Virus record (IMG/VR): IMGVR_UViG_3300034111_000674 | Span: 1-64,000 of that record | Origin: a virus | Lineage: Duplodnaviria > Caudoviricetes | Length of the DNA stretch: 64,000 nucleotides | Strand: one strand, 5' to 3' | In this document: positions 1-64,000 of the stretch, in pieces | Position numbering within the stretch: the first letter of the stretch is position 1 | Layout: each line of letters begins with the position of its first letter | The notes under the pieces: model-generated | What the model was told of the DNA's origin: nothing | The model's database searches: none | What the model saw: only the letters and a program-made list of their open reading frames with translations | Position numbers and translations under genes: made by a program

Positions 1-2
1 CC

Positions 3-128
3 TGGACCAAAACCTGGACCCTAGAACCGGACATCCACGTGTCAAGTGTGGTATTACAAGACGGAGTCTTGTACATCGAACTCCAAACCAGCCCCAAGAG
101 CACCACTCGTAAAATAGATATCCACTGA
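3..128 (+). CDS. Small heat-shock protein (Hsp20/alpha-crystallin), C-terminal fragment; 5' end outside the window
   Basis: Not in the ORF track. Frame 3 reads WTKTWTLEPDIHVSSVVLQDGVLYIELQTSPKSTTRKIDIH-stop (TGA 126-128). This matches the Hsp20 C-terminal pattern F-x-R-x-F-x-L...L-x-D/N-G-V/L-L-x-I-x-L followed by the IxI tail (RKIDI). Confidence 0.65.
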   Translation, partial: WTKTWTLEPDIHVSSVVLQDGVLYIELQTSPKSTTRKIDIH

Positions 129-137
129 GGAGTCCAC

Positions 138-611
138 ATGCTACCAGCTCAAACACACCCAGCCGAAACCCTCACCATCGATCCCGAGGGGTTGGAGATT
201 GCCAACTGCTATTTACAGACTCAGAGTCTCTCCAAGGTAAGTGAGGAATTGGGGGTCAGTACCGAGCTGGTAGCTAGCCAACTAGCCCGCCGTGAGGTAA
301 AGAGTTACATCGATCAGGTGTTTAAGGACGTGGGCTTCAACAACCGTTTCAAAATGCGCAAAGCAATGGACATGTTGATCTCCAAAAAGTTTCAAGAATT
401 GGACGAGGCAGGAGTGGGGTCCTCAAAAGACATTGCAGATCTACTCGCTTTAAGCCACAAAATGACCATCGAACAGTTGGACCGTGAGATTGCCTTGGAA
501 AAAGTTCGTGCCAGCAATATTAAGAGCCAGGTCAACGTACAAATCAATGACGGCGGTGCTGGCTCCAACTATGGAACCCTGTTAGAAAGGTTGTTGAAGC
601 CCAATGCTTAA
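138..611 (+). CDS. Putative terminase small subunit
   Basis: 157 aa with an N-terminal HTH-like segment (LSKVSEELGVSTELV). GAGGAG RBS upstream; overlaps the terL start; same position as in T5-like phages. Confidence 0.6.
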   Translation: MLPAQTHPAETLTIDPEGLEIANCYLQTQSLSKVSEELGVSTELVASQLARREVKSYIDQVFKDVGFNNRFKMRKAMDMLISKKFQELDEAGVGSSKDIADLLALSHKMTIEQLDREIALEKVRASNIKSQVNVQINDGGAGSNYGTLLERLLKPNA

Positions 612-1908
612 GATCAGCCGAGATAACATAGACTGTTACAACATCACCGACTATCCAGGCGATAGTCGGTTTATCAAGCTGCCCATAGTCAACTACTTGA
701 AGTTGGCCACTGTGGGTGGTGTGCCCATCCACGACAACTTGAACCGTCCACAGATTGCTTTAATCAATGCTGTGAACTCACCCGACTACAGGTTCATCGT
801 TGCTGCACTGAGCCGACGGCTGGGCAAGACGTTCATTGCAAACGTGATCGGGCAACTGGTGGTGTTAATCCCCGGCTGCAATGTATTGATCATGAGCCCC
901 AACTATAACTTGTCCACCATCAGTTTCGAACTGCAGCGTGGGTTCATCAAGCAGTTTGACCTAGAGGTGACCAAAGACAATCACAAAGACAAGGTGATCG
1001 AATTAAGTAATGGTAGTACAATCCGTATGGGCTCGATTACCACTGTAGATTCAAGTGTTGGTCGTAGCTACAATCTAATCATATTCGACGAAGCTGCTTT
1101 AGGCGATGGTGGTGAAGAGGCCTTCAATGTGAGTTTGCGACCGACTCTGGACCGTCCGGGATCAAAGGCCATCTTTATTAGTACGCCACGCGGCAAGCAC
1201 AACTGGTTTGCCAAGTTCTACGAACGTGGGTACAGCGATCTCTACCCTCAGTGGATTAGTCTGCAAGCCGACTACACCGAAAATGACCGCATGCTGGAGA
1301 GCGACGTCTCAGAGGCTCGCGCTAGTATGTCGAAAGCCGAGTTTGAGCAGGAATACATGGCGAGCTTCAACACTTTCGAGGGTCAGATCTACTCATTTAC
1401 TAGTGACATGGTGGTAGAGTTCAATCACGTCGACGGTGTGGAGTATCTCGCAGGCATAGACCCCGGATACCGTGATCCTACAGCTTTAGTGGTGTTGGCC
1501 TATAATCCTGCAGACGACACTTTTCATGTGGTAGACGAGTACTTGAAAGCCGAAGCCACTACTGCCACTCATGCTGAGGCATTTCACAAGTTTATAGACC
1601 GCTGGGGAATAGAGTCCGGCATTTTTATTGACTCAGCCGCAGCACAGTTTGCAAGTGATCTGGCGTATGGTTATGATATCTCTACCATCAAAGCTAAAAA
1701 GCAGGTGTTGGAAGGCATTGCATATGTACAGACGTTGGTAGAGCAGGGACGTATCAAGGTGGCCCCACACTGTACACATACACTGGAAATGTTTGATCAA
1801 TACCAGTGGGACAACCGCGAGACACTTACACGCGAAAAGCCAGTTCACAATAAAGTTAGTCACATAGCAGATGCATTGCGCTACGCAGTGTACACATACA
1901 CAATATGA
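604..1908 (+). CDS. terL: Terminase large subunit
   Basis: Walker A SRRLGKT, Walker B LIIFDEAA, coupling motif ISTPRG, RNase H-like nuclease motifs GIDPGYRD and HIADALRY. Confidence 0.95.
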   Translation: MLKISRDNIDCYNITDYPGDSRFIKLPIVNYLKLATVGGVPIHDNLNRPQIALINAVNSPDYRFIVAALSRRLGKTFIANVIGQLVVLIPGCNVLIMSPNYNLSTISFELQRGFIKQFDLEVTKDNHKDKVIELSNGSTIRMGSITTVDSSVGRSYNLIIFDEAALGDGGEEAFNVSLRPTLDRPGSKAIFISTPRGKHNWFAKFYERGYSDLYPQWISLQADYTENDRMLESDVSEARASMSKAEFEQEYMASFNTFEGQIYSFTSDMVVEFNHVDGVEYLAGIDPGYRDPTALVVLAYNPADDTFHVVDEYLKAEATTATHAEAFHKFIDRWGIESGIFIDSAAAQFASDLAYGYDISTIKAKKQVLEGIAYVQTLVEQGRIKVAPHCTHTLEMFDQYQWDNRETLTREKPVHNKVSHIADALRYAVYTYTI

Positions 1909-2390
1909 AAAGCGGAATTTATGTCTTAAAGTTCGACAGCGGCTACGCCTACATTGGCAAGAGCGTAGATATCTCCTCCCGATACAAGCAACACTTGAAC
2001 TCGCTGCGTCGTGGCAATCATACATCTGAATTGCAAGCTCACTACAAAGTATGGGGAATTCCGCGCTGTGAGGTTTTAGAACTCTGTCACCCTGACCACC
2101 TAGACGTTTTAGAGCGTAGTTGGATAAGCCGTGGAGTCAACCTGTTGAATACAGTGTACCACGAACCACCACACCAAGACAGCTGGGTTCGTAGCCACAG
2201 CCACGTATTGCAGCACAGCACTGGGACGTTACTCAAAAACATGGTTGAAAGTGCTCGTGAGTTGAAGGACCTGCGTCGTCACGGTGTAGTGGCTCCTGGA
2301 GAACTAGACCGTTTGAGGGACTTGGAGCTGGAGGTGGCTTCACTACGAGCCTACAAATCTAGCAGCTGGTGGTACAAACTGTGGAACTGA
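1905..2390 (+). CDS. GIY-YIG endonuclease, free-standing homing endonuclease-like
   Basis: GIYVL...YIGKS...R...H near the N-terminus, followed by E (LERSW) and N (LLN). ATGA overlap with the terL stop. Confidence 0.85.
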   Translation: MKSGIYVLKFDSGYAYIGKSVDISSRYKQHLNSLRRGNHTSELQAHYKVWGIPRCEVLELCHPDHLDVLERSWISRGVNLLNTVYHEPPHQDSWVRSHSHVLQHSTGTLLKNMVESARELKDLRRHGVVAPGELDRLRDLELEVASLRAYKSSSWWYKLWN

Positions 2391-2416
2391 AATTTTGTAC
2401 CTCCCCAAAAAAGGTT

Positions 2417-2445
2417 TTGACAGGTCTTTGCCTACGTGCTATAAT
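2417..2445 (+). promoter_or_regulatory. Sigma70 promoter upstream of the HNH-portal-capsid operon
   Basis: TTGACA (2417-2422), 17 bp spacer, TATAAT (2440-2445) with extended -10 TG; A-tract upstream. Confidence 0.9.
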
Positions 2446-2488
2446 ATCGGTAATTTAGAGTTGTAATACCAAAATTTTTTAACCAACC

Positions 2489-2914
2489 ATGGCCAAAAAC
2501 ACAAACAAACGTATTCCTGTGAAATGGATACGTGATCGCGCAAAAAGTGCCTATGATAAAAAACACCATTGTTATATCTGTAACAGTGAAGAGGACTTGG
2601 AATTACATCACACCCATTCAGTAACACTGTTGTTAGAGCGTTGGATTGAAAAGACCGGCCGTGATTTTTCGTCAGACGAGGCAGTATTAGCCAACCGTGA
2701 CGAGTTTATCGAACACCACCACAAGGAAATATATGATGATGTGTACACACTGTGTAACCCTCACCATGTTGCCCTTCACGGAGTGTACGGTAAAGCACCG
2801 CCACTTTCCACTGCTGTCAAGCAGGGTTCCTGGATTGAAACTCAAAAAGCTAAGATGTTATTACCGCGGGAACAAAAGCCTGTGGTGACCGGACTCTTTA
2901 GTGAATTTTATTGA
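2489..2914 (+). CDS. HNH endonuclease (T5 nicking/packaging-associated type)
   Basis: CYIC...LELHH...TLCNPHHVALH zinc/HNH motifs; immediately precedes portal as in T5. Confidence 0.8.
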   Translation: MAKNTNKRIPVKWIRDRAKSAYDKKHHCYICNSEEDLELHHTHSVTLLLERWIEKTGRDFSSDEAVLANRDEFIEHHHKEIYDDVYTLCNPHHVALHGVYGKAPPLSTAVKQGSWIETQKAKMLLPREQKPVVTGLFSEFY

Positions 2915-2922
2915 GGAACACC

Positions 2923-4116
2923 ATGAACATCATCAAGGATTTTAGGGGTTGGTTGGTTGAAAAACTGAACCCAGCTCAAGGCATCATCAGCCGTGACGAG
3001 GGCACCTCAGTCGACACCAACGCCACAATCAGCTATTTACAGGCGTTTAACAGGTTGGAAAGTGTTAACCGCGGCGTCAATATGATTGTGAGCGCGTGCA
3101 GTAGTTTAGACTACGACGTAAAAGAAAGTAAAGCCGACTCAGTAGTAGGTGGCCTTCGACAAAAGAGCTTAGTCAAGCTGTTGAACTTTACGCCAAACCC
3201 CTATCAGAGCGCACAAGAATTTCGCATAAATATGTTCACAGACTTCTTGTTGGAAGGCAACATATTTATCTACTGGGATGGTGCTCACATGTATCACCTG
3301 CCAGCTAGCAACGTACAGATTGAAACAGACCCTAAAACTTATGTAAAGGGCTATACTTACAACTCAGAGGTACGTTTCCGTCCCGACGAAGTGTTTCACA
3401 TCAAAGACCTGAGCAGTCACACTATCTATCGCGGCACTAGCAGGTTGGCGTCAGCTGACCGCAATATCAAGATACTGTACAAGATGCAGACCTTTCAAGA
3501 ACAGTTCTTTGATAACGGAGCTGTGATGGGGCTCATCTTGACCAGTGACAATACTCTATCACAACAAGCCAAAGAACGAACTATCCAAAACTGGAGAACT
3601 CAGTACTCACCCAAAAACGGTGCTCGGCGTCCCATGATACTGGATTCAGGCCTGAAGCCTTGGGGTGAGTTTGCAGACACGTTCAAAGACATGGATTTTG
3701 ATGTCTCAATCAAAACTCATGACACCAAGATATTGAAGAGCTTGGGGGTTCCACCAATCTTGTTAGACGGTGGCAACAATGCAAACATTGCACCCAATTT
3801 GAGGCTGTTTTACTTAGAAACTGTGTTACCTATCGTAAATCGATATGTTAGTGCAGTAGAAAGATTTTTTGGATACGATGTAGAAGCAGTAACTGCAACC
3901 GTATCAGCATTGCAGCCTGAATTAAAAGACGTGGCTGCTTACTATGCCTCTCTGGTCAACGGTGGAGTAATCTCTCCAAACGAGGCCCGAAAGGAACTAC
4001 GCTATGACGACAAGTCAGGTCATGATGACCTGAGGGTACCAGCAAACATTGCTGGTAGTGCTGCAAATCCCAGCGTAGGCGGAGCGCCCAAAAAGCCTCC
4101 ACAAGAACCAAGGTAA
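2923..4116 (+). CDS. Portal protein (HK97 family)
   Basis: Motifs FLLEGNIFI, FFDNGAVMGLIL, ILKSLGVPPILL, GVISPNEARKEL. Start placed at ATG 2923, after GAGGA at 2913-2917. Confidence 0.92.
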   Translation: MNIIKDFRGWLVEKLNPAQGIISRDEGTSVDTNATISYLQAFNRLESVNRGVNMIVSACSSLDYDVKESKADSVVGGLRQKSLVKLLNFTPNPYQSAQEFRINMFTDFLLEGNIFIYWDGAHMYHLPASNVQIETDPKTYVKGYTYNSEVRFRPDEVFHIKDLSSHTIYRGTSRLASADRNIKILYKMQTFQEQFFDNGAVMGLILTSDNTLSQQAKERTIQNWRTQYSPKNGARRPMILDSGLKPWGEFADTFKDMDFDVSIKTHDTKILKSLGVPPILLDGGNNANIAPNLRLFYLETVLPIVNRYVSAVERFFGYDVEAVTATVSALQPELKDVAAYYASLVNGGVISPNEARKELRYDDKSGHDDLRVPANIAGSAANPSVGGAPKKPPQEPR

Positions 4117-4123
4117 GGAGCCT

Positions 4124-6100
4124 ATGAAAGATAAAGTACTACATTTAAATAGTGCTTTTTCCATAAAAGATGCAACTGACAATCCTGGTCAAATCTACAT
4201 CGAAGGGTATGCAAGTACCACAGACGTAGATCGCCAGGGAGATGTTGTTCCCAGTTCAGTCTGGGAAAAAGGCATGACTAACTACCTTAAAAATCCTATT
4301 ATCTTAGCCTACCACGATCACAGCAATCCGATCGGACGTATGACTGAGCATAAAACGGATGGCAAGGGGTTATGGATAAAAGCAAGAATTTCAACAGCTG
4401 CCAAGCAGTTCCAACTTATCAAAGACGGAATTCTTACAGCTTTTTCTATCGGCTTCAGGGTGTTGGACGCTGAGTACAACTCAGCCGCTGAAGTGTTTTT
4501 AATCAAGGAATTGGAACTGGTAGAAATTTCTGTCGTTTCAGTACCTGCAAATCAAAACACTGTTTTTGATTTAAGTAAAGCATTTGATAGTGCTGACGAT
4601 TACAAGCGTTACAAAGAGCAATTTGCAACTCAAGACCAATCAGCTAAAGGGCTAGAAAAGGTAACAGAGTCAGATCGCGACATTAAAAAGGAATGGAATA
4701 TGAATCCAGAAGAAATCAAGCAAATGCTTGCCCAAGCTGCTCGTGAAGCTGCCGAACAAGCTACCGTGGCCCTAGAAGCCCGTCAAAAAGCTCTGGCAGA
4801 TGCCAAAGCACAAGAAACAGCCCGTCAGGCTGAAATCAATGGCATCGTTAAGGCTGCTGTAGAAGCTCAGATCCAAGTTGGTCAGAGCGGCACAGAAAAG
4901 CTATTAGCCGAAGTTGAAAAGCGTTTTGAGACTGAGCGTGCTGCTCAAAAGAGCGCTCTAGAAGGTCTAGAAGCTGTTCTAAAGGAAAAGGCCGATGAGT
5001 TGAAGGCTCTACAGACTTCAAAGATGGCTTTTGGCGACAAGTCAAAGGGCGACAGCACCTCCTACAAGGAGCGTGAAATGGCCGTGTTGCTGAGCAAGGT
5101 AACTGGCAAGTCTCTTGAGTCTACACGTTATGGTAAGATGGTAGTTGAAAAGGCCGGTGGTCACCTTGGTGGTGGCAGCAATACAACTGGTATTATCACT
5201 GCTCCTGCTTCTCTATGGGAAACTGAAGTTTCTACAACCATGGAAGACGAAGTACGTCGCCGTTTAGTGATGGCTCCACTGCTTCGCAACGTTGCAATGC
5301 AGACCAATGTGATGAGAATGCCTCTAAACCCAGAAGCTGGCAAGGCCACTTGGGTTATCAACAGTGACTTTGGTAATAGTAACAACAACAGTTCTGGTAG
5401 CACAGACACTCATGTGTTAAAAGAAATCACTCTAAACGCCTTCAAGGTTGCCACACGTGAATACATGGCTCTTGAAGAAGAAGAGGATTCAATCCTAGTG
5501 TTACTACCTATCGTTCGTGATGCTATGCTACGCCGTGTTGCACGTGCTGTAGATGCAGCCATGATCAACGGTGCTGGTAGCGGCAGCGACCCAGTCAAGG
5601 GTATTTCAATGTACGACACAGCAAGTGCTGTTCAAATCGACAGCGCGAACGCTGTAACTGTCGCCAAGATGAGAGCCCTTCGCAAGGACTTGGGAGCTTG
5701 GGGTCTAGAGCCTAGTGAGTTGGTTTATGTAGTTAACACAGAAACATACTACAACCTATTGGACGACACCACATTCCAGACAATGGACAAGGTCGGTGAT
5801 CGTGCTACTCTACTAACTGGTCAGATTGGTAGTATTGCCAACACACCAGTGGTTGTAAGTGGCGAGTTCCCAGCAATCGCTGAAGCAGCCGACGGCGCAA
5901 GTACTAACATTGCAGCCTTCTGCTTTGCACCTGCCAACTTCTTGGTAGGCAACCAGCGTGGTCTACGTGTTGACACAGACACACTAACAGAGCGTCAGAG
6001 CCGTGTACTAGTGGCTTCACTACGTACTGGTCTAACTCAGCTGACAACTAACCTAGGACCTGCAGTAAGCACCCTACGTTACGTCAACGGAGCGACCTGA
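4124..6100 (+). CDS. Fused prohead protease plus scaffold (delta) domain plus HK97-fold major capsid protein
   Basis: N-terminus has HK97 protease motifs (IEGYAST, DRQGD, ILAYHDH, AFSIGF, EISVVSVPAN). A coiled-coil delta domain starts at M193, followed by the capsid fold; a strong terminator follows. Confidence 0.93.
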   Translation: MKDKVLHLNSAFSIKDATDNPGQIYIEGYASTTDVDRQGDVVPSSVWEKGMTNYLKNPIILAYHDHSNPIGRMTEHKTDGKGLWIKARISTAAKQFQLIKDGILTAFSIGFRVLDAEYNSAAEVFLIKELELVEISVVSVPANQNTVFDLSKAFDSADDYKRYKEQFATQDQSAKGLEKVTESDRDIKKEWNMNPEEIKQMLAQAAREAAEQATVALEARQKALADAKAQETARQAEINGIVKAAVEAQIQVGQSGTEKLLAEVEKRFETERAAQKSALEGLEAVLKEKADELKALQTSKMAFGDKSKGDSTSYKEREMAVLLSKVTGKSLESTRYGKMVVEKAGGHLGGGSNTTGIITAPASLWETEVSTTMEDEVRRRLVMAPLLRNVAMQTNVMRMPLNPEAGKATWVINSDFGNSNNNSSGSTDTHVLKEITLNAFKVATREYMALEEEEDSILVLLPIVRDAMLRRVARAVDAAMINGAGSGSDPVKGISMYDTASAVQIDSANAVTVAKMRALRKDLGAWGLEPSELVYVVNTETYYNLLDDTTFQTMDKVGDRATLLTGQIGSIANTPVVVSGEFPAIAEAADGASTNIAAFCFAPANFLVGNQRGLRVDTDTLTERQSRVLVASLRTGLTQLTTNLGPAVSTLRYVNGAT

Positions 6101-6107
6101 TATTAAT

Positions 6108-6138
6108 AAAACTGGGGACTTTTTAGTCCCCGGTTTTT
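6108..6138 (+). terminator. Rho-independent terminator after the capsid gene
   Basis: AAAACTGGGGACT-TTTT-AGTCCCCGGTTTTT. Confidence 0.85.
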
Positions 6139-6184
6139 CCAAAGGGCTGTGTCAGTCTTTTGGAAAAACTAAAAGGAGTGTGTA

Positions 6185-6754
6185 ATGGGTGCAAACTTAA
6201 TAACCTTACAAGAATACAAAGCTTATGAAGGTATCACCAGTACCACCCAAGATGTAGAGATCGCAACAATCATCCCCAAAGTCTCAGAGTTTGTTAAGAA
6301 CATTTGCCGTCGCACTTTTGTGGACTGGGTTGGTGATGCCAAGACTGAGGTACTGAACGGCGGAACTTGTTTGTTATTGGGCGAAGCTCCTATTATAACT
6401 ATCTCCAGTATCGAAAAGAGTGAGAACTATGGTCAGAGTTATACTGACTTGATAGAGTTCACAGACTGGGTACTGGACAGTCAAAACCAGCAGATATTGC
6501 CCATTAACAGAGCTGAGTTTCTCTACTTGATCAACGGCTATCGCGTCACCTACACAGCTGGGTATCAAAGTATCCCAGAAGACTTGAAGTTAGCAGTATT
6601 GGACTTGGTTACCTACTACATGAAAAATCAGGGTGCTGTACAGAGTCAGATTGCGGTTACCACAGGAAATGCTCAGGTTCAGTATTTAACACAGAGCAAC
6701 CTGCCTGGGCATATCAAACGGGTACTTGACCTCTACGTATTGAACTATAACTGA
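6185..6754 (+). CDS. Head-tail connector / head completion protein
   Basis: LITLQEYKAY start, CRRTF, YRVTYTAGY...IPEDLKLAVLDLV pattern of gp6-like connectors; directly after the capsid gene. Confidence 0.8.
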   Translation: MGANLITLQEYKAYEGITSTTQDVEIATIIPKVSEFVKNICRRTFVDWVGDAKTEVLNGGTCLLLGEAPIITISSIEKSENYGQSYTDLIEFTDWVLDSQNQQILPINRAEFLYLINGYRVTYTAGYQSIPEDLKLAVLDLVTYYMKNQGAVQSQIAVTTGNAQVQYLTQSNLPGHIKRVLDLYVLNYN

Positions 6755-6755
6755 T

Positions 6756-8126
6756 ATGAGTATTGCAGAGTTTAGTGCGACTATTAAGTCACAAGCATAT
6801 AGAGACTGGTTTCAAAGAATATCTACAGAAGTTATATTAAAAACCGGTGTATCAGAACTTAGAGAGTCCGAACAAGTAGCAAGTAAAACTTCTTTTTATA
6901 TAACAGAAAATACAATTAAAGAAGTTATTAGTGCCTTATCAGGAGCACAAGCAGACCCCTCGGATGTAGAAAAAGTTTTTCAGAATTTAAAAACTTTAAG
7001 ATATAACAGAAACAAAAAAGCAATAGAAAAAGATAAACCATTTACAGACGGAAAAACTTTATACTATCCCAGAGTTAGTTTCGATACTATTGGTACTATC
7101 TTAGAACAAGGATTTAAAGAAGTACTTACTAAAGCTAGAGAAAAGAATCCCAAAGTAAGTATCTTTGATTACTTTGATAGAGGCCACGTATTTGGCATAT
7201 TTCCTAAAAAAGTACAAGATATACGTGACCGTTTGGCTTTAAACACAACAATGGACCCTAAGTCCAGAGATTTATTATTAGGAATTTTGACCGATTTCTA
7301 TAAAGAATTGGAAAAGCAGGACTTAGAAACCTCTAACTTAAAAGATGAAACTTACGATCTTTATAGTAGGTACAAAAAGAAAAAAGACAGATACGTAGTT
7401 GAACTCCAGTTAAAGAATGTTAATCAAGAAGCAGGTAGAGCACAGGGTTTATTGTCTAGAGCAATTCGTAAATTTTTTAATCCTGGATCTTTGCCTGTAA
7501 ATAAAACTGGATTAAACTTTACTGCTGGCTCAGGTGAGCAGTTTTTAAAGAAGTTAATTGAAGGTAGGGGCTCGCCCTCTCTGTTAGACCTTGTACAAGA
7601 ATTTGTAACTGACCCTCTAAAGGGAGTTGTTACAAAAGATAAAGAATTTGTGATACCTTTTACCAAGATTAATAGTTCAACCATAAAAGTAAATACCGAT
7701 AAGCAGCGAAAAGCTATCAAAAAAGAAAAACAAAATGTAAAAAAACTAATTAGTAGCGTTAAATCTGTTGTACCGTATAAAAAATTAGAAATGTCTACAA
7801 CTAGTTTAGCGACTCTGATGATGCAGATCAATAGCAGTCTGCACGATCAGTTGAAGAAAAACATGGGCACCGGTAATCGTAGAGATGTATTGAATTACCG
7901 CTCAGGCAGGTTTGCCAGTTCCGCAAAAGTAGAACGGCTTAGCGAAAGCCGTCAAGGCATGGTAACCGCGTTTTACAGTTATATGAAAAATCCCTATGCG
8001 ACTTTCAGCCGCGGCGGACGTCAGGATAGACCCTACACCCGCGATCCAAAATTGTTGATTTCCAAAAGTATCCGTGAACTTGCAGGCGCTCAAGTAGCCA
8101 ACCGAATGAGGGCAGTATTAGTATGA
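6756..8126 (+). CDS. T5 p143-like tail completion protein with a long N-terminal extension
   Basis: C-terminal ~110 aa (LNYRSGRFASS...YSYMKNPYATF...RDPKLLISKSI) resemble the T5 p143 C-terminus as recalled. The N-terminal ~340 aa are Lys-rich, AT-rich and unrelated. Confidence 0.65.
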   Translation: MSIAEFSATIKSQAYRDWFQRISTEVILKTGVSELRESEQVASKTSFYITENTIKEVISALSGAQADPSDVEKVFQNLKTLRYNRNKKAIEKDKPFTDGKTLYYPRVSFDTIGTILEQGFKEVLTKAREKNPKVSIFDYFDRGHVFGIFPKKVQDIRDRLALNTTMDPKSRDLLLGILTDFYKELEKQDLETSNLKDETYDLYSRYKKKKDRYVVELQLKNVNQEAGRAQGLLSRAIRKFFNPGSLPVNKTGLNFTAGSGEQFLKKLIEGRGSPSLLDLVQEFVTDPLKGVVTKDKEFVIPFTKINSSTIKVNTDKQRKAIKKEKQNVKKLISSVKSVVPYKKLEMSTTSLATLMMQINSSLHDQLKKNMGTGNRRDVLNYRSGRFASSAKVERLSESRQGMVTAFYSYMKNPYATFSRGGRQDRPYTRDPKLLISKSIRELAGAQVANRMRAVLV

Positions 8127-8551
8127 GTAGAAAATCGATAGTTACAGCTCTTGCAGACAAGTTCAAGCTCATCAACGGTGCCGCACCCTACCAGATAAAC
8201 ATATTCGACAACAGTTATCCCTATCTCAAGTTCTGGGATGAGGTCACAGACTTTCCTTGCATCTACCTTACACCCGGTTCAGAGGTTCGTGAGTACCTAC
8301 CTGGAGAGTTTAAATGGGGATTCTTGTCAGTCTCCCTCAAACTGTACTGCAAAGGCGATGACAGTCAAGATCAGCTGGAAAAACTTTTAGAAGACGTTGA
8401 ACGTTGCGTGGATCTTAACCGTCAGTTGGTTTATGAAGACACAAACTCTACTACAGAGATCCTAATCACTAGTATAACCACAGACGAGGGTTTGCTAGCT
8501 CCGTATGCAGTCGGAGAAATAAATCTACAGGTCAGATATCAGGTCATGTAG
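8123..8551 (+). CDS. Tail terminator protein (T5 p142-like)
   Basis: 142 aa with FWDEVTDFPCIY and ITSITTDEGLLAPY motifs; lies between tail completion and major tail genes. Confidence 0.75.
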   Translation: MSRKSIVTALADKFKLINGAAPYQINIFDNSYPYLKFWDEVTDFPCIYLTPGSEVREYLPGEFKWGFLSVSLKLYCKGDDSQDQLEKLLEDVERCVDLNRQLVYEDTNSTTEILITSITTDEGLLAPYAVGEINLQVRYQVM

Positions 8552-8629
8552 AATCCGTGCATAACACACCAAACACAGATAAAGGTCTAGTAGAGGTGTG
8601 GTAAGTACACAGCCTAAAAGGAAATAATT

Positions 8630-9784
8630 ATGGCATTAAATTTAGTACGTAATAGCCGAGTTTTCTTTACTACAAACGTCAATAATGACGGAATAGTGAT
8701 TAAAACAGGCATCACCACCTCTAATACTTTTGAAATTCAGGTATTGGACGGTTTCACATTTTCTCAAAATACAGCCTCAGAGGTTGTTACTTTAAATGAG
8801 GCAGGTGCTACACCTGCTCGCGGACAGCGCAGCTTTGCAACAGCTCTAGATCCTGTAGATTTCTCTTTTAGTACCTACATTCGCCCCAAGTTTGTAGAAC
8901 TTGGTGCCAATGACGAAGTTCAAGCTGAAGAGCAATACTTGTGGAACGCCTTTACAGGCACAGCTGCTATCGGTCAAGTCGGTGCAGGTTGGGTAGCTAC
9001 AGCTAGCGCAACTCCTGTTAGCACAGTATCTTGGGCCAACTCAAACACACACCAACTACAAAAGTTTGGCATGTTGATTTGGGTTGACAATGTATTATTT
9101 ACCATTGATAACTGCGCTCTAGATCAAGCTACTATTGACTTTGGTCTGGATGGTATTGCTACTATTGCTTGGACAGGCAGAGGTACAAAGTTAAGTATTT
9201 TTGAAGGTACAACTCTAACAGGTAACACATTTGCTGGTACTGATACTTTTTCTGGTACCGCCAGAGCCAAAGATACAACCGCTAAATACCTAGCCAACAA
9301 GTTAAGCACTTGCGTAATGGTAAAAGGGATTGATGGATCAGGTACAACATCACACACTATCCCAGTTACTGGCGGTAGTATTACATTTGCAAACAACCTA
9401 ACATACTTGACACCTGCTAATTTAGGCGTGGTAAATGAACCTGTTACCTACTTTACAGGTACACGTGCTATTAGTGGCAGTATTAGTGCTTACCTAAGAA
9501 CTGGCGAAAGTAACTCTAGCTCTGATATTTTGAGCGATATTTTGGCCAACTCTGTTACAAGCCAAGCCCAAGCATACGAACTTACGCTTAACATTGGTGG
9601 AGGTGCTGGAGCCGGCACTCGCGTAGAAGTAAATCTACCTGCAGCAGTATTACAGGTCCCGTCAATCAATGCAGAGCAGGTTGTTTCTACAACAATCAAT
9701 TTTGTGGCTCACGCCTATAATGGCACAGCATACGATATTACAGGTACAAACGAGGCAACTCTAAAGTACTACGCAGTAGTTTAA
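8630..9784 (+). CDS. Major tail tube protein (T5 pb6-like)
   Basis: Motifs EIQVLDGFTFSQ, RGQRSF, FSFSTYIRP, YFTGTRAISGSISAYL. Strong RBS, followed by a terminator. Confidence 0.85.
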   Translation: MALNLVRNSRVFFTTNVNNDGIVIKTGITTSNTFEIQVLDGFTFSQNTASEVVTLNEAGATPARGQRSFATALDPVDFSFSTYIRPKFVELGANDEVQAEEQYLWNAFTGTAAIGQVGAGWVATASATPVSTVSWANSNTHQLQKFGMLIWVDNVLFTIDNCALDQATIDFGLDGIATIAWTGRGTKLSIFEGTTLTGNTFAGTDTFSGTARAKDTTAKYLANKLSTCVMVKGIDGSGTTSHTIPVTGGSITFANNLTYLTPANLGVVNEPVTYFTGTRAISGSISAYLRTGESNSSSDILSDILANSVTSQAQAYELTLNIGGGAGAGTRVEVNLPAAVLQVPSINAEQVVSTTINFVAHAYNGTAYDITGTNEATLKYYAVV

Positions 9785-9791
9785 TATTCAT

Positions 9792-9821
9792 AGTAGGGCA
9801 GAAGTATCTGCCCTACTTTTT
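9792..9821 (+). terminator. Rho-independent terminator after the major tail gene
   Basis: AGTAGGGCAGA-AGTA-TCTGCCCTACT-TTTT. Confidence 0.85.
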
Positions 9822-9838
9822 AACAACAAGGACATTTC

Positions 9839-10282
9839 ATGACAGAAAACGCAAGCGGCTCTCAAGTAAACCTATCACTAAAGAGTCTTCTAGTACCCAG
9901 TAAGACAGTTGAGGTTGATTTTCCTGGATTTACAGAATTTAAAGTTAAATTAAGCTTTCTCAGCCGCGAGACCCTTGTCTCGATACGGAAAAAAGCCACA
10001 AAAACAACTTTTAAAAATCGACAACCAACAGAAGAACTTAATGACGAATTGTTTTTACAACTTTACGTACAAGCAGCGGTCAAAGGTTGGTCTGGCTTTA
10101 AATTAAGCTATCTGGAACAACTAGCGCCAGTAGATCTTGAAGGTCAAGACATGAACAGTGAGCTGGCATTCACAGAAGAAAATGCGCTTTTCTTAATGAA
10201 AAACAGTAGTAATTTTGATGCCTGGGTTTCGGAACAAGTAACCGAACTGGGAAACTTTCAGAGCAGCAGTACAAAGAAGTAG
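9839..10282 (+). CDS. Tail assembly chaperone (lambda gpG-like)
   Basis: 147 aa between the major tail and tape measure genes; ends shortly after a slippery heptamer. Confidence 0.8.
   Translation: MTENASGSQVNLSLKSLLVPSKTVEVDFPGFTEFKVKLSFLSRETLVSIRKKATKTTFKNRQPTEELNDELFLQLYVQAAVKGWSGFKLSYLEQLAPVDLEGQDMNSELAFTEENALFLMKNSSNFDAWVSEQVTELGNFQSSSTKK
10249..10255 (+). promoter_or_regulatory. Programmed -1 frameshift slippery site G GGA AAC
   Basis: X XXY YYZ heptamer in the correct phase (CTG GGA AAC). The -1 frame GGG AAA CTT TCA... is open through 10641. Confidence 0.85.
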
Positions 10283-10317
10283 TAGATAGTTTAAAAAACT
10301 ATTTAGAAAATTCAAAA

Positions 10318-10641
10318 GTGGGCATGACAAGAGATCAATACCTTGAAATGTGCGAAATGATGAACAGTGCCCCCAAGGATTCAGAAATACCACTAGAATT
10401 TTCAGATCTTGTATTGGAAGCTCAAGAAGTATTACAGATCTACAATATACTGCAAGATCAATGGGACTACATGGGCGGCAACTATATAGGTAAAAATTAT
10501 ACTTATATTGATGCAGTCTTCCAGATCTACAATGTAGATCTGGAGTTGAGAAAAACGTACCTTGAGTTATTGGTAGTAATAGATAACACACGCCAAAAGC
10601 AGATCCAAGACAGTAAGCCAAAAGACAACAAAGCCCGCTAA
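10318..10641 (+). CDS. Tail assembly chaperone C-terminal extension (gpT-like), probably expressed by -1 frameshift from 10249
   Basis: In frame with the -1 frame at 10249 with no intervening stop (KLSEQQYKEVVDSLKNYLENSKVGMTRDQYLEMCE...). Contains WDYMGGNYIGKNY. Confidence 0.8.
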   Translation: MGMTRDQYLEMCEMMNSAPKDSEIPLEFSDLVLEAQEVLQIYNILQDQWDYMGGNYIGKNYTYIDAVFQIYNVDLELRKTYLELLVVIDNTRQKQIQDSKPKDNKAR

Positions 10642-10655
10642 ATGCGGGCTTTTTT
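10630..10655 (+). terminator. Rho-independent terminator after the chaperone genes
   Basis: AAAGCCCGC-TAAAT-GCGGGCTTT-TTT. Confidence 0.85.
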
Positions 10656-10678
10656 GTTTGCCAAGAAAAAATTACTGC

Positions 10679-10707
10679 TTGACAAAGTACCCCAGCAGTG
10701 GTATAAT
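10679..10707 (+). promoter_or_regulatory. Sigma70 promoter for the tape measure / tail tip operon
   Basis: TTGACA (10679-10684), 17 bp spacer, TGg-TATAAT (10702-10707). Confidence 0.9.
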
Positions 10708-10758
10708 TTGTAGGTCTTGAGTATAGAACGCTCAAATTTTTTATTGCCAGGAGAATTT

Positions 10759-13700
10759 ATGGCAGATAATAGCAGTACATTTACCCTCCGAGTTAAAACA
10801 GAGGGCATGCAAGAGGCCAAGCAGGACTCTCAAGCCATCAGAAATAATCTAGAAGGTGCCCAAAAAGCAGCTTCTGGCACAGCTTCGTCCAAAAGAATGG
10901 CCAGTAGTGCTGCCGCACAGCCAACGGGCAAGGCAGGAGCGTCTGCTGGAGTTTTTACTGGCCAAGAGGTAGAAAACTACAATCGGGCCCGTGGTGCAGC
11001 TGGTGCAGCTGGCGGTACTGCTCGTGACTTTGCAGACCAAGCCCGTGGGCTTGGTGGATTGGTGCGTCTGTACGCAACTGTTGCAGCTAATGCATTTGCT
11101 GCCGCGGCAGCTTTTGGTGCTTTAAGCCGAGCTATGGATACCAGCAACATGGTCAAAGGATTGGACCAGCTCGGTGCAGCCAGTGGTGTAGCTCTGGGCA
11201 ATTTGAGCAAGAGACTGTTCTTAGCCACAGATGGTGCAGTCAGTCTACGTGAAGCTATGGAAGCCACAGCTAAAGCTACTGGAGCAGGTCTTAGTACTGA
11301 CCAGATCCTAAAATTGGGCGAAGTGGCAAAGAAAGCCTCACAGACCCTAGGCGTAAACATGACAGACGCGTTGAGTCGGTTAAGTCGCGGTATTACAAAA
11401 TTAGAGCCTGAACTATTAGACGAACTGGGCATTTTCGTAAAGATTGACGATGCCGCATCAAAGTACGCTCTTAGCGTTGGCAAGAGCACTAGTGCCCTAA
11501 CAGATTTTGAACGTCGTCAGGCTTTTGCGAATGCTGTGTTGGATCAGGGCAATAAAAAGTTCGGTGAAATAAATATTGACATCAATCCCTACACAAAACT
11601 AGCAGCCACTTTTCAAAACCTAACACAAACCATCCTTGAGTTTATAAACAAGGGGTTAGCTCCTGTAGCACAAATATTTGCTGATAACTCTGTGTTGCTT
11701 GGCGCGGCTTTTGCTTTTATAGCTACCAAAGTTTTAAAAATGGCTATTCCCGCATTGGGCGAGTGGCAAAGCCAACTGGTAAAAACTGCGCAAACCGCAA
11801 AAGAAAAAGCGCAAGCAATAAATACTGCATTCGGTGAGGCTTGGGTAGATCGTTGGGAAACTCGGTTAAAACTTCCCGAACTTAGAGCAGGTGTTAAAGT
11901 TGCCACAGATGAATTAAAAAAAGTTGCACTACCTGCTGATGCTAGTAAAAATGTACAAGCAGGATACCAAACGTTATTACGCGGCGAGGAGCTTTCTAAG
12001 ACTCAGTTAACTGCAACAACTCGTGCAATGAGTATCAAGAAGAAAGAGTTAGAAGCTCTTGGGGACGCACAAGACAAACAAAGCAAGAAACAAAAATTAG
12101 CTTTAGAAAGAGAAATTAGTAGCTTAGAAAGAATCATAGCTCTTAATAAACAAAGACAGGCATTAAGCTTAGCAGAAGGCAAAATAGAAACAGCAGCTGG
12201 AGCACAGCCGGGCATTCTAAGTGGAGAAGCTGCTAGAAATAGAATAGCAAAAGGAGCATCCACTACCGCTATAGCCCTTGCAGAATTGGCAGCAATACCA
12301 AGCCAAACCATGGAAAAAGGCTTTATGGATGCCATGAAAAACATGAAGGCCAATCTTGAAAAGCAGGGAGTTGGGTTTGTCAAACGTTGGTCTACCTTGG
12401 CAGTTGGAGCTCTTGCCAGTGCTACTGCTGCCATAGGAACATTTGTAGCCTCCATTACAATGTGGATTGGTGTATTTATGGCTGTTGGTTTCGCTATCTA
12501 TGGGGCATTAAAGTATTTTAGTGCTACTAAGAAAGAAAGTGAACTAACAGCGGAAGCAATAACCAGATTAGAAGACGCATCAAAGAGTGCGGCACTTACC
12601 TTGGAAAAGTTGTCGATGTCTAAAGATCCGTTGGAGTCTTTGAGCGTTCAGACAATCCAGGCCAGAGCAAACGCACTAAAAGAGTTGGGAGACAGTGCAG
12701 CACTAGCAGTTAAGAGAGCCTTTGATGAAATATCAAAGATGAATGCGGGTGACAAGCTTTTAAACTTTGTTTCCAAATTATGGAGCGGAGACGTACAAAC
12801 AAAACTTTCCGAAGGCCTGGCCGACAGCATTAAAAACTCTTTTAGACTAGCAGAAGATACAAAACTTACTCAAGAAGCTAAAAAATCGATAGAGGCCATA
12901 CTTGGTACATCTGTTCAAAGTGCTAACTTGGAACAGGTAATTAAAAAGGTCGCCGCTAGTGGAGATGATGGAAAATTAAAAGAAATAGTAAAAATTATTG
13001 AAAACATGGGAAATGCAGCAGCTGTAAGTGCTGCAAAAGGTACAGAACTAAAAGAAAGTTTTGCAAAAGTTACCACAGGTATTCAGGAATTTAATAAGAG
13101 TATACTACCAACCGATAGCCTTTCAAAGATAGCTCAAGACAGTGCTGTAGCAGCCCAAAAGTTGGGCGTGGCCTTAGCCGATCCAGTGCAAGCCTTAACA
13201 GCAATGAAAGACATTTCTGGCAACATAGATATGTTGAGTATCTTTCCTGCTGATGTTGCTAAAACTTTGATGAGCTATAATACTGAATTAACAAACATAG
13301 TTCAAAGAACAGCAGATGCCAAAAAAGCTACAGAAGCTTACGACAAACAGATAATAGAACTAAGCAAAGATATAAAAACACTTGGTCAAAACTACCAACC
13401 AGGAAGTGAAACAGAAGCAAGAGTTAATGAAATAAAGAGACAAATTGAAGAATTAGAAGGCAAAAAAGTACAGCTACGGGTTGAAATACAAACTGATACT
13501 GGTGCTATAAGAGGTGTTTTTGATCAGGCAGTAAGAGCCAGTTTAATTACTTCAGCAGATATGATGGCTGCAAGATTAGCGGCTGAAATAAGTAAAGCAC
13601 AAACTGTTGTAAAAGGTGCGTTGGCTGGCTTACTAGGAGATACTGTAGGTGGTATTAGACAAAGAGCAGAAATAGAAAAAGAAGGAATCCGTGCAAGCAT

Positions 13701-16700
13701 GGAGGTAACCCGTCAAAGTTTCAATTTAGCTAACAAAATGGAAGAGCTAAAGATTGAAATGGAGCGTAAGAGACTTCAAGATGAAAAGCTATTCCTTGAA
13801 ACCAAAAAAGTACAGTTTGGCATATCAGAAGAAGAAGAAACTAAATTAAAGAATATCGGCAGCAGACTCCTAAACTTAGACAGACAGGAAAACATAGTAA
13901 AAGGCAGGGGATCACAAAGTTCCCAACAATTGGCCAGACAAGGAGCTGATGCAGATGTAATAGCCTTACAACAACGTTTTGAAGGTTTCAGAACAAGTTT
14001 AGCAGGTGCAGCTGCAAGTACAAAAGCAATCGATATAAAAGCAGAGTACGAAGTAAGAAGAAAAGTTTTTGAATTAAACCAAAAAGATTTTCAACTACAA
14101 GTAGACGCCGCAAACAAACAAAAAGATATAGCCTCTATAGTTAGTGGTATTTATGGTATTGAAAATCAAAGTGCTCTAAACGCAAAGATACAAGCCGAAA
14201 ACACTGCCCAACAACTAACCGATGAAAAAACTAGAAGAGCTTTAGTAGAAGCGACAGATGAAAAAGCCGATCTATATGTAAGAGCATTAAATGAGGCTTC
14301 CAAAGCAAAGGGCAAACTAACCAAGCAACAAGAAAAAGAATTAGAAAATTTTAAGTTAGCACTAATAGAATCCGGCAGAGAAGTAGACAGATTTGACGAG
14401 GGATTAAAACTTCGCACTGAGCTCAAAAAAGTCAATGATGATATTCAAAAACAACAAAGCAAATCTGCAGGACTTGAAAAGGAAGCAGAATTTCAACAAA
14501 CAAGCTTAAAAAATGCCGAAGAATTGGCAAAAATCTCCATTGACAGTAAGAAACAAGAATTTGATGCTCTTGTTGCCGCAGGTAGACTTAGTGAAGAATA
14601 TGCTGCTAATAGATTGGCTGATATTGCAGCTGAAACTCAAGCATTGGCTGTTCAATCACAACTAAGAGAGGCAGCCGCAGTACGTGATGCAGCTCTGAGA
14701 GCAGCATTAAGTAAAGCTGCACAGGCAGAAATTGCTGGTGAAGATCAGGAGTCAATTACTGCCATTCGAGTTGCTGAAGAAACCCGAGCTATAGAAGCAT
14801 ACAACGCTAAAAAAGTAGCAATAGATGCAGCAAATAGGTCTGCAACTCGAGCTATTGAAATTACAAAACAGCAGAGCCTAGAAACAGCCAAACAAAACGA
14901 AGAACTCAAAAAGCAAGCAGAGATCCTAGGACTTTTCGAAGGCATTGCAGACACTCTAGGACAAGCATTTGGTAAGGCCGGTGAAGTGTTGGGTAAGTTT
15001 GTGGGTACTATTAGTCAAATAATTGACAACCAAGAAACCTACAACAAAAAACGCGCTGAGCAATCTAGAATTATTGATGAAGTAGCCGAAAAAGAAAAAT
15101 CTGGTTATCTAAGTGCTGATGACGTCGCCAAGATGAATCAGGCAACTAAAACTCGTAATGACTTGGACAAGAAAAACGCCAAAGACGAACTAACTAACAA
15201 CGCAAAAATTTTGGGCAGCGCTAAAACCTTATTCAAAGAAAAAACAGCTGCTTATAAGATACTTTCAGGCATGGAAAAAGCTATGCACATTGCCAGATTG
15301 GTAATGGATGCCAAAGAACTTGCTTCAAATTTTGCCAAAACTGGTGTATCTTTAGTAGAGTCTGGTAAAAGAATGTTTGCCTATGGACAAGAAGCTATTA
15401 CATCAGCACTTAGGCTACCACCTCCTGCAGGTTTTATAGCCGGAGCAGCAATGGCAGCTATTGTTGCCAGTATAATTGGTAAAACTATCGGTGGCAGCGT
15501 GTCAGCACCCGCACCTGGAAGCTCATCAGCCGATCGCCAAGAAACCCAAGGAACTGGAATGGCTTGGAGAGAGGGCCAAAAAGTTGAAACTGGTGGCGGA
15601 GTGTTTGGGGATTCAGAGGCCAAGAGTAACTCTATAAGAGATTCCTTGGAAATGATCAAGGACAACTCTGTAGACGGCTTGAGCTATAATAACGAAATGG
15701 TGAACCTACTCACTAGTATTGATAAAAATATTGGCAAAGCTGCTGTAGGATTATTTGGTGTAAAAGGGCTACGAGCAAATACCGCGTTTGGCACTGTTGA
15801 AGGCACTAAGAGTGGTGGCGGTCTATTTGGCACCGGACTGTTTGCCAGTAAAACAACTAGTCAAATCACAGACAGTGGTATTTTAGTCAAAGGTACTTTT
15901 AGACAGTTAGCTGGTGAAATAGACGGTGCAGTTGTTCAATTGTACGAAGACGTAACTAAAACCAAGAAAACTTGGTACGGAAGAACTAAATCTTGGACTG
16001 AGAGAAGCACTACAGAAATGCCACAGGCATTACAGTATATAAATGACATATTTTCTCAAAGCACTGAACTATTTATCAACTTAGGATCTAAATTAGATAT
16101 GGGATCCGAACAGATCTATGCTGCATTAGACAATATGGGTTCAATAGATTTTGAAGGCTCTCTGCGCGGTTTAAAGGGTGAAGATTTTGAAAATGAACTT
16201 CAGGCATTAATAAGCACACAATTGGGCAATGCTTCTAGGGCTATTTTTGGTACCCTAGTCGACGAGTTTAAGCAGTTTGGTGAAGATGCATTACAAACAG
16301 TTATTAGAGTACTTGATCAGACTGAAAAAGTCAACCAAGTACTTAAAAATCTCAACGTAGCAGCTCCAACAGACAGATTACAAAATATCAGATTCGCTGA
16401 TACTTTGGTAGAATTATCTGGTGGCATAGAAGAGTTTGTAAGCCAAAACAAGTTCTTTACTGAAAACTTTTTAACTGATGCTGAAAGACTAGCACCAATA
16501 CAAAAAGCAGTAACAGAAGAACTTGGTCGTTTGAACCTGAGTTTTGTCGATACCAGAGAAGAGTTCAAAGCCCAAGTAATAGCGGCTTTAGCATTAGGTG
16601 ATGCGGGTGCTGAACTATACACCGCACTGATGAGGTTAGCCCCAGGCTTTGCAGAAGTTACAAAAGAAGCCAAAGCTGCAACTGCTGAATTATCTGCCGA

Positions 16701-17958
16701 AGACCTAGTGGCTAAAATCAATCAAACCAGAGTTAAAGCCCTGCAAATTCAAGCTCAGATTTCCGGAAGAGAAGCAGACGCTTTAGCGGTAGTAACCCTA
16801 CAACGTGAATTAGAATTAGCTGAACTAGATAAGTATCCAGAAGTTCAAAGAAACATCCTAAAGAACAATCAAAATTATATTTATGCTCTTGAAGATGAAC
16901 TGGCGGCAAAAGAAAAGCTGGTAAAAAGAAGAGATCTATTAAAGAATACAATAAATACATTAACAAAGTCAATAGAAACACTGGCTGCTTATAAAAATAC
17001 TTTGTTATTGGGTGACACTTCGGTGTTGTTGCCCGTAGACAAGTATCAACAAGCCAAAACACAGTTTGAAGATTTATTGACTACTATCAATAAAACACCA
17101 GGCACTGAAGCTGAAAAATCTGCACAACTAGAGGCAGTGAATAAGTTACCACAAGTTGCTGATTCCTTCCTACAGGCCTCGAGAATTATTAATGCTAGTA
17201 GTGGCCAGTATACAAGTGATTTCAAAAGTGTTACAGATGCTTTAGATCAAACTAGCGGTGTACTAACGGGTCAAAAAACCGACGCTGAACTGCAGTTAGA
17301 AGCAATAAAAGAGCAAGCAATAATATTAGATAATATAGCAGAAAGCTCAGCTACTACTGCTGATTTAATAGAAAAGTACTTAAATGCTGTAAATGTACGT
17401 AATGAGACCGGAAGTACACTAGGACCACCTAGCCCAACCGGTACCAATACTACTCCTTTAGATACTTCAGTAGCCAACGCTTTAACTGCTTTGGCAACAG
17501 AGTTTAAGAACTTTAAGGAGTCCATGATGGGTGCTGAAGGTTTTCCAAGTATCAAAACTGCTTTAACTGGAACAGGCGGAGTTAAAGACGCTCTAACTGG
17601 AACAGGCGGAGTTAAAGACGCTCTAACTGGAACAGGCGGAGTTAAAGACGCCCTAACTGGAACAGGCGGAGTTAAAGACGCCCTAACTGGAACAGGCGGA
17701 GTTAAAGACGCCCTAACTGGAACAAACGGAGTTGTAGCCGCAGTAACAGATGTTAGTAAAGAAATAAAAATTACTAGAAATGCCGATGTTGCTCAAACAA
17801 GTGCCCTTGTAGATACAATTGCTACTAGTTCTCAGTCAGTTGCAACCGCAGTTGTAGACACAGCCAACAACACTACTAGTTACCAAGACTATAGTACTAG
17901 AACACAAGTAATAATTGGTAGGTATGGGTTGGATAAGTATGTTATAAACCAACCATAG
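10759..17958 (+). CDS. Tail tape measure protein (~2399 aa)
   Basis: Long Ala/Lys/Glu-rich helical ORF after the chaperone pair, with two hydrophobic segments (TLAVGALASATAAIG...GALKYF; PPPAGFIAGAAMAAIVASII). Start placed at ATG 10759 after CAGGAG. Confidence 0.93.
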   Translation: MADNSSTFTLRVKTEGMQEAKQDSQAIRNNLEGAQKAASGTASSKRMASSAAAQPTGKAGASAGVFTGQEVENYNRARGAAGAAGGTARDFADQARGLGGLVRLYATVAANAFAAAAAFGALSRAMDTSNMVKGLDQLGAASGVALGNLSKRLFLATDGAVSLREAMEATAKATGAGLSTDQILKLGEVAKKASQTLGVNMTDALSRLSRGITKLEPELLDELGIFVKIDDAASKYALSVGKSTSALTDFERRQAFANAVLDQGNKKFGEINIDINPYTKLAATFQNLTQTILEFINKGLAPVAQIFADNSVLLGAAFAFIATKVLKMAIPALGEWQSQLVKTAQTAKEKAQAINTAFGEAWVDRWETRLKLPELRAGVKVATDELKKVALPADASKNVQAGYQTLLRGEELSKTQLTATTRAMSIKKKELEALGDAQDKQSKKQKLALEREISSLERIIALNKQRQALSLAEGKIETAAGAQPGILSGEAARNRIAKGASTTAIALAELAAIPSQTMEKGFMDAMKNMKANLEKQGVGFVKRWSTLAVGALASATAAIGTFVASITMWIGVFMAVGFAIYGALKYFSATKKESELTAEAITRLEDASKSAALTLEKLSMSKDPLESLSVQTIQARANALKELGDSAALAVKRAFDEISKMNAGDKLLNFVSKLWSGDVQTKLSEGLADSIKNSFRLAEDTKLTQEAKKSIEAILGTSVQSANLEQVIKKVAASGDDGKLKEIVKIIENMGNAAAVSAAKGTELKESFAKVTTGIQEFNKSILPTDSLSKIAQDSAVAAQKLGVALADPVQALTAMKDISGNIDMLSIFPADVAKTLMSYNTELTNIVQRTADAKKATEAYDKQIIELSKDIKTLGQNYQPGSETEARVNEIKRQIEELEGKKVQLRVEIQTDTGAIRGVFDQAVRASLITSADMMAARLAAEISKAQTVVKGALAGLLGDTVGGIRQRAEIEKEGIRASMEVTRQSFNLANKMEELKIEMERKRLQDEKLFLETKKVQFGISEEEETKLKNIGSRLLNLDRQENIVKGRGSQSSQQLARQGADADVIALQQRFEGFRTSLAGAAASTKAIDIKAEYEVRRKVFELNQKDFQLQVDAANKQKDIASIVSGIYGIENQSALNAKIQAENTAQQLTDEKTRRALVEATDEKADLYVRALNEASKAKGKLTKQQEKELENFKLALIESGREVDRFDEGLKLRTELKKVNDDIQKQQSKSAGLEKEAEFQQTSLKNAEELAKISIDSKKQEFDALVAAGRLSEEYAANRLADIAAETQALAVQSQLREAAAVRDAALRAALSKAAQAEIAGEDQESITAIRVAEETRAIEAYNAKKVAIDAANRSATRAIEITKQQSLETAKQNEELKKQAEILGLFEGIADTLGQAFGKAGEVLGKFVGTISQIIDNQETYNKKRAEQSRIIDEVAEKEKSGYLSADDVAKMNQATKTRNDLDKKNAKDELTNNAKILGSAKTLFKEKTAAYKILSGMEKAMHIARLVMDAKELASNFAKTGVSLVESGKRMFAYGQEAITSALRLPPPAGFIAGAAMAAIVASIIGKTIGGSVSAPAPGSSSADRQETQGTGMAWREGQKVETGGGVFGDSEAKSNSIRDSLEMIKDNSVDGLSYNNEMVNLLTSIDKNIGKAAVGLFGVKGLRANTAFGTVEGTKSGGGLFGTGLFASKTTSQITDSGILVKGTFRQLAGEIDGAVVQLYEDVTKTKKTWYGRTKSWTERSTTEMPQALQYINDIFSQSTELFINLGSKLDMGSEQIYAALDNMGSIDFEGSLRGLKGEDFENELQALISTQLGNASRAIFGTLVDEFKQFGEDALQTVIRVLDQTEKVNQVLKNLNVAAPTDRLQNIRFADTLVELSGGIEEFVSQNKFFTENFLTDAERLAPIQKAVTEELGRLNLSFVDTREEFKAQVIAALALGDAGAELYTALMRLAPGFAEVTKEAKAATAELSAEDLVAKINQTRVKALQIQAQISGREADALAVVTLQRELELAELDKYPEVQRNILKNNQNYIYALEDELAAKEKLVKRRDLLKNTINTLTKSIETLAAYKNTLLLGDTSVLLPVDKYQQAKTQFEDLLTTINKTPGTEAEKSAQLEAVNKLPQVADSFLQASRIINASSGQYTSDFKSVTDALDQTSGVLTGQKTDAELQLEAIKEQAIILDNIAESSATTADLIEKYLNAVNVRNETGSTLGPPSPTGTNTTPLDTSVANALTALATEFKNFKESMMGAEGFPSIKTALTGTGGVKDALTGTGGVKDALTGTGGVKDALTGTGGVKDALTGTGGVKDALTGTNGVVAAVTDVSKEIKITRNADVAQTSALVDTIATSSQSVATAVVDTANNTTSYQDYSTRTQVIIGRYGLDKYVINQP
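17560..17733 (+). repeat. 30-bp tandem repeat, 5 full copies plus 1 partial (ALTGTGGVKD), in the tape measure C-terminus
   Basis: GC(T/C)(T/C)TAACTGGAACAGGCGGAGTTAAAGAC units start at 17560, 17590, 17620, 17650 and 17680, with a partial unit at 17710. Confidence 0.97.
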
Positions 17959-17983
17959 TTTTATATAACAACAAGGAGAAAAA

Positions 17984-19726
17984 ATGCCGTATAGTCAAAA
18001 TTGGTTGGAAGATCCATCTGCAACGAGAGTAATCCTTGTAGTTGCTACAATTTATAAAGTTAAAGCACCTGGCATAGGAGACGTAAATCTCTATTTTTCA
18101 ACAGGTGGGTATAATACTACCGATGGTCTTGCGGTATTTACTCCTGTGATTGCCAATCGTTTAACCCTTTCAGAGTCGCTGTCGAAAGACGGTGGCTCTG
18201 TTGGGATGACTTTTGGTGATATTGAAATTCATAATTTAAATGGCGAATTAGATATATATCTGGATCCAACAGAATACATATGGAGCAATCGACCTATTAA
18301 AATATACTATGGAGATCCAGGCTGGACCTCTACTTTGCCTAATTTATCCACAGAGTTCTTGACCATATTTGATGGTATAATGGATGATATAGACAGTAGA
18401 TTGATCAGAGCTGTCAACATAAAAGTACGAGATAAGCTGGAACGGCTAAATGCTCCGGTAATTGAAAATAAGATTGGAACATACGGAACTTGGGCAGGCG
18501 GTCAAAAAAATCAAGACCAACTTAGACCAATCATATTTGGAGAAGTGTTTAATATTACTCCAGTTTTAATCGATCCTCGAAATTTGGAGTATATGGTAAA
18601 TACCAGTGTTCCAGATCAAGTAGTAGGGATTGCCACAAATGGTGCCTGTGAAAATATCATAGAAATAAGAGATAATGGTGTTCCTATATACGGAACAGTA
18701 AATGCTACCAGTATAATTAGGGGTTCAAAGTACACGATTAAAACTCTGGGAACTACAAATTTTGTAAACATAGGTGCCAGTTCTAACACTGTGGGAGTGG
18801 AATTTACAGCTACAGGTACAGGTACTGGTAGCGGTACTGCTACTATTGCTGGCGCATATGTTGATCTTGCCACAGGAACTTTTAAATTACGAGCACCTCC
18901 AGTAGGTACTATTACTGCTAGTGTTCAGGGTATTCAAAAATCAACAAACCTGTCCTCTGGCGCAGCACAGACTACATATGTAAATACTGTTGCAAATTTA
19001 ATAGCTACCATAGTAACACAGTTTGGAAAAAGTAGTACTAGATTAGGTGCGTCGGATGTAGATTGGACAAACTTTAATACTTTTAATACTACCAATGGGG
19101 CTCAGGAAGTAGGGGTTTATTTGGGCGGTACAGAAAACGTACTAGTAACATGTCAACAAATAGCCAGTAGTATCGCTAGTCAAATAGTAATGTCTAGGTT
19201 GGGTAAGTTGCAGATATATCAATTTGGAGCCACGTCTTCAACAGTTTTTACAGATGTTGGAGTAGATGACATGATATTTAATAGTTTAAGTATTTCAAAT
19301 AGATATGCTGTGCAAGCTGCAGTAAAGTTAGCGTTTGCTAAAAATTGGACTGTACAAACAGACTTACTAACCAATATACCTTATGCAAATAAAGAAAATC
19401 TGGCAACTGAGTGGCTAACAGCAACAGGTAAAGACGAAACCGTAAAATCTAATTATAAACTAGATGTTGACCCGCTGCAAATAGATACAATGTTGATAAG
19501 CGATATAGATGCTTCTGCGGAGGCGTCTAGACTACTAAACTATTACAAAACTGTTAGAACATGCTATAAATTTACTGGAAAATCTAAATTATTGAGTTTG
19601 ACTCTTGGCAGTACTGTAAATTTAAAACATCCAAGATTTAATCTCTCTGCTGGTAGGTTGGGTCAAGTTATATCACTAAATCCCGACTGGTTGTCTGGAA
19701 GAGTTGAAGTAGAGGTTATTATATAA
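17984..19726 (+). CDS. Tail tip hub / baseplate-like protein
   Basis: Directly after the tape measure. Motifs GDIEIHNLNGELD and RPIIFGEVFNITPVLID; C-terminal LTLGSTVNLKHPRFNL OB-like end typical of tail tip hub proteins. Confidence 0.6.
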   Translation: MPYSQNWLEDPSATRVILVVATIYKVKAPGIGDVNLYFSTGGYNTTDGLAVFTPVIANRLTLSESLSKDGGSVGMTFGDIEIHNLNGELDIYLDPTEYIWSNRPIKIYYGDPGWTSTLPNLSTEFLTIFDGIMDDIDSRLIRAVNIKVRDKLERLNAPVIENKIGTYGTWAGGQKNQDQLRPIIFGEVFNITPVLIDPRNLEYMVNTSVPDQVVGIATNGACENIIEIRDNGVPIYGTVNATSIIRGSKYTIKTLGTTNFVNIGASSNTVGVEFTATGTGTGSGTATIAGAYVDLATGTFKLRAPPVGTITASVQGIQKSTNLSSGAAQTTYVNTVANLIATIVTQFGKSSTRLGASDVDWTNFNTFNTTNGAQEVGVYLGGTENVLVTCQQIASSIASQIVMSRLGKLQIYQFGATSSTVFTDVGVDDMIFNSLSISNRYAVQAAVKLAFAKNWTVQTDLLTNIPYANKENLATEWLTATGKDETVKSNYKLDVDPLQIDTMLISDIDASAEASRLLNYYKTVRTCYKFTGKSKLLSLTLGSTVNLKHPRFNLSAGRLGQVISLNPDWLSGRVEVEVII

Positions 19727-22700
19727 TGGCAGTAACTATCAATACAAGACAGTTGATGCTGGAAAGCAGCACTTTTAGAACAAATGTTTCTGACTGTGTT
19801 ATTTCTGCCAGCGACAACCAATTTATAAGACTAGAATCAAGCGGTACTATTACTCCTGCGGCTATTACGTTAAATGCCATTGTATATAACATTGTTAATC
19901 CCGCATATATCTGGGAGTATAAAAATAATGCCAGTAGTCCCACAGATTGGACTGTAATATCTGGGGCTACATCTAGCAGCCTTTCAATTACTAGTACTCA
20001 GATTAATACCTACAAAGGCACAGACGGTACAGAAGTGATCTTTAGAGTCACCACTTCAGATAGTGTTAACACTGATATAAAACCAAGTTCTGCCGTACAA
20101 GTAATAGACTACTACGATGAGTTAAATGATGTAGTATCCATTATCAATAACAGCACAAATATTGTTTTAGCTTGCAATACTGCGGGAACTCCCAATTCGC
20201 TTACTAATACCGGTCTTAGTTTGCAAGTAACAATAAATGGTAAATACTTACCGTATTCTACAAGTGGGGCTAATAGTTGGAGTATAGGTACCCCCACTAT
20301 TACGCCGAACAGTGTCACCTTAGGTACTGGCGGCCCATCGGGCGATAACCTTACATATACCTACAATAATATAACAGCAATTACCGCTGATGAGGTATTA
20401 GTGTCTTTTCCTATTACCATACGTAATAGTGCTGGAATTAACAGAACAGTAAGAAATACTGTACAAAAATTTATAAAGAATAGACCCGGGGCCCCCGGCC
20501 TTAGTGTTGTACTTACTAACGACAGCCATGCAGTACCTTCTAATACTGACGGGTCTAGCCCAATTCTAACAGGTAGTGGAACTGATATTTATGTCTATGA
20601 TGGAGCCACTCAACTAACCTACGACGCAACAGGTATAGCAACAGGAACTTGGACAATATCAACAGGTATAGTAAGTAATGTAACACCTGGTACTTTTAGC
20701 GATCAGGGAGCGTTTGCTAGGTCATCAGACCTAACAGCAATGGTAGGCGATACCGGATATATAACATATAATATTTCTGGAAAAACTCTGATTGGTACAA
20801 ATTTTTCTTTTACTAAAACTCAAACGTTTAGTAAAGCTAAAAACGGGCAAGCAGCCACTTGGTATGACATAGTGAGCAGTACCCCTGTAGTCTACAAAAA
20901 TTCTCCATCAAACACAGTTACGGGCGCATTTTCTCCTATTAGAGTAGATGGATACAAATACGTTGGTGATACAAAAGCCCTGTATGGTTGGCTAAAAATA
21001 ACCCCATTTATAAACGGTATCGCCCAAACTCCTGGATACATCTATAACAGCTATAACAGTACTCCTGATAGCACAGACCAAGCTACCTCTTATACAGTAA
21101 CTCTACATGACAATACCAACCCCAGTGCTACTCCTGTCCAAGTAAACGGTTCCCCAATTTTAGATACACAAGAGTTTAGAGTAGCATTTAAAGGTAATCC
21201 TGGCATTGACCCAGTATTTATAGATCTAACAAACGATAATGTAACTATAGCTACGGCTTTTGACGGTAGCGGCGGAAACTATGCTAATGCTAGCAGTAAC
21301 GTGATATTGACTAGCGGCACTACCAGTGTGCTGTCCTCAGCCACTATTACTATAACACCCAGTACGGGGGTAACATACAACCACACTAGAAACGGTACTA
21401 CTACCAGTGGATTAACTACCGCGGCTAACTTAGCTCTTGGTACAACAACCCTAAATATAGCAATAACTGCTTTGAGTCAAGATAACGGTACACTGACAGT
21501 TGCCGCAACTTTTGGTTCAATAGTATATACTGTTATATTTACTGTATCAAAAGCCAAAGGTGGTGCTAATGGAGAACCAGCAGTAGTTTATGAAGTAGAG
21601 TCTAACTCAAGTTTTGCACTTAATCTTAATACATCGTCCATAACTCCGTCTTCAGTACTCTACAGTGCTTGGTCTACCACAGGTACAGCAGCTAGAGCTA
21701 GTTTTGGTAATGGAAGTATAGTTGTACAAAGAAGTGCAGACGGCATTACTTGGACTGGTATCAGTACAACCAATGCAGGCAGTGTGTCACTATCAAGCGG
21801 TAGTTTGGCAGCTACAGACAGGTTTGTAAGAGCTATATTATACACGGGACCTAATTCTACTGGTACTATAGTAGATCAAGAAACTACTCCTATTGCCATA
21901 AGCGGGATTAACGGGGCTAACGGTACCAGCCCCATAATTATAGATCTGTCAAACGACAATGTCTCAGTAGCCACCGCTAATAATGGTACCGGCGGAAGCT
22001 ACACCAGTGCTAATACCGACGTTACACTGGTTAGCGGTACTTCAAGCGTTTTGTCTTCAGCAACATTTACTATCACTCCTAGCGCAGGAGTAATCTATAG
22101 TTATACTAGAAACGGATCGGTAGTTACTGGCCAGACTACAGCTGTAAACCTGGGAGTTAGTACTACTAGTTTAAATATTGCTATTACTGCTTTGAGCGGA
22201 GATAGCGGAACCCTTACTGTTGTAGCAACTTATAATGCAGCAACTTATACAGCAATATTTACTGTATCTAAAGCAAAAGCCGGAACAGATGGTTCTCCAG
22301 CTACAGTTTATGAAGTAGAGGGCGGCACAAATTTTAACTTTAATATAAATACTGGAGCAATAACACCATCTTCGGTCACGTACAACGCGTATTCAACTAC
22401 AGGCACATCAGCCAGAACTAGTTTTAGTAGTGGTAGTATTATAATACAAAGAAGTACCGACGGTACTAATTGGACCACTGCAACTACAGTTAATAGTTCC
22501 AGTGTTGCTTTTTCTAATGGCAATTTGACCTCTTCTGACAGATTTGTAAGAGCAATATTATACAGCCAACCAAGCGGCGGCGGCAATATTGTGGATATAG
22601 AAACTACTCCTATTGCCATAAGCGGTATTAATGGATCTAACGGCACCAGTCCTGTATTCATAGATTTATCAAACGACAATGTCTCGGTAGCTACAGCCAG

Positions 22701-24603
22701 TGACGGCACCGGCGGAAGTTATACTAGTGCTAATACTGACGTTACATTGTTTAGTGGTACTTTAAGTGTCCTGTCTTCGGCAACATTTACTATCACTCCT
22801 AGCGCAGGAGTAATCTATAGTTATACTAGAAACGGATCGGTAGTTACTGGACAGACTACAGCTGTAAACCTGGGAGTTAGTACTACTAGTTTAAATATTG
22901 GTATTACTGCCTTGAGTGGAGATAGCGGGACCCTTACTGTTGTAGCAACTTATAATGCAGCAACTTATACAGCAATATTTACTGTATCTAAAGCAAAAGC
23001 TGGTACTAACGGTGCTCCTGCTACAGTTTATGAAGTAGAATCTAATGGTTCTTTTGCAGTAAATGTCAATACCAGTACTATAACACCGTCTTCTGTTAGT
23101 TATAGCGCATTCTCGACCACAGGTACGTCCGCTAGAACTAGCTATAGTAGCGGAAGTATAGTTCTACAAAGAAGTGGAGACGGTACTAATTGGACCACTG
23201 TTAGTACAACTAACGCAGCTAGCGCCAGTCTTAGTAATGGTAGTTTGGCATCTACAGATCGATTTGTAAGAGCTCAACTATACACAAACCCTGGCGGCGG
23301 TGGCACTTTAGTAGATGTAGAAACTACTCCTATTTCTGTAAGCGGAACCAATGGAAGTAACGGTAATCCGGGCTCCCCAGGCGGTCCAGGACCTAGAAAT
23401 GTACAAATTTACTACTATTACACAGTAGGAACAAGTACTGCGCCCAGCGCACCTAGCACCAGTCAGTTAAGTTATAATTTTAGTAATAATACTGCTAGTA
23501 GTACCAATGCAAATTGGACAAATACATTTCCGTCTCCTAACGCTGGCCAGAATACACAGTTAAATAAATACTGGGCTATACTTGTTACTTTTAGTGAGAG
23601 CACCTATGGCGGCTCACAAAATACTCCTGTTATAGTAGGACCTTTTAATTGGCTTAATTTTGATGGTTTAGTAACTTTTACCAATCTAGCTAATAGAACT
23701 AATGCAGCAGGAAATGTAGCCACTTTTATTGATGGCGGCGCAATAACAACAGGTACTATTTCAGTAGATAGTATAAAGTCAGGCACAACCAGTACCGCTT
23801 CAGGAAGAGTTTTTGGTTTAGGCGTTAATGCCAACCTTAATGGTCAGTTAGCAAGTATAATCGCAGATGCTCTTTCTCCTGCGCCTACAGGTACAAGCGG
23901 GGCCTGCTTTACTTCTAGTGTAGTCAGTGGTTATGGTGCACTGATTGGAGCTACTGAGACTCCTGCTTCAAATGGTGCTTTAGGAGTTTATAACGCTAAA
24001 ACTACTGCCTACAATACCTTTAATTGCGGAGTTACCATTGGATTAAATGATAGAGTCGCATATGGAAGACGTGTTAATAGTAATTTAAGTAATGTAATTA
24101 CCGACTTTTCGTTATCTCATACAGATTATGGTGGTTCTTTTGCTTATCATAATGCTGCAGGCACAGCCGGCACTGGGGCGACTAAATATGCAACACTTGC
24201 TACTAGTAGCTACAGTGCATATCTTTTTGGTGATGCGTACTGTGTAGGAAGTATATTTGCAACAGGTAATGTGGTAGGATATGCTACTTCCGATAAGAGA
24301 CATAAAACTAACATTAAAAACATACCAAATTGTTTAAATATAGTAAGTCAAATCAACGGGGTTAGCTATACTTGGACTGATAAATACTATAACGGTCTTC
24401 CAGCAGAAGCACATAAACTGGTAAAGAAAAACGAGATTGGTGTTATTGCCCAAGAAGTCCGAGAAGTACTACCAGAAATAGTAAACGAAGACGATGACGG
24501 TATGTTGGCCGTTAATTACGAAAGAATAGTGCCTGTTCTAATAGAGGCAATAAAGGAGCTTAAATTGAGAGTAGAAGTTTTGGAAGGCAGACAAAATGGC
24601 TAA
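19726..24603 (+). CDS. Tail fibre/spike with internal repeats and C-terminal peptidase S74 intramolecular chaperone
   Basis: C-terminal SDKRHKTNIK...GVSYTW...IGVIAQEV...VNYERIVPVLIEAIKEL; three 240-aa internal repeats; collagen-like GxP linkers. Confidence 0.85.
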   Translation: MAVTINTRQLMLESSTFRTNVSDCVISASDNQFIRLESSGTITPAAITLNAIVYNIVNPAYIWEYKNNASSPTDWTVISGATSSSLSITSTQINTYKGTDGTEVIFRVTTSDSVNTDIKPSSAVQVIDYYDELNDVVSIINNSTNIVLACNTAGTPNSLTNTGLSLQVTINGKYLPYSTSGANSWSIGTPTITPNSVTLGTGGPSGDNLTYTYNNITAITADEVLVSFPITIRNSAGINRTVRNTVQKFIKNRPGAPGLSVVLTNDSHAVPSNTDGSSPILTGSGTDIYVYDGATQLTYDATGIATGTWTISTGIVSNVTPGTFSDQGAFARSSDLTAMVGDTGYITYNISGKTLIGTNFSFTKTQTFSKAKNGQAATWYDIVSSTPVVYKNSPSNTVTGAFSPIRVDGYKYVGDTKALYGWLKITPFINGIAQTPGYIYNSYNSTPDSTDQATSYTVTLHDNTNPSATPVQVNGSPILDTQEFRVAFKGNPGIDPVFIDLTNDNVTIATAFDGSGGNYANASSNVILTSGTTSVLSSATITITPSTGVTYNHTRNGTTTSGLTTAANLALGTTTLNIAITALSQDNGTLTVAATFGSIVYTVIFTVSKAKGGANGEPAVVYEVESNSSFALNLNTSSITPSSVLYSAWSTTGTAARASFGNGSIVVQRSADGITWTGISTTNAGSVSLSSGSLAATDRFVRAILYTGPNSTGTIVDQETTPIAISGINGANGTSPIIIDLSNDNVSVATANNGTGGSYTSANTDVTLVSGTSSVLSSATFTITPSAGVIYSYTRNGSVVTGQTTAVNLGVSTTSLNIAITALSGDSGTLTVVATYNAATYTAIFTVSKAKAGTDGSPATVYEVEGGTNFNFNINTGAITPSSVTYNAYSTTGTSARTSFSSGSIIIQRSTDGTNWTTATTVNSSSVAFSNGNLTSSDRFVRAILYSQPSGGGNIVDIETTPIAISGINGSNGTSPVFIDLSNDNVSVATASDGTGGSYTSANTDVTLFSGTLSVLSSATFTITPSAGVIYSYTRNGSVVTGQTTAVNLGVSTTSLNIGITALSGDSGTLTVVATYNAATYTAIFTVSKAKAGTNGAPATVYEVESNGSFAVNVNTSTITPSSVSYSAFSTTGTSARTSYSSGSIVLQRSGDGTNWTTVSTTNAASASLSNGSLASTDRFVRAQLYTNPGGGGTLVDVETTPISVSGTNGSNGNPGSPGGPGPRNVQIYYYYTVGTSTAPSAPSTSQLSYNFSNNTASSTNANWTNTFPSPNAGQNTQLNKYWAILVTFSESTYGGSQNTPVIVGPFNWLNFDGLVTFTNLANRTNAAGNVATFIDGGAITTGTISVDSIKSGTTSTASGRVFGLGVNANLNGQLASIIADALSPAPTGTSGACFTSSVVSGYGALIGATETPASNGALGVYNAKTTAYNTFNCGVTIGLNDRVAYGRRVNSNLSNVITDFSLSHTDYGGSFAYHNAAGTAGTGATKYATLATSSYSAYLFGDAYCVGSIFATGNVVGYATSDKRHKTNIKNIPNCLNIVSQINGVSYTWTDKYYNGLPAEAHKLVKKNEIGVIAQEVREVLPEIVNEDDDGMLAVNYERIVPVLIEAIKELKLRVEVLEGRQNG
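21211..23370 (+). repeat. Three tandem 720-bp (240-aa) units in the tail fibre gene
   Basis: Units start at 21211, 21931 and 22651 (P-x-x-IDL-x-NDNV). Units 2 and 3 are nearly identical over about 22081-22280 versus 22801-23000. Confidence 0.92.
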
Positions 24604-24928
24604 TTACAACGAAACAACCACAATTGGTACCGTTTGGAAAAGAGCTTTTAGATTGTCTATTGAAAACCCGCTGGACAGCAATCAGCAAAAATATATTAAA
24701 ATTTTTGAAGAAAATGTAGTAGATATTGGTGGTAGGACTCTACGTGAACCCGTGGGAACTATAGATGTTTTTTACAATCCTTCAGAGGTGATAGAACTAA
24801 GAGATGTAAACACCGGAGAGTTTAGTTCTAGTAGTGTTTCACAGGCTTATCTATATCAAATATTGTACAGCCTGTACCGCAACAAAGCAATAGAACGGGA
24901 TAATACTCCAGATGACTTTACCATCTAG
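24596..24928 (+). CDS. Small tail-fibre-associated protein
   Basis: 110 aa; overlaps the end of the S74 fibre gene and the start of the next gene; no catalytic motif. Confidence 0.5.
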   Translation: MANYNETTTIGTVWKRAFRLSIENPLDSNQQKYIKIFEENVVDIGGRTLREPVGTIDVFYNPSEVIELRDVNTGEFSSSSVSQAYLYQILYSLYRNKAIERDNTPDDFTI

Positions 24929-26516
24929 TGGTCAGATTGCACTGAGTAATGTAAATGTGGAGCTTGGTTACGGCTCAACGCAATATATTACTTTGAATGA
25001 TACTTTGGTAAGAAATTTGGCAGCACGTCCAACTGCTGGTTCTATTATAAGTATGCCTTCAGATTTTTGGGGTAAATCTGCAGTAACTACAACCTATTCC
25101 CTAACAAGTAGTAGCCCAAATGTTAATGAGGGCAGTAGTGTAACTTTTACTATTGGTGGTACACAAATTACTAACGGCACATACTACTGGACCGTTAGTA
25201 ATTTTGGCGACTTTGGAGTTGCTGGAGGAAGTGTTGTAGTTACTAATAATTCCGGATCTTTTTCAGTCACACCAACTGCAGATAACCTAACAGAAGGTGC
25301 GGAAACTTTTTATGCCTTTTTAAAATCAGGAAGTACTTCAGGACCTATACTAGCCACAAGCAATGTAGTAACAATCAATGATACAAGTCAAACACCTGGT
25401 AGTAGCTATACTATATATCCAAGTGTTTCCAGCGTAAATGAAGGCGGTACTGTAACTTTTACTGTTGGTGGCTCAAATATTACTAACGGCACATACTACT
25501 GGACAGTTACTAATGCTGGAGATTTCAATACTAGCTCCGGATCTTTTAGTATAAATAGCAATAGCGGATCGTTTTCGGTAACAGCAACTGCTGACTTAAC
25601 AACAGAAGGTAACGAAAGTTTTACTGCAAGTGTCCGTTCTGGCAGTATTTCCGGACCTGTACTGGTAACAAGTTCCTCTGTTTTAATTAATGATACAAGT
25701 CAGACGCCACCACCTGCTACCTACACTATATCACCAAGCGCTTCCAATGTTAATGAGGGCAGCACTCTGACTTTTAATGTAGGCGGCACAAATATTGCTA
25801 ATGGTACCTATTACTGGACAGTTACTAATGCTGGAGATTTTAATACTAGTTTCGGATCTTTTAGTATAAATAGCAATAGCGGATCGTTTTCGGTAACACC
25901 AAACTCTGACCTAACAACAGAAGGTAACGAAAGTTTTACTGCAAGTGTCCGTTCTGGCAGTATTTCTGGACCTGTACTGGTAACAAGTTCCAATATTACA
26001 ATTAATGATACTAGCGGTAATCCAACTGTGTTTACTCCTTACCCTAATCTTGGAATTCCACCAAATAGTGTAGTACCGGCTTCCAATGCTCGTACTTCAC
26101 TCAGCAACACTAACAGTTTTGGTATAAGAAACCGTTTAACGTTTATTAAACAAACTACAAATGTACGGGGCACTTTTAGGCAGTCAACTAGTATTTTTAA
26201 CCAAAATTTTAGTGGAACATTTACCCCCGTTGGAGGTACTCCTTATGGCATCGGCCCCTTGCCTAGCTCGCCGGCAGGCTTTCTAAAATTTACTTTACTT
26301 TCCACTAGTGGAACTATTTCAAACAATACTACTCCAACAGCTTGGACACAGATTACAACAACTGGGCCAGAGATATCCGTAAATCGACCAGGCGTCAATA
26401 ATCCAGCATCTGTAGGAACATCTGAAGCCACTTTTAGAATAGACTATTCTCCTACAGGATCTGATGGGAATATTACAGCGACTACTACTGTAATAATGCG
26501 TATGACAATAACTTAA
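24912..26516 (+). CDS. Tail fibre tip/adhesin with three Calx-beta/Ig-like repeats
   Basis: N-terminal MTLPSSGQIALSNVNVELG, a common distal-fibre attachment motif. Three ~105-aa repeats Y-x-x-x-x-S-x-x-x-VNEG-x-x-x-TF...YYWTV...INDTS. Confidence 0.7.
   Translation: MTLPSSGQIALSNVNVELGYGSTQYITLNDTLVRNLAARPTAGSIISMPSDFWGKSAVTTTYSLTSSSPNVNEGSSVTFTIGGTQITNGTYYWTVSNFGDFGVAGGSVVVTNNSGSFSVTPTADNLTEGAETFYAFLKSGSTSGPILATSNVVTINDTSQTPGSSYTIYPSVSSVNEGGTVTFTVGGSNITNGTYYWTVTNAGDFNTSSGSFSINSNSGSFSVTATADLTTEGNESFTASVRSGSISGPVLVTSSSVLINDTSQTPPPATYTISPSASNVNEGSTLTFNVGGTNIANGTYYWTVTNAGDFNTSFGSFSINSNSGSFSVTPNSDLTTEGNESFTASVRSGSISGPVLVTSSNITINDTSGNPTVFTPYPNLGIPPNSVVPASNARTSLSNTNSFGIRNRLTFIKQTTNVRGTFRQSTSIFNQNFSGTFTPVGGTPYGIGPLPSSPAGFLKFTLLSTSGTISNNTTPTAWTQITTTGPEISVNRPGVNNPASVGTSEATFRIDYSPTGSDGNITATTTVIMRMTIT
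25095..26015 (+). repeat. Three Calx-beta-like repeats (312 and 315 bp period)
   Basis: The TACTGGAC anchor (YW) has its GGAC at 25189, 25501 and 25816. Units 2 and 3 are near-identical in DNA over about 190 bp. Confidence 0.9.
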
Positions 26517-26539
26517 TTAATAATTGACAGGAGATTAGT

Positions 26540-27466
26540 GTGCCAAATTTAAGAATTATTTACCAAAATCAAGTAGATCTATCTACTACTACTATTACAT
26601 CTTCTAGTAACCAAACCGCATCTACTACAGTAAGTAATCTTAGAACAGACACTAAGAGTTTGGTATGGAGAACTGTACCAACTACATCCTCTGGTACGCA
26701 AGTATACGGCAATCTTATAGTAGATTTAGGATCCACAAAAACTGTGGGTGGTGTGGTGTTGGCTTTTACAAACTTAAATAGTAATACTGCTACTATACGT
26801 GTTAGAGGATACGCCACTGCACCAATTCATGCAGGTGACTTAGTAAATACCCCCGATGTACTTGGAACCAGTATATACGATACCGGCAACGTTCAGTGTT
26901 GTCCTTGGAATTCACTAAGCCTACCTAGTTGGGGAACAAATCCAGTAAATTCTTCAAATTACAGTTATGGTGGTGGAACGTATGCAAGAGTATGGTTTCC
27001 TAGTTCTAGCGCCATCGGTGTAAGGTATCTAAGTATACAAATTATAGACAATTATGCTACTAGTGGTGTTGGTAGATTTATAGAAGTGTCTAGGCTTATA
27101 ATAGGCAGTTACTGGAGTCCAAAATATAATACAAGTTTTGGTATGACTAGTGGAATTAAAGATCTAAGCGAACATATAAGAACAGAGAGCGGTGATTTAT
27201 TAACAGTAAGAGGTCCGCGATATCAAAGCCTAAGTTTTGATATGAATTGGCTAGATACTAGTGATCGCATAGATATGACAAAAATTTTGTTGGGTAACGG
27301 CATGAGCAGGCCGGTGCTGGTAAGTCTATTCCCAGATGAAACTACCACGAGTGGTTTCGAAAGAGAAAGGTCTCATCAAATCTATGGAAAGATTGTAGAA
27401 GTACCAGGAATCAGCTATATTCATCCAGACATATATTCTGTCGCTTTAGAGATAGAAGAAGTTTAA
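26540..27466 (+). CDS. Tail protein, probable distal-tail (Dit)-like protein with an N-terminal carbohydrate-binding-like domain
   Basis: GTG start after AGGAG. Beta-sandwich N-part (RYLSIQIID, FIEVSRLIIG); C-part RTESGD...RYQSLSF...VALEIEEV resembles Dit-type ends. Confidence 0.5.
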   Translation: MPNLRIIYQNQVDLSTTTITSSSNQTASTTVSNLRTDTKSLVWRTVPTTSSGTQVYGNLIVDLGSTKTVGGVVLAFTNLNSNTATIRVRGYATAPIHAGDLVNTPDVLGTSIYDTGNVQCCPWNSLSLPSWGTNPVNSSNYSYGGGTYARVWFPSSSAIGVRYLSIQIIDNYATSGVGRFIEVSRLIIGSYWSPKYNTSFGMTSGIKDLSEHIRTESGDLLTVRGPRYQSLSFDMNWLDTSDRIDMTKILLGNGMSRPVLVSLFPDETTTSGFERERSHQIYGKIVEVPGISYIHPDIYSVALEIEEV

Positions 27467-27477
27467 TATTTATATAT

Positions 27478-27510
27478 AAAATGCCATGCCACAAAGCATG
27501 GCATTTTTTT
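27478..27510 (+). terminator. Rho-independent terminator closing the tail-tip operon
   Basis: AAAATGCCATGC-CACAAA-GCATGGCATTTT-TTT. Confidence 0.88.
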
Positions 27511-27513
27511 GAC

Positions 27514-27542
27514 TTGAATAGTAATTCCTTTAGTGGTATAAT
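27514..27542 (+). promoter_or_regulatory. Sigma70 promoter heading cassette A
   Basis: TTGAAT (27514-27519), 17 bp spacer, TGg-TATAAT (27537-27542). Confidence 0.8.
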
Positions 27543-27586
27543 AAACCCAAAATTGGTAATACTACAAATTTTAGGAGCAACCCCAA

Positions 27587-27949
27587 ATGGCAACAACATT
27601 ATACTTTGTACAAGCTGATACACTACCACAGATAAAATTAACTTTATCTGACGAGATATCGAACTCGCCAAAGGATTTAACAGGAAAACAGGTAAGTCTA
27701 CACGCCAAACCAGCAACTGGTTCTGGTACAGCATTTTCACGGCCTGCAGTGTGGAACTCAGGAACAGAAACCGCGGATAGAAGTGCAGGAATATGCTATA
27801 TTAAGTGGCTGGCTGGTGATTTAGACAGGCCCGCTGGCGATTATGTTGCTGAAATAGAAATCTACGATGGTACTGTAAATCCGCCTACGCGCGAAACTAT
27901 TTATGAAATGTTAAAACTAGTGATCAGAGAAGATATTGCGGATATTTAA
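27587..27949 (+). CDS. BppU N-terminal-like / fibre adaptor protein
   Basis: VQADTLPQIKLTL...DLTG...GDYVAEIEI pattern of BppU-N / p132-type Ig-like adaptors. Confidence 0.65.
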   Translation: MATTLYFVQADTLPQIKLTLSDEISNSPKDLTGKQVSLHAKPATGSGTAFSRPAVWNSGTETADRSAGICYIKWLAGDLDRPAGDYVAEIEIYDGTVNPPTRETIYEMLKLVIREDIADI

Positions 27950-27995
27950 TCTCGTAATACTTCGGTCATTGTCCTCAGCACTGGGAGGTTGATAT

Positions 27996-28208
27996 ATGGC
28001 TGAAAGTACAGCTAGCTTAGTTTCCTGTATAAAAGCAAACATCGTTAAAGTTTCACAACTAGCTGCAAATGCCACTATTAATCAACAGAGAACAAAAATA
28101 TTAAATATAGTTGATACAAGTAAAACTAAAGCAACTATAGTTACTAGTCGAGTCATAGCAAACGTAGAATTATTAGGCAGTAGCAGTGTTGTGTTAATAT
28201 ACTGGTAG
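27996..28208 (+). CDS. Small hypothetical protein (beta-strand rich)
   Basis: 70 aa with a GGGAGG RBS; shares SKTKA with a segment of the downstream giant ORF. Confidence 0.6.
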   Translation: MAESTASLVSCIKANIVKVSQLAANATINQQRTKILNIVDTSKTKATIVTSRVIANVELLGSSSVVLIYW

Positions 28209-28217
28209 GATTAAATT

Positions 28218-31200
28218 ATGTTGCTCACTTTATTTAAAGGTGATGGAGCAGGTCTGGGAGTTGTAAACGGCAACTTATCGGCCACAGAGTCTGGATCAGA
28301 TGTTGGCGCTATAACGGCTAAACTTTTGGTCAAAGGTTCGAGCATCACCACAGAGACTGGATCAGATACTATAGCTATGATAGTTAAGGTATCTGTTAAA
28401 GCCTCAATCAGTGCCACAGAAACTGAATCAGATATTGCAGCTATAACGGGCAAGATACTTGTTGGCGGATCGATTAGTGCCACAGAAACTGAATCAGATA
28501 TTGCAGCTATAACGGGCAATACAGGTACTAGCGGATCGATTAGTGCCACCGAAACTGAATCAGACATTGCAGTTATAACAGGCAAGATACTTGTTGGCGG
28601 ATCCATCAGTGCCACAGAAACTGAATCAGATATTGCAGCTATAACGGGCAAGATACTTGTTGGCGGATCCATCAGTGCCACAGAAACTGAATCAGATATT
28701 GCAGCTATAACAGGCAAGATACTTGTTGGCGGATCCATCAGTGCCACAGAAACTGAATCAGATATTGCAGCTATAACGGGCAATACAGGTACTAGCGGAT
28801 CGATTAGTGCCACAGAAACTGAATCAGACATTGCAGCTATAACAGGCAAGATACTTGTTGGCGGATCCATCAGTGCCACAGAAACTGAATCAGATATTGC
28901 AGCTATAACGGGCAATACAGGTACTAGCGGATCGATTAGTGCCACCGAAACTGAATCAGACATTGCAGCTATAACAGGCAAGATACTTGTTGGCGGATCC
29001 ATCAGTGCCACAGAAACTGAACAAGACATTTTTGCTGGGTCTGTTTCAACTGCTCCAGCTATAGAAGTTATTAAACAATATGGAAGAACAGCTGCAACCT
29101 ATACATTGGGCGTTTTTCTGTATGATGAAAAAATATTAATAACAGCAGAACCGCTGTCTAGTTTAAGTGTTGCTATTACATACGTATCTAAAACTAAGGC
29201 ATCTTCCATCTATCACCCAGACAAAGCCACTGCTGAAATCATTAGTCCAAACACCGCACTTGACGTATATTTTACTACTACAAAATTATCAGAAATACTT
29301 ACGTACGGTAAAATTGATTCGGTAGCTGCAGATGGAATATTTCTGCCAGAGCTTGAGAGAATACCTGTAGAAGTGGTACAATTCTCAGACAGCCTGTTTA
29401 GAGTAACTTTTAGAGATATTGAAGAAGAGTCAGAGATTTTAGAAATCTATGAAACTTTCTTAGAAAAACCGTTAACAGATACCTATACAACAGAAGATTA
29501 TCTTGATACACAAACTGACTACTACAGAGATCAAGTAGATTTCACCAGTATATCTTCAGATATACTAATTAATATGTTGTACGATAATTATTTATCTGAT
29601 CAGTACAGCACTGTAGATCAGTTGTCTAATACTACAGTTAAATCTTTAGAAGATCAGTACAGTATCTCAGATAGTTTTACTTATGTTAATATAACAGGAG
29701 TTATTGATCAGTTTGTAACACAAGACTTATTAACTACCGAGTACACTAAAGTTGTAATAGATCAGTACAATATATCAGACATAGTATCAACACAATTAAG
29801 TTACTTCAAAGATTTTGCAGATGAATACAATGTATCAGATTTAGTATCTAACAACCCACAAAAAGTAGTAGAAGATAGTTATAGTATAACTGACAATACA
29901 ATTTATTCGATAGAAAAAATAGTACTCGATCCAGCCAGTATATCTGACAATTTATCACGAATAGTAGATTTTAATCCTAGCATAATAGATCAACTAAATC
30001 TTTCTGATAATATTGGTGAAACCCAAATTGACGACGGCACAACCTTTAAATATTCAAAAGACGAAACCGATCAGTATTTTATATCAGACATTCAATACTC
30101 TTTAATAACAAAACCTGTAATTGACCAATACAACATTGCAGACCAAGTATTTAGCGATATTGCAAAAATTGTAGCCGATCAGTACAATATTTCAGATAGT
30201 CTAAATAGATCGTTAGATTTTTACAGAGATCAAACAGATCAAAGTAATATACTAGATATTCAATATTCTTTGATAGCTAAACAAGAATCAGAAAGTACAC
30301 AATTTACAGAAAGTAATATTACCAGTGTAAACAAAATAGTTCAAGAGCAAACAAATATTCAAGAAATAGTAGATAAGCAATTAGACAAACTATCTATAGA
30401 TTATTTTAATATTGGTAGCTCAATATCTACACAAAAAGATTTTTTCAGAGATTTTTCCGAAACCAACAACATATCGGATATAGCAAGACAGCTTGTAAGT
30501 AAATCTACACAAGAAGAGTTTAATGTATCAGATACTTATGTGTCCGTCATTAACTTTCTTAGACAGCCTGTTGAAAACCCTGTAATTTCTGATCAACTAG
30601 TCTCAACTACTGATTTTCTAAGAAATCCTACAGATGTTGGTAGAATATCTGACAATTTAAACTACATCGCCAATTTTTTCAGAGCACCAGAAGACCCTGT
30701 AAATCTATTAGAAATAGTTAATTATAGTGTAGTAAAAGTATTAACAGATACGTACAGCTTGGAAGAAGTAATATCCAATCAAGTAGGTAAGCCACTGACT
30801 GATAGTTATCAGATATCTGATATCACTAGCACTGTGGTTGAGTATACTCGAGAATTTTTGGAAGGATTAAATCTAAGTGACGACATTAACGGCGCTGCCA
30901 CAGACGACGATCAAAATGTTATTTACTTTAAAAACCCTTCTGACGAGTACAATGCCTCCGACGAACTATACAGCAGTATAAATAAAGCCGTACAAGAACA
31001 GTATAGTATACTAGACATTATTTTTAGCAGTGTTTTAAAACCAGTACAAGATCAATATAGTGTATCTGATATAGTTTTTACCGAAACTAATTATATTAGG
31101 GTGCAAGAAGATATAACAAATGTAGATGATAGCAGATTTTATTCATACAACAAAGTCAATATTGATGAATATAATTTATCAGATACTTTAGTTAATAGCT

Positions 31201-34200
31201 TAAATAAAGTATCAGTAGATCAGTTTAATATTGCAGAAATAGTACAAACTAACTTTACTAAAACTATAGTTCCAGATATTTTTAGTATATCAGACACAAC
31301 TTCAGTACAAGCTGATTTTTATAGAAATCCAACAGATCCAACTAATTTGGGCGATCTAGTTGCCAGGTTAGTAGGTAAACCTTTAGAAGAAATAACTAAT
31401 TTAACAGATATATTATCAGTTACTGTTAACTACTTTAGGTCATTTATTGACGATACTAATATATCCGATTCTCCAATACTAATAGTTAATTACAATCCTG
31501 AGTACGATGATTTATTGGTAGGTACAGATTTTACTGAATTTGAAGCTGAATTTTATAGAGAACCTGAAGAACCTTTAAACATAATTGATACTTCACAATA
31601 TGATCTGTCCAAGCTACTATTAGATGAGTATAATATTAGTGATTTCTATATAAGTACATACAATAAATTTGTAACAGATCAGTCAAATGTATCGGATAAC
31701 TATACTAGAGTAGTATCGTTTAGTAGAGAGTTTACTGACAATGTAGGTGTTGCCGACAATATTAATAGTGGAAGCTATATAGGTGATACTGGGTATTTTA
31801 ACTATTCTAAATTTTTAGTAGAGCAAACTACTGTTCAAGAGCTTATAGTAAGTGATATTGACAAACCACTACCTGTGAATCAATATAACATAAATGACGC
31901 CATCTCTAATGATATTAGTAAAATCCCAGAAGATCTAACAAATATATCGGACTTAACAGCAATTCAAGCAGAGTTTATTAGAACACCAGAAGATATTAAC
32001 AATATATCTGAAAGTGCAATTATAGAGTACAGTTCAGAATTGTCAGATAGCTATGTTATATCAGAGGATATAATAAACACTGTTGAAAAGCCATTCTTAG
32101 ACTACTACTACACAACAGATGTAACTGTATATGTGGTAGACAAAGTTACTGAAGATATCACAGAAATACAAGAAGTAGCAGAAACTCAAGTAGATTTTTA
32201 CAGGGATCCACTTGATGAAAACAATATTATTGATATTTTTGAAAGTGTATTTGACAAACCAACAGAAGAATCTCTAAACAGTATCGACGTTATATCTTTT
32301 GCCACAGACTACTTTAGAGAAGCTTTAGACGACACTAGCTTATCTGACGATACATTAATTATTAACAGTTTTATAAGAGATATTATTGATATCAATACGC
32401 TTTCTGACGAACTGTTGTCAGTTATTGATTATATTAGAGAATTCGACGACGTCTTAGACCTACAGGAAATAGTAGAAAATACTGTATTAAAAGAACTAGA
32501 AGAAAGTTTTAATCTAGGAGATGAGGCTCTTTTATTAACAGAAGTTAATGTAACGGACAACTATGAGCTCTCGGATACGCTAGACACTGTTATATCATAT
32601 GATAGAGAGTTATTAGAAGAGTTAAATCTAAGTGATGACATAGACGGCTCAGCCTTAGACGACGATCAAAACTTTAGTTACTTTAAAAATCTATCAGATA
32701 CTTATAGTTTACTAGACAGTACCCTCAGTTCAGTAGATAAAGGTTTATCAGAGGAGTATTATACTCTATCCGACAATCTTCAATATGATATTAATAAAGC
32801 ACCTTTAGATTACTACAATATATCAGAAACTTTTGACCGAGCAGCTGAATTCTATAGAGACTACAGCGATCAATTTAATGCAACAGACTTATTAGTATCT
32901 GCTACAGACTTCTATAGAAATCCAGAGGAAACAGCATCCTTAACGGATAATACTATCTATAGTACGTTAAAAGTAGTAATTGACTCAAATAACATATCAG
33001 AAGATATAGCAAGTAGCATAAATAAACTACTATCAGAACAAACAAATATTTTAGATACTGCTGCTACCAGCTTGTCTTTTATAAGAGATATAAGTGACAA
33101 CATATTCTTTACAGATGATATAAATGGTTCGTCTGTTGATGATAGTCAAAATTTTACATACTTTAAAAATATTACTGATCGAAATGATGTAGTTGACAGT
33201 TTTACAACCAGTACAATTAAAGCTATTCAAGATTCGTACACTTTATTTGAGGACTTACAAACCGCAGTAGAAAAGTCGATATCAGATACATACAGACTAT
33301 CTGATACTTTATTAACATATGTGGTATCCATCAGAGAGTTTACAGATTCTTACTATATTGCAGAATTAATTAGTGTAGGCAGTAACAAAGTATTTACTGA
33401 CCAATACACTTTAAGTGATACTACAACTCAAACTGTAAATTATAGCAGACTAGTAACAGATCAATCTAATATATTCGATCAATTTGACAGGCAGGTCAAC
33501 TATGTACCTAGCCATACAGATCAGTATAGGGTATTAGATAACGTATCCGTAAATGTTGAATTTAATAAATCTTACGAAGACCTATACTCTGCTGTAGATA
33601 TACTATCCTTGGCTTTAAACAGTGTTACAATTGACCAGTACAATATAAATGATACTATTGCACTATCCTCCAATAAGACAGTACTAGATCTAACCAATAT
33701 TTCTGATAGCCTTGACACTGCTACATCATTTGCAAGAACTATATTAGATCAGATAAACTTTTCTGACAATATTGGTGGTGCTACAATTAGTGATGGTTCA
33801 AATTTCAAGTATTCTAAAAATGAAATTGATCAATATTTTGTACAGGAATTACTAGCGTATCAAGTTAACAAAGTAGTCTCAGATCAATTTAACACTACTG
33901 ATATAACAGCACTTGATACTAATAAATCCGTTATAGATGTATATTCTGTAACTGATTCTATAAGCAGACAAACTGACTACATCAGAAATATATTAGATCA
34001 GCAATATGTGAGCGACACGGTTGATACTCTGTTAGTAGTTATCAGGGAGTTTATCGACTTACCACTCGTTCAAGACATTCCTTTAATTGACTTTAACGTT
34101 GGAATTTCCGATAGTTATAATACAGTTGATGAGATATCTAATACTGTTAACAAACGATTAAATGATCAAACTATTACAACAGATAGTTTGAATACTGTAT

Positions 34201-36596
34201 TAAGTTTTGATAGAAACTTTACTGATCAGATAAATACTTCTGATAATCTGAGCGGATCTTCTGTAGACGACAACCAAAATTTCATTTACTTTAAAGATAT
34301 ACAAGATCAAACTAGCACTATAGATTACACGGCTATTAGTACTGTAAATTACCTTTATGACCAACAAGAGGTTGCTGAAGATATATCACTATTTGCTGGC
34401 AAAACAATAAGTGATGTTTACGTAGCCAGTGACGTTTTAGAAAGAACAGCCGAGTACTACAGAAGTCTTACAGATCAATTTAGTACTTCAGATACTGTAT
34501 CTACTCAATCAGCATTTTTTAGATCGCTGTCTGATAACTACAGTTTGTTTGATGTACTAGTAACTGCGACAACATCAGCGCAGGCAGATCAGTTTATAGT
34601 AAATGACTCGTCTGAATTTTCTGCATTAAAATCTTTAACAGATCAAGGAAGTTTGTCTGATTCGTTTACCAGAGTTTTAGAGTACAATCAATCCTTAATT
34701 GATCAGATAAATTTTTCTGACAATATTGGTGGAGCTACAATTAGTGATGGGTCAAACTTCAAGTATTCAAAAAATGAAACTGATCAATATCTAATATTAG
34801 AAATAATATCTAATGATGCAAATAAGGGAGTTTTAGATAGTCAAGATATACTAGATTATCAAGAGCTATTTGTAAATAAAGGACCACTCGATCAAAGTAG
34901 TCTATTAGATAATATTTTAATAGATTCAGAATTTGACAGAGTTTTTACTGATCAAGCGGGATCATCCGACAGTATCGGTTTTCAAAATAATTTTTATAGA
35001 CTTTTTGACGACCAGTACAGTATACTGGATTCTATAACTACTAGTAGCAATAAGCAGTCCTTGGATCAGCTAAATATAGAAGATGGTCAGTACTACACGG
35101 TATTTAAAGAATTATTAGATACAAGTATTTTATCTGACGACCTATCTATTGATTCGGAGTTTTACAGAAGTTTACTGGATGTACCTAGAGTAACTCAGCT
35201 GATTTCCTTACAAAATAATTTTAATAGAGATTTTGAAGACCAATACACTGTATCAGATTTTGTAAATGTTGTTCCTAACAAAGCAACTATTGAAGAAATA
35301 GGTCTTTTAGATACTCAGTATTTTGATATATTAAGAGCACCCACAGATACTCTTAATATAGAAGAATTAACAGAAATATCCTACAACATAGGCTTTTTTG
35401 ATCAGGTATATGCGTTTGAGAAATTCAGCGAAAAAGATGCGTACGAATTTGAGTTTAATAAAATTAGTGACTACTTGTTCAACGATATTAGTAAAGTTCA
35501 AACAGATCAAACCAGCCTGTCTGATTTTGTACTTGCAGATGTCACTTTTGACAGAGAAATTACAGAAACTGCAAGCATAGAAGAGACTATATCCCTGAGA
35601 CCAAGAATAAGGCTACCAGATTTACTTGTAAGTAAAATATCTTGGGCAATGTATACTCAAGATTATACAGGTGGTTATTTTGCAGAAATGTATCTTGAGG
35701 GTACTGGCAGAGAGTATGACGGCACTTATTATAATCTCTACGAGACGTATAAAGATAAGTATAATATTACTGATGTAGCTTCTTTAAGTACACTCTATAA
35801 TAGGCCGGCTACAGAAAACACAAGTGTATCTGAAGATTTATTTATTGATAACAATGTATCGCCTATAGAAAATCCACTGAACTTTAATGATAATTTATAT
35901 AATGTTATAACCAAAAACATTTTTGATGAAATTAATCTAAGTGAAAATCTAATAACGCTGGGTACAGGTGACGCATCGCCGGCTGATTCATACGGTATTT
36001 CTGACAACCTGTATTATAACACTGAAAAAACTATAGTGGACCAATACAGTATATCAGACTCTATATTGCTTGCTTATATTTCTGGTGTACCACTAGAGGA
36101 TATTATAAGTTTGACAGATTCCTTGTTTAATACAATAAACAAGAATTTGATAGATCAGCTAAACATAGCTGATGAGATATCAACACAAAGTGATAGCAGT
36201 ACCACTTCGACAGACAGTTATAATATTGTAGACACTGTTTATCATACAACTGATAAACTATACGAAGATATTACTAATACTACAGATACCTATTACAGCG
36301 AAATAGTTAAAAGTATATTAGACCAATTAAATATATCTGATTTTACAACAATAGAAAAATCTGAGAATGCTGCTCCACAGGATAGTTCTAGTATTACAGA
36401 TACAACATATTGCATTGTAGACAAGAGTATATTAGATCAATATAATATAGTAGATTCTTTATTAATCAACTGTATTTTTGACAGACAGATAGTAGATACT
36501 ACAAGTGTTACATCTGATGGAATTATTTCCAACCAAAACTATGTTGCCGACTACTTTCAAGAAGGCTATATAGGAACATCATTGACATTTACATAA
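28218..36596 (+). CDS. Giant acidic repeat protein (2792 aa), probable virion appendage scaffold
   Basis: Uninterrupted ORF. Twelve 22-aa repeats at the N-terminus, then ~2400 aa of degenerate ~19-aa D-x-Y/F-x-I/V-S-D repeats, punctuated by 8 node motifs and 2 Q-x-Y...YF-x-E-x-Y motifs. Function inferred. Confidence 0.7.
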   Translation: MLLTLFKGDGAGLGVVNGNLSATESGSDVGAITAKLLVKGSSITTETGSDTIAMIVKVSVKASISATETESDIAAITGKILVGGSISATETESDIAAITGNTGTSGSISATETESDIAVITGKILVGGSISATETESDIAAITGKILVGGSISATETESDIAAITGKILVGGSISATETESDIAAITGNTGTSGSISATETESDIAAITGKILVGGSISATETESDIAAITGNTGTSGSISATETESDIAAITGKILVGGSISATETEQDIFAGSVSTAPAIEVIKQYGRTAATYTLGVFLYDEKILITAEPLSSLSVAITYVSKTKASSIYHPDKATAEIISPNTALDVYFTTTKLSEILTYGKIDSVAADGIFLPELERIPVEVVQFSDSLFRVTFRDIEEESEILEIYETFLEKPLTDTYTTEDYLDTQTDYYRDQVDFTSISSDILINMLYDNYLSDQYSTVDQLSNTTVKSLEDQYSISDSFTYVNITGVIDQFVTQDLLTTEYTKVVIDQYNISDIVSTQLSYFKDFADEYNVSDLVSNNPQKVVEDSYSITDNTIYSIEKIVLDPASISDNLSRIVDFNPSIIDQLNLSDNIGETQIDDGTTFKYSKDETDQYFISDIQYSLITKPVIDQYNIADQVFSDIAKIVADQYNISDSLNRSLDFYRDQTDQSNILDIQYSLIAKQESESTQFTESNITSVNKIVQEQTNIQEIVDKQLDKLSIDYFNIGSSISTQKDFFRDFSETNNISDIARQLVSKSTQEEFNVSDTYVSVINFLRQPVENPVISDQLVSTTDFLRNPTDVGRISDNLNYIANFFRAPEDPVNLLEIVNYSVVKVLTDTYSLEEVISNQVGKPLTDSYQISDITSTVVEYTREFLEGLNLSDDINGAATDDDQNVIYFKNPSDEYNASDELYSSINKAVQEQYSILDIIFSSVLKPVQDQYSVSDIVFTETNYIRVQEDITNVDDSRFYSYNKVNIDEYNLSDTLVNSLNKVSVDQFNIAEIVQTNFTKTIVPDIFSISDTTSVQADFYRNPTDPTNLGDLVARLVGKPLEEITNLTDILSVTVNYFRSFIDDTNISDSPILIVNYNPEYDDLLVGTDFTEFEAEFYREPEEPLNIIDTSQYDLSKLLLDEYNISDFYISTYNKFVTDQSNVSDNYTRVVSFSREFTDNVGVADNINSGSYIGDTGYFNYSKFLVEQTTVQELIVSDIDKPLPVNQYNINDAISNDISKIPEDLTNISDLTAIQAEFIRTPEDINNISESAIIEYSSELSDSYVISEDIINTVEKPFLDYYYTTDVTVYVVDKVTEDITEIQEVAETQVDFYRDPLDENNIIDIFESVFDKPTEESLNSIDVISFATDYFREALDDTSLSDDTLIINSFIRDIIDINTLSDELLSVIDYIREFDDVLDLQEIVENTVLKELEESFNLGDEALLLTEVNVTDNYELSDTLDTVISYDRELLEELNLSDDIDGSALDDDQNFSYFKNLSDTYSLLDSTLSSVDKGLSEEYYTLSDNLQYDINKAPLDYYNISETFDRAAEFYRDYSDQFNATDLLVSATDFYRNPEETASLTDNTIYSTLKVVIDSNNISEDIASSINKLLSEQTNILDTAATSLSFIRDISDNIFFTDDINGSSVDDSQNFTYFKNITDRNDVVDSFTTSTIKAIQDSYTLFEDLQTAVEKSISDTYRLSDTLLTYVVSIREFTDSYYIAELISVGSNKVFTDQYTLSDTTTQTVNYSRLVTDQSNIFDQFDRQVNYVPSHTDQYRVLDNVSVNVEFNKSYEDLYSAVDILSLALNSVTIDQYNINDTIALSSNKTVLDLTNISDSLDTATSFARTILDQINFSDNIGGATISDGSNFKYSKNEIDQYFVQELLAYQVNKVVSDQFNTTDITALDTNKSVIDVYSVTDSISRQTDYIRNILDQQYVSDTVDTLLVVIREFIDLPLVQDIPLIDFNVGISDSYNTVDEISNTVNKRLNDQTITTDSLNTVLSFDRNFTDQINTSDNLSGSSVDDNQNFIYFKDIQDQTSTIDYTAISTVNYLYDQQEVAEDISLFAGKTISDVYVASDVLERTAEYYRSLTDQFSTSDTVSTQSAFFRSLSDNYSLFDVLVTATTSAQADQFIVNDSSEFSALKSLTDQGSLSDSFTRVLEYNQSLIDQINFSDNIGGATISDGSNFKYSKNETDQYLILEIISNDANKGVLDSQDILDYQELFVNKGPLDQSSLLDNILIDSEFDRVFTDQAGSSDSIGFQNNFYRLFDDQYSILDSITTSSNKQSLDQLNIEDGQYYTVFKELLDTSILSDDLSIDSEFYRSLLDVPRVTQLISLQNNFNRDFEDQYTVSDFVNVVPNKATIEEIGLLDTQYFDILRAPTDTLNIEELTEISYNIGFFDQVYAFEKFSEKDAYEFEFNKISDYLFNDISKVQTDQTSLSDFVLADVTFDREITETASIEETISLRPRIRLPDLLVSKISWAMYTQDYTGGYFAEMYLEGTGREYDGTYYNLYETYKDKYNITDVASLSTLYNRPATENTSVSEDLFIDNNVSPIENPLNFNDNLYNVITKNIFDEINLSENLITLGTGDASPADSYGISDNLYYNTEKTIVDQYSISDSILLAYISGVPLEDIISLTDSLFNTINKNLIDQLNIADEISTQSDSSTTSTDSYNIVDTVYHTTDKLYEDITNTTDTYYSEIVKSILDQLNISDFTTIEKSENAAPQDSSSITDTTYCIVDKSILDQYNIVDSLLINCIFDRQIVDTTSVTSDGIISNQNYVADYFQEGYIGTSLTFT
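28401..29027 (+). repeat. 66-bp (22-aa) tandem array with two alternating unit types
   Basis: GSISATETESDIAAITG followed by KILVG (A) or NTGTS (B). Order A B A A A B A B A, then a terminal partial unit; two degenerate units lie upstream from 28269. Confidence 0.97.
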
Positions 36597-36610
36597 ACAG
36601 AAGGGTTTCT

Positions 36611-37066
36611 ATGATTTTAGAAAATTTGAAACTAAGCGGTAAGTTAAACATAGTAATTAAAGACCAAGACGGTTCTGTTAAAGACCAGGTAGAGGTAGAT
36701 AACTTAGTAGTTACTGCCGGTCTTACTTTTATCGCCAGCCGTATGGGCGGCACAACACAAGCAGTGATGAGCCACATGGGTGTTGGTTCCGGTACAACTG
36801 CTGCAGCGGCTGGTCAAACAGACTTGGTATCTATTGTTGGCTCACGCGTAGCATTAACCAGCACAACACCTGGAACTAGTAATATTGTATATGTTGCTAG
36901 CTTTGGTGCTGGCGTAAGTACAGGCGCCATTACAGAAGCAGGTATTTTTAATAATGCCACAGCTGGCAGCGGTACTATGTTATGCAGAACTACTTTCGCT
37001 GTTATCAATAAAGGTGCTAACGACACCATGACTGTTACTTGGACAGTTAGTTTAGTAGCCGTTTAA
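36611..37066 (+). CDS. Small structural protein, tail-collar-fibre (DUF3751 / P2 gpH N-domain)-like fold
   Basis: VTAGLTFIA...MGVGSG...AGQTDL...ITEAGIFN...K...TW parallels the DUF3751 pattern; followed by its own terminator. Confidence 0.6.
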   Translation: MILENLKLSGKLNIVIKDQDGSVKDQVEVDNLVVTAGLTFIASRMGGTTQAVMSHMGVGSGTTAAAAGQTDLVSIVGSRVALTSTTPGTSNIVYVASFGAGVSTGAITEAGIFNNATAGSGTMLCRTTFAVINKGANDTMTVTWTVSLVAV

Positions 37067-37076
37067 TATCTCGCAT

Positions 37077-37105
37077 AAAGGACCACCTGCAAAGGTGGTC
37101 CTTTT
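37077..37105 (+). terminator. Rho-independent terminator after ORF 36611
   Basis: AAAGGACCACCT-GCAA-AGGTGGTCCTTT-T. Confidence 0.88.
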
Positions 37106-37142
37106 ATTGCAAAATATTTAATAAATAACACGAGCAGGATTT

Positions 37143-37484
37143 ATGGCAAATATACTTTATAGAGAAACTACAACGCCTACTTTGCCTTCTTCTACCTCGG
37201 CAAAAGGCACACCACTAACCAACCTAGAGCTGGACGCTAATTTTAGATCTCTCAATGATGCAAAATTAGAAGGCATAGTACCTGTTGTTAACGGTGGTAC
37301 AGGTGTTGTAACAATACCCGCTAATGCAGTAGTTATTGGAGCCGGTACCGATCCAATAACTAGCGTATCTCCGGGTACGGCAGGAAATGTTTTAACAAGC
37401 AATGGTACTACGTGGTCGTCGACTGCACCGGGCGGTGTTACTACTGGTAAGGCTATAGCCATGGCTATTGTTTTTGGTTCTTAA
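37143..37484 (+). CDS. Short fibre/linker protein
   Basis: N-terminal KGTPLTNLELDANFRSLN coiled-coil anchor, VPVVNGGTG fibre repeat, hydrophobic C-terminal GKAIAMAIVFG. Confidence 0.6.
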   Translation: MANILYRETTTPTLPSSTSAKGTPLTNLELDANFRSLNDAKLEGIVPVVNGGTGVVTIPANAVVIGAGTDPITSVSPGTAGNVLTSNGTTWSSTAPGGVTTGKAIAMAIVFGS

Positions 37485-37493
37485 GGAGTATCT

Positions 37494-37886
37494 ATGGCTA
37501 ATCCAAACATTGTAAACGTATCTTCTATATTTGCTAATACCACATATTTAACACCATCAGTAACAACTGCTGTGGTATTGCTGCCTAATGCGGCAGCTTC
37601 AAATAAAGTACTAAAAATCAATCAAATAGTAGTAGCTAATACTACTGGTATAGCTGCAAATACCACTGTTAGCATTTACACCAACGGAGCTGTAGCGCAA
37701 GGTTCGGCACCAAGTGGTGGTACAGCTTTTTCTATTGTATCAGGCGTACCAGTACCAGGTAGTGCTTCATTAATAGTAGTAGACAAGTCTACAGGTATCT
37801 ATCTTCAAGAAGGGGTATCTATTGTTGTAACCTCCGGAACCGCAAGCGCCCTAACCTATAGTATATCCTATGAAGATATTAGTTAA
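37494..37886 (+). CDS. Small beta-sandwich structural protein (MANPNIVNV type)
   Basis: 130 aa, all-beta composition, AAGGAG RBS, ends ISYEDIS. Confidence 0.55.
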   Translation: MANPNIVNVSSIFANTTYLTPSVTTAVVLLPNAAASNKVLKINQIVVANTTGIAANTTVSIYTNGAVAQGSAPSGGTAFSIVSGVPVPGSASLIVVDKSTGIYLQEGVSIVVTSGTASALTYSISYEDIS

Positions 37887-37894
37887 GGAACACT

Positions 37895-38752
37895 ATGTCA
37901 ACAAGATATTTAGGTGCCGCATTAACTTCTAGTTTACAGACCCCTACCACAAATCCCAACAGTGTATGGAACACACGTGAAGAGCTGAGATATATACAAG
38001 AAGGTACTTGGGCACCCCTTGTTGTAGACTGTTTATTGGTAGGCGGTGGTGGTGGTGGTGGTGGGCCGGGTACCAACGTAAGTGGTGGTGGTGGTGGCGC
38101 TGGTGGATTTTTATTACAAAAATTAATTTTAACACCTGGAGCAATTTATACCATTATAATAGGGGTCGGCGGAGCAGGTGCCCCCGGAACAAATCTTCCA
38201 GGATTTAAGGGCGGTAATACTACTATAAGTGGTCCCAAAATCAATCTAGTGGCATACGGCGGTGCTCCTGGAATGATATTTCCAAATGCATACCCAGGCG
38301 GCCCTATAGGTGGTAGTGGCAGCGGGGTTAGTGGAAACAGCGGCGGCGGCCACAGTGGTAACGGTCCTGTAGGGTTTGGAACATTTGGACAAGGCTTTGA
38401 CGGATCACTGGGAACTGGCGTTCTAGGAAGTACTGGTTGTAGTGGCGGAGGAGGCGGAGGTGCTGGAGGTCCTGGAACTATAGCGGCCGGAGGACCGGGT
38501 AGATTAAGTTCTATTACTGGAAATCTAGTTGTGTATGCAAGTGGAGGAATTGATACAGTTATATCGGGAGCTGCCAATAGAGGCAATGGAGGCGGCGGTG
38601 GCAGCGGCACGCCGGGCGCAAGTGGCGGCAGCGGTATAGCTGTTATAAGAGCACAAGTAACAGCACGTTCTACAACTGGGTCTCCAATAATTACAACTGT
38701 GGGATCGTCTACTGTTTATACTTTTACAGGTAGTGGTACAATAACTTTTTAA
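37895..38752 (+). CDS. Glycine-rich domain fibre-tip protein
   Basis: VDCLLVGGGGGGGG...GGGGGAGG...GGSGIAVIR...TVYTFTGSGTITF, the polyglycine adhesin-type pattern. Confidence 0.75.
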   Translation: MSTRYLGAALTSSLQTPTTNPNSVWNTREELRYIQEGTWAPLVVDCLLVGGGGGGGGPGTNVSGGGGGAGGFLLQKLILTPGAIYTIIIGVGGAGAPGTNLPGFKGGNTTISGPKINLVAYGGAPGMIFPNAYPGGPIGGSGSGVSGNSGGGHSGNGPVGFGTFGQGFDGSLGTGVLGSTGCSGGGGGGAGGPGTIAAGGPGRLSSITGNLVVYASGGIDTVISGAANRGNGGGGGSGTPGASGGSGIAVIRAQVTARSTTGSPIITTVGSSTVYTFTGSGTITF

Positions 38753-38755
38753 ATT

Positions 38756-41700
38756 ATGAGCAAACAATATCCAGGTGGTTATATAACCAAACTAGCTAGT
38801 ACTCCAAACATAATATCTGCTCCAGGTATTTGGACCCTAGATCAGGCTGCCCAGTATATATCTGACGATAGTTGGCCAGGACTGCCTTCAGATCCAAATT
38901 TTAATAACGTAACACTGTTGTTAAACGGCAACAACATTCAAGGCAGGTCTAACAATTGTTTTATAGACTCCTCGCCTAGTAAAATGGCTTTTACTAGGTC
39001 TGGCAATACCACTCAGGGCAGTTTTAATCCACACGGCCCGCTGTGGTCAAACTATTTTGATGGCAATAATTATATCTATTATGATGTAACTACATCAAAT
39101 GCCCCTGGAACCGATAATTTTTCAGTAGAATGTTTTGTAAATGTTACAAATAATACTGAAAACAGGGGAATTTGCCAGTTCAGTGCCACCAGCACTGGTC
39201 TTCAGGGCAGTAGCAGTGCTACCTTGATGATGCAACTATATAATGGTAATTGGTGGTACCATGCTGGTAATGAGAGCAGAGGTCCCTATGGTACTGTAGT
39301 GCCAAATAGGTGGTATCACGTTATAATAACAAGATTTAATTCAACAACTTATTTAATTGTAGATGGCACCGCACTACACGCTTTTGGAGATTCTACTAAT
39401 TACAGTACTGCTCGTTACGTGGCAGTAGGTGGAGGTTATGCGAGTGGGTATTTAGGCAAATGTTACATCAGTAATTTTAGGTATATAAAAGGTTTCGCAC
39501 CATATATTGGTGTTTCTTATTCCAGACCAACATCACCTCTTACAAATGTTCAGGGAACTCAACTACTAACTTGTAATAGTAATAGAACCATAGATACTAG
39601 TCTTAATAACGTACCAGTAACCAGAAGTGGTACTACACTTGTTAAACGGCTAAGCCCATTTAACCCGCCTTCAAAATACGAAACTTCTAACAGTGACATT
39701 GGTTGGTCTAATTTTTTTAATATTAACACAGATCATTTGCAGATACCTTATTCATCACAATTTGCTTTTGATACCGGCGACTTTACAGTTGAGTGCTGGG
39801 TAAATTTTAATTCCAGAAGCACGACATTTTCACCTATAATAATGTTGGGTACTGGTGTTGATGCCATACCTGTTCAGCGATTAGCATCTTGGGCACTGTA
39901 TGCAGATAATAGTGCTAATACATTGGTATTTAATAGATATACTCCTACCAATATAGCCGTTAGTTTTTCTTGGACGCCTGTTTTAAATCGTTGGTACCAT
40001 ATAGCAGTGTCTAGAAGCGGCACCAGTTTTAGAGCTTTTATAGATGGTGCACAAATAGGAACTACACAAACATCTACAACTAATTACTCTGCTGTTAATA
40101 CTTCAGATCCTTTAGTTATTAGTAGATTTATTGCTTCTGGCGGAGTTGTTTATGGCTTTAACGGTTATATTAGCAATGTTAGAGTACTAAAAGGTACCGC
40201 TGTATATACCAGTAATTTTTTACCTTCCACAACACCATTAACTGCTATAACCAATACTGCTCTGTTAACCTGTAACAGCAGTACAATTGTAGATAATAGT
40301 ACGAACAGTTTTTCTATAACCAGAAACGGCCTTATCCCTGTAGAAAAATTTAGTCCTTTTCACAGTTCAATAAATGAAAATACTGTCTTAACTCGCAGTG
40401 TTTATTTTAACGGTGCCTCTGTTATAACAGCTAGTAATACTGTAACAAATTTCGGAACAGGAGATTTTACAGTTGAGTGCTGGTTTCGGACTAATGTAAT
40501 TGATACTAGCAGCGATACAATAATTTCTAATTATAATAATGCTAGTGGGGGTTCTATTGGAGTTTATATAAATAGAGGAACCAGTGGTGGTATACAGGTT
40601 TATCAAGGCACAGGTAATACATTGGTATTAAATGCACCAAGTGTTATTACTGCCACTAATACTTGGTATCACATTGCAGTTGCTAGATCAAGTGGGGTAT
40701 CTAGGTTATTCCTTAATGGTATATTAATGACCACTGCTACAGACACCAGCAATTATGGTATAGACAATTCTGTAGTTGCCATTGGAGGGGCAAGTGTAAA
40801 TGGCGTTTATGGGAGCTTTTTTCAGGGGCTAATATCTAACCTACGTGTGGTTAAAGGTACTGCTCTATACACAAATTTTACTCCGCCTACTGCACCTCTT
40901 ACTGCTATTACTAATACTCAGTTGCTAACTTCTCAAAGTAACCGCTTTGTAGACAATAGCAGCAACGCTTTTACGGTCACTAGTACCGGAGATACAAGCG
41001 TTCAACCATTTAGCCAATTTGCACCCACAGCATCGTGGAATGCTACTATTAATGGCGGTAGTGCGTACTTTGATGGTAGCGGAGATTACATTTCTGCACC
41101 TGCTTCGGGTTTTGCACTACCTGGAGATTTTACGGTAGAAGCATGGGTTTATATTGCCGGTAACAGCCCTCTAGACGGTGCCAGTCAAAGAAGTGCTGTA
41201 ATAGCATCTACTATGCAAACCAGCAATCCAGTTAGTGGATTTACTTTTTACATTGGTGGTAATTCAGCAATTACTGGCATATTTCTAGCTGCCGAAATGC
41301 GTGTAGGTGGAATTGTTACAGGTTATAGTACATCAGTAAGCATACCACAAGGGGTATGGAATCATATTGCTTTTGTAAGAACTGGCACAACATTAACCTA
41401 TTATTTAAATGGTATAAATGTAGGTTCAAGCTCTGGTGTAAGTCAAAACATACCTGTAAATAATGCACTAACTATAGGTGGACAAACTGTTCCTTCGTAT
41501 ACGCGAGACTTAAATGGATATATATCAAATTTGCGTATAGTAAGCGGTACAGGAGTTTATACTGGTAACTTTACCCCACCCACTGCACTCCTTACTGCTA
41601 TTACTAATACTAGTCTCCTGCTAAATTTCGCTAATGCAGGCATTTACAACGCAGTGTCTAGCAATGTTATAGAGACTGTAGGCAATGCCCAAGTAAGCAC

Positions 41701-44700
41701 TGTACAAAGCAAGTGGGGTGGGTCGTCTATTGCATTTGACGGATCGGGTGATCGTTTAGTATCTGCTCCTTCCCCTCTTAATGTATTAGACTCTGGCAAT
41801 TTTACAATTGAATTTTGGTTATACCCAAATAATACTGCATCTGCTTATAGAGCGTTAGTTTCGAGCGAAAATTATCCTTCCACAACTGGCGGATGGACTT
41901 TGTATCAAAACGGCACATCAATCGAGTTTTGGATAACAGGATCATTAATACTCGGCTCTGGATCTTTAGCAATAACCGCAAGCACTTGGCAACATCTAGC
42001 TCTTTGCCGTGCATCGGGTACATTACGTTTGTTTATAAACGGAACAAGTATTGCCTCTGTGTCAAACAGTACATCATTGACAGGTCGGCAAATTTGGATT
42101 GGAGACAATAATTCTAGCGGCGGCGGACTTTATTTTTACAACGGTTACATAGATGACCTGCGCATTACTCATGGAGTTGCCCGTTATATTACAAACTTCA
42201 CTGCTCCTACACAGGCGTTTTCTAATGTAGCAAGTGGAGATCAATTTCTGTCTAATGTTGTACTGTTATTAGCTGATAACGGCACTAATAGTAGTCAGAA
42301 CAACACATTTATTGATTCTAGTACTAACAACTTTACAATTACCCGCGTTGGCAACACTACACAGGGCACGTTCTCGCCGTTTAGTCAGACAGGATGGAGC
42401 AACTATTTTGACGGGACAGGAGATTATTTGAGTGTTCCAAGTAATTCGGCTATAGTAGTTGGAAGCTCTGATTTTACCGTCGAAGCATGGATCTATTTAA
42501 CAACAACAGGGCCTTGGACTGGATACATTTTTGGTAAACGAGCGGGTTCAGGCTCTTTGGGAATAATACTCGGTTTTGAAGCAGCAAGTGTTCCTCGTTT
42601 ATTAGCGTCAGTTGATGGTAGCAATTGGAATGTCCTCATAAACAGTAGTATTTCTGTTACTCCGCAAACGTGGACTCATATAGCGGCTACTCGCAGTGGA
42701 AATTCATGGAGACTATTCGTAAATGGTCAACAGGGAGCTACCGCTACAGTCGCAGGAACTGTAGTTGATTCTGGTGCTAACTTGACAATTGGAGCTAATG
42801 CTGCTAACGGAACAAGTGTATTTCCCAGGGGGTATATAAGCAATTTTAGATTGGTAAAAGGTACGGCTTTATACACAAGTAGTTTTATACCATCTCAGAC
42901 ACCATTAACCCCATTAACCCCAGTAACAAATACGGCACTATTAACCTGTCAAACAAATGTTATACAGGACAGATCTTCCAATAATTTTTCTATAACCAAT
43001 AACAATAATGCTGTAATAGATCTCAACAGCCCCTTTACAGAAACGTCTTCAGAAACAGCTTTATTGTCAGAAATTGGCAGTTTATATTTTGATGGTGCCG
43101 GAGATAGCCTAATAATACAAGACAACTTAGCTTTAGAGCCTGAAAATAGTAATTTAACTTGGGAAATGTGGATTAATACCACAGTAACAGCACAGTATAG
43201 TACATTATTTAGTAGATACGCTTCTAGTTTTGGGGCAGGAAGTTGGACTTTATTATTAAACAACACCGCAAGCGCAGGAAACGTTGCTATGTGGTTTTCA
43301 GACTTTAGTGGATCTACGCCATTATTGCTATCTAGTGGAGTCAATGTGTGCGACGCAAGGTGGCACCACATAGCCGTGGTTAGAAACGGCAGTAGTTGGG
43401 TCCTTTATGTGGATGGCGTTTCTAGGGCTACTGCTACCTGGTCAGGAACTGTATCTAATATAACACCTCCTGTATTGATAGGAGCAGACTCAGTTAACGG
43501 AAGAAATTATATTGGTTATATTTCTAACCTTCGCATAGTAAAAGGTACTGCACTTTACACTGCCAACTTTATTCCGCCAACATCTTCTCTAACCGCAGTT
43601 GCAGGTACCTCACTGTTAACTTGTCAAAACAATCTTATAGTAGATAATAGTTCCAATGGTTTTAATATTACTCCAACTAGCAATGTTAGAGCTGATCCAT
43701 TTAATCCCTTTACATCAAGTACTCTAGTACCCTATAATAAGTTTGCCTCCGGTGGTAGCGCATCTTTTGACGGTACCGGAGATTGGTTAAGCTCATCATT
43801 TAATCCTTCATTAAATCTGGGACTTCTTCCATTCACTTTTGAAACTTGGGTTTACCCAAATAGTGTTACTGGAATTGTTGGATTGTATGCGGTTTCTGCT
43901 GGTGCTGGTACTGTACCTAAATTTATTGTACATTTAGATGCTGGTACACCAAAAGTACATTATAATGGCCTAACAGGCGGCAGTAATATCTACAACAATG
44001 CAACTACTGCTATACCAGTCGGCAGTTGGTCACATATTGCATTTGTTAGAGCACTTGACGGTAAGTGGACTTGGTTTGTCAATGGCATACCTTCTGGAAC
44101 TGGTACTAACACTACTGATATAACTTTTACTTCGCAGCCATCTTATATAGGGTATGGGGGTGAAGCAACTTTTACTCCACTCAATGGTTATTTGAGTAGT
44201 ATGAGATTGTTAGCTAATACAACATTGTACACTACTGCATTTATTCCTCCCAGAAGCCCTGTTGTTTCAACAGATCTAAATACGCGACTATCAATGAATT
44301 TTACTAATGCGGGCATAGTAGACAGTTCTTGTAATACTAACATAGAAGTGTTTGATGGTGCTCACATAAGTACTGTACAGAGCAGGTGGGGCGGTAGCAG
44401 TTTGTATTTTGACAGTAGTTCAGACAGACTCTTATTTTTAAACTCTCCAGAATATTCGTTTGGTACTGGAAATTTTACTATAGAGTTTTGGTTTAATTCT
44501 CAAGACATGAGCGGCAGCACTCAAAGGGGATTTTTACAAACTTCACAGGCTGCCGGAGGATTACATGCTAGTTATACGAGTGGCATAGCTATTTATCAAG
44601 GTATAAATGGTAGTAATACCCCTACTACTGGTGGAATAGCGGCAAACGTGTTAGGTGCTGTTATTGGTAGCAGTGCTACATTTTCCCCAAATACTTGGCA

Positions 44701-44941
44701 CCATTTAGCCTTGGTAAGATCATCTGGCGTAGTAACGCTGTATGTCAATGGTACTGCAAATGGAAGCAGCGCATCTGCTACTGTTGCTGGAGATTTACCC
44801 CACGGTAATTTGGTAATTGGTGGTTATTATAGTGCTAGCTATTTGTATCAAGGATATATAGATGACTTGCGTATTACCCGTGGAGTTGCCCGCTACACTG
44901 CGAACTTCACTCCACCTAGTGCACCCCACTACTTGAGGTAA
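38756..44941 (+). CDS. Multi-LamG / concanavalin A-like lectin domain protein (9 domains), putative adhesin
   Basis: Nine repeats of S-x-x-F-D/N-G...DFTVE-x-W...W-x-H-I/V-A-x-x-R...GYI-S/D-N/D-x-R. Confidence 0.85.
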   Translation: MSKQYPGGYITKLASTPNIISAPGIWTLDQAAQYISDDSWPGLPSDPNFNNVTLLLNGNNIQGRSNNCFIDSSPSKMAFTRSGNTTQGSFNPHGPLWSNYFDGNNYIYYDVTTSNAPGTDNFSVECFVNVTNNTENRGICQFSATSTGLQGSSSATLMMQLYNGNWWYHAGNESRGPYGTVVPNRWYHVIITRFNSTTYLIVDGTALHAFGDSTNYSTARYVAVGGGYASGYLGKCYISNFRYIKGFAPYIGVSYSRPTSPLTNVQGTQLLTCNSNRTIDTSLNNVPVTRSGTTLVKRLSPFNPPSKYETSNSDIGWSNFFNINTDHLQIPYSSQFAFDTGDFTVECWVNFNSRSTTFSPIIMLGTGVDAIPVQRLASWALYADNSANTLVFNRYTPTNIAVSFSWTPVLNRWYHIAVSRSGTSFRAFIDGAQIGTTQTSTTNYSAVNTSDPLVISRFIASGGVVYGFNGYISNVRVLKGTAVYTSNFLPSTTPLTAITNTALLTCNSSTIVDNSTNSFSITRNGLIPVEKFSPFHSSINENTVLTRSVYFNGASVITASNTVTNFGTGDFTVECWFRTNVIDTSSDTIISNYNNASGGSIGVYINRGTSGGIQVYQGTGNTLVLNAPSVITATNTWYHIAVARSSGVSRLFLNGILMTTATDTSNYGIDNSVVAIGGASVNGVYGSFFQGLISNLRVVKGTALYTNFTPPTAPLTAITNTQLLTSQSNRFVDNSSNAFTVTSTGDTSVQPFSQFAPTASWNATINGGSAYFDGSGDYISAPASGFALPGDFTVEAWVYIAGNSPLDGASQRSAVIASTMQTSNPVSGFTFYIGGNSAITGIFLAAEMRVGGIVTGYSTSVSIPQGVWNHIAFVRTGTTLTYYLNGINVGSSSGVSQNIPVNNALTIGGQTVPSYTRDLNGYISNLRIVSGTGVYTGNFTPPTALLTAITNTSLLLNFANAGIYNAVSSNVIETVGNAQVSTVQSKWGGSSIAFDGSGDRLVSAPSPLNVLDSGNFTIEFWLYPNNTASAYRALVSSENYPSTTGGWTLYQNGTSIEFWITGSLILGSGSLAITASTWQHLALCRASGTLRLFINGTSIASVSNSTSLTGRQIWIGDNNSSGGGLYFYNGYIDDLRITHGVARYITNFTAPTQAFSNVASGDQFLSNVVLLLADNGTNSSQNNTFIDSSTNNFTITRVGNTTQGTFSPFSQTGWSNYFDGTGDYLSVPSNSAIVVGSSDFTVEAWIYLTTTGPWTGYIFGKRAGSGSLGIILGFEAASVPRLLASVDGSNWNVLINSSISVTPQTWTHIAATRSGNSWRLFVNGQQGATATVAGTVVDSGANLTIGANAANGTSVFPRGYISNFRLVKGTALYTSSFIPSQTPLTPLTPVTNTALLTCQTNVIQDRSSNNFSITNNNNAVIDLNSPFTETSSETALLSEIGSLYFDGAGDSLIIQDNLALEPENSNLTWEMWINTTVTAQYSTLFSRYASSFGAGSWTLLLNNTASAGNVAMWFSDFSGSTPLLLSSGVNVCDARWHHIAVVRNGSSWVLYVDGVSRATATWSGTVSNITPPVLIGADSVNGRNYIGYISNLRIVKGTALYTANFIPPTSSLTAVAGTSLLTCQNNLIVDNSSNGFNITPTSNVRADPFNPFTSSTLVPYNKFASGGSASFDGTGDWLSSSFNPSLNLGLLPFTFETWVYPNSVTGIVGLYAVSAGAGTVPKFIVHLDAGTPKVHYNGLTGGSNIYNNATTAIPVGSWSHIAFVRALDGKWTWFVNGIPSGTGTNTTDITFTSQPSYIGYGGEATFTPLNGYLSSMRLLANTTLYTTAFIPPRSPVVSTDLNTRLSMNFTNAGIVDSSCNTNIEVFDGAHISTVQSRWGGSSLYFDSSSDRLLFLNSPEYSFGTGNFTIEFWFNSQDMSGSTQRGFLQTSQAAGGLHASYTSGIAIYQGINGSNTPTTGGIAANVLGAVIGSSATFSPNTWHHLALVRSSGVVTLYVNGTANGSSASATVAGDLPHGNLVIGGYYSASYLYQGYIDDLRITRGVARYTANFTPPSAPHYLR

Positions 44942-44945
44942 AATA

Positions 44946-45320
44946 ATGGCACATTTTGCTAATTTAGACAACAACAATACAGTAGTTAATGTTATAGTTG
45001 TAAATAACGAAGAACTACTAGAGGACGGTATAGAATCAGAAACCAAAGGTATTGCTTTTTGCATGTCTCTGTTTCCAGACACAAACTGGAAACAAACATC
45101 TTATAACGGCACATTTCGTAAACATTATGCAAATCCTGGATTTACATATAATAACGAATTAGACGCTTTTATACCCCCTAAACCATATAGTGATTGGATA
45201 TTGGATACAAAAACGTGTACTTGGGTAGCACCGCTACCCTATCCAGATGACGGTGTATGGTATATATGGAGTACTGAACAAGCAACTTGGGTCACAGTTC
45301 AATCGTATTTTCAGGAGTGA
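44946..45320 (+). CDS. Small protein usually accompanying Gly-rich/LamG fibre genes
   Basis: MAHFANLD-x-N-N-x-V...WKQTSYN...RKHYA-x-x-G-x-x-Y...DAFIPPKPY-x-x-W pattern. Confidence 0.6.
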   Translation: MAHFANLDNNNTVVNVIVVNNEELLEDGIESETKGIAFCMSLFPDTNWKQTSYNGTFRKHYANPGFTYNNELDAFIPPKPYSDWILDTKTCTWVAPLPYPDDGVWYIWSTEQATWVTVQSYFQE

Positions 45321-45326
45321 TCTGTT

Positions 45327-45360
45327 AAAAATACCCGGCCCACAAAGCTGGGTATTTTTT
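45327..45360 (+). terminator. Rho-independent terminator closing cassette A
   Basis: AAAAATACCCGGC-CCACAAA-GCTGGGTATTTTT-T. Confidence 0.88.
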
Positions 45361-45363
45361 CGC

Positions 45364-45392
45364 TTGACCAAAGTTTGCCTTCATGATATAAT
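45364..45392 (+). promoter_or_regulatory. Sigma70 promoter heading cassette B
   Basis: TTGACC (45364-45369), 17 bp spacer, TGa-TATAAT (45387-45392). Confidence 0.85.
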
Positions 45393-45448
45393 AGTACCAA
45401 AATCACAGAGCACGAAAAACTCGGCTCTATATAATAGAGGAGTGCCCT

Positions 45449-46033
45449 ATGGCTGGTCCAACAAAACTGAATCTTAAAATATATCAGGGCAGTACCTTTC
45501 GTGAGACTATTCGTTGGGAAAGTCCTGTAAAGGTTTATGCCCCAATCACCATGGTTAGTAAAAGTGCCCCCATGGTAATAACTGCACAAAATCACGGCTT
45601 ACCTAATGGGTGGAGATTAAAAATCAGTGGTGTTGGGGGCATGAAAGAAGCTAATACAACGGACTGGGTATACGCTAGTGATGTTACTGCTAATACTGTT
45701 GCTATAAACAGCGCTAATTCCTTGGCATATACTACATTTACCAGCGGTGGCGTTTTAGAGTACAATCAGCCAATTGATCTAACAGGATATACTGCACGAA
45801 TGCAAATCCGGGAAAAGATTACAAGTGAAACTGTACTGGAAACATTGACGACTGAAAACGGTAAAATCTTAATAGATACGTCTCAGAAAACAATCTCTCT
45901 GGTGTTAAGTGCCGAAATGACAGCGGCGTATGCATGGAAGTCAGGAGTTTACTCTCTAGAAATGGTAAAAGACGGTGTTGTTACAGGACTTATTTATGGT
46001 TCAGTATCTGTGGAACGTGAGGTAACTCGATGA
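45449..46033 (+). CDS. T5 p132/LtfC-like fibre adaptor with an inserted small beta-barrel domain
   Basis: LKIYQGSTF...PIDLTGYTARMQIR...GVYSLEM...GSVSVEREVTR matches the p132/BppU pattern. Residues ~31-105 (ITAQNHGL...ISGVGGM) form an FCCH-like insert. Confidence 0.65.
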   Translation: MAGPTKLNLKIYQGSTFRETIRWESPVKVYAPITMVSKSAPMVITAQNHGLPNGWRLKISGVGGMKEANTTDWVYASDVTANTVAINSANSLAYTTFTSGGVLEYNQPIDLTGYTARMQIREKITSETVLETLTTENGKILIDTSQKTISLVLSAEMTAAYAWKSGVYSLEMVKDGVVTGLIYGSVSVEREVTR

Positions 46034-46425
46034 AATTGAGCACAGAATTAAGAAATCAAATGTTGGCGCAATACGAATCTTTTTTAGGTCCAAGTCCTGT
46101 TATAGAGATTAGAACAGGAACTGCTCCAGCAACATGCGAAGATACTGCAACAGGCACTAATTTAGTTTCCATAACACTACCAACAGATTGGTTTACTACA
46201 CCTATTACTGGCACAGTATCGAAACAAGGCACATGGTCAGCAACATCGCAAGCTCAAGGAACAGCCGGCCACTACCGATTCAGATCTAATAGTGGAATAG
46301 TGCATGAACAAGGAACCATTACCACAGCTGGTGGTGGGGGAGACTTGGAAATAGATAGTATCAATATAGCGTTAAGTCAAATTGTCCAAATAGTCACTTG
46401 GACACGAACACAAGGAGGCCAATAA
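46030..46425 (+). CDS. Small beta-rich structural subunit, paralogue 1
   Basis: 131 aa: RNQML N-helix, IEIRTG, GTAGHYR, DLEIDSINIA...QIV. Confidence 0.6.
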   Translation: MKLSTELRNQMLAQYESFLGPSPVIEIRTGTAPATCEDTATGTNLVSITLPTDWFTTPITGTVSKQGTWSATSQAQGTAGHYRFRSNSGIVHEQGTITTAGGGGDLEIDSINIALSQIVQIVTWTRTQGGQ

Positions 46426-46796
46426 TGGCAGTAGTATATACAACAGCGGTAAAGAACGCCCGCTTGAACGCAGTTACAACCGCCATCGGAACCACTGGTG
46501 TTCTAGAAATTGGCACAACCGGTATGGCCTTAGTATTGGCCACCATCAACTTGGGCAATCCAGCCGCTCCTGCTGCAGCGAGTGGTGTATTGACCTTTAC
46601 CATGCCTCAAAGCGACAACGCAGCTGATGCCACCGGCACAGCAGCTGAGGCCAGAATCCGTACTGCGTCGGGCGGTACTGATGTGGTAACTGGGTTGACA
46701 GTGGGCACCAGTGCTACTGACATTGTGTTAGACAATCTCTCAATTGCCACAGGTCAGCAGGTTACCATCAATAGTGCAACTATTACACACGCATAA
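46425..46796 (+). CDS. Small beta-rich structural subunit, paralogue 2
   Basis: Start moved to ATG 46425 (TAATG overlap, GGAGG RBS). KNARL N-helix, LEIG, GTAAEAR, DIVLDNLSIA...QQV parallel ORF 46030. Confidence 0.65.
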   Translation: MAVVYTTAVKNARLNAVTTAIGTTGVLEIGTTGMALVLATINLGNPAAPAAASGVLTFTMPQSDNAADATGTAAEARIRTASGGTDVVTGLTVGTSATDIVLDNLSIATGQQVTINSATITHA

Positions 46797-46798
46797 TC

Positions 46799-47224
46799 AT
46801 GGCTGATAATCTAGGTTATACCCCCGGCAGCGGGGCAACCGTTGCCACAGAAAATTCTGGAGGGGTCCACCACCAACGCGTGTTGATGGAAACCGCTGTG
46901 GAGGGTGTTCCAACCGACGTTTCTGCTGCCTCACCCATGCCTGTTGCGTCAAGTCGCAGCGATGACTTGTTGGTGATGTTGAGCCGCATTGTCAAACTGT
47001 TGGAAAGTAATGCAACGGTTGACAGTGCACAACGTCAGCGTGTGGTTGTTGATAGTGGTGCGATTACTGCCTCTATTGCCTCCGCTCAGACCTTGGGAAC
47101 CGTAACAACGGTTTCATCCGTGACCAACATGGTATCAAATGCAGGTATGGATCGCGAACAGTACATCAACATTGCAAAACAGACGTACAGTCAAGGCATA
47201 CGTTCTGGTTTAACTTTCCAGTGA
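46799..47224 (+). CDS. Fibre/linker-like hypothetical protein
   Basis: 141 aa with a GGVHHQRV N-terminal motif, a helical middle and TVTTVSSVTN strand repeats. Confidence 0.55.
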   Translation: MADNLGYTPGSGATVATENSGGVHHQRVLMETAVEGVPTDVSAASPMPVASSRSDDLLVMLSRIVKLLESNATVDSAQRQRVVVDSGAITASIASAQTLGTVTTVSSVTNMVSNAGMDREQYINIAKQTYSQGIRSGLTFQ

Positions 47225-47232
47225 GGTAATAA

Positions 47233-49875
47233 ATGCCTGCTTTAACAAAAAATACACTTTCAACTCAAGTCGACCTTCCAACATGGGAGTGGACTCGCTT
47301 TGCACCGGCTGTTTCTAGTGCACTGAGTTCTACCTGTGCGCCTGATAACATGGGGTTCCTGCGAACTGAACATGGCAGATACATCTATTATTTAATCTCT
47401 GCAACTCAATTTGTTCGATATGATACCTGGACAGATATGTTCCAGGGTTTGACTGCTCCACCCGTAGCTGGTTTTAACGTAAGCACAATGAAGTTTGCGG
47501 GAGCATATGGACCCGAGGGAAAGACTATTTCTGCTACTTCAAACACAATTACAGTTCCAGCGATTTCGATGGCGTCCATGCTGGGTTACGACATTGTGAT
47601 TGTCAGCGGTACAGGTGCAGGACAACGCAGAAAGATTACTGCTGTTGCAGAACCCACAATCCATGACAGCGGTGTGGTTACAGCAATTGCTAACGCAGCT
47701 GGTGGTATCACAATAACTGATACTTTGAAAACTTGGGGTTTCAATCAGTGGGCTGGTTATACTCTACGTGTTTCCGGCAACAGTGGTGTTGGTCAGTACC
47801 GCCGTATCTTGAGCAATACTGCAACAGTGCTAACCATTGCTGATACTACCCAAATGAACATGCGGTTGAATAACCCTGCAATCTTTGCTCCTACAATTGC
47901 GAGCACGGCAGGATCCCAATCTGCATATGTTATTGAATCGCAAGCTTTAACAGTGAACTCACCTTGGACTGTGACACCAGATAGCACATCAGTGTTCCGT
48001 ATTCAGTCTGGTCAGATCTTGTTGGTATCACCTAACGCAGCAACTGCAACTGCGCCTTTCGTGTTAACACAGCTGTATGATATCTTGACCGATACTTGGT
48101 ATGTACTACCAACAATGACCAACACCCTGTTGGCTGCTGCCACCGACTTGGCACTAGAGCGTATGAGTGAAAACGCTTCTCTTTGGGAACGAGGTACAGC
48201 AACAGGTGGTACAACTACTACGTTGATCGATACTACACAAGGTGTAGATCACGCAGCTTGGAGTGTCAATCAATGGGCCGGTTACTGGGTATACATTGAA
48301 TCTGGAACAGGTGTCGGTCAGATCCGTCAAGTACTGAGCAACACTGCTACCACTTTGACTTGGGCAACTGCTGGCACAGCTCCTGATGATACTTCTCAAT
48401 ACTTGATTTTGGGCTTTGATGCAGGCACTGCAACAAGCGCTACTTCTACAACCCTAACAGACAGTACAGTAGCTTGGCCTGTAAACCGTTGGTCAAATTA
48501 CGCTGTGCGTATCTTGTCAGGCACTGGTGCGGGTCAAGTTGTGGCTATTGCAAGCAACACTGCTACAGCCTTGACAATTGTTGGTAACTGGGGAGTAACT
48601 CCTGACAGTACGTCTGTGTATGCCATTCAAGGTGACCCAGACAAGTTTTACCTATTTGCCGGTGGTATTGCTGGTACGCCAATCTTAAATTACAGCTCTC
48701 AAACCCAAACTTTTGGTCGTCAGCAAGATTGGGGTATTGCCAGAAATGCCGCAGCAACTGTGGGTGGATATCAGCCTGTTGCAATTGCTTCACTTGCTAA
48801 TGCAACAACCACGGCAACGGTTACAACTGCACATCCTCATCAATTCAAGGTTGGTGAATTAGTTACGGTCCGCGGTGCAACAGACGCAAACTTTAACGTA
48901 ACCAACGTTGCAATTGCCACTGTACCTTCAGCGACTACGTTTACTTATACAATGGCAGGAACTCCTGCTGCAACTACAATTCCTGGTGCTCAGTCTACTA
49001 CAACACTCACAGACGGTTCTAAGAGTTGGACAGTTAACCAGTGGGCGGGTTTTACCTGCCACATGTACGCAGCAACTCCAACTGCTGCATCTGGTTCAAC
49101 TACAGGTCAAGTATTGCGAATTGTAAGTAACACTGCCACAACCTTAACATTTGCTGTAGCAGGTACCGCACCCACAAACGGTATTAGTCGATACTCTATC
49201 TGCACTAGTTCAGCAATTGGAGCAACTGACTCTGGTGTTGCAACGGGTACACACAGCACAACAACACTGCAAGATACCAACAAAACTTGGGCTGTAAACA
49301 TTCATGCCGGTAAGAGAGCTCGTATCTTAACAGGTCCTGGCGGTCCAGCCGAGGCTATTATTAGTAGCAATACAGCTAATACTTTGACATTCTCAGCTGC
49401 ACTGGGTGCTGCACCTGTGAGCGCTCAAACGGGTTACGCAATCATTGAACCTACTGTAAGAGGTCTTGGTACTACAGCAAATTGGGCGTTTGGTACTAGT
49501 GTTCCAGCCCTCCGTGGTCGGTACACGTACATTACTCGTGGCGGTGGTACTGCTGGCTTCGATCGTTGGGACGTTACCACAGATCGTGTTAACTTGATGA
49601 CCACTTCGCCACTTACAGAAACACTGACGACCGGTACTATGGCAGCGTATGATGGCAGAGATCGCATCTACTTCCACAAAGACAACACTCAACGTGTTTA
49701 TAGCTTAAACGTAGTAACTGCAAACGTTAATGGTGCTTCAATGTATCCGTATGTTGCTCCTACAGCAATCATTGGCAACCGTATGGAGATTATTACAACA
49801 AAAGACGGCTTGAAGTACATCTGGCTCAACCGAGCATCTTTTGCAGAGTGCTTCCGTTGCTTGGCTTTCTGGTAA
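47233..49875 (+). CDS. Beta-propeller-like adhesin with nested inserted repeat domains
   Basis: Blade-like segments at both ends (RYIYYL...FVRYD; GFDRWD, RIYFHKD, KYIWLNR). About six ~70-aa W-x-x-N-x-W-x-G...G-x-G-Q...SNTAT-x-LT repeats plus one FCCH-like domain. Confidence 0.6.
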   Translation: MPALTKNTLSTQVDLPTWEWTRFAPAVSSALSSTCAPDNMGFLRTEHGRYIYYLISATQFVRYDTWTDMFQGLTAPPVAGFNVSTMKFAGAYGPEGKTISATSNTITVPAISMASMLGYDIVIVSGTGAGQRRKITAVAEPTIHDSGVVTAIANAAGGITITDTLKTWGFNQWAGYTLRVSGNSGVGQYRRILSNTATVLTIADTTQMNMRLNNPAIFAPTIASTAGSQSAYVIESQALTVNSPWTVTPDSTSVFRIQSGQILLVSPNAATATAPFVLTQLYDILTDTWYVLPTMTNTLLAAATDLALERMSENASLWERGTATGGTTTTLIDTTQGVDHAAWSVNQWAGYWVYIESGTGVGQIRQVLSNTATTLTWATAGTAPDDTSQYLILGFDAGTATSATSTTLTDSTVAWPVNRWSNYAVRILSGTGAGQVVAIASNTATALTIVGNWGVTPDSTSVYAIQGDPDKFYLFAGGIAGTPILNYSSQTQTFGRQQDWGIARNAAATVGGYQPVAIASLANATTTATVTTAHPHQFKVGELVTVRGATDANFNVTNVAIATVPSATTFTYTMAGTPAATTIPGAQSTTTLTDGSKSWTVNQWAGFTCHMYAATPTAASGSTTGQVLRIVSNTATTLTFAVAGTAPTNGISRYSICTSSAIGATDSGVATGTHSTTTLQDTNKTWAVNIHAGKRARILTGPGGPAEAIISSNTANTLTFSAALGAAPVSAQTGYAIIEPTVRGLGTTANWAFGTSVPALRGRYTYITRGGGTAGFDRWDVTTDRVNLMTTSPLTETLTTGTMAAYDGRDRIYFHKDNTQRVYSLNVVTANVNGASMYPYVAPTAIIGNRMEIITTKDGLKYIWLNRASFAECFRCLAFW

Positions 49876-49885
49876 GGGAGGTTGT

Positions 49886-50053
49886 ATGTTATTACAAGAC
49901 ATTATACAAATCCTTAATAACAGGTTGGAGTCCTTGAAAGCTAAAAAGAACATAGCGATCGCCTCCGGAGAACTGGAACAGGTCTACAATTTAGAACTTG
50001 AAATTTCCGAAACAACTTCTACATTAGATCAACTCAAGACATTGATGGTGTAA
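49886..50053 (+). CDS. Small coiled-coil protein (55 aa)
   Basis: ATG 49886 after GGGAGG; heptad pattern LNNRLESL...LEISETTSTLDQL. Confidence 0.65.
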   Translation: MLLQDIIQILNNRLESLKAKKNIAIASGELEQVYNLELEISETTSTLDQLKTLMV

Positions 50054-50056
50054 TAT

Positions 50057-51424
50057 ATGTTGCTAACCCTGCTCCAATCCGGCGGGGCAGGTCCTGGGTT
50101 TGTCTCTGGCAATCTCATAGCTTCAGAAACTGGTTTAGACTCTTGCGTCATAACAGGAGTACTACCAGTTTCTGGTAGTCTGGCCTCCTCAGAGACCGGC
50201 AATGATATATCTTCCACAACTGGTAAGTTGACAGTACGTGGTAACTTAAACACTTCAGAAACCGGAAGCGATAGTTTTGCAGGAGCCAGTTCGGCACCTA
50301 GCGGTATAACCGGTAGTTTGACAGCCAGCGAGACTGGTACGGACACAGCAGTTTTAACAGCCAAAGCACTGGTTCGTGGCTCACTAGCGGTCAGCGAAAC
50401 TGGTACGGACACAGCAGTTTTAACAGCCAAAGTACTGGTTCGTGGTTCACTAGCAGTCAGTGAGACTGGGTCTGACGTATCAAGTAGCTCTGGCAAAGTA
50501 TTGGTAAAAGGTTCTCTGGCTCGTAGTGAGAGTGGAACTGATACTTTTAGTGCTACTAGTACTGCACCAAGTGCCCGAACTGGTACTCTACAAGCCGCAG
50601 AAACTGGTACAGATACTACAACAATCGTTGCTAAAAACATAGTACGTGGCTCATTAGCAGTCAGTGAAACTGGTACAGATACCTCTGCCCTAACAGGTAA
50701 GTTGGTAACACGTGGTAGCCTGAGTGTTAGTGAAACTGGAACGGATACCTCAACCTCAACGGGTAAGGTGGTCGTAAAAGGCTCACTCAGCCGTAGCGAA
50801 AACCCAGACACTACAGCTATTTCCGGCAAGGTATTGGTAAGGGGGTCACTGTCCGGCAGCGAGGGTTCAGACACTGCCCTCTTGGTAGGTAAAGTACTAG
50901 TACAAGGAACCACTGGCCTACAGGAAATAGGATTCGATAGTGCTCAAGGCATAGCAAAACTCAGAGTGTTGGGTACCTTGGGCAGCACAGAGTCTGGTTC
51001 TGATTCTGCCAATATTATAGCAAAACTAGTTAATAGAGGTAGTTTTGCAAGCAGTGAAACTGGGCTTGATACTGCCGAGGTCGTAGCAAAATTAGTCAAC
51101 AGGGCTAATTCTTCACAAGTTATTGACTTCTTGTACAGCTCTGCAGCTGCTACTATTGTGAGCGGTAACAGTACCAATGTAATACCAATAACGGGATTTG
51201 CTAGTGCGTTAAGAATTGCACTGGCCTTGAAAGGTAATGATACATTTGTACAGAGTATTGACAGTACTACATTTATACAAAATATTGACAGTACTACAGT
51301 TATACAAAATATTGACAGTACTACATTTATACAAAATATTGACAGTACTACATTTATTGCTTACTCTGTATCCGATCCTATATTTATTACCTCTGAAGAG
51401 GTTGGGATTACTGTTTACGAGTAA
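50057..51424 (+). CDS. 22-aa repeat protein, paralogue of the N-terminus of ORF 28218
   Basis: MLLTL...GAG-x-G-x-V-x-GNL start, 15 repeats of G-S/T-L-x-x-S-E-T-G-x-D (50108-51103), and a C-terminal 9-aa repeat. Confidence 0.7.
   Translation: MLLTLLQSGGAGPGFVSGNLIASETGLDSCVITGVLPVSGSLASSETGNDISSTTGKLTVRGNLNTSETGSDSFAGASSAPSGITGSLTASETGTDTAVLTAKALVRGSLAVSETGTDTAVLTAKVLVRGSLAVSETGSDVSSSSGKVLVKGSLARSESGTDTFSATSTAPSARTGTLQAAETGTDTTTIVAKNIVRGSLAVSETGTDTSALTGKLVTRGSLSVSETGTDTSTSTGKVVVKGSLSRSENPDTTAISGKVLVRGSLSGSEGSDTALLVGKVLVQGTTGLQEIGFDSAQGIAKLRVLGTLGSTESGSDSANIIAKLVNRGSFASSETGLDTAEVVAKLVNRANSSQVIDFLYSSAAATIVSGNSTNVIPITGFASALRIALALKGNDTFVQSIDSTTFIQNIDSTTVIQNIDSTTFIQNIDSTTFIAYSVSDPIFITSEEVGITVYE
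51257..51357 (+). repeat. 27-bp tandem repeat (IDSTTFIQN), about 3.7 copies
   Basis: ATTGACAGTACTACA(T/G)TTATACAAAAT starting at 51257, 51284, 51311 and 51338 (partial). Confidence 0.95.
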
Positions 51425-51436
51425 GAGGAATATTAT

Positions 51437-51922
51437 ATGCTAGAATTTGCAGCTAGTGGATTATTGGGCAGTTTATTTGGCGGATTGTTCCGTTTAGCCC
51501 CAGAAATACTGAAGTTTTTTGATCGCAAAGATGACCGCAAACACGAACTGAGTATGTATGGCCTACAAATTGACTTGGAAAAGACAAAAGGTCAGGTCAA
51601 GATTGAAGAAAAGTACATAGACTACGGCATTGCCAACACTCAGGCTATTCAGAGTGCTTTTGAGAGTCAGGCCAAAGAGGCTTCCAACAGCTATCGCTGG
51701 GTAGCCGCACTGAGTGCTCTAGTCCGGCCAATGGTAACTTATGTACTATTTGGTATGTATGTGACATTTAAGATAATCGTTATCTCTTACGCAATGCAAA
51801 ACGGTGCCAACTGGATTGACATTGCAAACAAGCACTGGACACCAGACGACTTTGCAATGTTGAACATGATACTCACATTCTGGTTTTTGGGCCGCAGTAT
51901 TGAAAAGCGTAGTGGGTCATGA
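51437..51922 (+). CDS. Holin (GTA 3-TM-like family)
   Basis: N-terminal LLGSLFGGLFRLAPE, DRKHEL, then W...SALVRP-x-x-TY and ILTFWFLGRS; overlaps the endolysin start. Confidence 0.75.
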   Translation: MLEFAASGLLGSLFGGLFRLAPEILKFFDRKDDRKHELSMYGLQIDLEKTKGQVKIEEKYIDYGIANTQAIQSAFESQAKEASNSYRWVAALSALVRPMVTYVLFGMYVTFKIIVISYAMQNGANWIDIANKHWTPDDFAMLNMILTFWFLGRSIEKRSGS

Positions 51923-52455
51923 CCCAAGAAGCCGTCAAACTGTGTACAGATGCCCTCTTACATCCCTTTGAGGGCTATCACAAACGTCTAGCAAATGGTG
52001 ATTGTGAAAGCTATCCCGACCCAGCCAGTCCACTGGCTCGGGGTAAGTTTTCAAAGGTTGAAGTAGCAAATATGACACCTGACCAGCTGCTCAAAGCTGG
52101 GCACCCTTGGACTATTGGTTGGGGCATTACTGGCTCAGACATTGTGCCTGGACTGGTGTGGACGCGCCAGCAGGCAGATGAGCGATTTGAAAGAATGCTA
52201 AGCAAATTTGTGAATGGGGCTGTCAGCCTCAGCCCCAACCTGTTAAATGAACCGCCCAGAAGGTTGGCGGCAATCATTAGTTTTTGTTATAACTGTGGCT
52301 TAGGTAACTACAGAATTAGCACTCTGCGTAAGAGGGTCAATCAAGGCGACTGGTGGGGTGCTTATCACGAAATACAAAAATGGAATAAAGCGCAAGGTAT
52401 TGTGTTAAATGGATTAACGCGCCGCCGCCTAGCAGAAGGCAAGTTTCTTCTCTAG
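51919..52455 (+). CDS. Endolysin, GH24 (T4-lysozyme-like) muramidase
   Basis: FEG...YPD...WTIGWG catalytic E/D/T pattern; AIISFCYNCG; LTRRRLAE. Confidence 0.9.
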   Translation: MTQEAVKLCTDALLHPFEGYHKRLANGDCESYPDPASPLARGKFSKVEVANMTPDQLLKAGHPWTIGWGITGSDIVPGLVWTRQQADERFERMLSKFVNGAVSLSPNLLNEPPRRLAAIISFCYNCGLGNYRISTLRKRVNQGDWWGAYHEIQKWNKAQGIVLNGLTRRRLAEGKFLL

Positions 52456-52482
52456 GTATTCTTCAACCAACCTTCAAAATCT

Positions 52483-53181
52483 ATGGCAAATTCAAGTGGC
52501 AAGAAAGCTCGCAGAGCAGCAAGTGAGGCCCCTAAATCCGAGTTCTTGACGAGAACAGGATTTAAGGAGGTAAAACCACTAAATTATATACAGGAAACGT
52601 ATTTAAATGCTATAAAAACCAATGAGATTGTCTTTGGTATTGGAAGTGCAGGCACAGGCAAAACCTATGTGGCTGCAAGCTATGCTGCAAGTGAACTCTT
52701 TCACCGTCGCGTGGAAAAGATCATTTTAACCAGACCCAACGTAGAAACAGGCAGAGGTTTGGGGTTTTTACCAGGTACACTGGAAGAAAAATACGAACCG
52801 TACCTAGATCCCTTTGATCAGGTGTTTCAACGGTCGTTGGGCAGTGGTTTTTACGAGTATGCTTTGAAGAGCAAAGCCATTGAACCACGTCCACTGGGAT
52901 TTATGAGAGGTGCTACTTTTGATAATGCCATTGTGTTAGTAGATGAGGCTCAGAACGCCACAAAAACCGAGTTCAAAATGTTATTGAGTAGAATCGGTCG
53001 GAACACAAAAATGATTATCAGTGGCGATCATGAACAGAGTGATATTGGTAACGACAGTGGCCTAACAGACGCAGTTACCAGACTAGAGGGTATAACCGGC
53101 ATTGAAGTGGTCCGTTTCTTGGACAGCGACATTGTACGAAGCAAAATGTGTAAAGCCATCATCATGGCATATAAGAATTGA
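52483..53181 (+). CDS. phoH: PhoH-like ATPase
   Basis: GSAGTGKT Walker A, RPNVE, LGFLPG, MRGATF, DEAQN, GDHEQSD, DIVRS. Confidence 0.95.
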   Translation: MANSSGKKARRAASEAPKSEFLTRTGFKEVKPLNYIQETYLNAIKTNEIVFGIGSAGTGKTYVAASYAASELFHRRVEKIILTRPNVETGRGLGFLPGTLEEKYEPYLDPFDQVFQRSLGSGFYEYALKSKAIEPRPLGFMRGATFDNAIVLVDEAQNATKTEFKMLLSRIGRNTKMIISGDHEQSDIGNDSGLTDAVTRLEGITGIEVVRFLDSDIVRSKMCKAIIMAYKN

Positions 53182-53188
53182 GGAGACC

Positions 53189-53331
53189 ATGGCCAAAGAA
53201 CTGTGTCCAAATATTAATTTGAGCAACTACTTGGCAGCGGTTCAGTACGCCAACTATGGGGCGGAGACGGTGGTCAGTCTTGGGCCAAAGCTAAGCGAGA
53301 TCAAATAGTAAGGGCTCGCGAAAACAACTAA
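53189..53331 (+). pseudogene. Probable internally deleted / frameshifted gene remnant
   Basis: AGGAG-ATG 53189 gives MAKELCPNINLSNYLAAVQYANYG. At CTATGG (53254-53259) the -1 frame reads LWGGDGGQSWAKAKRDQIVRARENN-stop (53331), which has no start codon of its own. Confidence 0.55.
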
Positions 53332-53341
53332 GAGGTGATTT

Positions 53342-53674
53342 ATGCCAGATCCAACAAGTTATTTAACTGCTAAGGTCGCATCAATGATAGGCGGACTTTT
53401 TGGCGGATTTGCAATCTTAACCTTCATCAGACCTAAAACTATTGGTGAAGCATTTATGAGAGGCGGAATGAGTGTTGGAAGTGCCATAGTATTTGCACAG
53501 CCCCTACTAGAAGTGCTTGATTTGTCCAACAATTGGGAAACTCAGATGATGGGTGGGTTCTGTGTAGGCTTTCTATCCTATACAGTATTAGGAATGATAG
53601 CGAACTTCTTGCGAAAAAATCAAAACAAAGACATTGTACAAGCTGCAAAAGACGTTAAAGACGTCATAAAATGA
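53342..53674 (+). CDS. Membrane protein, putative second holin
   Basis: 110 aa with three hydrophobic segments and a Lys-rich C-terminus; GAGGTG RBS. Confidence 0.6.
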   Translation: MPDPTSYLTAKVASMIGGLFGGFAILTFIRPKTIGEAFMRGGMSVGSAIVFAQPLLEVLDLSNNWETQMMGGFCVGFLSYTVLGMIANFLRKNQNKDIVQAAKDVKDVIK

Positions 53675-53709
53675 AAAAAGCCCCTCAACTTGTGTTGAGG
53701 GGCTTTTTT
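53674..53709. terminator. Bidirectional terminator between the convergent late and replication blocks
   Basis: AAAAAAGCCCCTCAAC-TTGT-GTTGAGGGGCTTTTTT. Confidence 0.92.
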
Positions 53710-53867
53710 CATTTTTTCTCTGGCTTTTCTGACTTCTCCGGCAGCTGTTCTTTTGCCTGCTCTTGAAGTTTACGAGTCAGTGGATTAGCTACTTTAGCTG
53801 GTAATTCTTGTAATCCTGCCAAAATAATATTAGCTTCTTGCTCTGTTACCTTAAATGTTAATTCCAT
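53709..53867 (-). CDS. Small hypothetical protein (52 aa)
   Basis: Not in the ORF track. AGAGGAAAT-ATG at 53867 gives MELTFKVTEQEANIILAGLQELPAKVANPLTRKLQEQAKEQLPEKSEKPEKK. Confidence 0.75.
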   Translation of the reverse strand: MELTFKVTEQEANIILAGLQELPAKVANPLTRKLQEQAKEQLPEKSEKPEKK

Positions 53868-53877
53868 ATTTCCTCTT

Positions 53878-55842
53878 TTATTTTATGGGGCAAGCACCTG
53901 TAGTGCAGTCGTCTTGTACGATCTCATCAAAACTGTTGGCATTGTTGATATCAACGGGCAATAGGTTTTGAATGTACTCTTGATAGGTTTGTTCGTCTAC
54001 TACTTCCTGTGGTAAATAGAGATAGCCTAAGTCTTTGGCAGTCTTTGTAGGGTCACTACGGAATAAGAAGCTTACCCCTACATAGCAATCCCAATTGTTT
54101 AATAGCCAGTTCTTAATACCCTCAACTTCGCTTGGATCGTAGCTGATAGTTACCGACGTATTTTGCTGAGTCCAGCTGGTCTGAATCATCTTGTAGCGTT
54201 CAAGTTGATGAATGGCACTTTCCAGGTTGACTTCCTTGCCATCTACCTTGTCAAAAGGCACATCATCCCATTTGACTGGAAATGTGACGAGTACGCCACT
54301 GGGGTCGGTGGGGTGATTGATCACTTTGTAGTTTGCTGCGCGCAACTTGTCTACTACTGGATCAAACTTTGAGAACTGTACGTTGTTAAAAATGTACTTT
54401 CCAAGAGGCTTGTGTACTCCTTCTGTGGTATCCATGATCTTGGATAGGGTTCCACTAGGTTTGATACAAGTAATGTTCTTTGGTCTTGGTAACCCGAGTT
54501 CATCGGCCATCCCAACTGCGGCAGCAGTTGCTGTACGCTTAAGATATTCATAGTCATAGCCTGTCATGTCAGGACGTTTTACAATGCCGGTCAGACCTAC
54601 TCCACACAGGCGTAGGAAGTAGTTGTTCAAATGCCAGCTCTCTTGTAAGATACCATCCTTTAGGTTTACACAAGTCTGGCGATAATTTGCGCGAGCAGCC
54701 AGCCTGATAGCTTCATGCATTCCTGCATTGTTGCCTTTAAACTTGCCAATGTCTGTTTCTGTCAAGTTGCAAAAGCTCTTGTTGCCTAATAGAATTTCTA
54801 CACAAGGATTGCAACCAGCAAACCAAGGAGCACGACGAAGAGCTTCGACTGCATTGATAAAGCCCGGCTCGCTGCCGCCTGCGTCCAACATCAAGTCAAA
54901 GATTTGACTGATTTCTTCATATGTAGGCTTTTTGCGGAATACTAAGCTATTATTGCTCTGTTGGCGCTGACTGTTTCCATGCAGCCACCAATCTTTCTTG
55001 GCTAGGGCAAATTCTTTCCACTCGGGCTGGTCGTATTCAAAAAGAGCAATTTCAGCACTTCTACGACTAGAGAGTATAGTCCCAAGCCAATTAACAATGT
55101 CGAGAATATCCATCCGAGTAAGAAGGCTATCGGCACGACCATTAAGAATACGGGCAATAGCACTATAAGCCACGCTAATCGCTTCGTCGCCACTTGAAAT
55201 CCATCCATAACCCTTTAGCCTTTCACCAGCAGGTCGTAATTGACTAAAGTCCAACACCAAGGTTTCTGCCGGGTATTTACCCGCAAGCAGCTTGCCAATA
55301 GACTTTGCCCAAGCTTCTGCACTATCACCAACTTGAATTGTCCAAGTTTTTGTATCTTGGTCCCAGGTTTCCACATTGTGTTCATTTCCACCCTTTTCAG
55401 TTCGTGTACTACGAACAGTTCTGATGTTCTTGATGGGCTTTGAAAAACCGTTCAAGGTGCCTACAACTGGCTTGAACCCAACACCGCAGCCTTGTAGCAA
55501 CAGCCATAACACGTCTACTACGTCGTATACTGTTTCTACACAGGTAAAGCTACAATTGAATTGACTAGCTTCACGAGTCTTAGCAACGTCTGTACCACCC
55601 AACCACAACGTGCGGCCACTGGTCAACACCTTGCGATCCAACATCAACTGTTCTAGATCGTACAGTTCTGCGTATTCCTGATCGCTTAGTTCATCACCTT
55701 TTGCTCGAAGCCACAGCCATTCTTGGTGATCAATCACTCGTGCAACTGTTTCTTGCCAGGTTTCAAAGTTTAAACCACTGTCGTCGGTAGGACGGTTATA
55801 TGTACGCCGGGTTATTACTTGTGCTCTTGTACTTGGTACCAT
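53878..55842 (-). CDS. nrdJ: Class II (adenosylcobalamin-dependent, monomeric RTPR-type) ribonucleotide reductase
   Basis: RRTYNR, SGRTLWLGGT, FNCSF, LLQGCGVGF, NPCVEI, TCIKPSGT, and the C-terminal CTTGACPIK redox pair. Confidence 0.93.
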   Translation of the reverse strand: MVPSTRAQVITRRTYNRPTDDSGLNFETWQETVARVIDHQEWLWLRAKGDELSDQEYAELYDLEQLMLDRKVLTSGRTLWLGGTDVAKTREASQFNCSFTCVETVYDVVDVLWLLLQGCGVGFKPVVGTLNGFSKPIKNIRTVRSTRTEKGGNEHNVETWDQDTKTWTIQVGDSAEAWAKSIGKLLAGKYPAETLVLDFSQLRPAGERLKGYGWISSGDEAISVAYSAIARILNGRADSLLTRMDILDIVNWLGTILSSRRSAEIALFEYDQPEWKEFALAKKDWWLHGNSQRQQSNNSLVFRKKPTYEEISQIFDLMLDAGGSEPGFINAVEALRRAPWFAGCNPCVEILLGNKSFCNLTETDIGKFKGNNAGMHEAIRLAARANYRQTCVNLKDGILQESWHLNNYFLRLCGVGLTGIVKRPDMTGYDYEYLKRTATAAAVGMADELGLPRPKNITCIKPSGTLSKIMDTTEGVHKPLGKYIFNNVQFSKFDPVVDKLRAANYKVINHPTDPSGVLVTFPVKWDDVPFDKVDGKEVNLESAIHQLERYKMIQTSWTQQNTSVTISYDPSEVEGIKNWLLNNWDCYVGVSFLFRSDPTKTAKDLGYLYLPQEVVDEQTYQEYIQNLLPVDINNANSFDEIVQDDCTTGACPIK

Positions 55843-55850
55843 AATGTTCC

Positions 55851-56294
55851 TTAATTCTTTCCAGTACTGCCAAATCCGCCAGTACCGCGTTGTGTATCAT
55901 TCCATTCTTCGTCTGACCAGTCGTCTACGTCAGGTTTTACCAATAGGATGGGCACTATTACAAGCTGCACAATTCGATCGCCTTGGTAAATAACAGGGTT
56001 AAAATTCTGTCCTCCAGTATACATGAGACTGGCCATAATCTCTCCACGATAGTCCGAATCAATCACGCCTACCGAGTTTGTCATTACGATCCCGCTCTTG
56101 CTCAGAGAGCTGCGCGGAATCAACATGCCTACATAACCCTGTGGAATTTTTACACTTACTCCTGTACCAATCAAAACTCTAATATTGAGAGGCATTTCGC
56201 AAGTGGATCTGGCCCGCAAGTCTAATCCAGCATCTGTGGGATTGGCTCTGGTGGGCATGCAATCCGGGTTCTGTAATTTAGTTTTCATAAACAT
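55851..56294 (-). CDS. dut: Trimeric dUTPase
   Basis: DAGLDL, PRSSL, GVIDSDYRGEI, RIVQLV, RGTGGFGSTG. ATG 56288 is an alternative start. Confidence 0.96.
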   Translation of the reverse strand: MFMKTKLQNPDCMPTRANPTDAGLDLRARSTCEMPLNIRVLIGTGVSVKIPQGYVGMLIPRSSLSKSGIVMTNSVGVIDSDYRGEIMASLMYTGGQNFNPVIYQGDRIVQLVIVPILLVKPDVDDWSDEEWNDTQRGTGGFGSTGKN

Positions 56295-57132
56295 TTTTTA
56301 GTGTTTGGTTAATGGTTTCACAATTCGTTGGACCCAGTGCTTCGTCACAGAACTCTAATAGGTCCATTAGTTTATAGTTCAACATCAAGTTGTCAGCACC
56401 AAACTCGTTAAGGTTTTGTACATATTTATATCGACTAGCAATCGGCAAATTAGCAATGATATCCCAGGTACTGCCATACTGAGATACCAGAGTTTGCGCC
56501 TTTTTCGGACCAATTCCGGCGACACCAGGAATGTTATCACCGGAATCGCCAGTAAGGCACTTGATACTAATGTGATCAGCAGGATTGTACTCATAGTGTT
56601 CGTTCCAATTCTCTAATGTAATTTCTTTGCGTGTAACGTAGCTGAACCGCATCACGTCTTCACACACCAACAGGTCCCAGTCTCGGTCTGACGAGATCAA
56701 CACCACCTTGTCTATATCAAACTTTTTGCGGTGTTTGACAATATAGGCCCCAATGTCGTCAGCCTCACATTTGTCAAAACGAAACAGTGGATACTTTGAT
56801 GAATTCTTGTAGTGATCCATGACACGATTGAACTCTGTGAAAAATCTTTCAAACGCAAGCTGTTCTTCTGGGGTTTGTTGATCAAACTTGTCTTTGCGGT
56901 TTTGCTTGTAGCCGGGATAAATACTCTTGCGATAGCTGCTGCTGCCACTGTCACAGGTCAGGATAACTTTGGCGGCTTTGTAGCTTTTGCGAAGGCTGTC
57001 TACTGTTCTGACATAGCTGTCGAGAAAGTCCGTATCACCACTATGCTTCCACCTAAAACCCAAGTTGAGACAGTCCACTATGATTGCAGTGTTAGGTTCC
57101 AGCTCTTGTACTTTGTTAAATTCAATACTCAT
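56278..57132 (-). CDS. Flap endonuclease / 5'-3' exonuclease (T5 D15-like)
   Basis: IIVDCLNL, YKQNRK, EADDIG, SSDRDW, LTGDSGDNIPGVAGIGPKKA. Confidence 0.93.
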   Translation of the reverse strand: MSIEFNKVQELEPNTAIIVDCLNLGFRWKHSGDTDFLDSYVRTVDSLRKSYKAAKVILTCDSGSSSYRKSIYPGYKQNRKDKFDQQTPEEQLAFERFFTEFNRVMDHYKNSSKYPLFRFDKCEADDIGAYIVKHRKKFDIDKVVLISSDRDWDLLVCEDVMRFSYVTRKEITLENWNEHYEYNPADHISIKCLTGDSGDNIPGVAGIGPKKAQTLVSQYGSTWDIIANLPIASRYKYVQNLNEFGADNLMLNYKLMDLLEFCDEALGPTNCETINQTLKNVYEN

Positions 57133-57155
57133 GTTGACTCTGTAGTTAATCTGTT

Positions 57156-57184
57156 ATTATACAGCATACGAGACGGTTATTCAA
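57156..57184 (-). promoter_or_regulatory. Sigma70 promoter for D15-dut-nrdJ
   Basis: Minus strand TTGAAT (57184-57179), 17 bp spacer, TATAAT (57161-57156). Confidence 0.75.
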
Positions 57185-57633
57185 GACACAAATTTTGGTT
57201 TTTCTTGAACAATCCAGTCTTCTAGAATCGTTACATAGAACTCAAAACCGTTGCGACTGATGTACAAGAACGGAACGTGTGTTTCTGGTAGGGCCTCAAA
57301 AGCACAAAACAACTTACTGCGATCGTGTTTAAAGATGAGCAAGGGCTCGCGGTTTACTTGATCGGCTTGTCGTTTACACTGAGTCCACCACTCAAACAGC
57401 TGTGGGTTCTTATCTGTTAAGACTTTACTATTGAGGTGATCTTCTTTGTAGTGTTTACATTCTACGCACCACAGATTTGTAACGCCAGGCAGGTATAGAT
57501 CACCTTTTAGCATGTGCTTAGGATCCAACGCGCCGCTGCCGGGAGTTCGCTCCCATTTAAGACCTGTCAATTCTCGAAGTTTATCTCTGATAACCGTTTC
57601 TGCTCTACTGCCCTTGTCTCTGCTATCAACCAT
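57181..57633 (-). CDS. T5 D14-like nuclease (Holliday-junction-resolvase-like PD-(D/E)xK)
   Basis: SRDKGSRAE, GDLY, VECKHY, PLLIFKHDR; T5 gene order. Confidence 0.8.
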   Translation of the reverse strand: MVDSRDKGSRAETVIRDKLRELTGLKWERTPGSGALDPKHMLKGDLYLPGVTNLWCVECKHYKEDHLNSKVLTDKNPQLFEWWTQCKRQADQVNREPLLIFKHDRSKLFCAFEALPETHVPFLYISRNGFEFYVTILEDWIVQEKPKFVS

Positions 57634-59425
57634 TGTCTATCCTAGAAATGTTATTTTGTTTCATTACTGTAACCTTTTCTAGTAGAGGGTGTTGAAAGCC
57701 GTGACTTACTACAAAAGTATTTAGGTACTCTTCTTTGAGTAGTACTTCTACCAGCTTTTCTTTGCCTTCTAAGTCTAGGTTCTCAATGGTTTCGTCCAAG
57801 ATTAACAGATTGATGCGAGTATTGCTCAAACTCTGCATCAGCTTGCGTATGCCCAACAATGCTGCTGCATTAACTCTGGCTCTTTCACCGCCGCTCAGGG
57901 CTAGGATTTCTATATCCTTGCCTTGATCTGTGATAACTACATTCAATTTATCACTGCCTGCAATTCTGAAACCCAACTGGAAACGACCGCCACTCAATTC
58001 GCCCAAGTACTCGTTGGTTGTAGACTCTAGGTCTTTTACTAAACACTCTATCTTGTAGGCAACCAGTCCTGTGCTACTAAATGTTTTTACCAAGACCTGT
58101 AGAGTAGACAGTTTGTCACTGGCTTCTTCTAGTTCACCTCTGTGTACAGCTAGGCTGGCTTCCATTTCTTCAAGCTGACTTAAAATAACGTCTACTTTGG
58201 CATTGTGAGCAATTGCTTTGTTGTTACTATCCGTAATCTTTTTAATCGTGTCTTTGATTTGCTGTATAGAAACTTCTGTAGACTTGATGGTTTGTTCCAG
58301 AGTCTTTTTATCTAGTAACTCAGTAGTAATATTGGGATCATACAGAGCATGGTATTCTTCGTATAGCTCTTTGGTTTCGTTTAGCTTTTCCCACTCTTTG
58401 ACCTCAAGTTCTAGGTTACGAATCAGTGCTTCAAGTTCTTGAACTCTGACACTAGCACTAGCCTTGGAAGACCTTTGCTCTTCTAATAGATCATCTATTT
58501 TGTGTTTGTCAATGTCTTGTAGACAAGTAGGACATACACTACCCAACTTACCCATCTTGGAAATAAAACTGTCACAATCTTTGACAGTTTTAGCAAGCTC
58601 AATCTTTTCACAAGTATACTCGGGTATTTGACTACCAGGTTTTGCACCAACTGGTTGTAGTACTAAGCTTTCTAACAATTCTTTGTACTTATTGTTTTGT
58701 ACAATTGCTTTGTTTTTGGCTTCAATGTCTCTGAGGGTATCACGAACAGTCTGACAGACCTCTTCCAACTCTTTTGGTTGATCTGGTACTGGCTGTACTT
58801 CTTGTTCTGTCAAATCAGCAGCTCGGTACTTCTTTAGCCAGTCGTCACAACTTGTTATCTTTGCATTTGCTGCTGTAACTGCTTTATCAACACCTGTAGC
58901 CAAGCCTTTAAACACATCTCCCAACTCTACATATTTTGTTAGGTTCAATAGGTCAATCAAAAACTTTTTACGATTGCCGTCTGTGGCAGTTAAAAACTCC
59001 AGGCTAGCACTACTACTTTGATACACAATCTGACAAAATGTCTTGTGATCGTAGCCAATAAGCTCTTCGATGGTCTTGTAGGTAGCAGTAGAAGTGTGAC
59101 TACTAATATCTTCGCCGTCGCATGTCAGTTTAACAGTTTGTGTGGCTCCACGAACTGTTTTGACAGTATAAGTTTTACCGTCTTTGTCAAACTCCAGTTC
59201 GATAGAGTAGTTTTTTGCCTTGACGTTGCGGTTTAAGATGTCTGCTTTCTTGATGCCTTTAGAATTCTTGTTGTAGACAACCTCTTCTAGGATCAGTGCA
59301 ATACTACTCTTACCGTGACCATTGCCACCAACAATCTGAGTCAGTGGGGAATTGTCAAAGTTTATCTCGTTATTTTCGCCGTAACTGAAGGGATTGCTCC
59401 ACTTCATCTTTTTGAGAACAATCAT
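57626..59425 (-). CDS. SbcC/Rad50-like recombination ATPase (T5 D13-like)
   Basis: Walker A GGNGHGKSS, zinc hook CPTC, signature LSGGE, Walker B ILDE, H-loop VSH. Confidence 0.93.
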   Translation of the reverse strand: MIVLKKMKWSNPFSYGENNEINFDNSPLTQIVGGNGHGKSSIALILEEVVYNKNSKGIKKADILNRNVKAKNYSIELEFDKDGKTYTVKTVRGATQTVKLTCDGEDISSHTSTATYKTIEELIGYDHKTFCQIVYQSSSASLEFLTATDGNRKKFLIDLLNLTKYVELGDVFKGLATGVDKAVTAANAKITSCDDWLKKYRAADLTEQEVQPVPDQPKELEEVCQTVRDTLRDIEAKNKAIVQNNKYKELLESLVLQPVGAKPGSQIPEYTCEKIELAKTVKDCDSFISKMGKLGSVCPTCLQDIDKHKIDDLLEEQRSSKASASVRVQELEALIRNLELEVKEWEKLNETKELYEEYHALYDPNITTELLDKKTLEQTIKSTEVSIQQIKDTIKKITDSNNKAIAHNAKVDVILSQLEEMEASLAVHRGELEEASDKLSTLQVLVKTFSSTGLVAYKIECLVKDLESTTNEYLGELSGGRFQLGFRIAGSDKLNVVITDQGKDIEILALSGGERARVNAAALLGIRKLMQSLSNTRINLLILDETIENLDLEGKEKLVEVLLKEEYLNTFVVSHGFQHPLLEKVTVMKQNNISRIDNG

Positions 59426-59673
59426 TGACCTTCCTTGAAGTACTTGACTAGTTCATTAAATCCACCCACATAGTAGTTACCCACAAATATTTGTGGAACG
59501 CTACGAGCATCTGGCACCAATTCTAATAAGTGCTTTTTAGTCCATGGACCAGACGCATCTAGTTTTCTGACTTCTACTGTATAACCTTTTGATTTTAGCA
59601 AAGACACTGCATTGTTGCAAGCAAAACAATTTTCTTGACTGTATACAATTGCATTAGTTAATTCTGTGTTCAT
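59422..59673 (-). CDS. Glutaredoxin-like protein
   Basis: CFAC active site, RSVPQIF, VGGFNEL. Confidence 0.9.
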   Translation of the reverse strand: MNTELTNAIVYSQENCFACNNAVSLLKSKGYTVEVRKLDASGPWTKKHLLELVPDARSVPQIFVGNYYVGGFNELVKYFKEGQ

Positions 59674-60616
59674 GGGTTTTTAATTCCTGCAATGCTTTTT
59701 GTATTGAGTCTTCATTTAAGTTCAATACATAGCGTAAGTACTCGCACACTTCTTCACTCAGTGTTAGTTCTGGAGATAAAATAAGTGCTGTATCAGTTTC
59801 ACGTTTGACAATCTTTTTGTCTATCAAACTGCTGTCTTCTACACCACTCAATTCACTCATGTCGCCTTCTACCTCGTAGACAGTGTGGTGATAGTCTGTG
59901 GCAACCATGGCTTCGCCAGCCCTGACTGTTTTACGGATCAGTTGTGGTACCTCTAACTTCTTCCAAACATGCTCCAAAGTATCAGAATCCACAACAATAA
60001 CGCCGGTGTCGACAAGACCGCGATGAAAACTAGTGGTAACGGGACTACCAGGGTAAAGAATATTACGCTGGCAATTGTCATAACTGTGAAGATCACCGGC
60101 GAGAACCAGACTCCAGCGGTCAAAGATTTCCAGAGGTACTTCGGGTTTAACATGTGGTGGTATCTCTCCTCTTACGTGGGTGCACAGTATACGATTGTGT
60201 AGGCTAACAAAAGTATTATCTGGATCTTTTTCCCACTCTTTGAGCTTGTTGTATGGTATAATATCTACTACTCCATTACTCCAGTAGTCGTCTACAACAG
60301 TCACCAATTCATTGATCTTGTTGGTAGCGCCTTTGAGATTGGTTAAAAAAGTAGTATTACGTTTGACTGCTTCGTGATTGCCGCTGTAGATGTACGTGGG
60401 AATGCTGCAGCTGGCCACAAAGTCAAAGTAGACTTCTAGCTCTTCCATGGACGGTAGCTTGTCAAATATGTCACCACCCACAATCATGATATCACACTCT
60501 TTTTGAATCTCCCACAGCTGATCCATCAAGACTTCATATCGATTGCGTGCCCATTCAACAGGGACATTTTTCTGGCCAAGCTTAATGTGAATATCTGCTA
60601 TAAATAGTATCTTCAT
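59654..60616 (-). CDS. SbcD/Mre11-like metallophosphoesterase nuclease (T5 D12-like)
   Basis: ADIH, GGDIFD, SGNHE, THV, GDLH motifs. Confidence 0.92.
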   Translation of the reverse strand: MKILFIADIHIKLGQKNVPVEWARNRYEVLMDQLWEIQKECDIMIVGGDIFDKLPSMEELEVYFDFVASCSIPTYIYSGNHEAVKRNTTFLTNLKGATNKINELVTVVDDYWSNGVVDIIPYNKLKEWEKDPDNTFVSLHNRILCTHVRGEIPPHVKPEVPLEIFDRWSLVLAGDLHSYDNCQRNILYPGSPVTTSFHRGLVDTGVIVVDSDTLEHVWKKLEVPQLIRKTVRAGEAMVATDYHHTVYEVEGDMSELSGVEDSSLIDKKIVKRETDTALILSPELTLSEEVCEYLRYVLNLNEDSIQKALQELKTHEHRIN

Positions 60617-60630
60617 AACACCTCAGTGAG

Positions 60631-60667
60631 AAAAGCCCCTAAGAGTTGTAGTTCTTAGGGGCTTTTT
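60631..60667 (-). terminator. Terminator after D11 (bidirectional-looking)
   Basis: AAAAGCCCCTAAGA...TCTTAGGGGCTTTT. Confidence 0.85.
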
Positions 60668-60669
60668 AA

Positions 60670-61308
60670 TTAACCTAGTTCTTTGATAGACTCTGGGTCT
60701 ACACCGTCTTCACCATCACTAGCAGCGCCTGCTACAATCTTTTCGAGAGCGGCTTTTACTTCTTCTGGAGAAGGACGTGGGAACTTTGAATCAATGTTTT
60801 CCGCTCCTTCGGCCAAGGCCCTTTCATCTGGTGTCAGTGCACGAACCTTGCACTTCAACACACTTAAATTGTACTCTACATTGAATGGTAGAGGGCCGGT
60901 CTTGGTACGCTTGAATACAACATCCCAACCACCATCATAATCAGTCGGGTCGCCCAAATCTTCTGCTGCATTGATGATTTGCTCAAACAGCTTCTTTTTC
61001 AGGTTTAGTGCCTTGACCTTGCCGTCTTTGGGATCGATGCAATTGATTGAGTACGCCCAGCTGCACTTCTTGTCAGAGAAGTAGCTCGGTACGTGGTCTA
61101 CTTCCACATTTGTAAACTTTTCCTTTTCACGATCAAAGGCCAAGCACTCGATAGGGATGTCTTTGTTGTTGGTACCCTTTAGCCAGTACACATATCGTGG
61201 TAGGACCCCGCCGATAAGACGAACAGTATTGTCACCGTCTTTGTACTCATAAGCCTCTACAGACTTCTTAACTGCCTTGCCTTTTGTTTCGCCAAATTTT
61301 AGAGCCAT
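60670..61308 (-). CDS. T5 D11-like protein (putative ssDNA-binding protein)
   Basis: KDGDNTVRLIGGVLPRYVYW, CSWAYSINC, KKKLFEQI, GDPTD, acidic C-tail; T5 gene order. Confidence 0.8.
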   Translation of the reverse strand: MALKFGETKGKAVKKSVEAYEYKDGDNTVRLIGGVLPRYVYWLKGTNNKDIPIECLAFDREKEKFTNVEVDHVPSYFSDKKCSWAYSINCIDPKDGKVKALNLKKKLFEQIINAAEDLGDPTDYDGGWDVVFKRTKTGPLPFNVEYNLSVLKCKVRALTPDERALAEGAENIDSKFPRPSPEEVKAALEKIVAGAASDGEDGVDPESIKELG

Positions 61309-61693
61309 TGTAAATTTCCTCGTATTTGAATTTGATTAGATTGGTTTCAATAATTAATAATGGATTGTTTTTTATTTTATCTATTAAAAGATCTGGAAAA
61401 AATGATCTGTCTAGTGTTATCACACCGTATGTTTTATATAGGAACCAGTCACGACGTCCTGCCAATCGCACGTATTGCGTTCTATAACCAGGGTCAATGT
61501 TTTCTAGGTTCAATACTGGATCTGGATTCAGTAAGTAACTGGTGCCTTTTAACGATGTTTTACTAGGTTTATATTTAGATTTAGAGCTAGAGGGGATGCT
61601 GCCACGGTGATGATAGGTAAGCAGTGCTAAGAATTTATCGGGGTCACCTGCAGCTTCCCTCTCCAAGACCTCTAAGTTAAAAAATAAAGCCAT
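61268..61693 (-). CDS. Conserved T5-like hypothetical protein
   Basis: 141 aa directly downstream of a promoter, between D10 and D11. Confidence 0.65.
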   Translation of the reverse strand: MALFFNLEVLEREAAGDPDKFLALLTYHHRGSIPSSSKSKYKPSKTSLKGTSYLLNPDPVLNLENIDPGYRTQYVRLAGRRDWFLYKTYGVITLDRSFFPDLLIDKIKNNPLLIIETNLIKFKYEEIYNGSKIWRNKRQGS

Positions 61694-61713
61694 TATCTGC
61701 CTTAAGAAATACT

Positions 61714-61742
61714 ATTATAGCATTTATGATTTATTGTGGCAA
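61714..61742 (-). promoter_or_regulatory. Sigma70 promoter for the D11-D14 block
   Basis: Minus strand TTGCCA (61742-61737), 17 bp spacer, TGc-TATAAT (61719-61714). Confidence 0.8.
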
Positions 61743-61760
61743 GTCAAAATTTATCTTGCC

Positions 61761-63074
61761 TTACAATCTTTCTACTGTCCAGCCCTTGTCCATGTAAAAA
61801 CCCAATCGCAGTGCGGCTTGACGTTTTTCTGGTCCACTAGCAAATGCTATGTCTAGTACAATAGGATCTGGTTTATTTGGGTGTAGTCTCATGACTCGCC
61901 CAATTATTTGTTCTAAGCTGATGGGATTGGAGGTAGGTACTGCCAATATAACACAACTCAGTCTGTTAATGGAGATTCCTTCTGAGAAGATTTGACGGCT
62001 TCCAGCAACACACATTTTTGTTTCACTTTCGAGTTCTTCAATGATGTGTTTGCGTTGTTCATATGTTGTGGAGCCTGTAACAAGCGCGCAAGTTTCTTTT
62101 CCAATCTTGTTTCTCACTTTCTCCAAAAACTCAGTTCGGTCAGCCACTATCAACACACTGTGTCCATGGCCTATCTGGATTGCTGCCATGGCTGCTACAA
62201 AGTTTTGATAGTCCTCACTGTAGAGTAGATCGTTGATCTTTTCTACCCAGGTTCCATCATTTTTTAAGTGCAGTCCTGTGTTTACAATCTTTACCGTTGG
62301 GTTCAGTGTATGACTTTGTGGAGGTCTGTAAATCTTGTCACCAAAGTAGTCACGAAACACAACGTGTTTGCCATCTGTACGTTCCATTGTACCACTTAAA
62401 GCAATACGATATCGGCTATACATACCATCTATCAATTGCCCAAAAGTTTCAGCAGGTACGTGGTGAGCTTCGTCTAGTATGATGGTACCAAACTCCTTAC
62501 TCAAGACTGCTATGTGCTTGATGACAGTTTGAATGTTGCCGATGACAATAAAGTGATCTTCAATATCAAAGTCACCACTGCCAATGATTCCAGGCGTCAA
62601 GCCGTAAAGACTTTGTACTTCGCCTATCCACTGATCACGCAAAAAGGTATTGTGAGTGATTACCAGTGTTTTTTGACCAAACTTGCGAGCCAAGTGTAAG
62701 GCAGTAAATGTTTTACCCCAACCCACTAGTGCGTTTATGAAACAGGTATCCTCAACCTGATCGTACACTGGTTGTTGACTGTCTCGTAGCTGAAACCGTG
62801 GATTTGGGAAGGGTACTTCGTGAGTGACCCTTTTATCTACGATTTCATACTCTGGTGGTATCAGGTCCCATCGACCCTGAGGAATACTCACTATGTCTCG
62901 TGGCAGAATCTTGTAGTTTTTAATGGTTTCAATCTTCTTGGTTTTGCCCTTTTGACCAGCTCTGGTTTCGATCCGGTATGTAAGGCTATCTATCAACTGC
63001 TTTAGGTGTTCGTGGTTTTTTGGTTTTAAGTATATTCGATTGCTAACAATTGCTTTTGGTTTTTCTGCTGTCAT
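61761..63074 (-). CDS. SF2 DEAD/DEAH helicase (T5 D10/UvsW-like)
   Basis: GWGKT, ILDEAHH, ALSGT, FSEGIS, QIIGRVMR. Confidence 0.93.
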   Translation of the reverse strand: MTAEKPKAIVSNRIYLKPKNHEHLKQLIDSLTYRIETRAGQKGKTKKIETIKNYKILPRDIVSIPQGRWDLIPPEYEIVDKRVTHEVPFPNPRFQLRDSQQPVYDQVEDTCFINALVGWGKTFTALHLARKFGQKTLVITHNTFLRDQWIGEVQSLYGLTPGIIGSGDFDIEDHFIVIGNIQTVIKHIAVLSKEFGTIILDEAHHVPAETFGQLIDGMYSRYRIALSGTMERTDGKHVVFRDYFGDKIYRPPQSHTLNPTVKIVNTGLHLKNDGTWVEKINDLLYSEDYQNFVAAMAAIQIGHGHSVLIVADRTEFLEKVRNKIGKETCALVTGSTTYEQRKHIIEELESETKMCVAGSRQIFSEGISINRLSCVILAVPTSNPISLEQIIGRVMRLHPNKPDPIVLDIAFASGPEKRQAALRLGFYMDKGWTVERL

Positions 63075-63598
63075 ACCATTCTTACTGTGTCGGTCAGTTT
63101 GTCTGGATACAGTCCGTATAACAAGTACCCTGTACCCACCAATAACAATCCGGCATATTTACAGTCTTGGTTTGGCGCGTGCAAAACTTTGAATCTGGTT
63201 CCAACGCCCTGTACTTCTACAATGGCACCGCCTGTTTTGATAGGAATGATCTGACTGATACTCTTGAACACAAGAGGCACCCTTTTGGTCTTACGGTACT
63301 CAAAAACATACCCGGTACTATCAATAAACCAAGTGCCACCCTTGCTTAACTTGATCATGTCGCCTAGAAAAAACACTGCATGTCTCAGCTTTGCCAAGGC
63401 CACGCCACTGTTCTTCAATTGCAGCCTTCTCATGGCAAGACTGTTGCCTGGTGTACTGGTATCGTCAACTACTAGGGTCTTGGTTTCTACCTCACCATCT
63501 TTGTGGTGAGTTTCGTAGTGGTAATACCAACGTGTGCCTTCACGATTGGGCTTGTCATGACCCAAGTGATAGATTGGAAACTGGATCTGATTAAGCAT
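63071..63598 (-). CDS. Conserved T5-like hypothetical protein between polymerase and helicase
   Basis: FPIYHLG...WFIDSTG motifs; ATG 63598 preferred over TTG 63607. Confidence 0.65.
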   Translation of the reverse strand: MLNQIQFPIYHLGHDKPNREGTRWYYHYETHHKDGEVETKTLVVDDTSTPGNSLAMRRLQLKNSGVALAKLRHAVFFLGDMIKLSKGGTWFIDSTGYVFEYRKTKRVPLVFKSISQIIPIKTGGAIVEVQGVGTRFKVLHAPNQDCKYAGLLLVGTGYLLYGLYPDKLTDTVRMV

Positions 63599-63998
63599 TT
63601 TTAACAAGAATTCCGTTTTCTAGTGTGTAGTGTTCTTCGAACTTGTCAAAGCTGTAGTCTTGGCCCACATCTTGATCTACGCCAATAGGTGATCCCAGGA
63701 TGCTGCAGCCGCGGTCTTTTTGTGTGTTAAGTTTCAAGATTTCACAGTAAGTTTCTACGTGTTCGTCTTTTACCAGTGCTACAATGCTGTCGTGTACCAA
63801 CATAAAGATTTTAGCGTCTAAGTTGATGTTATTGCAAAAATCCTGAGTGTCCATCGCCCCCAATAGATTTACGTCTGAGGCTAGGCTTTGTACTTCCGCG
63901 TTAATTCCCGAACGTACTTCATGCGCTGCAATTCCTTTGTCCGCTGAGAATACGTTTGGTAGACGCCTTTTACGGCCAAAGAATGAATATGTATACCC
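63591..63998 (-). CDS. polA: Family A DNA polymerase, C-terminal fragment (5' end outside the window)
   Basis: Frame is open to the window edge: FGRKRRLP...RSGINAEVQSLASD...MLVHDSIV (motif C, HDS). Confidence 0.92.
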   Translation of the reverse strand, partial: GYTYSFFGRKRRLPNVFSADKGIAAHEVRSGINAEVQSLASDVNLLGAMDTQDFCNNINLDAKIFMLVHDSIVALVKDEHVETYCEILKLNTQKDRGCSILGSPIGVDQDVGQDYSFDKFEEHYTLENGILVKNA

Positions 63999-64000
63999 AT

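Follow-up and report, generated by a model that had tools for sequence, protein, structure and literature searches.

The two gene cassettes at positions 27,478 to 51,424 of the window, by which we mean the whole 64,000-nucleotide stretch of viral DNA analysed here, probably both encode accessory virion fibres of the chain-like, beads-on-a-rope kind. Homology and synteny give good support to the assembly of small subunits along the long repeat proteins, a design that is already known. The homologies, the fold of the small protein 36611, the synteny and the family-specific pairing are results of the analysis; in addition we infer the role of the repeat proteins as ropes, the contact between rope and bead, the numbers of beads, the place where the fibres attach and their function in binding to the host surface. 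What is unusual here is the siphovirus setting with two modules. All open reading frames of the original prediction are present on the plus strand at the predicted positions (Table 1; genes are named after their first nucleotide), and the same holds for the repeats, for the MLLTL start of either repeat protein and for the terminator-plus-promoter pair ahead of each cassette. The two modules are indeed parallel, in that an adaptor and a repeat protein are accompanied in both by one or two small β proteins, and the collar, rope and bead genes form one late-operon cluster, as they do in KPP25 and GP4. The ordinary tail that was expected besides the cassettes is also there: upstream lies a siphovirus set in which adaptor, terminator, major tail protein and chaperones are joined by a tape measure of 2413 aa and a tip protein of 1625 aa that has an S74 chaperone domain. 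Megablast searches with 20 kb of the cassette region and with the head region gave no match in the phage collection.

Table 1. Features of the two cassettes, with positions in the window.
Feature	Position	Strand	Basis
Terminator hairpin and promoter, start of cassette A	27478..27542	+	sequence
120-aa candidate Ig-like / single jelly-roll adaptor (collar)	27587..27949	+	synteny, hhalign
70-aa ORF, status uncertain	27996..28208	+	no homologue found
28218 residues 1-275, MLLTL head and 12 × 22-aa repeats, cassette-B rope type	28218..29042	+	repeat HMM, identity to 50057
28218 residues 276-2792, junction and ~125 acidic 18/20-aa units, proposed giant rope	29043..36596	+	repeat HMM
151-aa bead protein, type II	36611..37066	+	phrog_5417; T4 gp8 / phi812 arm-segment / GP4 Fiber-I fold
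Hairpin 3' of bead gene 36611	37078..37110	+	11 bp, read directly from sequence
113-aa protein, PLTNLELDANF motif	37143..37484	+	corresponds to N-terminal anchor domain of relatives' long fibres
130-aa protein	37494..37886	+	no family assigned
285-aa Gly_rich_2 protein	37895..38752	+	PF21722, E 7e-17
2061-aa protein, 9 LamG / ConA-like lectin domains	38756..44941	+	Laminin_G_3, E 4e-160, 9 stretches
124-aa conserved small protein	44946..45320	+	phrog_7759
Weak hairpin and strong extended -10 promoter, start of cassette B	45338..45392	+	sequence
194-aa collar protein, double jelly-roll	45449..46033	+	A1002 gp33 homologue
131-aa bead protein, type I	46030..46425	+	phrog_3758, E 1e-23; A1002 gp40 family
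123-aa second type-I bead protein	46425..46796	+	phrog_3758, E 1e-12
141-aa conserved partner of the 880-aa protein	46799..47224	+	Pam2 gp65 homologue
880-aa highly conserved protein	47233..49875	+	homologue set
455-aa rope B, MLLTL head, ~14-17 × 22-aa repeats, C-terminal FIQNIDSTT ×4	50057..51424	+	

The cassettes had been called self-contained; in terms of transcription, cassette B is not. Cassette A starts with a hairpin with a 12-bp stem followed by a T-run (27478-27507), and a sigma-70-like promoter with an extended -10 (27514-27542, TTGAAT-17-TGnTATAAT, 10 of 12 positions matched, TG present). The hairpin that opens cassette B is weak, with a 5-bp stem (45338-53), and the promoter behind it matches at 11 of 12 positions, also with the TG (45364-92, TTGACC-17-TGnTATAAT). 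No terminator was found 3' of gene 50057 and the next strong one lies at 53670-53713, past the lysis genes and phoH, and therefore cassette B is not closed at 51424. The hairpin behind gene 36611 was missed by the scanner because its T-run is short.

Judged by its sequence, the first protein of cassette B, 45449, is a true homologue of a collar protein. Residues 7-183 match gp33 of phage A1002 (PDB 26dk_M) at E 8e-32, and 60 phage records contain homologues, KPP25 (ORF087) and MD8 among them. The adaptors had been labelled BppU/p132-like, and while an adaptor of collar type stands for 45449, the labels themselves found no sequence support: there was no Pfam match to BppU_N (PF10651) in 45449 at E up to 0.01, and no T5 chain was among the PDB matches of 27587 and 45449 in phmmer searches with a limit of E 1. 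The two small proteins that follow belong to one bead family. Protein 46030 matches A1002 gp40 (PDB 44nx_B) at E 2e-4 and KPP25 ORF006 at E 5e-8 in BLASTP, and 46425 is its distant paralogue, with 26% identity. The latter is 74% identical to gp5 of the Curvibacter phage P26059A, a gene located two genes from a 22-aa-repeat protein. We place the start of 46425 at the ATG at 46425, as in the original prediction, giving 123 aa, because the homologues begin there; the TTG at 46398 is merely the first possible start given by the ORF tool.

The bead protein of cassette A, 36611, is encoded 14 nt behind the long rope gene 28218. Its AF2 model is confident (pLDDT 85, pTM 0.81) and shows the same fold as GP4 Fiber I, the whiskers of Bas63 and Sf14, and the arm segment of phi812 and A511. 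The VIA scores of the model were Z 8.2 both for A511 gp105 (6hhk_A) and for the phi812 arm segment (9fko_A), 7.7 for GP4 (8jou_a, 110 residues aligned), 6.2 for Bas63 (9mt4_L) and 6.0 for Sf14 (9c39_K); a domain of the HFTV1 hub scored 11.2, and unrelated rows at most 4.5. In pairwise BLASTP the KPP25 equivalent of A1002 gp41 matched 36611 at E 3e-6, and in a database-wide search the match to gp41 was weak, E 0.057. With the family profile of 36611 the gp41 match was lost; the HFTV1 hub domain was found instead, and GP4 gp80 only at E 0.45.

The giant protein 28218, 2792 aa with an MLLTL N-terminus, is a putative rope of an unusual, chimeric kind that unites both repeat types. Residues 1-275 are 40% identical to 50057 (E 9e-44), and the two proteins have a 22-aa unit in common, G-S-x-x-x-S-E-T-G-x-D, of which the repeat HMM found 12 copies in 28218 and 14 in 50057. 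In the DNA of this part a 66-bp repeat is present in 9.3 copies of 87-93% identity. The acidic 18/20-aa units of the remaining part have the consensus FNKVVTDQYNISDTISSSV and number 92 by HMM and ~125 by length, and the junction, residues 277-480, aligns to the N-terminus of a relative's ordinary cassette-A rope at E 4e-8. At least five punctuation motifs, DDINGxxxDDDQNxxYFK, occur in the protein, and a YFQEGYIG motif at its C-terminal end. The period, the C-terminal motif and also the punctuation motif are found in the short ropes of relatives, which measure 113-983 aa; 28218 is about ten times as long as the ropes of related phages. The only PHROG match was phrog_12240, with no wedge family. 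A role as DNA mimic or ejection protein was considered for the acidic protein and set aside, because the period, the motifs and the gene partners are common with the short ropes. A search for further giant homologues returned 28218 itself and two weak matches only; one of the weak matches, a protein of 2089 aa whose surroundings look archaeal, was not relied on. The proposed rope of cassette B, 50057, is 35% identical to P26059A gp7. No rope of solved structure in the PDB was matched by its sequence, and a search for related loci with this single protein returned no confirmed relative.

Co-occurrence across genomes, a check that the original prediction had set, gave tight and family-specific pairs. 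Among the IMG/VR loci with a homologue of 46425, 50 of 74 have a BLAST match like 50057 and 48 of 74 have a protein of at least three 22-aa units, usually one or two genes downstream; such a protein was present in 0 of the 80 loci with a homologue of 36611. At these latter loci an 18-20-aa period was seen in 41 of the 67 distinct genes directly upstream of the homologue, as compared to a background of ~3%. Most of these rope genes lie a few nt from the bead gene or overlap it, and the rope length ranges about ninefold while the bead size is constant. Neither repeat type was seen with more than its one bead family. The gene order of cassette B recurs in Pam2, including a 22-aa-repeat protein starting with MLLLLL, and in P26059A, and in T4-like environmental loci a 36611-type gene follows a gp7-like wedge gene.

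The original prediction knew of no structural description of such a gene set. Structures of such fibres are available for GP4 (2023), Bas63 (2025), phi812 (2026) and A1002 (November 2026), and they agree with the predicted role of the small proteins as filament subunits, these belonging to families whose dimers are seen by cryo-EM strung on an extended chain. In A1002 (Pseudomonas podophage, Kochitakasuvirus; PDB 26DK, 44NX) the 197-aa collar protein gp33 forms a 15-fold ring on the adaptor, and the fibre consists of the nozzle-rope gp39 and dimers of gp40 and gp41, 11 dimers being β-augmented on a ~268-aa fibre-dock rope of ~300 Å, with ~24 aa of rope per dimer (PMC13730344). The likeness extends to the collar (45449 and gp33), to the beads (46030 and 46425 of the gp40 family, 36611 resembling gp41), to the two bead kinds on one rope, as predicted for 28218, and to the spacing, which is close to the 18-22-aa repeats here. 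However, A1002 is a podophage with 11 dimers per fibre, and its rope forms a fusion with half of the nozzle and shows no obvious repeats in sequence, whereas the ropes here stand alone, have a strict period and reach 2792 aa, and belong to two separate modules of a siphovirus.

Fiber I of the Ralstonia podophage GP4 (PDB 8JOU) has an Ig-like fibre-tail adaptor, an independent rope and five gp80 dimers. It is similar to the cassettes in that the rope has a gene of its own and a small collar protein of Ig-like kind holds it, that the genes are clustered and that the bead fold is close to the 36611 model, but it has only five dimers and its fibres fold up onto the capsid. No sequence similarity was detected between GP4 and 50057 or 28218. 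A 325-aa GP4 protein encoded downstream of gp80 has ~20-aa Gly/Ala repeats and is absent from the PDB by sequence.

The best fold matches of 36611 among small proteins are to the baseplate arm of phi812 and A511 (Listeria; gp105), a type that includes the T4 gp7-gp8 pair. In the Staphylococcus myophage phi812 linkers within the arm scaffold gp117 occupy the spaces that separate dimers of the arm segment gp118; they β-augment the dimers next to them, and receptor-binding trimers are docked by the scaffold as well (PMC13433997). That scaffold starts with a wedge (trifurcation) domain and belongs to a contractile-tail baseplate with six dimers; 28218, in contrast, lacks a wedge domain, and the tail genes of the phage are those of a siphovirus, with no such baseplate. 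The collar-whisker complex of the Escherichia myophages Bas63 and Sf14 (PDB 9MT4, 9C39; PMC12609058) differs in that a short extension at the N-terminus of the collar protein serves as the rope and carries two dimers; the complex is located at the neck, where a bracing role has been proposed.

In the assembly that we propose, a small jelly-roll or Ig-like protein, 45449 and probably also 27587, would form a ring on the virion, at which the MLLTL head of the long single-chain rope (50057; 28218) would be held. Each repeat of the rope would then offer β-strands that complete the sheets of a small β-sandwich bead dimer, the 22-aa repeats pairing with the gp40-type beads (46030, 46425) and the acidic 18/20-aa repeats with the gp8/gp41-type bead (36611). 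The chimeric rope 28218 would carry both kinds, and some 60-125 dimers could find room on it. Proteins 38756 (lectin-rich), 37895 (Gly-rich) and the fibre-anchor protein 37143 would be separate distal binding parts, and 46799 and 47233 conserved core parts of module B. With full decoration on the A1002 spacing the beaded filament would be roughly 0.15-0.35 micrometres, comparable to the tail, for which the 2413-aa tape measure predicts ~0.36 micrometres. It counts against such a filament that each virion would need hundreds to thousands of copies of the bead protein if a rope held more than 100 dimers. It is conceivable, though doubtful, that all of the following apply jointly: that 28218 is decorated along its full length, by ~12 gp40-type dimers and then 60-125 dimers of the 151-aa bead, as the first such fibre in a siphovirus, that the punctuation motifs are docking loops for the lectin-bearing proteins, and that the repeat sequence is an addressable code for bead placement.

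The turns of β-helices typically measure 18 or 22 aa, like the periods here, and the repeat proteins could instead be self-folding β-solenoid or β-hairpin shafts of ordinary fibres. The small proteins would in that case bind elsewhere, as collar or whisker pieces, adaptors or chaperones, for example on the rope extension of a Bas63-like collar. We regard this as unlikely. AF2 does fold the 50057 monomer into an all-β stack with one hairpin per repeat, with weak likenesses to β-solenoids only (RsaA, curli CsgA and a β-helical antifreeze protein), and the fact that the A1002 rope is not repetitive in sequence also speaks for shafts. However, none of the likenesses is significant and the pLDDT of the model is only 62 (60-74 per repeat; pTM 0.52). 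Self-folding shafts also fit poorly with the pairing of one bead family to each repeat type, with rope genes that abut or overlap the bead gene and vary in length around a bead of fixed size, and with the presence of the same bead fold next to a scaffold known to be bound in phi812 and T4-like loci.

The modules may also be thought of as braces between head and tail or as short whiskers at the neck, stabilising the particle or sensing the environment, and not as antennae binding the host, the giant acidic 28218 having a separate role, for instance as an ejected protein or a polyanionic spacer. In P26059A the genes for the bead and the 22-aa-repeat protein adjoin the portal and head genes, which agrees with such a location, as do A1002 gp33 and the collar of Bas63, both situated at the neck; the whiskers of Bas63 contact both capsid and sheath (PMC12609058). 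Here, on the other hand, both modules are located past the tail-tip genes and adjoin lectin-rich proteins, and 28218 has its period and motifs in common with short ropes. The authors of the GP4, A1002 and phi812 studies, moreover, discuss the chains as receptor-seeking or as carriers of receptor-binding proteins (PMC13730344, PMC13433997), and altogether we find the brace or whisker role improbable.

If both cassettes encode beads-on-a-rope fibres, as we favour, they add to a small group, since the fibres of this kind seen by cryo-EM to date come from few phages, all since 2023, with 2-11 dimers and in podophages and myophages only. The locus and its relatives suggest that this design occurs very commonly (9,564 clusters at 50% identity in the 36611 family), that it is present also in long-tailed phages, and that it follows a simple sequence rule, by which each bead family has its own repeat family and the number of repeats sets the length of the rope. 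If this rule is true, ropes would be recognisable and bead counts predictable from sequence alone, and many 'hypothetical' repeat proteins beside phrog_3758 and phrog_5417 genes could be annotated. Protein 28218 would then be a natural test case for the limit of fibre length and for the sorting of two bead types on one chain.

The 880-aa protein 47233 had been taken for an interchangeable adhesin, a view that does not agree with its conservation. It has more than 2000 homologues of 60-93% identity and 875-880 aa, among them Pam2 gp66 (68%), and is thus too conserved for a swappable adhesin and fits a conserved core part; we propose that it is a core or hub part of module B. It had no match in PHROG, the PDB or Pfam, the last also searched at loose thresholds, and is possibly a Kelch-like β-propeller, a hint that came from Atlas only. 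Its neighbour 46799 has homologues in four related loci and shares 44% identity with gp65 of Pam2, a phage in which the 47233 homologue has gp65 directly upstream. Neither 46799 nor 37143 had any match in Pfam at loose thresholds, and a sequence search of the PDB with 46799 gave nothing useful.

In cassette A, 27587 is a candidate for a further ring-forming, collar-like protein. A BLAST homologue is found two genes upstream of the 36611 homologue in 25 of the 80 loci. Alignment with the 45449 family by hhalign gave a probability of 75% over just 27 columns, around a shared LTG motif. There was no Pfam match at E up to 5 and no match by sequence in the PDB, against which the family profile gave Ig-like matches at chance level only. 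An N-terminus of the 37143 type is present on the gene after the bead gene in 18 of the 80 loci, and in many cases it continues into a fibre of 870-1440 aa. From its domains, 38756 is likely a carbohydrate-binding distal protein; its PHROG matches are to baseplate-wedge and virion-structural families, and the N-terminal ~45 aa of 37895 resemble it (28% identity over 46 aa, E 1e-4). The short ORF 27996 had no match to any family or in the related loci, and 37494 had none in the family searches, including Pfam at loose thresholds. Homologues of the small protein 44946 recur near bead genes in three related loci.

Genomic evidence points to the two repeat proteins, 28218 and 50057 (genes are named by their start coordinates), being ropes, on which small β-rich proteins, the beads, would be strung: 36611 in cassette A, and 46030 and 46425 in cassette B. 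The original prediction had subunits assembling along a scaffold that bears binding proteins, and this is a real architecture. In Pseudomonas podophage A1002, an approximately 300 Å long rope domain of gp39 holds 11 dimers, made of gp40 and gp41, through β-sheet augmentation (PMC13730344). In Bas63 the collar protein itself extends into the rope, which has two dimers on it (PMC12609058), and in phi812 the arm-scaffold linkers occupy the gaps that separate six arm-segment dimers, with receptor-binding trimers docked on scaffold loops (PMC13433997). In GP4, the rope has a gene of its own, is anchored by an Ig-like collar, and bears five gp80 dimers. The observation is thus confirmed and its interpretation largely right, but the claim that no structural description was known does not hold, as the architecture is already solved. 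What is new is that the setting is a siphovirus with two modules, that the ropes are free-standing and strictly periodic, and that one of them is an extreme chimera.

The collar protein and one bead protein of cassette B match solved structures. For the first gene, 45449, the match is PDB 26DK, chain M (E 8e-32), and this 197 aa chain fits the A1002 collar protein gp33, likewise of 197 aa, a double jelly-roll that forms a 15-fold ring seated on the adaptor (PMC13730344). Bead 46030 matches the fibre-dimer protein gp40 of A1002 (PDB 44NX, E 2e-4) and its KPP25 equivalent (pairwise E 5e-8), and the second bead, 46425, falls into the same PHROG family as its distant paralogue. In cassette A, the tie of the adaptor candidate 27587 to the collar family is thin, and the sequence likeness of bead 36611 to gp41 is weak. 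The AF2 model of 36611 is confident (pLDDT 85, pTM 0.81), and phage proteins rank cleanly above the background, unrelated entries reaching at most Z 4.5: the HFTV1 hub domain at 11.2, A511 gp105 and the phi812 arm segment at 8.2, GP4 Fiber I at 7.7, and the Bas63 and Sf14 whiskers at 6. The 36611 family comprises 9,564 clusters at 50% identity, nearly all members listed being 141–165 aa long.

Co-occurrence and synteny, the proposed check, came out in favour of the pairing in IMG/VR. In the 74 loci that contain a homologue of 46425, BLAST finds a 50057-like protein 50 times, and 48 loci hold an ORF with three or more 22-aa units, typically at a distance of one to two genes downstream; the 80 loci that contain a 36611 homologue have no such ORF. 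These 80 loci share the order 27587-like gene (approximately 110–140 aa), variable-length protein, bead (approximately 150 aa), and long fibre. An 18–20-aa period was found in 41 of 67 distinct variable proteins, as compared to about 3% of other ORFs; these ropes range from 113 to 983 aa, and many of them have the punctuation motif and a C-terminal YFAEDYVG in common. Aeromonas phage phiA008 has the same gene set, and in Curvibacter phage P26059A a bead gene, 74% identical, lies two genes away from a 22-aa-repeat protein. Cyanophage Pam2 shows the cassette B layout, with an Ig-like protein, two small β proteins, homologues of 46799 and 47233 (the latter 68% identical), and a 539-aa protein with an MLLLLL start and about 14 differing 22-aa repeats. 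These counts and conserved layouts imply that each repeat family goes together with a single bead family. In T4-like loci a gp7-like wedge protein precedes the 36611-type gene, which places that gene in the position of T4 gp8, the protein to which the phi812 arm segment was compared by its authors (PMC13433997).

It is conceivable that 50057 is a self-folding shaft and not a rope. Its AF2 monomer model is a hairpin stack (pLDDT 62) with only a weak likeness to β-solenoids; it is compatible with a shaft and does not demonstrate a rope. By sequence, 50057 matches none of the solved ropes, and the counterpart of the A1002 rope in KPP25 is without obvious repeats, unlike 28218 and 50057. On the other hand, the repeat length of 18–22 aa is close to the stretch of rope that each dimer takes up in A1002, approximately 24 aa. 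In Ralstonia phage GP4, the Fiber-I gene gp80 has directly downstream of it a gene for a 325-aa virion-associated protein (L161:8548-9525, minus strand) with about 10 Gly/Ala-rich units of approximately 20 aa; it has no sequence match in PDB and looks like a rope candidate.

As judged from its sequence, 28218 is a chimera: a head of the cassette B type, which bears the 22-aa repeats, passes around residue 276 into a typical cassette A putative rope. Both proteins begin with MLLTL, as predicted, and the 22-aa unit G-S-x-x-x-S-E-T-G-x-D occurs 12 times in 28218 and 14 times in 50057 (HMM). Residues 1–275 of the 2792-aa 28218 are 40% identical to the 455-aa 50057 (E 9e-44), and the remaining approximately 2400 residues have an acidic 18/20-aa period with the consensus FNKVVTDQYNISDTISSSV, 92 units being found by HMM and about 125 implied by length. 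This region is degenerate at the DNA level, so an assembly artefact is an unlikely cause of its length. Its at least five DDINGxxxDDDQNxxYFK punctuation motifs suggest a concatenation of whole rope units; two relatives with the two-module layout have far shorter ropes, of about 300 aa and about 470 aa. Compared with the units of 50057, the 22-aa units of 28218 are far more uniform, which implies a recently expanded array, and the number of copies may be influenced by the assembly. At A1002 spacing, 28218 could carry 60–125 dimers over 0.15–0.35 micrometres.

A YFAEDYVG-type motif terminates the 18-aa-repeat ropes (28218, where it reads YFQEGYIG, and L006, L018, L029, and L042), and is also present in gp7-like wedge proteins preceding the bead gene (L027, L048), perhaps as a terminal docking element common to both. 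The sole other giant relative of 28218 found, P0122 (2089 aa, a weak 21% identity), lies on a 24.7 kb ENA contig among archaeal-type genes (CdvA, Thy1, V4R), with a 186-aa gene before it and a 181-aa gene after.

Features of the window discussed in the text
Feature	Position	Description
Protease and head-protein ORF	4124-6100	658 aa, one ORF
Tape measure	10717-17958	
66-bp repeat	28407-29021	9.3 copies, 87-93% identity, 132-bp higher order; encodes 22-aa units of 28218
YFQEGYIG motif	36500-36596	C-terminal in 28218
phrog_7759 protein	44946-45320	124 aa, last gene of cassette A
Short ORF	45247-45477	76 aa; overlaps cassette B terminator, promoter, and 45449 start
47233	47233-49875	880 aa
27-bp tandem repeat	51241-51357	4.3 copies, 94% identity; encodes FIQNIDSTT x4 at 50057 C-terminus

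Every ORF named in the original prediction was found, and so were the terminator-promoter pairs opening the two supposedly self-contained cassettes, the first pair strong, the second with a weak hairpin. A good hairpin directly follows 36611. No terminator was found after 50057, so cassette B is not closed there and continues to 53670-53713. The 76-aa ORF at its opening has no family match and is probably not a gene. Homologues of the phrog_7759 protein lie a few genes downstream of the bead gene in L064, L065, and L071, and the 27-bp repeat yields three promoter-like TTGACA-17-AATATT matches just upstream of the holin-like gene.

The window covers the first 64 kb of a genome of 74,242 bp, and the late operon is of siphovirus type, with large terminase, portal, a protease-capsid ORF, head-tail adaptor, tail terminator, major tail protein, and two chaperones. 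The protease-capsid ORF matches head-maturation-protease families in its N-terminal half and also major-head-protein families, and looks like a fusion of the two. Tail length is approximately 0.15 nm per tape measure residue, and the 2413 residues here imply a tail length of about 360 nm, which is close to the upper end of the estimate for the beaded rope. No family identifies the 580-aa protein at the distal-tail-protein position; the tip protein (1625 aa) ends in an S74 chaperone domain. Both cassettes sit between the siphovirus tail genes and the holin-like gene, lysozyme gene, and phoH.

Three proteins of cassette A are plausible binding parts, whose attachment to the rope is hypothetical: 38756, with nine LamG domains, 37895, with a Gly-rich domain, and 37143, which in relatives is the anchor domain at the N-terminus of long fibres. 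The first two have an N-terminus of about 45 aa in common. An adhesin-like role, proposed for 38756, 37895, and 47233, remains plausible for the first two but not for 47233, whose more than 2000 homologues are 60–93% identical and of near-fixed length (875–880 aa). Such conservation is unusual for a fibre-module gene and speaks for a conserved core part; there is a hint of a possible Kelch-like propeller. Its homologues occur on contigs of 140–190 kb and in Pam2, where the annotation 'flagellar hook-length control protein' is probably a misannotation.

What the first reader, a model, noticed from the sequence alone, without database searches (positions are those of the whole stretch)
30006..36596. 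Quantised higher-order periodicity in the 2792-aa acidic protein: a segmented molecular ruler
Seen: a node motif (S/T/A)-D-(N/D)-I-x-G...D...F-x-Y-(S/F)-K occurs 8 times. Its Asp codons lie at 30006, 30879, 31755, 32634, 33114, 33765, 34242 and 34719 (aa 597, 888, 1180, 1473, 1633, 1850, 2009, 2168). Spacings are 291, 292, 293, 160, 217, 159 and 159 aa. The intervening sequences are highly diverged, yet lengths hold to about 1 aa, and the classes differ by whole ~19-aa repeats (217 is about 159+3x19; 292=159+7x19). Nodes come in two subtypes, DG..FKYSK and DDDQNF.YFK. Inference: selection acts on length between nodes, as expected for a ruler or scaffold with regularly placed hinges or branch points. 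A 292-aa segment would span at most ~100 nm if fully extended.
Basis: partly seen in the sequence, partly recalled or inferred. Interest (0 to 1): 0.8.

Follow-up and report, generated by a model that had tools for sequence, protein, structure and literature searches.

The report
Giant repeat shaft of phage fibre
The 2792-residue protein is most likely the long shaft or scaffold of a tail appendage of a lake-water phage, built from about 105 back-to-back 18- and 20-residue units, and its evenly spaced "nodes" come from ancient copying of whole blocks of units rather than from a fixed ruler length.

Summary
All eight node motifs lie at the stated codons, with spacings of 291, 292, 293, 160, 217, 159 and 159 aa. 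Residue shuffles gave no hits.

The cause is a strict grammar. Residues 448-2456 form an unbroken array of 18-aa "K" units, 20-aa "R" units and 27-aa "N" units. An N unit is a K unit with a 9-residue acidic loop.
- Short blocks (159/160 aa): N-KKR-R-KKR.
- Medium block (217 aa): N-KKR-KRRR-KKR.
- Long blocks (291-293 aa): N-KKR-KKKR-KRRR-KKR.

The blocks are old copies. They share 27-39% aa identity, and nucleotide identity is near background.

The one close homologue (1780 aa) keeps three terminal 159/160-aa blocks but has a 346-aa long block. Distant relatives place nodes 3 to about 21 units apart. Unit length is therefore constrained, but inter-node length is not fixed across the family.

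The gene lies in a terminator-bracketed operon found in seven metagenomic contexts. The operon holds a BppU_N-like adaptor, the repeat protein, and a highly conserved 151-aa protein. The 151-aa protein has the A511 gp105 / phi812 arm-segment fold.

My best reading is a fibre shaft with an end adaptor. A phi812-like scaffold-plus-segments filament is not excluded. This is an uncharacterised variant of a known kind.

The parts
27478..27542 (+). Intrinsic-terminator-like hairpin (27478-27507), then a promoter-like site (27514-27542, 10 of 12, with TG). Marks the upstream edge of the appendage operon.
   Evidence: consensus scans only
27587..27949 (+). 120-aa BppU_N-like small protein, the first gene of the conserved module
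   Evidence: Orthologues sit upstream of the repeat protein in six contexts and are 39-77% identical to it. PF10651 BppU_N hits 3 of the 6, best E 2.2e-6, but not the window's own copy.
28218..36596 (+). 2792-aa repeat protein (P0001)
   Evidence: phrog_12240 E 7.6e-42. No Pfam family except a marginal DUF5122 hit on the N-terminal repeats.
28407..29021 (+). N-terminal tandem repeat of 22 aa (66 bp), 87-93% nucleotide identity between copies. A second assembly has 88 aa fewer here.
   Evidence: A paralogous module lies in ORF 50057-51424.
29115..29558 (+). Non-repeat N-terminal domain (aa ~300-447). By eye it resembles aa ~60-190 of the homologue P0003.
   Evidence: Sequences read. The similarity was not scored.
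29559..35585 (+). Main array, aa 448-2456: about 105 contiguous units of 18 aa (K), 20 aa (R) and 27 aa (N). Three units carry 1 extra residue, and there is one 17-aa gap near the C-terminal end.
   Evidence: Dynamic-programming parse with position-specific matrices. Unit profiles.
30009..30089 (+). Node unit 1 (aa 598-624), subtype A
30882..30962 (+). Node unit 2 (aa 889-915), subtype B
31761..31841 (+). Node unit 3 (aa 1182-1208), subtype A, degenerate, preceded by 1 extra residue
32637..32717 (+). Node unit 4 (aa 1474-1500), subtype B
33117..33197 (+). Node unit 5 (aa 1634-1660), subtype B
33768..33848 (+). Node unit 6 (aa 1851-1877), subtype A. Lies in a 90-nt tract (33747-33836) that is 84/90 identical to 34701-34790.
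34245..34325 (+). Node unit 7 (aa 2010-2036), subtype B
34722..34802 (+). Node unit 8 (aa 2169-2195), subtype A
35586..35720 (+). 45-aa interruption (aa 2457-2501) holding an internal, weak copy of the family's C-terminal motif (..QDY..GYF..)
   Evidence: HMM score 2.5, weak. The homologue's internal copies score 13 and 16.
35721..36515 (+). Second, looser array (aa 2502-2766), mostly K units with 2-aa spacers. Matches phrog_12240.
36516..36593 (+). C-terminal motif (aa 2767-2792), family consensus SG.L..QNY....YF.EDYVG.SRTF
   Evidence: Present at the extreme C-terminus of 52 of about 150 relatives.
36611..37066 (+). 151-aa conserved partner protein (phrog_5417), all-beta, gp105 / arm-segment / T4 gp8-like fold
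37080..37108 (+). Intrinsic terminator after the partner gene: 8-bp G+C-rich stem, 6-nt loop, then a T run
   Evidence: Read directly. A different hairpin sits at the same place in the homologue (L003 15817-15846).

Best explanation
P0001 is the long shaft or scaffold protein of a tail appendage (side fibre or arm) of a lake-water siphovirus.

What is shown: Its core, aa 448-2456, is an unbroken chain of about 105 short units. Each unit has a constant 11-residue half ([K/R]-x-h-x-D-x-Y-x-I-S-D, an alternating strand-like pattern). It also has a variable first half of 7 residues (K unit, 18 aa), 9 residues (R unit, 20 aa) or 16 residues (N unit, 27 aa). Nodes are always embedded as KKR-N-KKR. 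The equal spacings arise because an 8-unit block (N-KKR-R-KKR, 159 aa) was copied long ago. Some copies were enlarged in the middle by whole units, giving 217 and 291-293 aa. Since then small indels have been purged.

What is inferred: Indels are purged because each unit is a fixed-length structural element. Nucleotide similarity between copies has decayed too far for recombination to change the unit number. The rod is a spacer that holds distal adhesins away from the tail. The upstream BppU_N-like protein anchors it. The highly conserved 151-aa protein is an adaptor that binds the conserved C-terminal motif and links to the variable large proteins encoded downstream. This layout is analogous to the proximal half-fibre, knee and distal half-fibre of T4.
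For: Gene context: terminase, portal, protease-capsid fusion, major tail protein, a 2413-aa tape measure protein and fibre-like proteins lie upstream. A protein with nine laminin-G domains lies downstream.

Grammar: every unit was parsed, and only three 1-aa irregularities occur across the node-bearing blocks.

Age of the copies: amino-acid identity between segments is 27-39%, with 0-6 gap positions within a length class (0-1 in most pairs). Nucleotide identity is 0.26-0.49 against a background of 0.31.

Close homologue P0003: it keeps three N-KKR-R-KKR blocks followed by the same tail. The array part of the alignment has 1 indel in 565 columns. The following ~500 columns have 15.

Wider family: 393 representatives score E<1e-3. 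They use the same K/R/N units, with node spacings of 3 to about 21 units.

Conserved module: the three-gene module was seen whole in six of the seven metagenomic contexts, in siphovirus-like and SU10-like podovirus backgrounds. In L005 only the repeat protein and its partner were checked. The repeat-protein/partner pair also occurs in Burkholderia phage BcepGomr and Aeromonas phage phiA008.

Partner protein: it is 86% identical between two phages whose repeat proteins are 27% identical. More than 7900 homologues were found, and the 120 listed are 63-100% identical. Its model has pLDDT 81. It matches the phi812 arm segment, A511 gp105 and an HFTV1 hub domain at Z 9.0-9.4, and the phage GP4 fibre-tail adaptor at Z 6.5. 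It also matches N-terminal domains of annotated tail fibres at TM about 0.8.

Partner and motif go together: the partner gene followed the repeat protein in all nine contexts where the C-terminal motif or a variant of it is present. It was not next to two array proteins that lack the motif.

Operon: terminators bracket it in the window, and one follows the partner gene in the homologue.
Against: No structure of the array could be obtained, so its fold and oligomeric state are unknown. No relative has been studied experimentally, and no Pfam family covers the array.

The constraint against indels and the near-universal partner are equally compatible with the scaffold-plus-segments rival. The role of the acidic node loops is unexplained. 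The association of the partner with the C-terminal motif rests on only 9 positive and 2 negative contexts.
Confidence: 0.6

Rival explanations
1. Composite filament built like the phi812 baseplate arm, only far longer. In this reading P0001 is an extended, nebulin-like scaffold. Each K or R unit lends one beta-strand that bridges neighbouring dimers of the 151-aa protein. The acidic N loops act as docking loops for side-attached receptor-binding proteins. The repeat protein would then literally set the length and branch pattern of the appendage.
For: The partner has the arm-segment / gp105 fold (Z 9.0). In phi812 the arm consists of an arm scaffold protein plus six dimers of arm segment protein. 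The scaffold's linkers complete the beta-sheets between dimers, and its 28- and 40-residue docking loops hold trimers of receptor-binding proteins (PMC13433997). The gene order scaffold-then-segment is the same there. The rival would explain three things: the strict 18/20-aa unit lengths, the conserved 11-residue half of every unit, and a partner far more conserved than the repeat protein. The partner gene has its own strong terminator in both homologues.
Against: There is no sequence similarity between the partner and the phi812 segment protein. The phi812 scaffold is not a simple repeat. Distant K/R arrays exist without a partner gene next door. Relatives with only a few units still keep the partner (BcepGomr gp17-gp18). 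One dimer per unit would require about 200 partner copies per scaffold and a filament of about 400 nm (my estimate). No conserved internal promoter for the partner gene was found.
Confidence: 0.2
2. One reading: selection acts on the distance between nodes, so that hinges or branch points sit at set intervals, as on a ruler.
For: Within-class lengths hold to within 1-2 aa at about 30% identity. The unit-type order is identical within each class. The homologue keeps three 159/160-aa blocks.
Against: The homologue's long block is 346 aa rather than 291-293 aa. Across relatives almost every unit count from 3 to 11, and several higher counts, occur between nodes, mostly unequal within one protein. 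Some relatives have no canonical nodes at all (L009 and L010). Descent from block duplication plus unit-level constraint is a sufficient explanation.
Confidence: 0.08
3. The equal lengths are a trivial result of recent DNA duplication, or of an assembly artefact.
For: One 90-nt tract is nearly identical between nodes 6 and 8 (84/90 nt). The N-terminal 66-bp repeat is young and varies between assemblies.
Against: Outside that tract, nucleotide identity between segments is 0.26-0.49 and third-position identity 0.30-0.46. The backgrounds are 0.31 and 0.33. A second assembly shows no mismatch over the last 7500 nt of the gene. Contig pieces from four lake-water metagenome runs, of the years 2016, 2024 and 2025, match parts of it without differences.
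Confidence: 0.01
4. The array is an intrinsically disordered, polyanionic region with no defined structure, for example a brush or mimic.
For: Net charge is -253 over 2009 residues. The AlphaFold2 monomer model has pLDDT 35 and no secondary structure. The ESM Atlas model of a relative has pLDDT 0.42.
Against: Disordered regions tolerate indels. Here unit lengths are fixed and hydrophobic positions are conserved in register (positions 2, 6, 10, 14 and 16 of K units). The sequence is rich in I, L, V, F and Y (36% of residues).
Confidence: 0.05

Closest known systems
Baseplate arm of Staphylococcus phage 812 / Listeria phage A511: arm scaffold protein plus arm segment protein (A511 gp105)
   Same: A long protein is followed directly by the gene for a small ~150-175-aa beta protein of the same fold (Z 9.0; gene order). 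In phi812 the long protein carries docking loops for receptor-binding trimers, and extended stretches of it bind the small protein by strand complementation (PMC13433997).
   Different: There is no sequence similarity. The phi812 scaffold is 1019 aa and non-repetitive, with globular domains and an N-terminal wedge part (PMC13433997). It belongs to a contractile-tail baseplate. Here the long protein is a 105-unit repeat in a siphovirus, and its relatives also occur in podovirus-like contigs. The stoichiometry here is unknown.
T4 long tail fibre (gp34 proximal half, gp35/gp36 knee, gp37 distal half)
   Same: The gene order is long shaft, then small connector(s), then a distal receptor-binding protein. 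The shaft contains repeated sequence motifs and appears beaded by EM (my own knowledge; review PMC3004832 listed, not read).
   Different: No sequence or family match. The T4 repeats are longer and irregular. Here the array is gap-free, with two fixed unit lengths and a block grammar.
Nebulin along the muscle thin filament (functional analogy only)
   Same: Simple repeats are grouped into super-repeats, in a protein proposed to match a partner polymer subunit by subunit (my own knowledge).
   Different: Nebulin is eukaryotic and alpha-helical, with about 35-aa modules. There is no evidence here that the partner polymerises along the array.
Short-repeat shafts and solenoids: adenovirus fibre triple beta-spiral (15 aa) and bacterial 20/22-aa leucine-rich repeats
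   Same: The units are short and of fixed length, so indels would break the register (my own knowledge).
   Different: None of these consensus sequences is present. The only structural hint is a low-confidence ESM Atlas model of a relative, which resembles solenoids at TM 0.36-0.39.
PHROG families phrog_12240 (repeat protein) and phrog_5417 (partner)
   Same: Significant matches: E 7.6e-42 and E 3.6e-28.
   Different: Both families are annotated 'unknown function'. phrog_12240 (387 positions) best matches the second, looser array (aa 2590-2777).

Membership tests
phrog_12240 (unknown function) | Significant match to the family profile | tested here: met
   E 7.6e-42, 145 bits, 5 stretches, best at aa 2590-2777. 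Relatives P0003, P0005, P0014 and P0015 also match.
K/R/N repeat fibre family with C-terminal YF.EDYVG motif (defined here; not a curated family) | Contiguous 18- and 20-aa units with the constant half [K/R]xxxDxYxISD | tested here: met
K/R/N repeat fibre family with C-terminal YF.EDYVG motif (defined here; not a curated family) | Motif SG.L..QNY....YF.EDYVG... at the extreme C-terminus | tested here: met
   An HMM built from 50 other members scores 35.5 bits on aa 2760-2792.
K/R/N repeat fibre family with C-terminal YF.EDYVG motif (defined here; not a curated family) | A phrog_5417 gene immediately downstream | tested here: met
   Window 36611-37066. Also seen in L003, L005, L007, L009, L010 and L011, and in the isolates BcepGomr and phiA008.
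phi812/A511-type arm scaffold + arm segment system | Small partner with the gp105 / arm-segment fold | tested here: met
   Z 9.0, rmsd 3.7-3.9 A, 115-116 residues aligned to 9fko_A and 6hhk_A. Unrelated rows score below 4.7. The query is a predicted model with pLDDT 81.
phi812/A511-type arm scaffold + arm segment system | Scaffold gene directly followed by the segment gene | tested here: met
   Window 28218-36596 then 36611-37066. phi812 L015 21533-24592 then 24703-25224.
phi812/A511-type arm scaffold + arm segment system | N-terminal part of the scaffold forms part of a T4-like baseplate wedge (helices plus trifurcation domain) | tested here: inconclusive
   No Pfam or PHROG wedge match in P0001. 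The N-terminus was not folded. The phage is siphovirus-like, with no sheath or wedge genes among those examined.
phi812/A511-type arm scaffold + arm segment system | Many segment dimers bound along the scaffold by beta-strand complementation | not testable with these tools
This needs a multimer prediction with the partner, or quantitative proteomics or cryo-EM.
Tape measure / tail-length ruler proteins | Match to TMP families and a position between the tail tube/chaperone genes and the distal tail genes | tested here: not met
   The TMP is a separate gene, 10717-17958 (phrog_3779 E 1.7e-44). P0001 has no TMP match and lies downstream of the distal tail genes.
Homotrimeric phage tail fibre | Gene lies in the tail-fibre / adhesin module of the genome | tested here: met
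Homotrimeric phage tail fibre | Trimeric, intertwined shaft | not testable with these tools
   No usable model of the array was obtained. No solved relative was found by sequence.
BppU_N (PF10651) adaptor, for the upstream 120-aa gene | Match to the Pfam model | tested here: inconclusive
   3 of 6 orthologues match, best E 2.2e-6. The window's own copy does not match at E<=1.
DUF5122 beta-propeller repeat (PF17164), for the N-terminal 22-aa repeats | Score above the gathering cut-off with individual repeats matched | tested here: inconclusive
   28.3 bits against a cut-off of 27, but no single stretch passes on its own.

The most novel reading that the evidence does not exclude
The repeat protein may be a true molecular template. 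In this reading it is a single extended chain whose roughly 105 units each capture one dimer of the very abundant and highly conserved 151-aa gp105-fold protein. The result would be a composite filament hundreds of nanometres long. Its length would be set by the number of units. Its eight acidic node loops, of two subtypes, would be docking points for the downstream adhesins. This would be a phage analogue of nebulin, and a greatly extended version of the phi812 baseplate arm.
Probability: 0.18. Interest if true: 0.8.

Novelty: new variant of a known kind. Interest (0 to 1): 0.45.

Why it matters
The three-gene module is widespread in aquatic phage metagenomes. The partner search returned more than 7900 matches, and the 120 listed are 63-100% identical to the query. 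The module also occurs in a few isolates (Burkholderia BcepGomr, Aeromonas phiA008, a Synechococcus phage). It has no Pfam family for the shaft, no solved structure and no assigned function.

The array is an unusually clean natural example of a protein rod written in a two-letter length code (18 and 20 residues) with a block grammar. It is therefore a good subject for asking how repeat proteins fix their register and how appendage length is encoded.

If the scaffold-plus-segments reading were right, it would be a new way for a virus to build and measure a long filament. If the plainer fibre reading is right, the value is mostly in annotation. It would give a name and an architecture to a large family of 'hypothetical' phage proteins, and a conserved adaptor useful for recognising fibre modules.

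Tried and rejected
- tblastn of P0001 and of the short relative P0015 against 50,697 phage records found only a 31% match to the N-terminal 22-aa repeats, or nothing. Megablast of the locus found nothing.
- The pattern scan of viral contigs confirmed no relative.
- AlphaFold2 on a 195-aa node-to-node block, with a 12-row alignment of paralogous and orthologous blocks, gave pLDDT 35 and no secondary structure, so no model.
- The three-copy complex job on the same block returned 'no answer' and is not used as evidence either way.
- PDB sequence and profile searches with array segments, the C-terminal region and an SU10-like relative gave nothing, or chance-level hits to designed helical repeats.
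- ESM Atlas searches gave only unnamed viral clusters and a low-confidence solenoid-like model.
- I tested whether nodes are truncated copies of the C-terminal motif. An HMM of 50 C-terminal motifs does not hit any node, so the idea is rejected.
- I considered by eye whether the node loop is a canonical DxDxDG calcium site. The spacing does not fit. This was not tested further.
- A profile comparison of the partner with the phi812 arm-segment sequence gave no similarity.
- The gene next to the membrane-anchored array protein P0009 is not a partner homologue.
- Contexts of P0007 and P0017 came without DNA, so only gene sizes could be read.
- No RNA holder was listed for the locus, so relative expression of the giant gene and the partner could not be examined.
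- Contigs of four lake-water runs laid on the locus showed no substitutions or indels, so natural length variants could not be assessed.
- A promoter-like site inside the end of the giant gene (36418-36446, 11 of 12) is not conserved in the homologue.
- The proposed shared N-terminal leader of the two downstream adhesins is only marginal (E 0.049).
Full report
**Setting.** The window is the first 64 kb of a 74-kb IMG/VR virus record that is about 70% complete. The plus strand carries a siphovirus-type structural module. It runs large terminase, portal, a protease-capsid fusion, major tail protein, a 2413-aa tape measure protein, and then several very large tail-end proteins. The finding lies in ORF 28218-36596, which translates to 2792 aa (P0001). 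Contigs of the same phage occur in lake-water metagenome runs. Pieces from four of them, of the years 2016, 2024 and 2025, match the parts they cover exactly.

**Observation.** The node Asp residues are at aa 597, 888, 1180, 1473, 1633, 1850, 2009 and 2168. The spacings are 291, 292, 293, 160, 217, 159 and 159 aa. The motif does not occur in 2000 residue shuffles. Autocorrelation of the repeat region peaks at lags of 159, 585, 18, 56 and 217. Node-to-node segments align end to end at 27-39% identity with 0-6 gap positions within a length class (0-1 in most pairs).

**Anatomy.** I parsed the protein by dynamic programming with position-specific matrices. Residues 448-2456 are an essentially gap-free chain of three kinds of unit.
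- K units have 18 aa, with a conserved Lys at position 8.
- R units have 20 aa, with a conserved [F/Y]-x-R at positions 8-10.
- N units have 27 aa.

All three share a constant 11-residue second half, [K/R]-x-h-x-D-x-Y-x-I-S-D. They differ in a first half of 7, 9 or 16 residues. An N unit is therefore a K unit with a 9-residue acidic loop of the type G-x-x-x-D-D-D-Q-N.

The node-to-node segments follow a grammar.
- Segments 1-3 are N-KKR-KKKR-KRRR-KKR. Their lengths of 291, 292 and 293 aa differ only through three 1-aa irregularities.
- Segment 5 is N-KKR-KRRR-KKR (217 aa).
- Segments 4, 6, 7 and 8 are N-KKR-R-KKR (159/160 aa).

The classes differ by whole blocks, KKKR = 74 aa and KRR = 58 aa. 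Every node sits in the same KKR-N-KKR context.

The array is strongly acidic, with a net charge of -253 over 2009 residues. It is rich in D, S, I, T, L, N and V and has no His or Met. After the main array come a 45-aa interruption with a weak internal copy of the C-terminal motif, then a second and looser array that matches phrog_12240, and finally a 26-aa C-terminal motif. In front of the array lie a young 22-aa tandem repeat and a non-repeat domain.

**Age of the repeats.** Ungapped nucleotide identity between segments is 0.26-0.49 and third-position identity is 0.30-0.46. For random offsets the values are 0.31 and 0.33. The single exception is a sharply bounded 90-nt tract around nodes 6 and 8, where 84 of 90 nt are identical. 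It looks like a gene-conversion patch.

**Homologues.** Only one close relative exists among 5.8 billion clustered proteins. This is P0003, 1780 aa and 27% identical, from a syntenic phage contig. Its nodes are spaced 346, 160 and 159 aa apart. Its last three blocks have the same N-KKR-R-KKR grammar and are followed by the same tail as in P0001. Block-by-block identities suggest positional orthology for the last two blocks.

In the P0001-P0003 alignment the array part has one 1-aa indel in 565 columns at about 32% identity. The next ~500 columns have 15 indels, several of them of unit size (19-29 aa). This serves as an internal control and shows that the main array is unusually protected from indels.

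An exhaustive HMMER search with aa 1473-2330 found 393 representatives at E<1e-3, ranging from 295 to 3699 aa. They are built from the same K/R/N units but with other grammars, such as RKRKRK, runs of R, or runs of K. Where strict acidic-loop nodes occur at least twice, in 14 such relatives, the spacings are 85, 103/104, 123/124, 138-144, 158, 179, 197, 213-218, 233, 303 and 430 aa. That is 3 to about 21 units, and consecutive spacings within a protein are mostly unequal.

Quantisation by the unit is therefore general. A preferred inter-node length is not.

**Module.** In all seven metagenomic contexts examined (the window, L003, L005, L007, L009, L010 and L011) the repeat protein is followed at once by a 149-161-aa protein of phrog_5417. 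In the six where I looked upstream, it is preceded by a 110-135-aa protein that matches Pfam BppU_N in three of six cases. The backgrounds differ. They include siphovirus-like contigs and one with SU10-type portal and adaptor genes. Two isolates also carry the pair, Burkholderia phage BcepGomr (gp17-gp18) and Aeromonas phage phiA008.

Of the roughly 150 relatives, 52 end in the motif SG.L..QNY....YF.EDYVG.SRTF. The partner gene was present in all nine contexts where that motif or a variant of it occurs. It was absent next to two array proteins without the motif.

The partner is strikingly conserved. It is 86% identical between two phages whose repeat proteins are 27% identical, and 48-60% identical in distant contexts. 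The search returned more than 7900 matches, and the 120 listed are 63-100% identical to the query.

In the window the operon is bracketed by terminator hairpins at 27478-27507 and 37080-37108. The homologue has a different hairpin at the same place after the partner gene.

**Partner fold.** An AlphaFold2 model of the partner has pLDDT 81 and is all-beta. It matches a domain of the HFTV1 baseplate hub (Z 9.4), the phi812 arm segment protein (Z 9.0) and A511 gp105 (Z 9.0). It also matches the GP4 fibre-tail adaptor (Z 6.5) and T4 gp8 (Z 6.4). Unrelated rows score below 4.7. Among predicted viral structures it matches the N-terminal domains of annotated tail fibres at TM about 0.8.

The phi812 paper (PMC13433997) shows that each baseplate arm consists of an arm scaffold protein and six dimers of arm segment protein. 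Scaffold linkers complete the beta-sheets between the dimers. Docking loops of 28 and 40 residues hold trimers of receptor-binding proteins. [quoted passage not shown] The phi812 genes are adjacent and in the same order. However, the phi812 scaffold is a 1019-aa non-repetitive protein, and the partners share no sequence similarity.

**Interpretation.** I am confident that this is a structural protein of a tail appendage. I am also confident that the node periodicity results from an ancient block duplication within an array of fixed-length units.

The mechanism I think most likely (about 0.6) is as follows. The array forms a rod that acts as a spacer. It is anchored by the BppU_N-like protein. 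It is capped by the 151-aa adaptor at the C-terminal motif, and that adaptor links to the variable large adhesins encoded downstream.

The main rival (about 0.2) is a phi812-like composite filament in which every unit binds partner subunits and the node loops are docking sites. The data do not separate the two readings, because no model of the array could be obtained. Direct selection on inter-node distance, recent duplication and pure disorder are each unlikely, for the reasons given under the rival explanations.

**Verdict.** The 'ruler' inference is only partly supported. The system is an uncharacterised variant of known phage appendage architecture. It is of moderate interest, and would be of high interest if the template model holds.

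Noticed in passing
window 28407-29021: The 66-bp (22-aa) tandem repeat at the N-terminus of P0001 is young, with 87-93% identity between copies. It differs by exactly 88 aa (four units) between this record and another assembly of the same phage (P0002 / L004), which is otherwise identical over the last 7500 nt. Logan contigs break in this stretch, so the copy number may be polymorphic or may be collapsed by assembly.
   Followed up: partly
window 33747-33836 and 34701-34790: A sharply bounded 90-nt tract around nodes 6 and 8 is 84/90 identical (24 of 30 codons identical), while the flanks are fully diverged. It looks like a gene-conversion patch inside an otherwise ancient repeat.
   Followed up: yes
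window 50057-51424: A 455-aa ORF shares the N-terminal module of P0001 (aa 8-296, 38% identity, E 4e-36), including the 22-aa repeats. The same module therefore heads two different proteins in this phage.
   Followed up: no
window 35586-35720; L003 gene 10001-15343 (protein aa 1359-1380 and 1599-1619): Internal copies of the family's C-terminal motif occur, one weak copy in P0001 and two clearer ones in P0003. Each is followed by a further short array. This suggests the giant proteins arose by end-to-end fusion of shorter fibre genes.
   Followed up: partly
P0009, P0010, P0057, P0103, P0121, P0137 (distant relatives; P0009 = L014 670-11769): Some distant proteins with K/R-type arrays, up to 3699 aa, end in a hydrophobic helix followed by basic residues. 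That is a membrane-anchor-like tail rather than the phage C-terminal motif. P0009 comes from a metagenome-assembled genome and has no partner gene next to it. The array may also serve as a stalk in cellular surface proteins.
   Followed up: partly
window 10717-17958: The tape measure protein has 2413 aa. At about 1.5 A per residue (the general rule for siphovirus tails, from my own knowledge) that implies a tail of roughly 360 nm, which is unusually long.
   Followed up: no
window 4124-6100: A single 658-aa ORF combines a prohead protease domain (Peptidase_S78, aa 19-150) with a major capsid domain (Phage_capsid, aa 367-636).
   Followed up: no
window 37895-38752 and 38756-44941: The 285-aa glycine-rich protein and the 2061-aa protein with nine laminin-G domains begin with weakly similar ~40-residue N-termini (28% identity, E 0.049). 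The similarity is marginal.
   Followed up: partly
window 30001-36000: G+C falls to 0.31-0.33 across the repeat array, against 0.37-0.47 in the flanks. This fits the D/N/I/Y/K/S/T-rich composition of the units.
   Followed up: no
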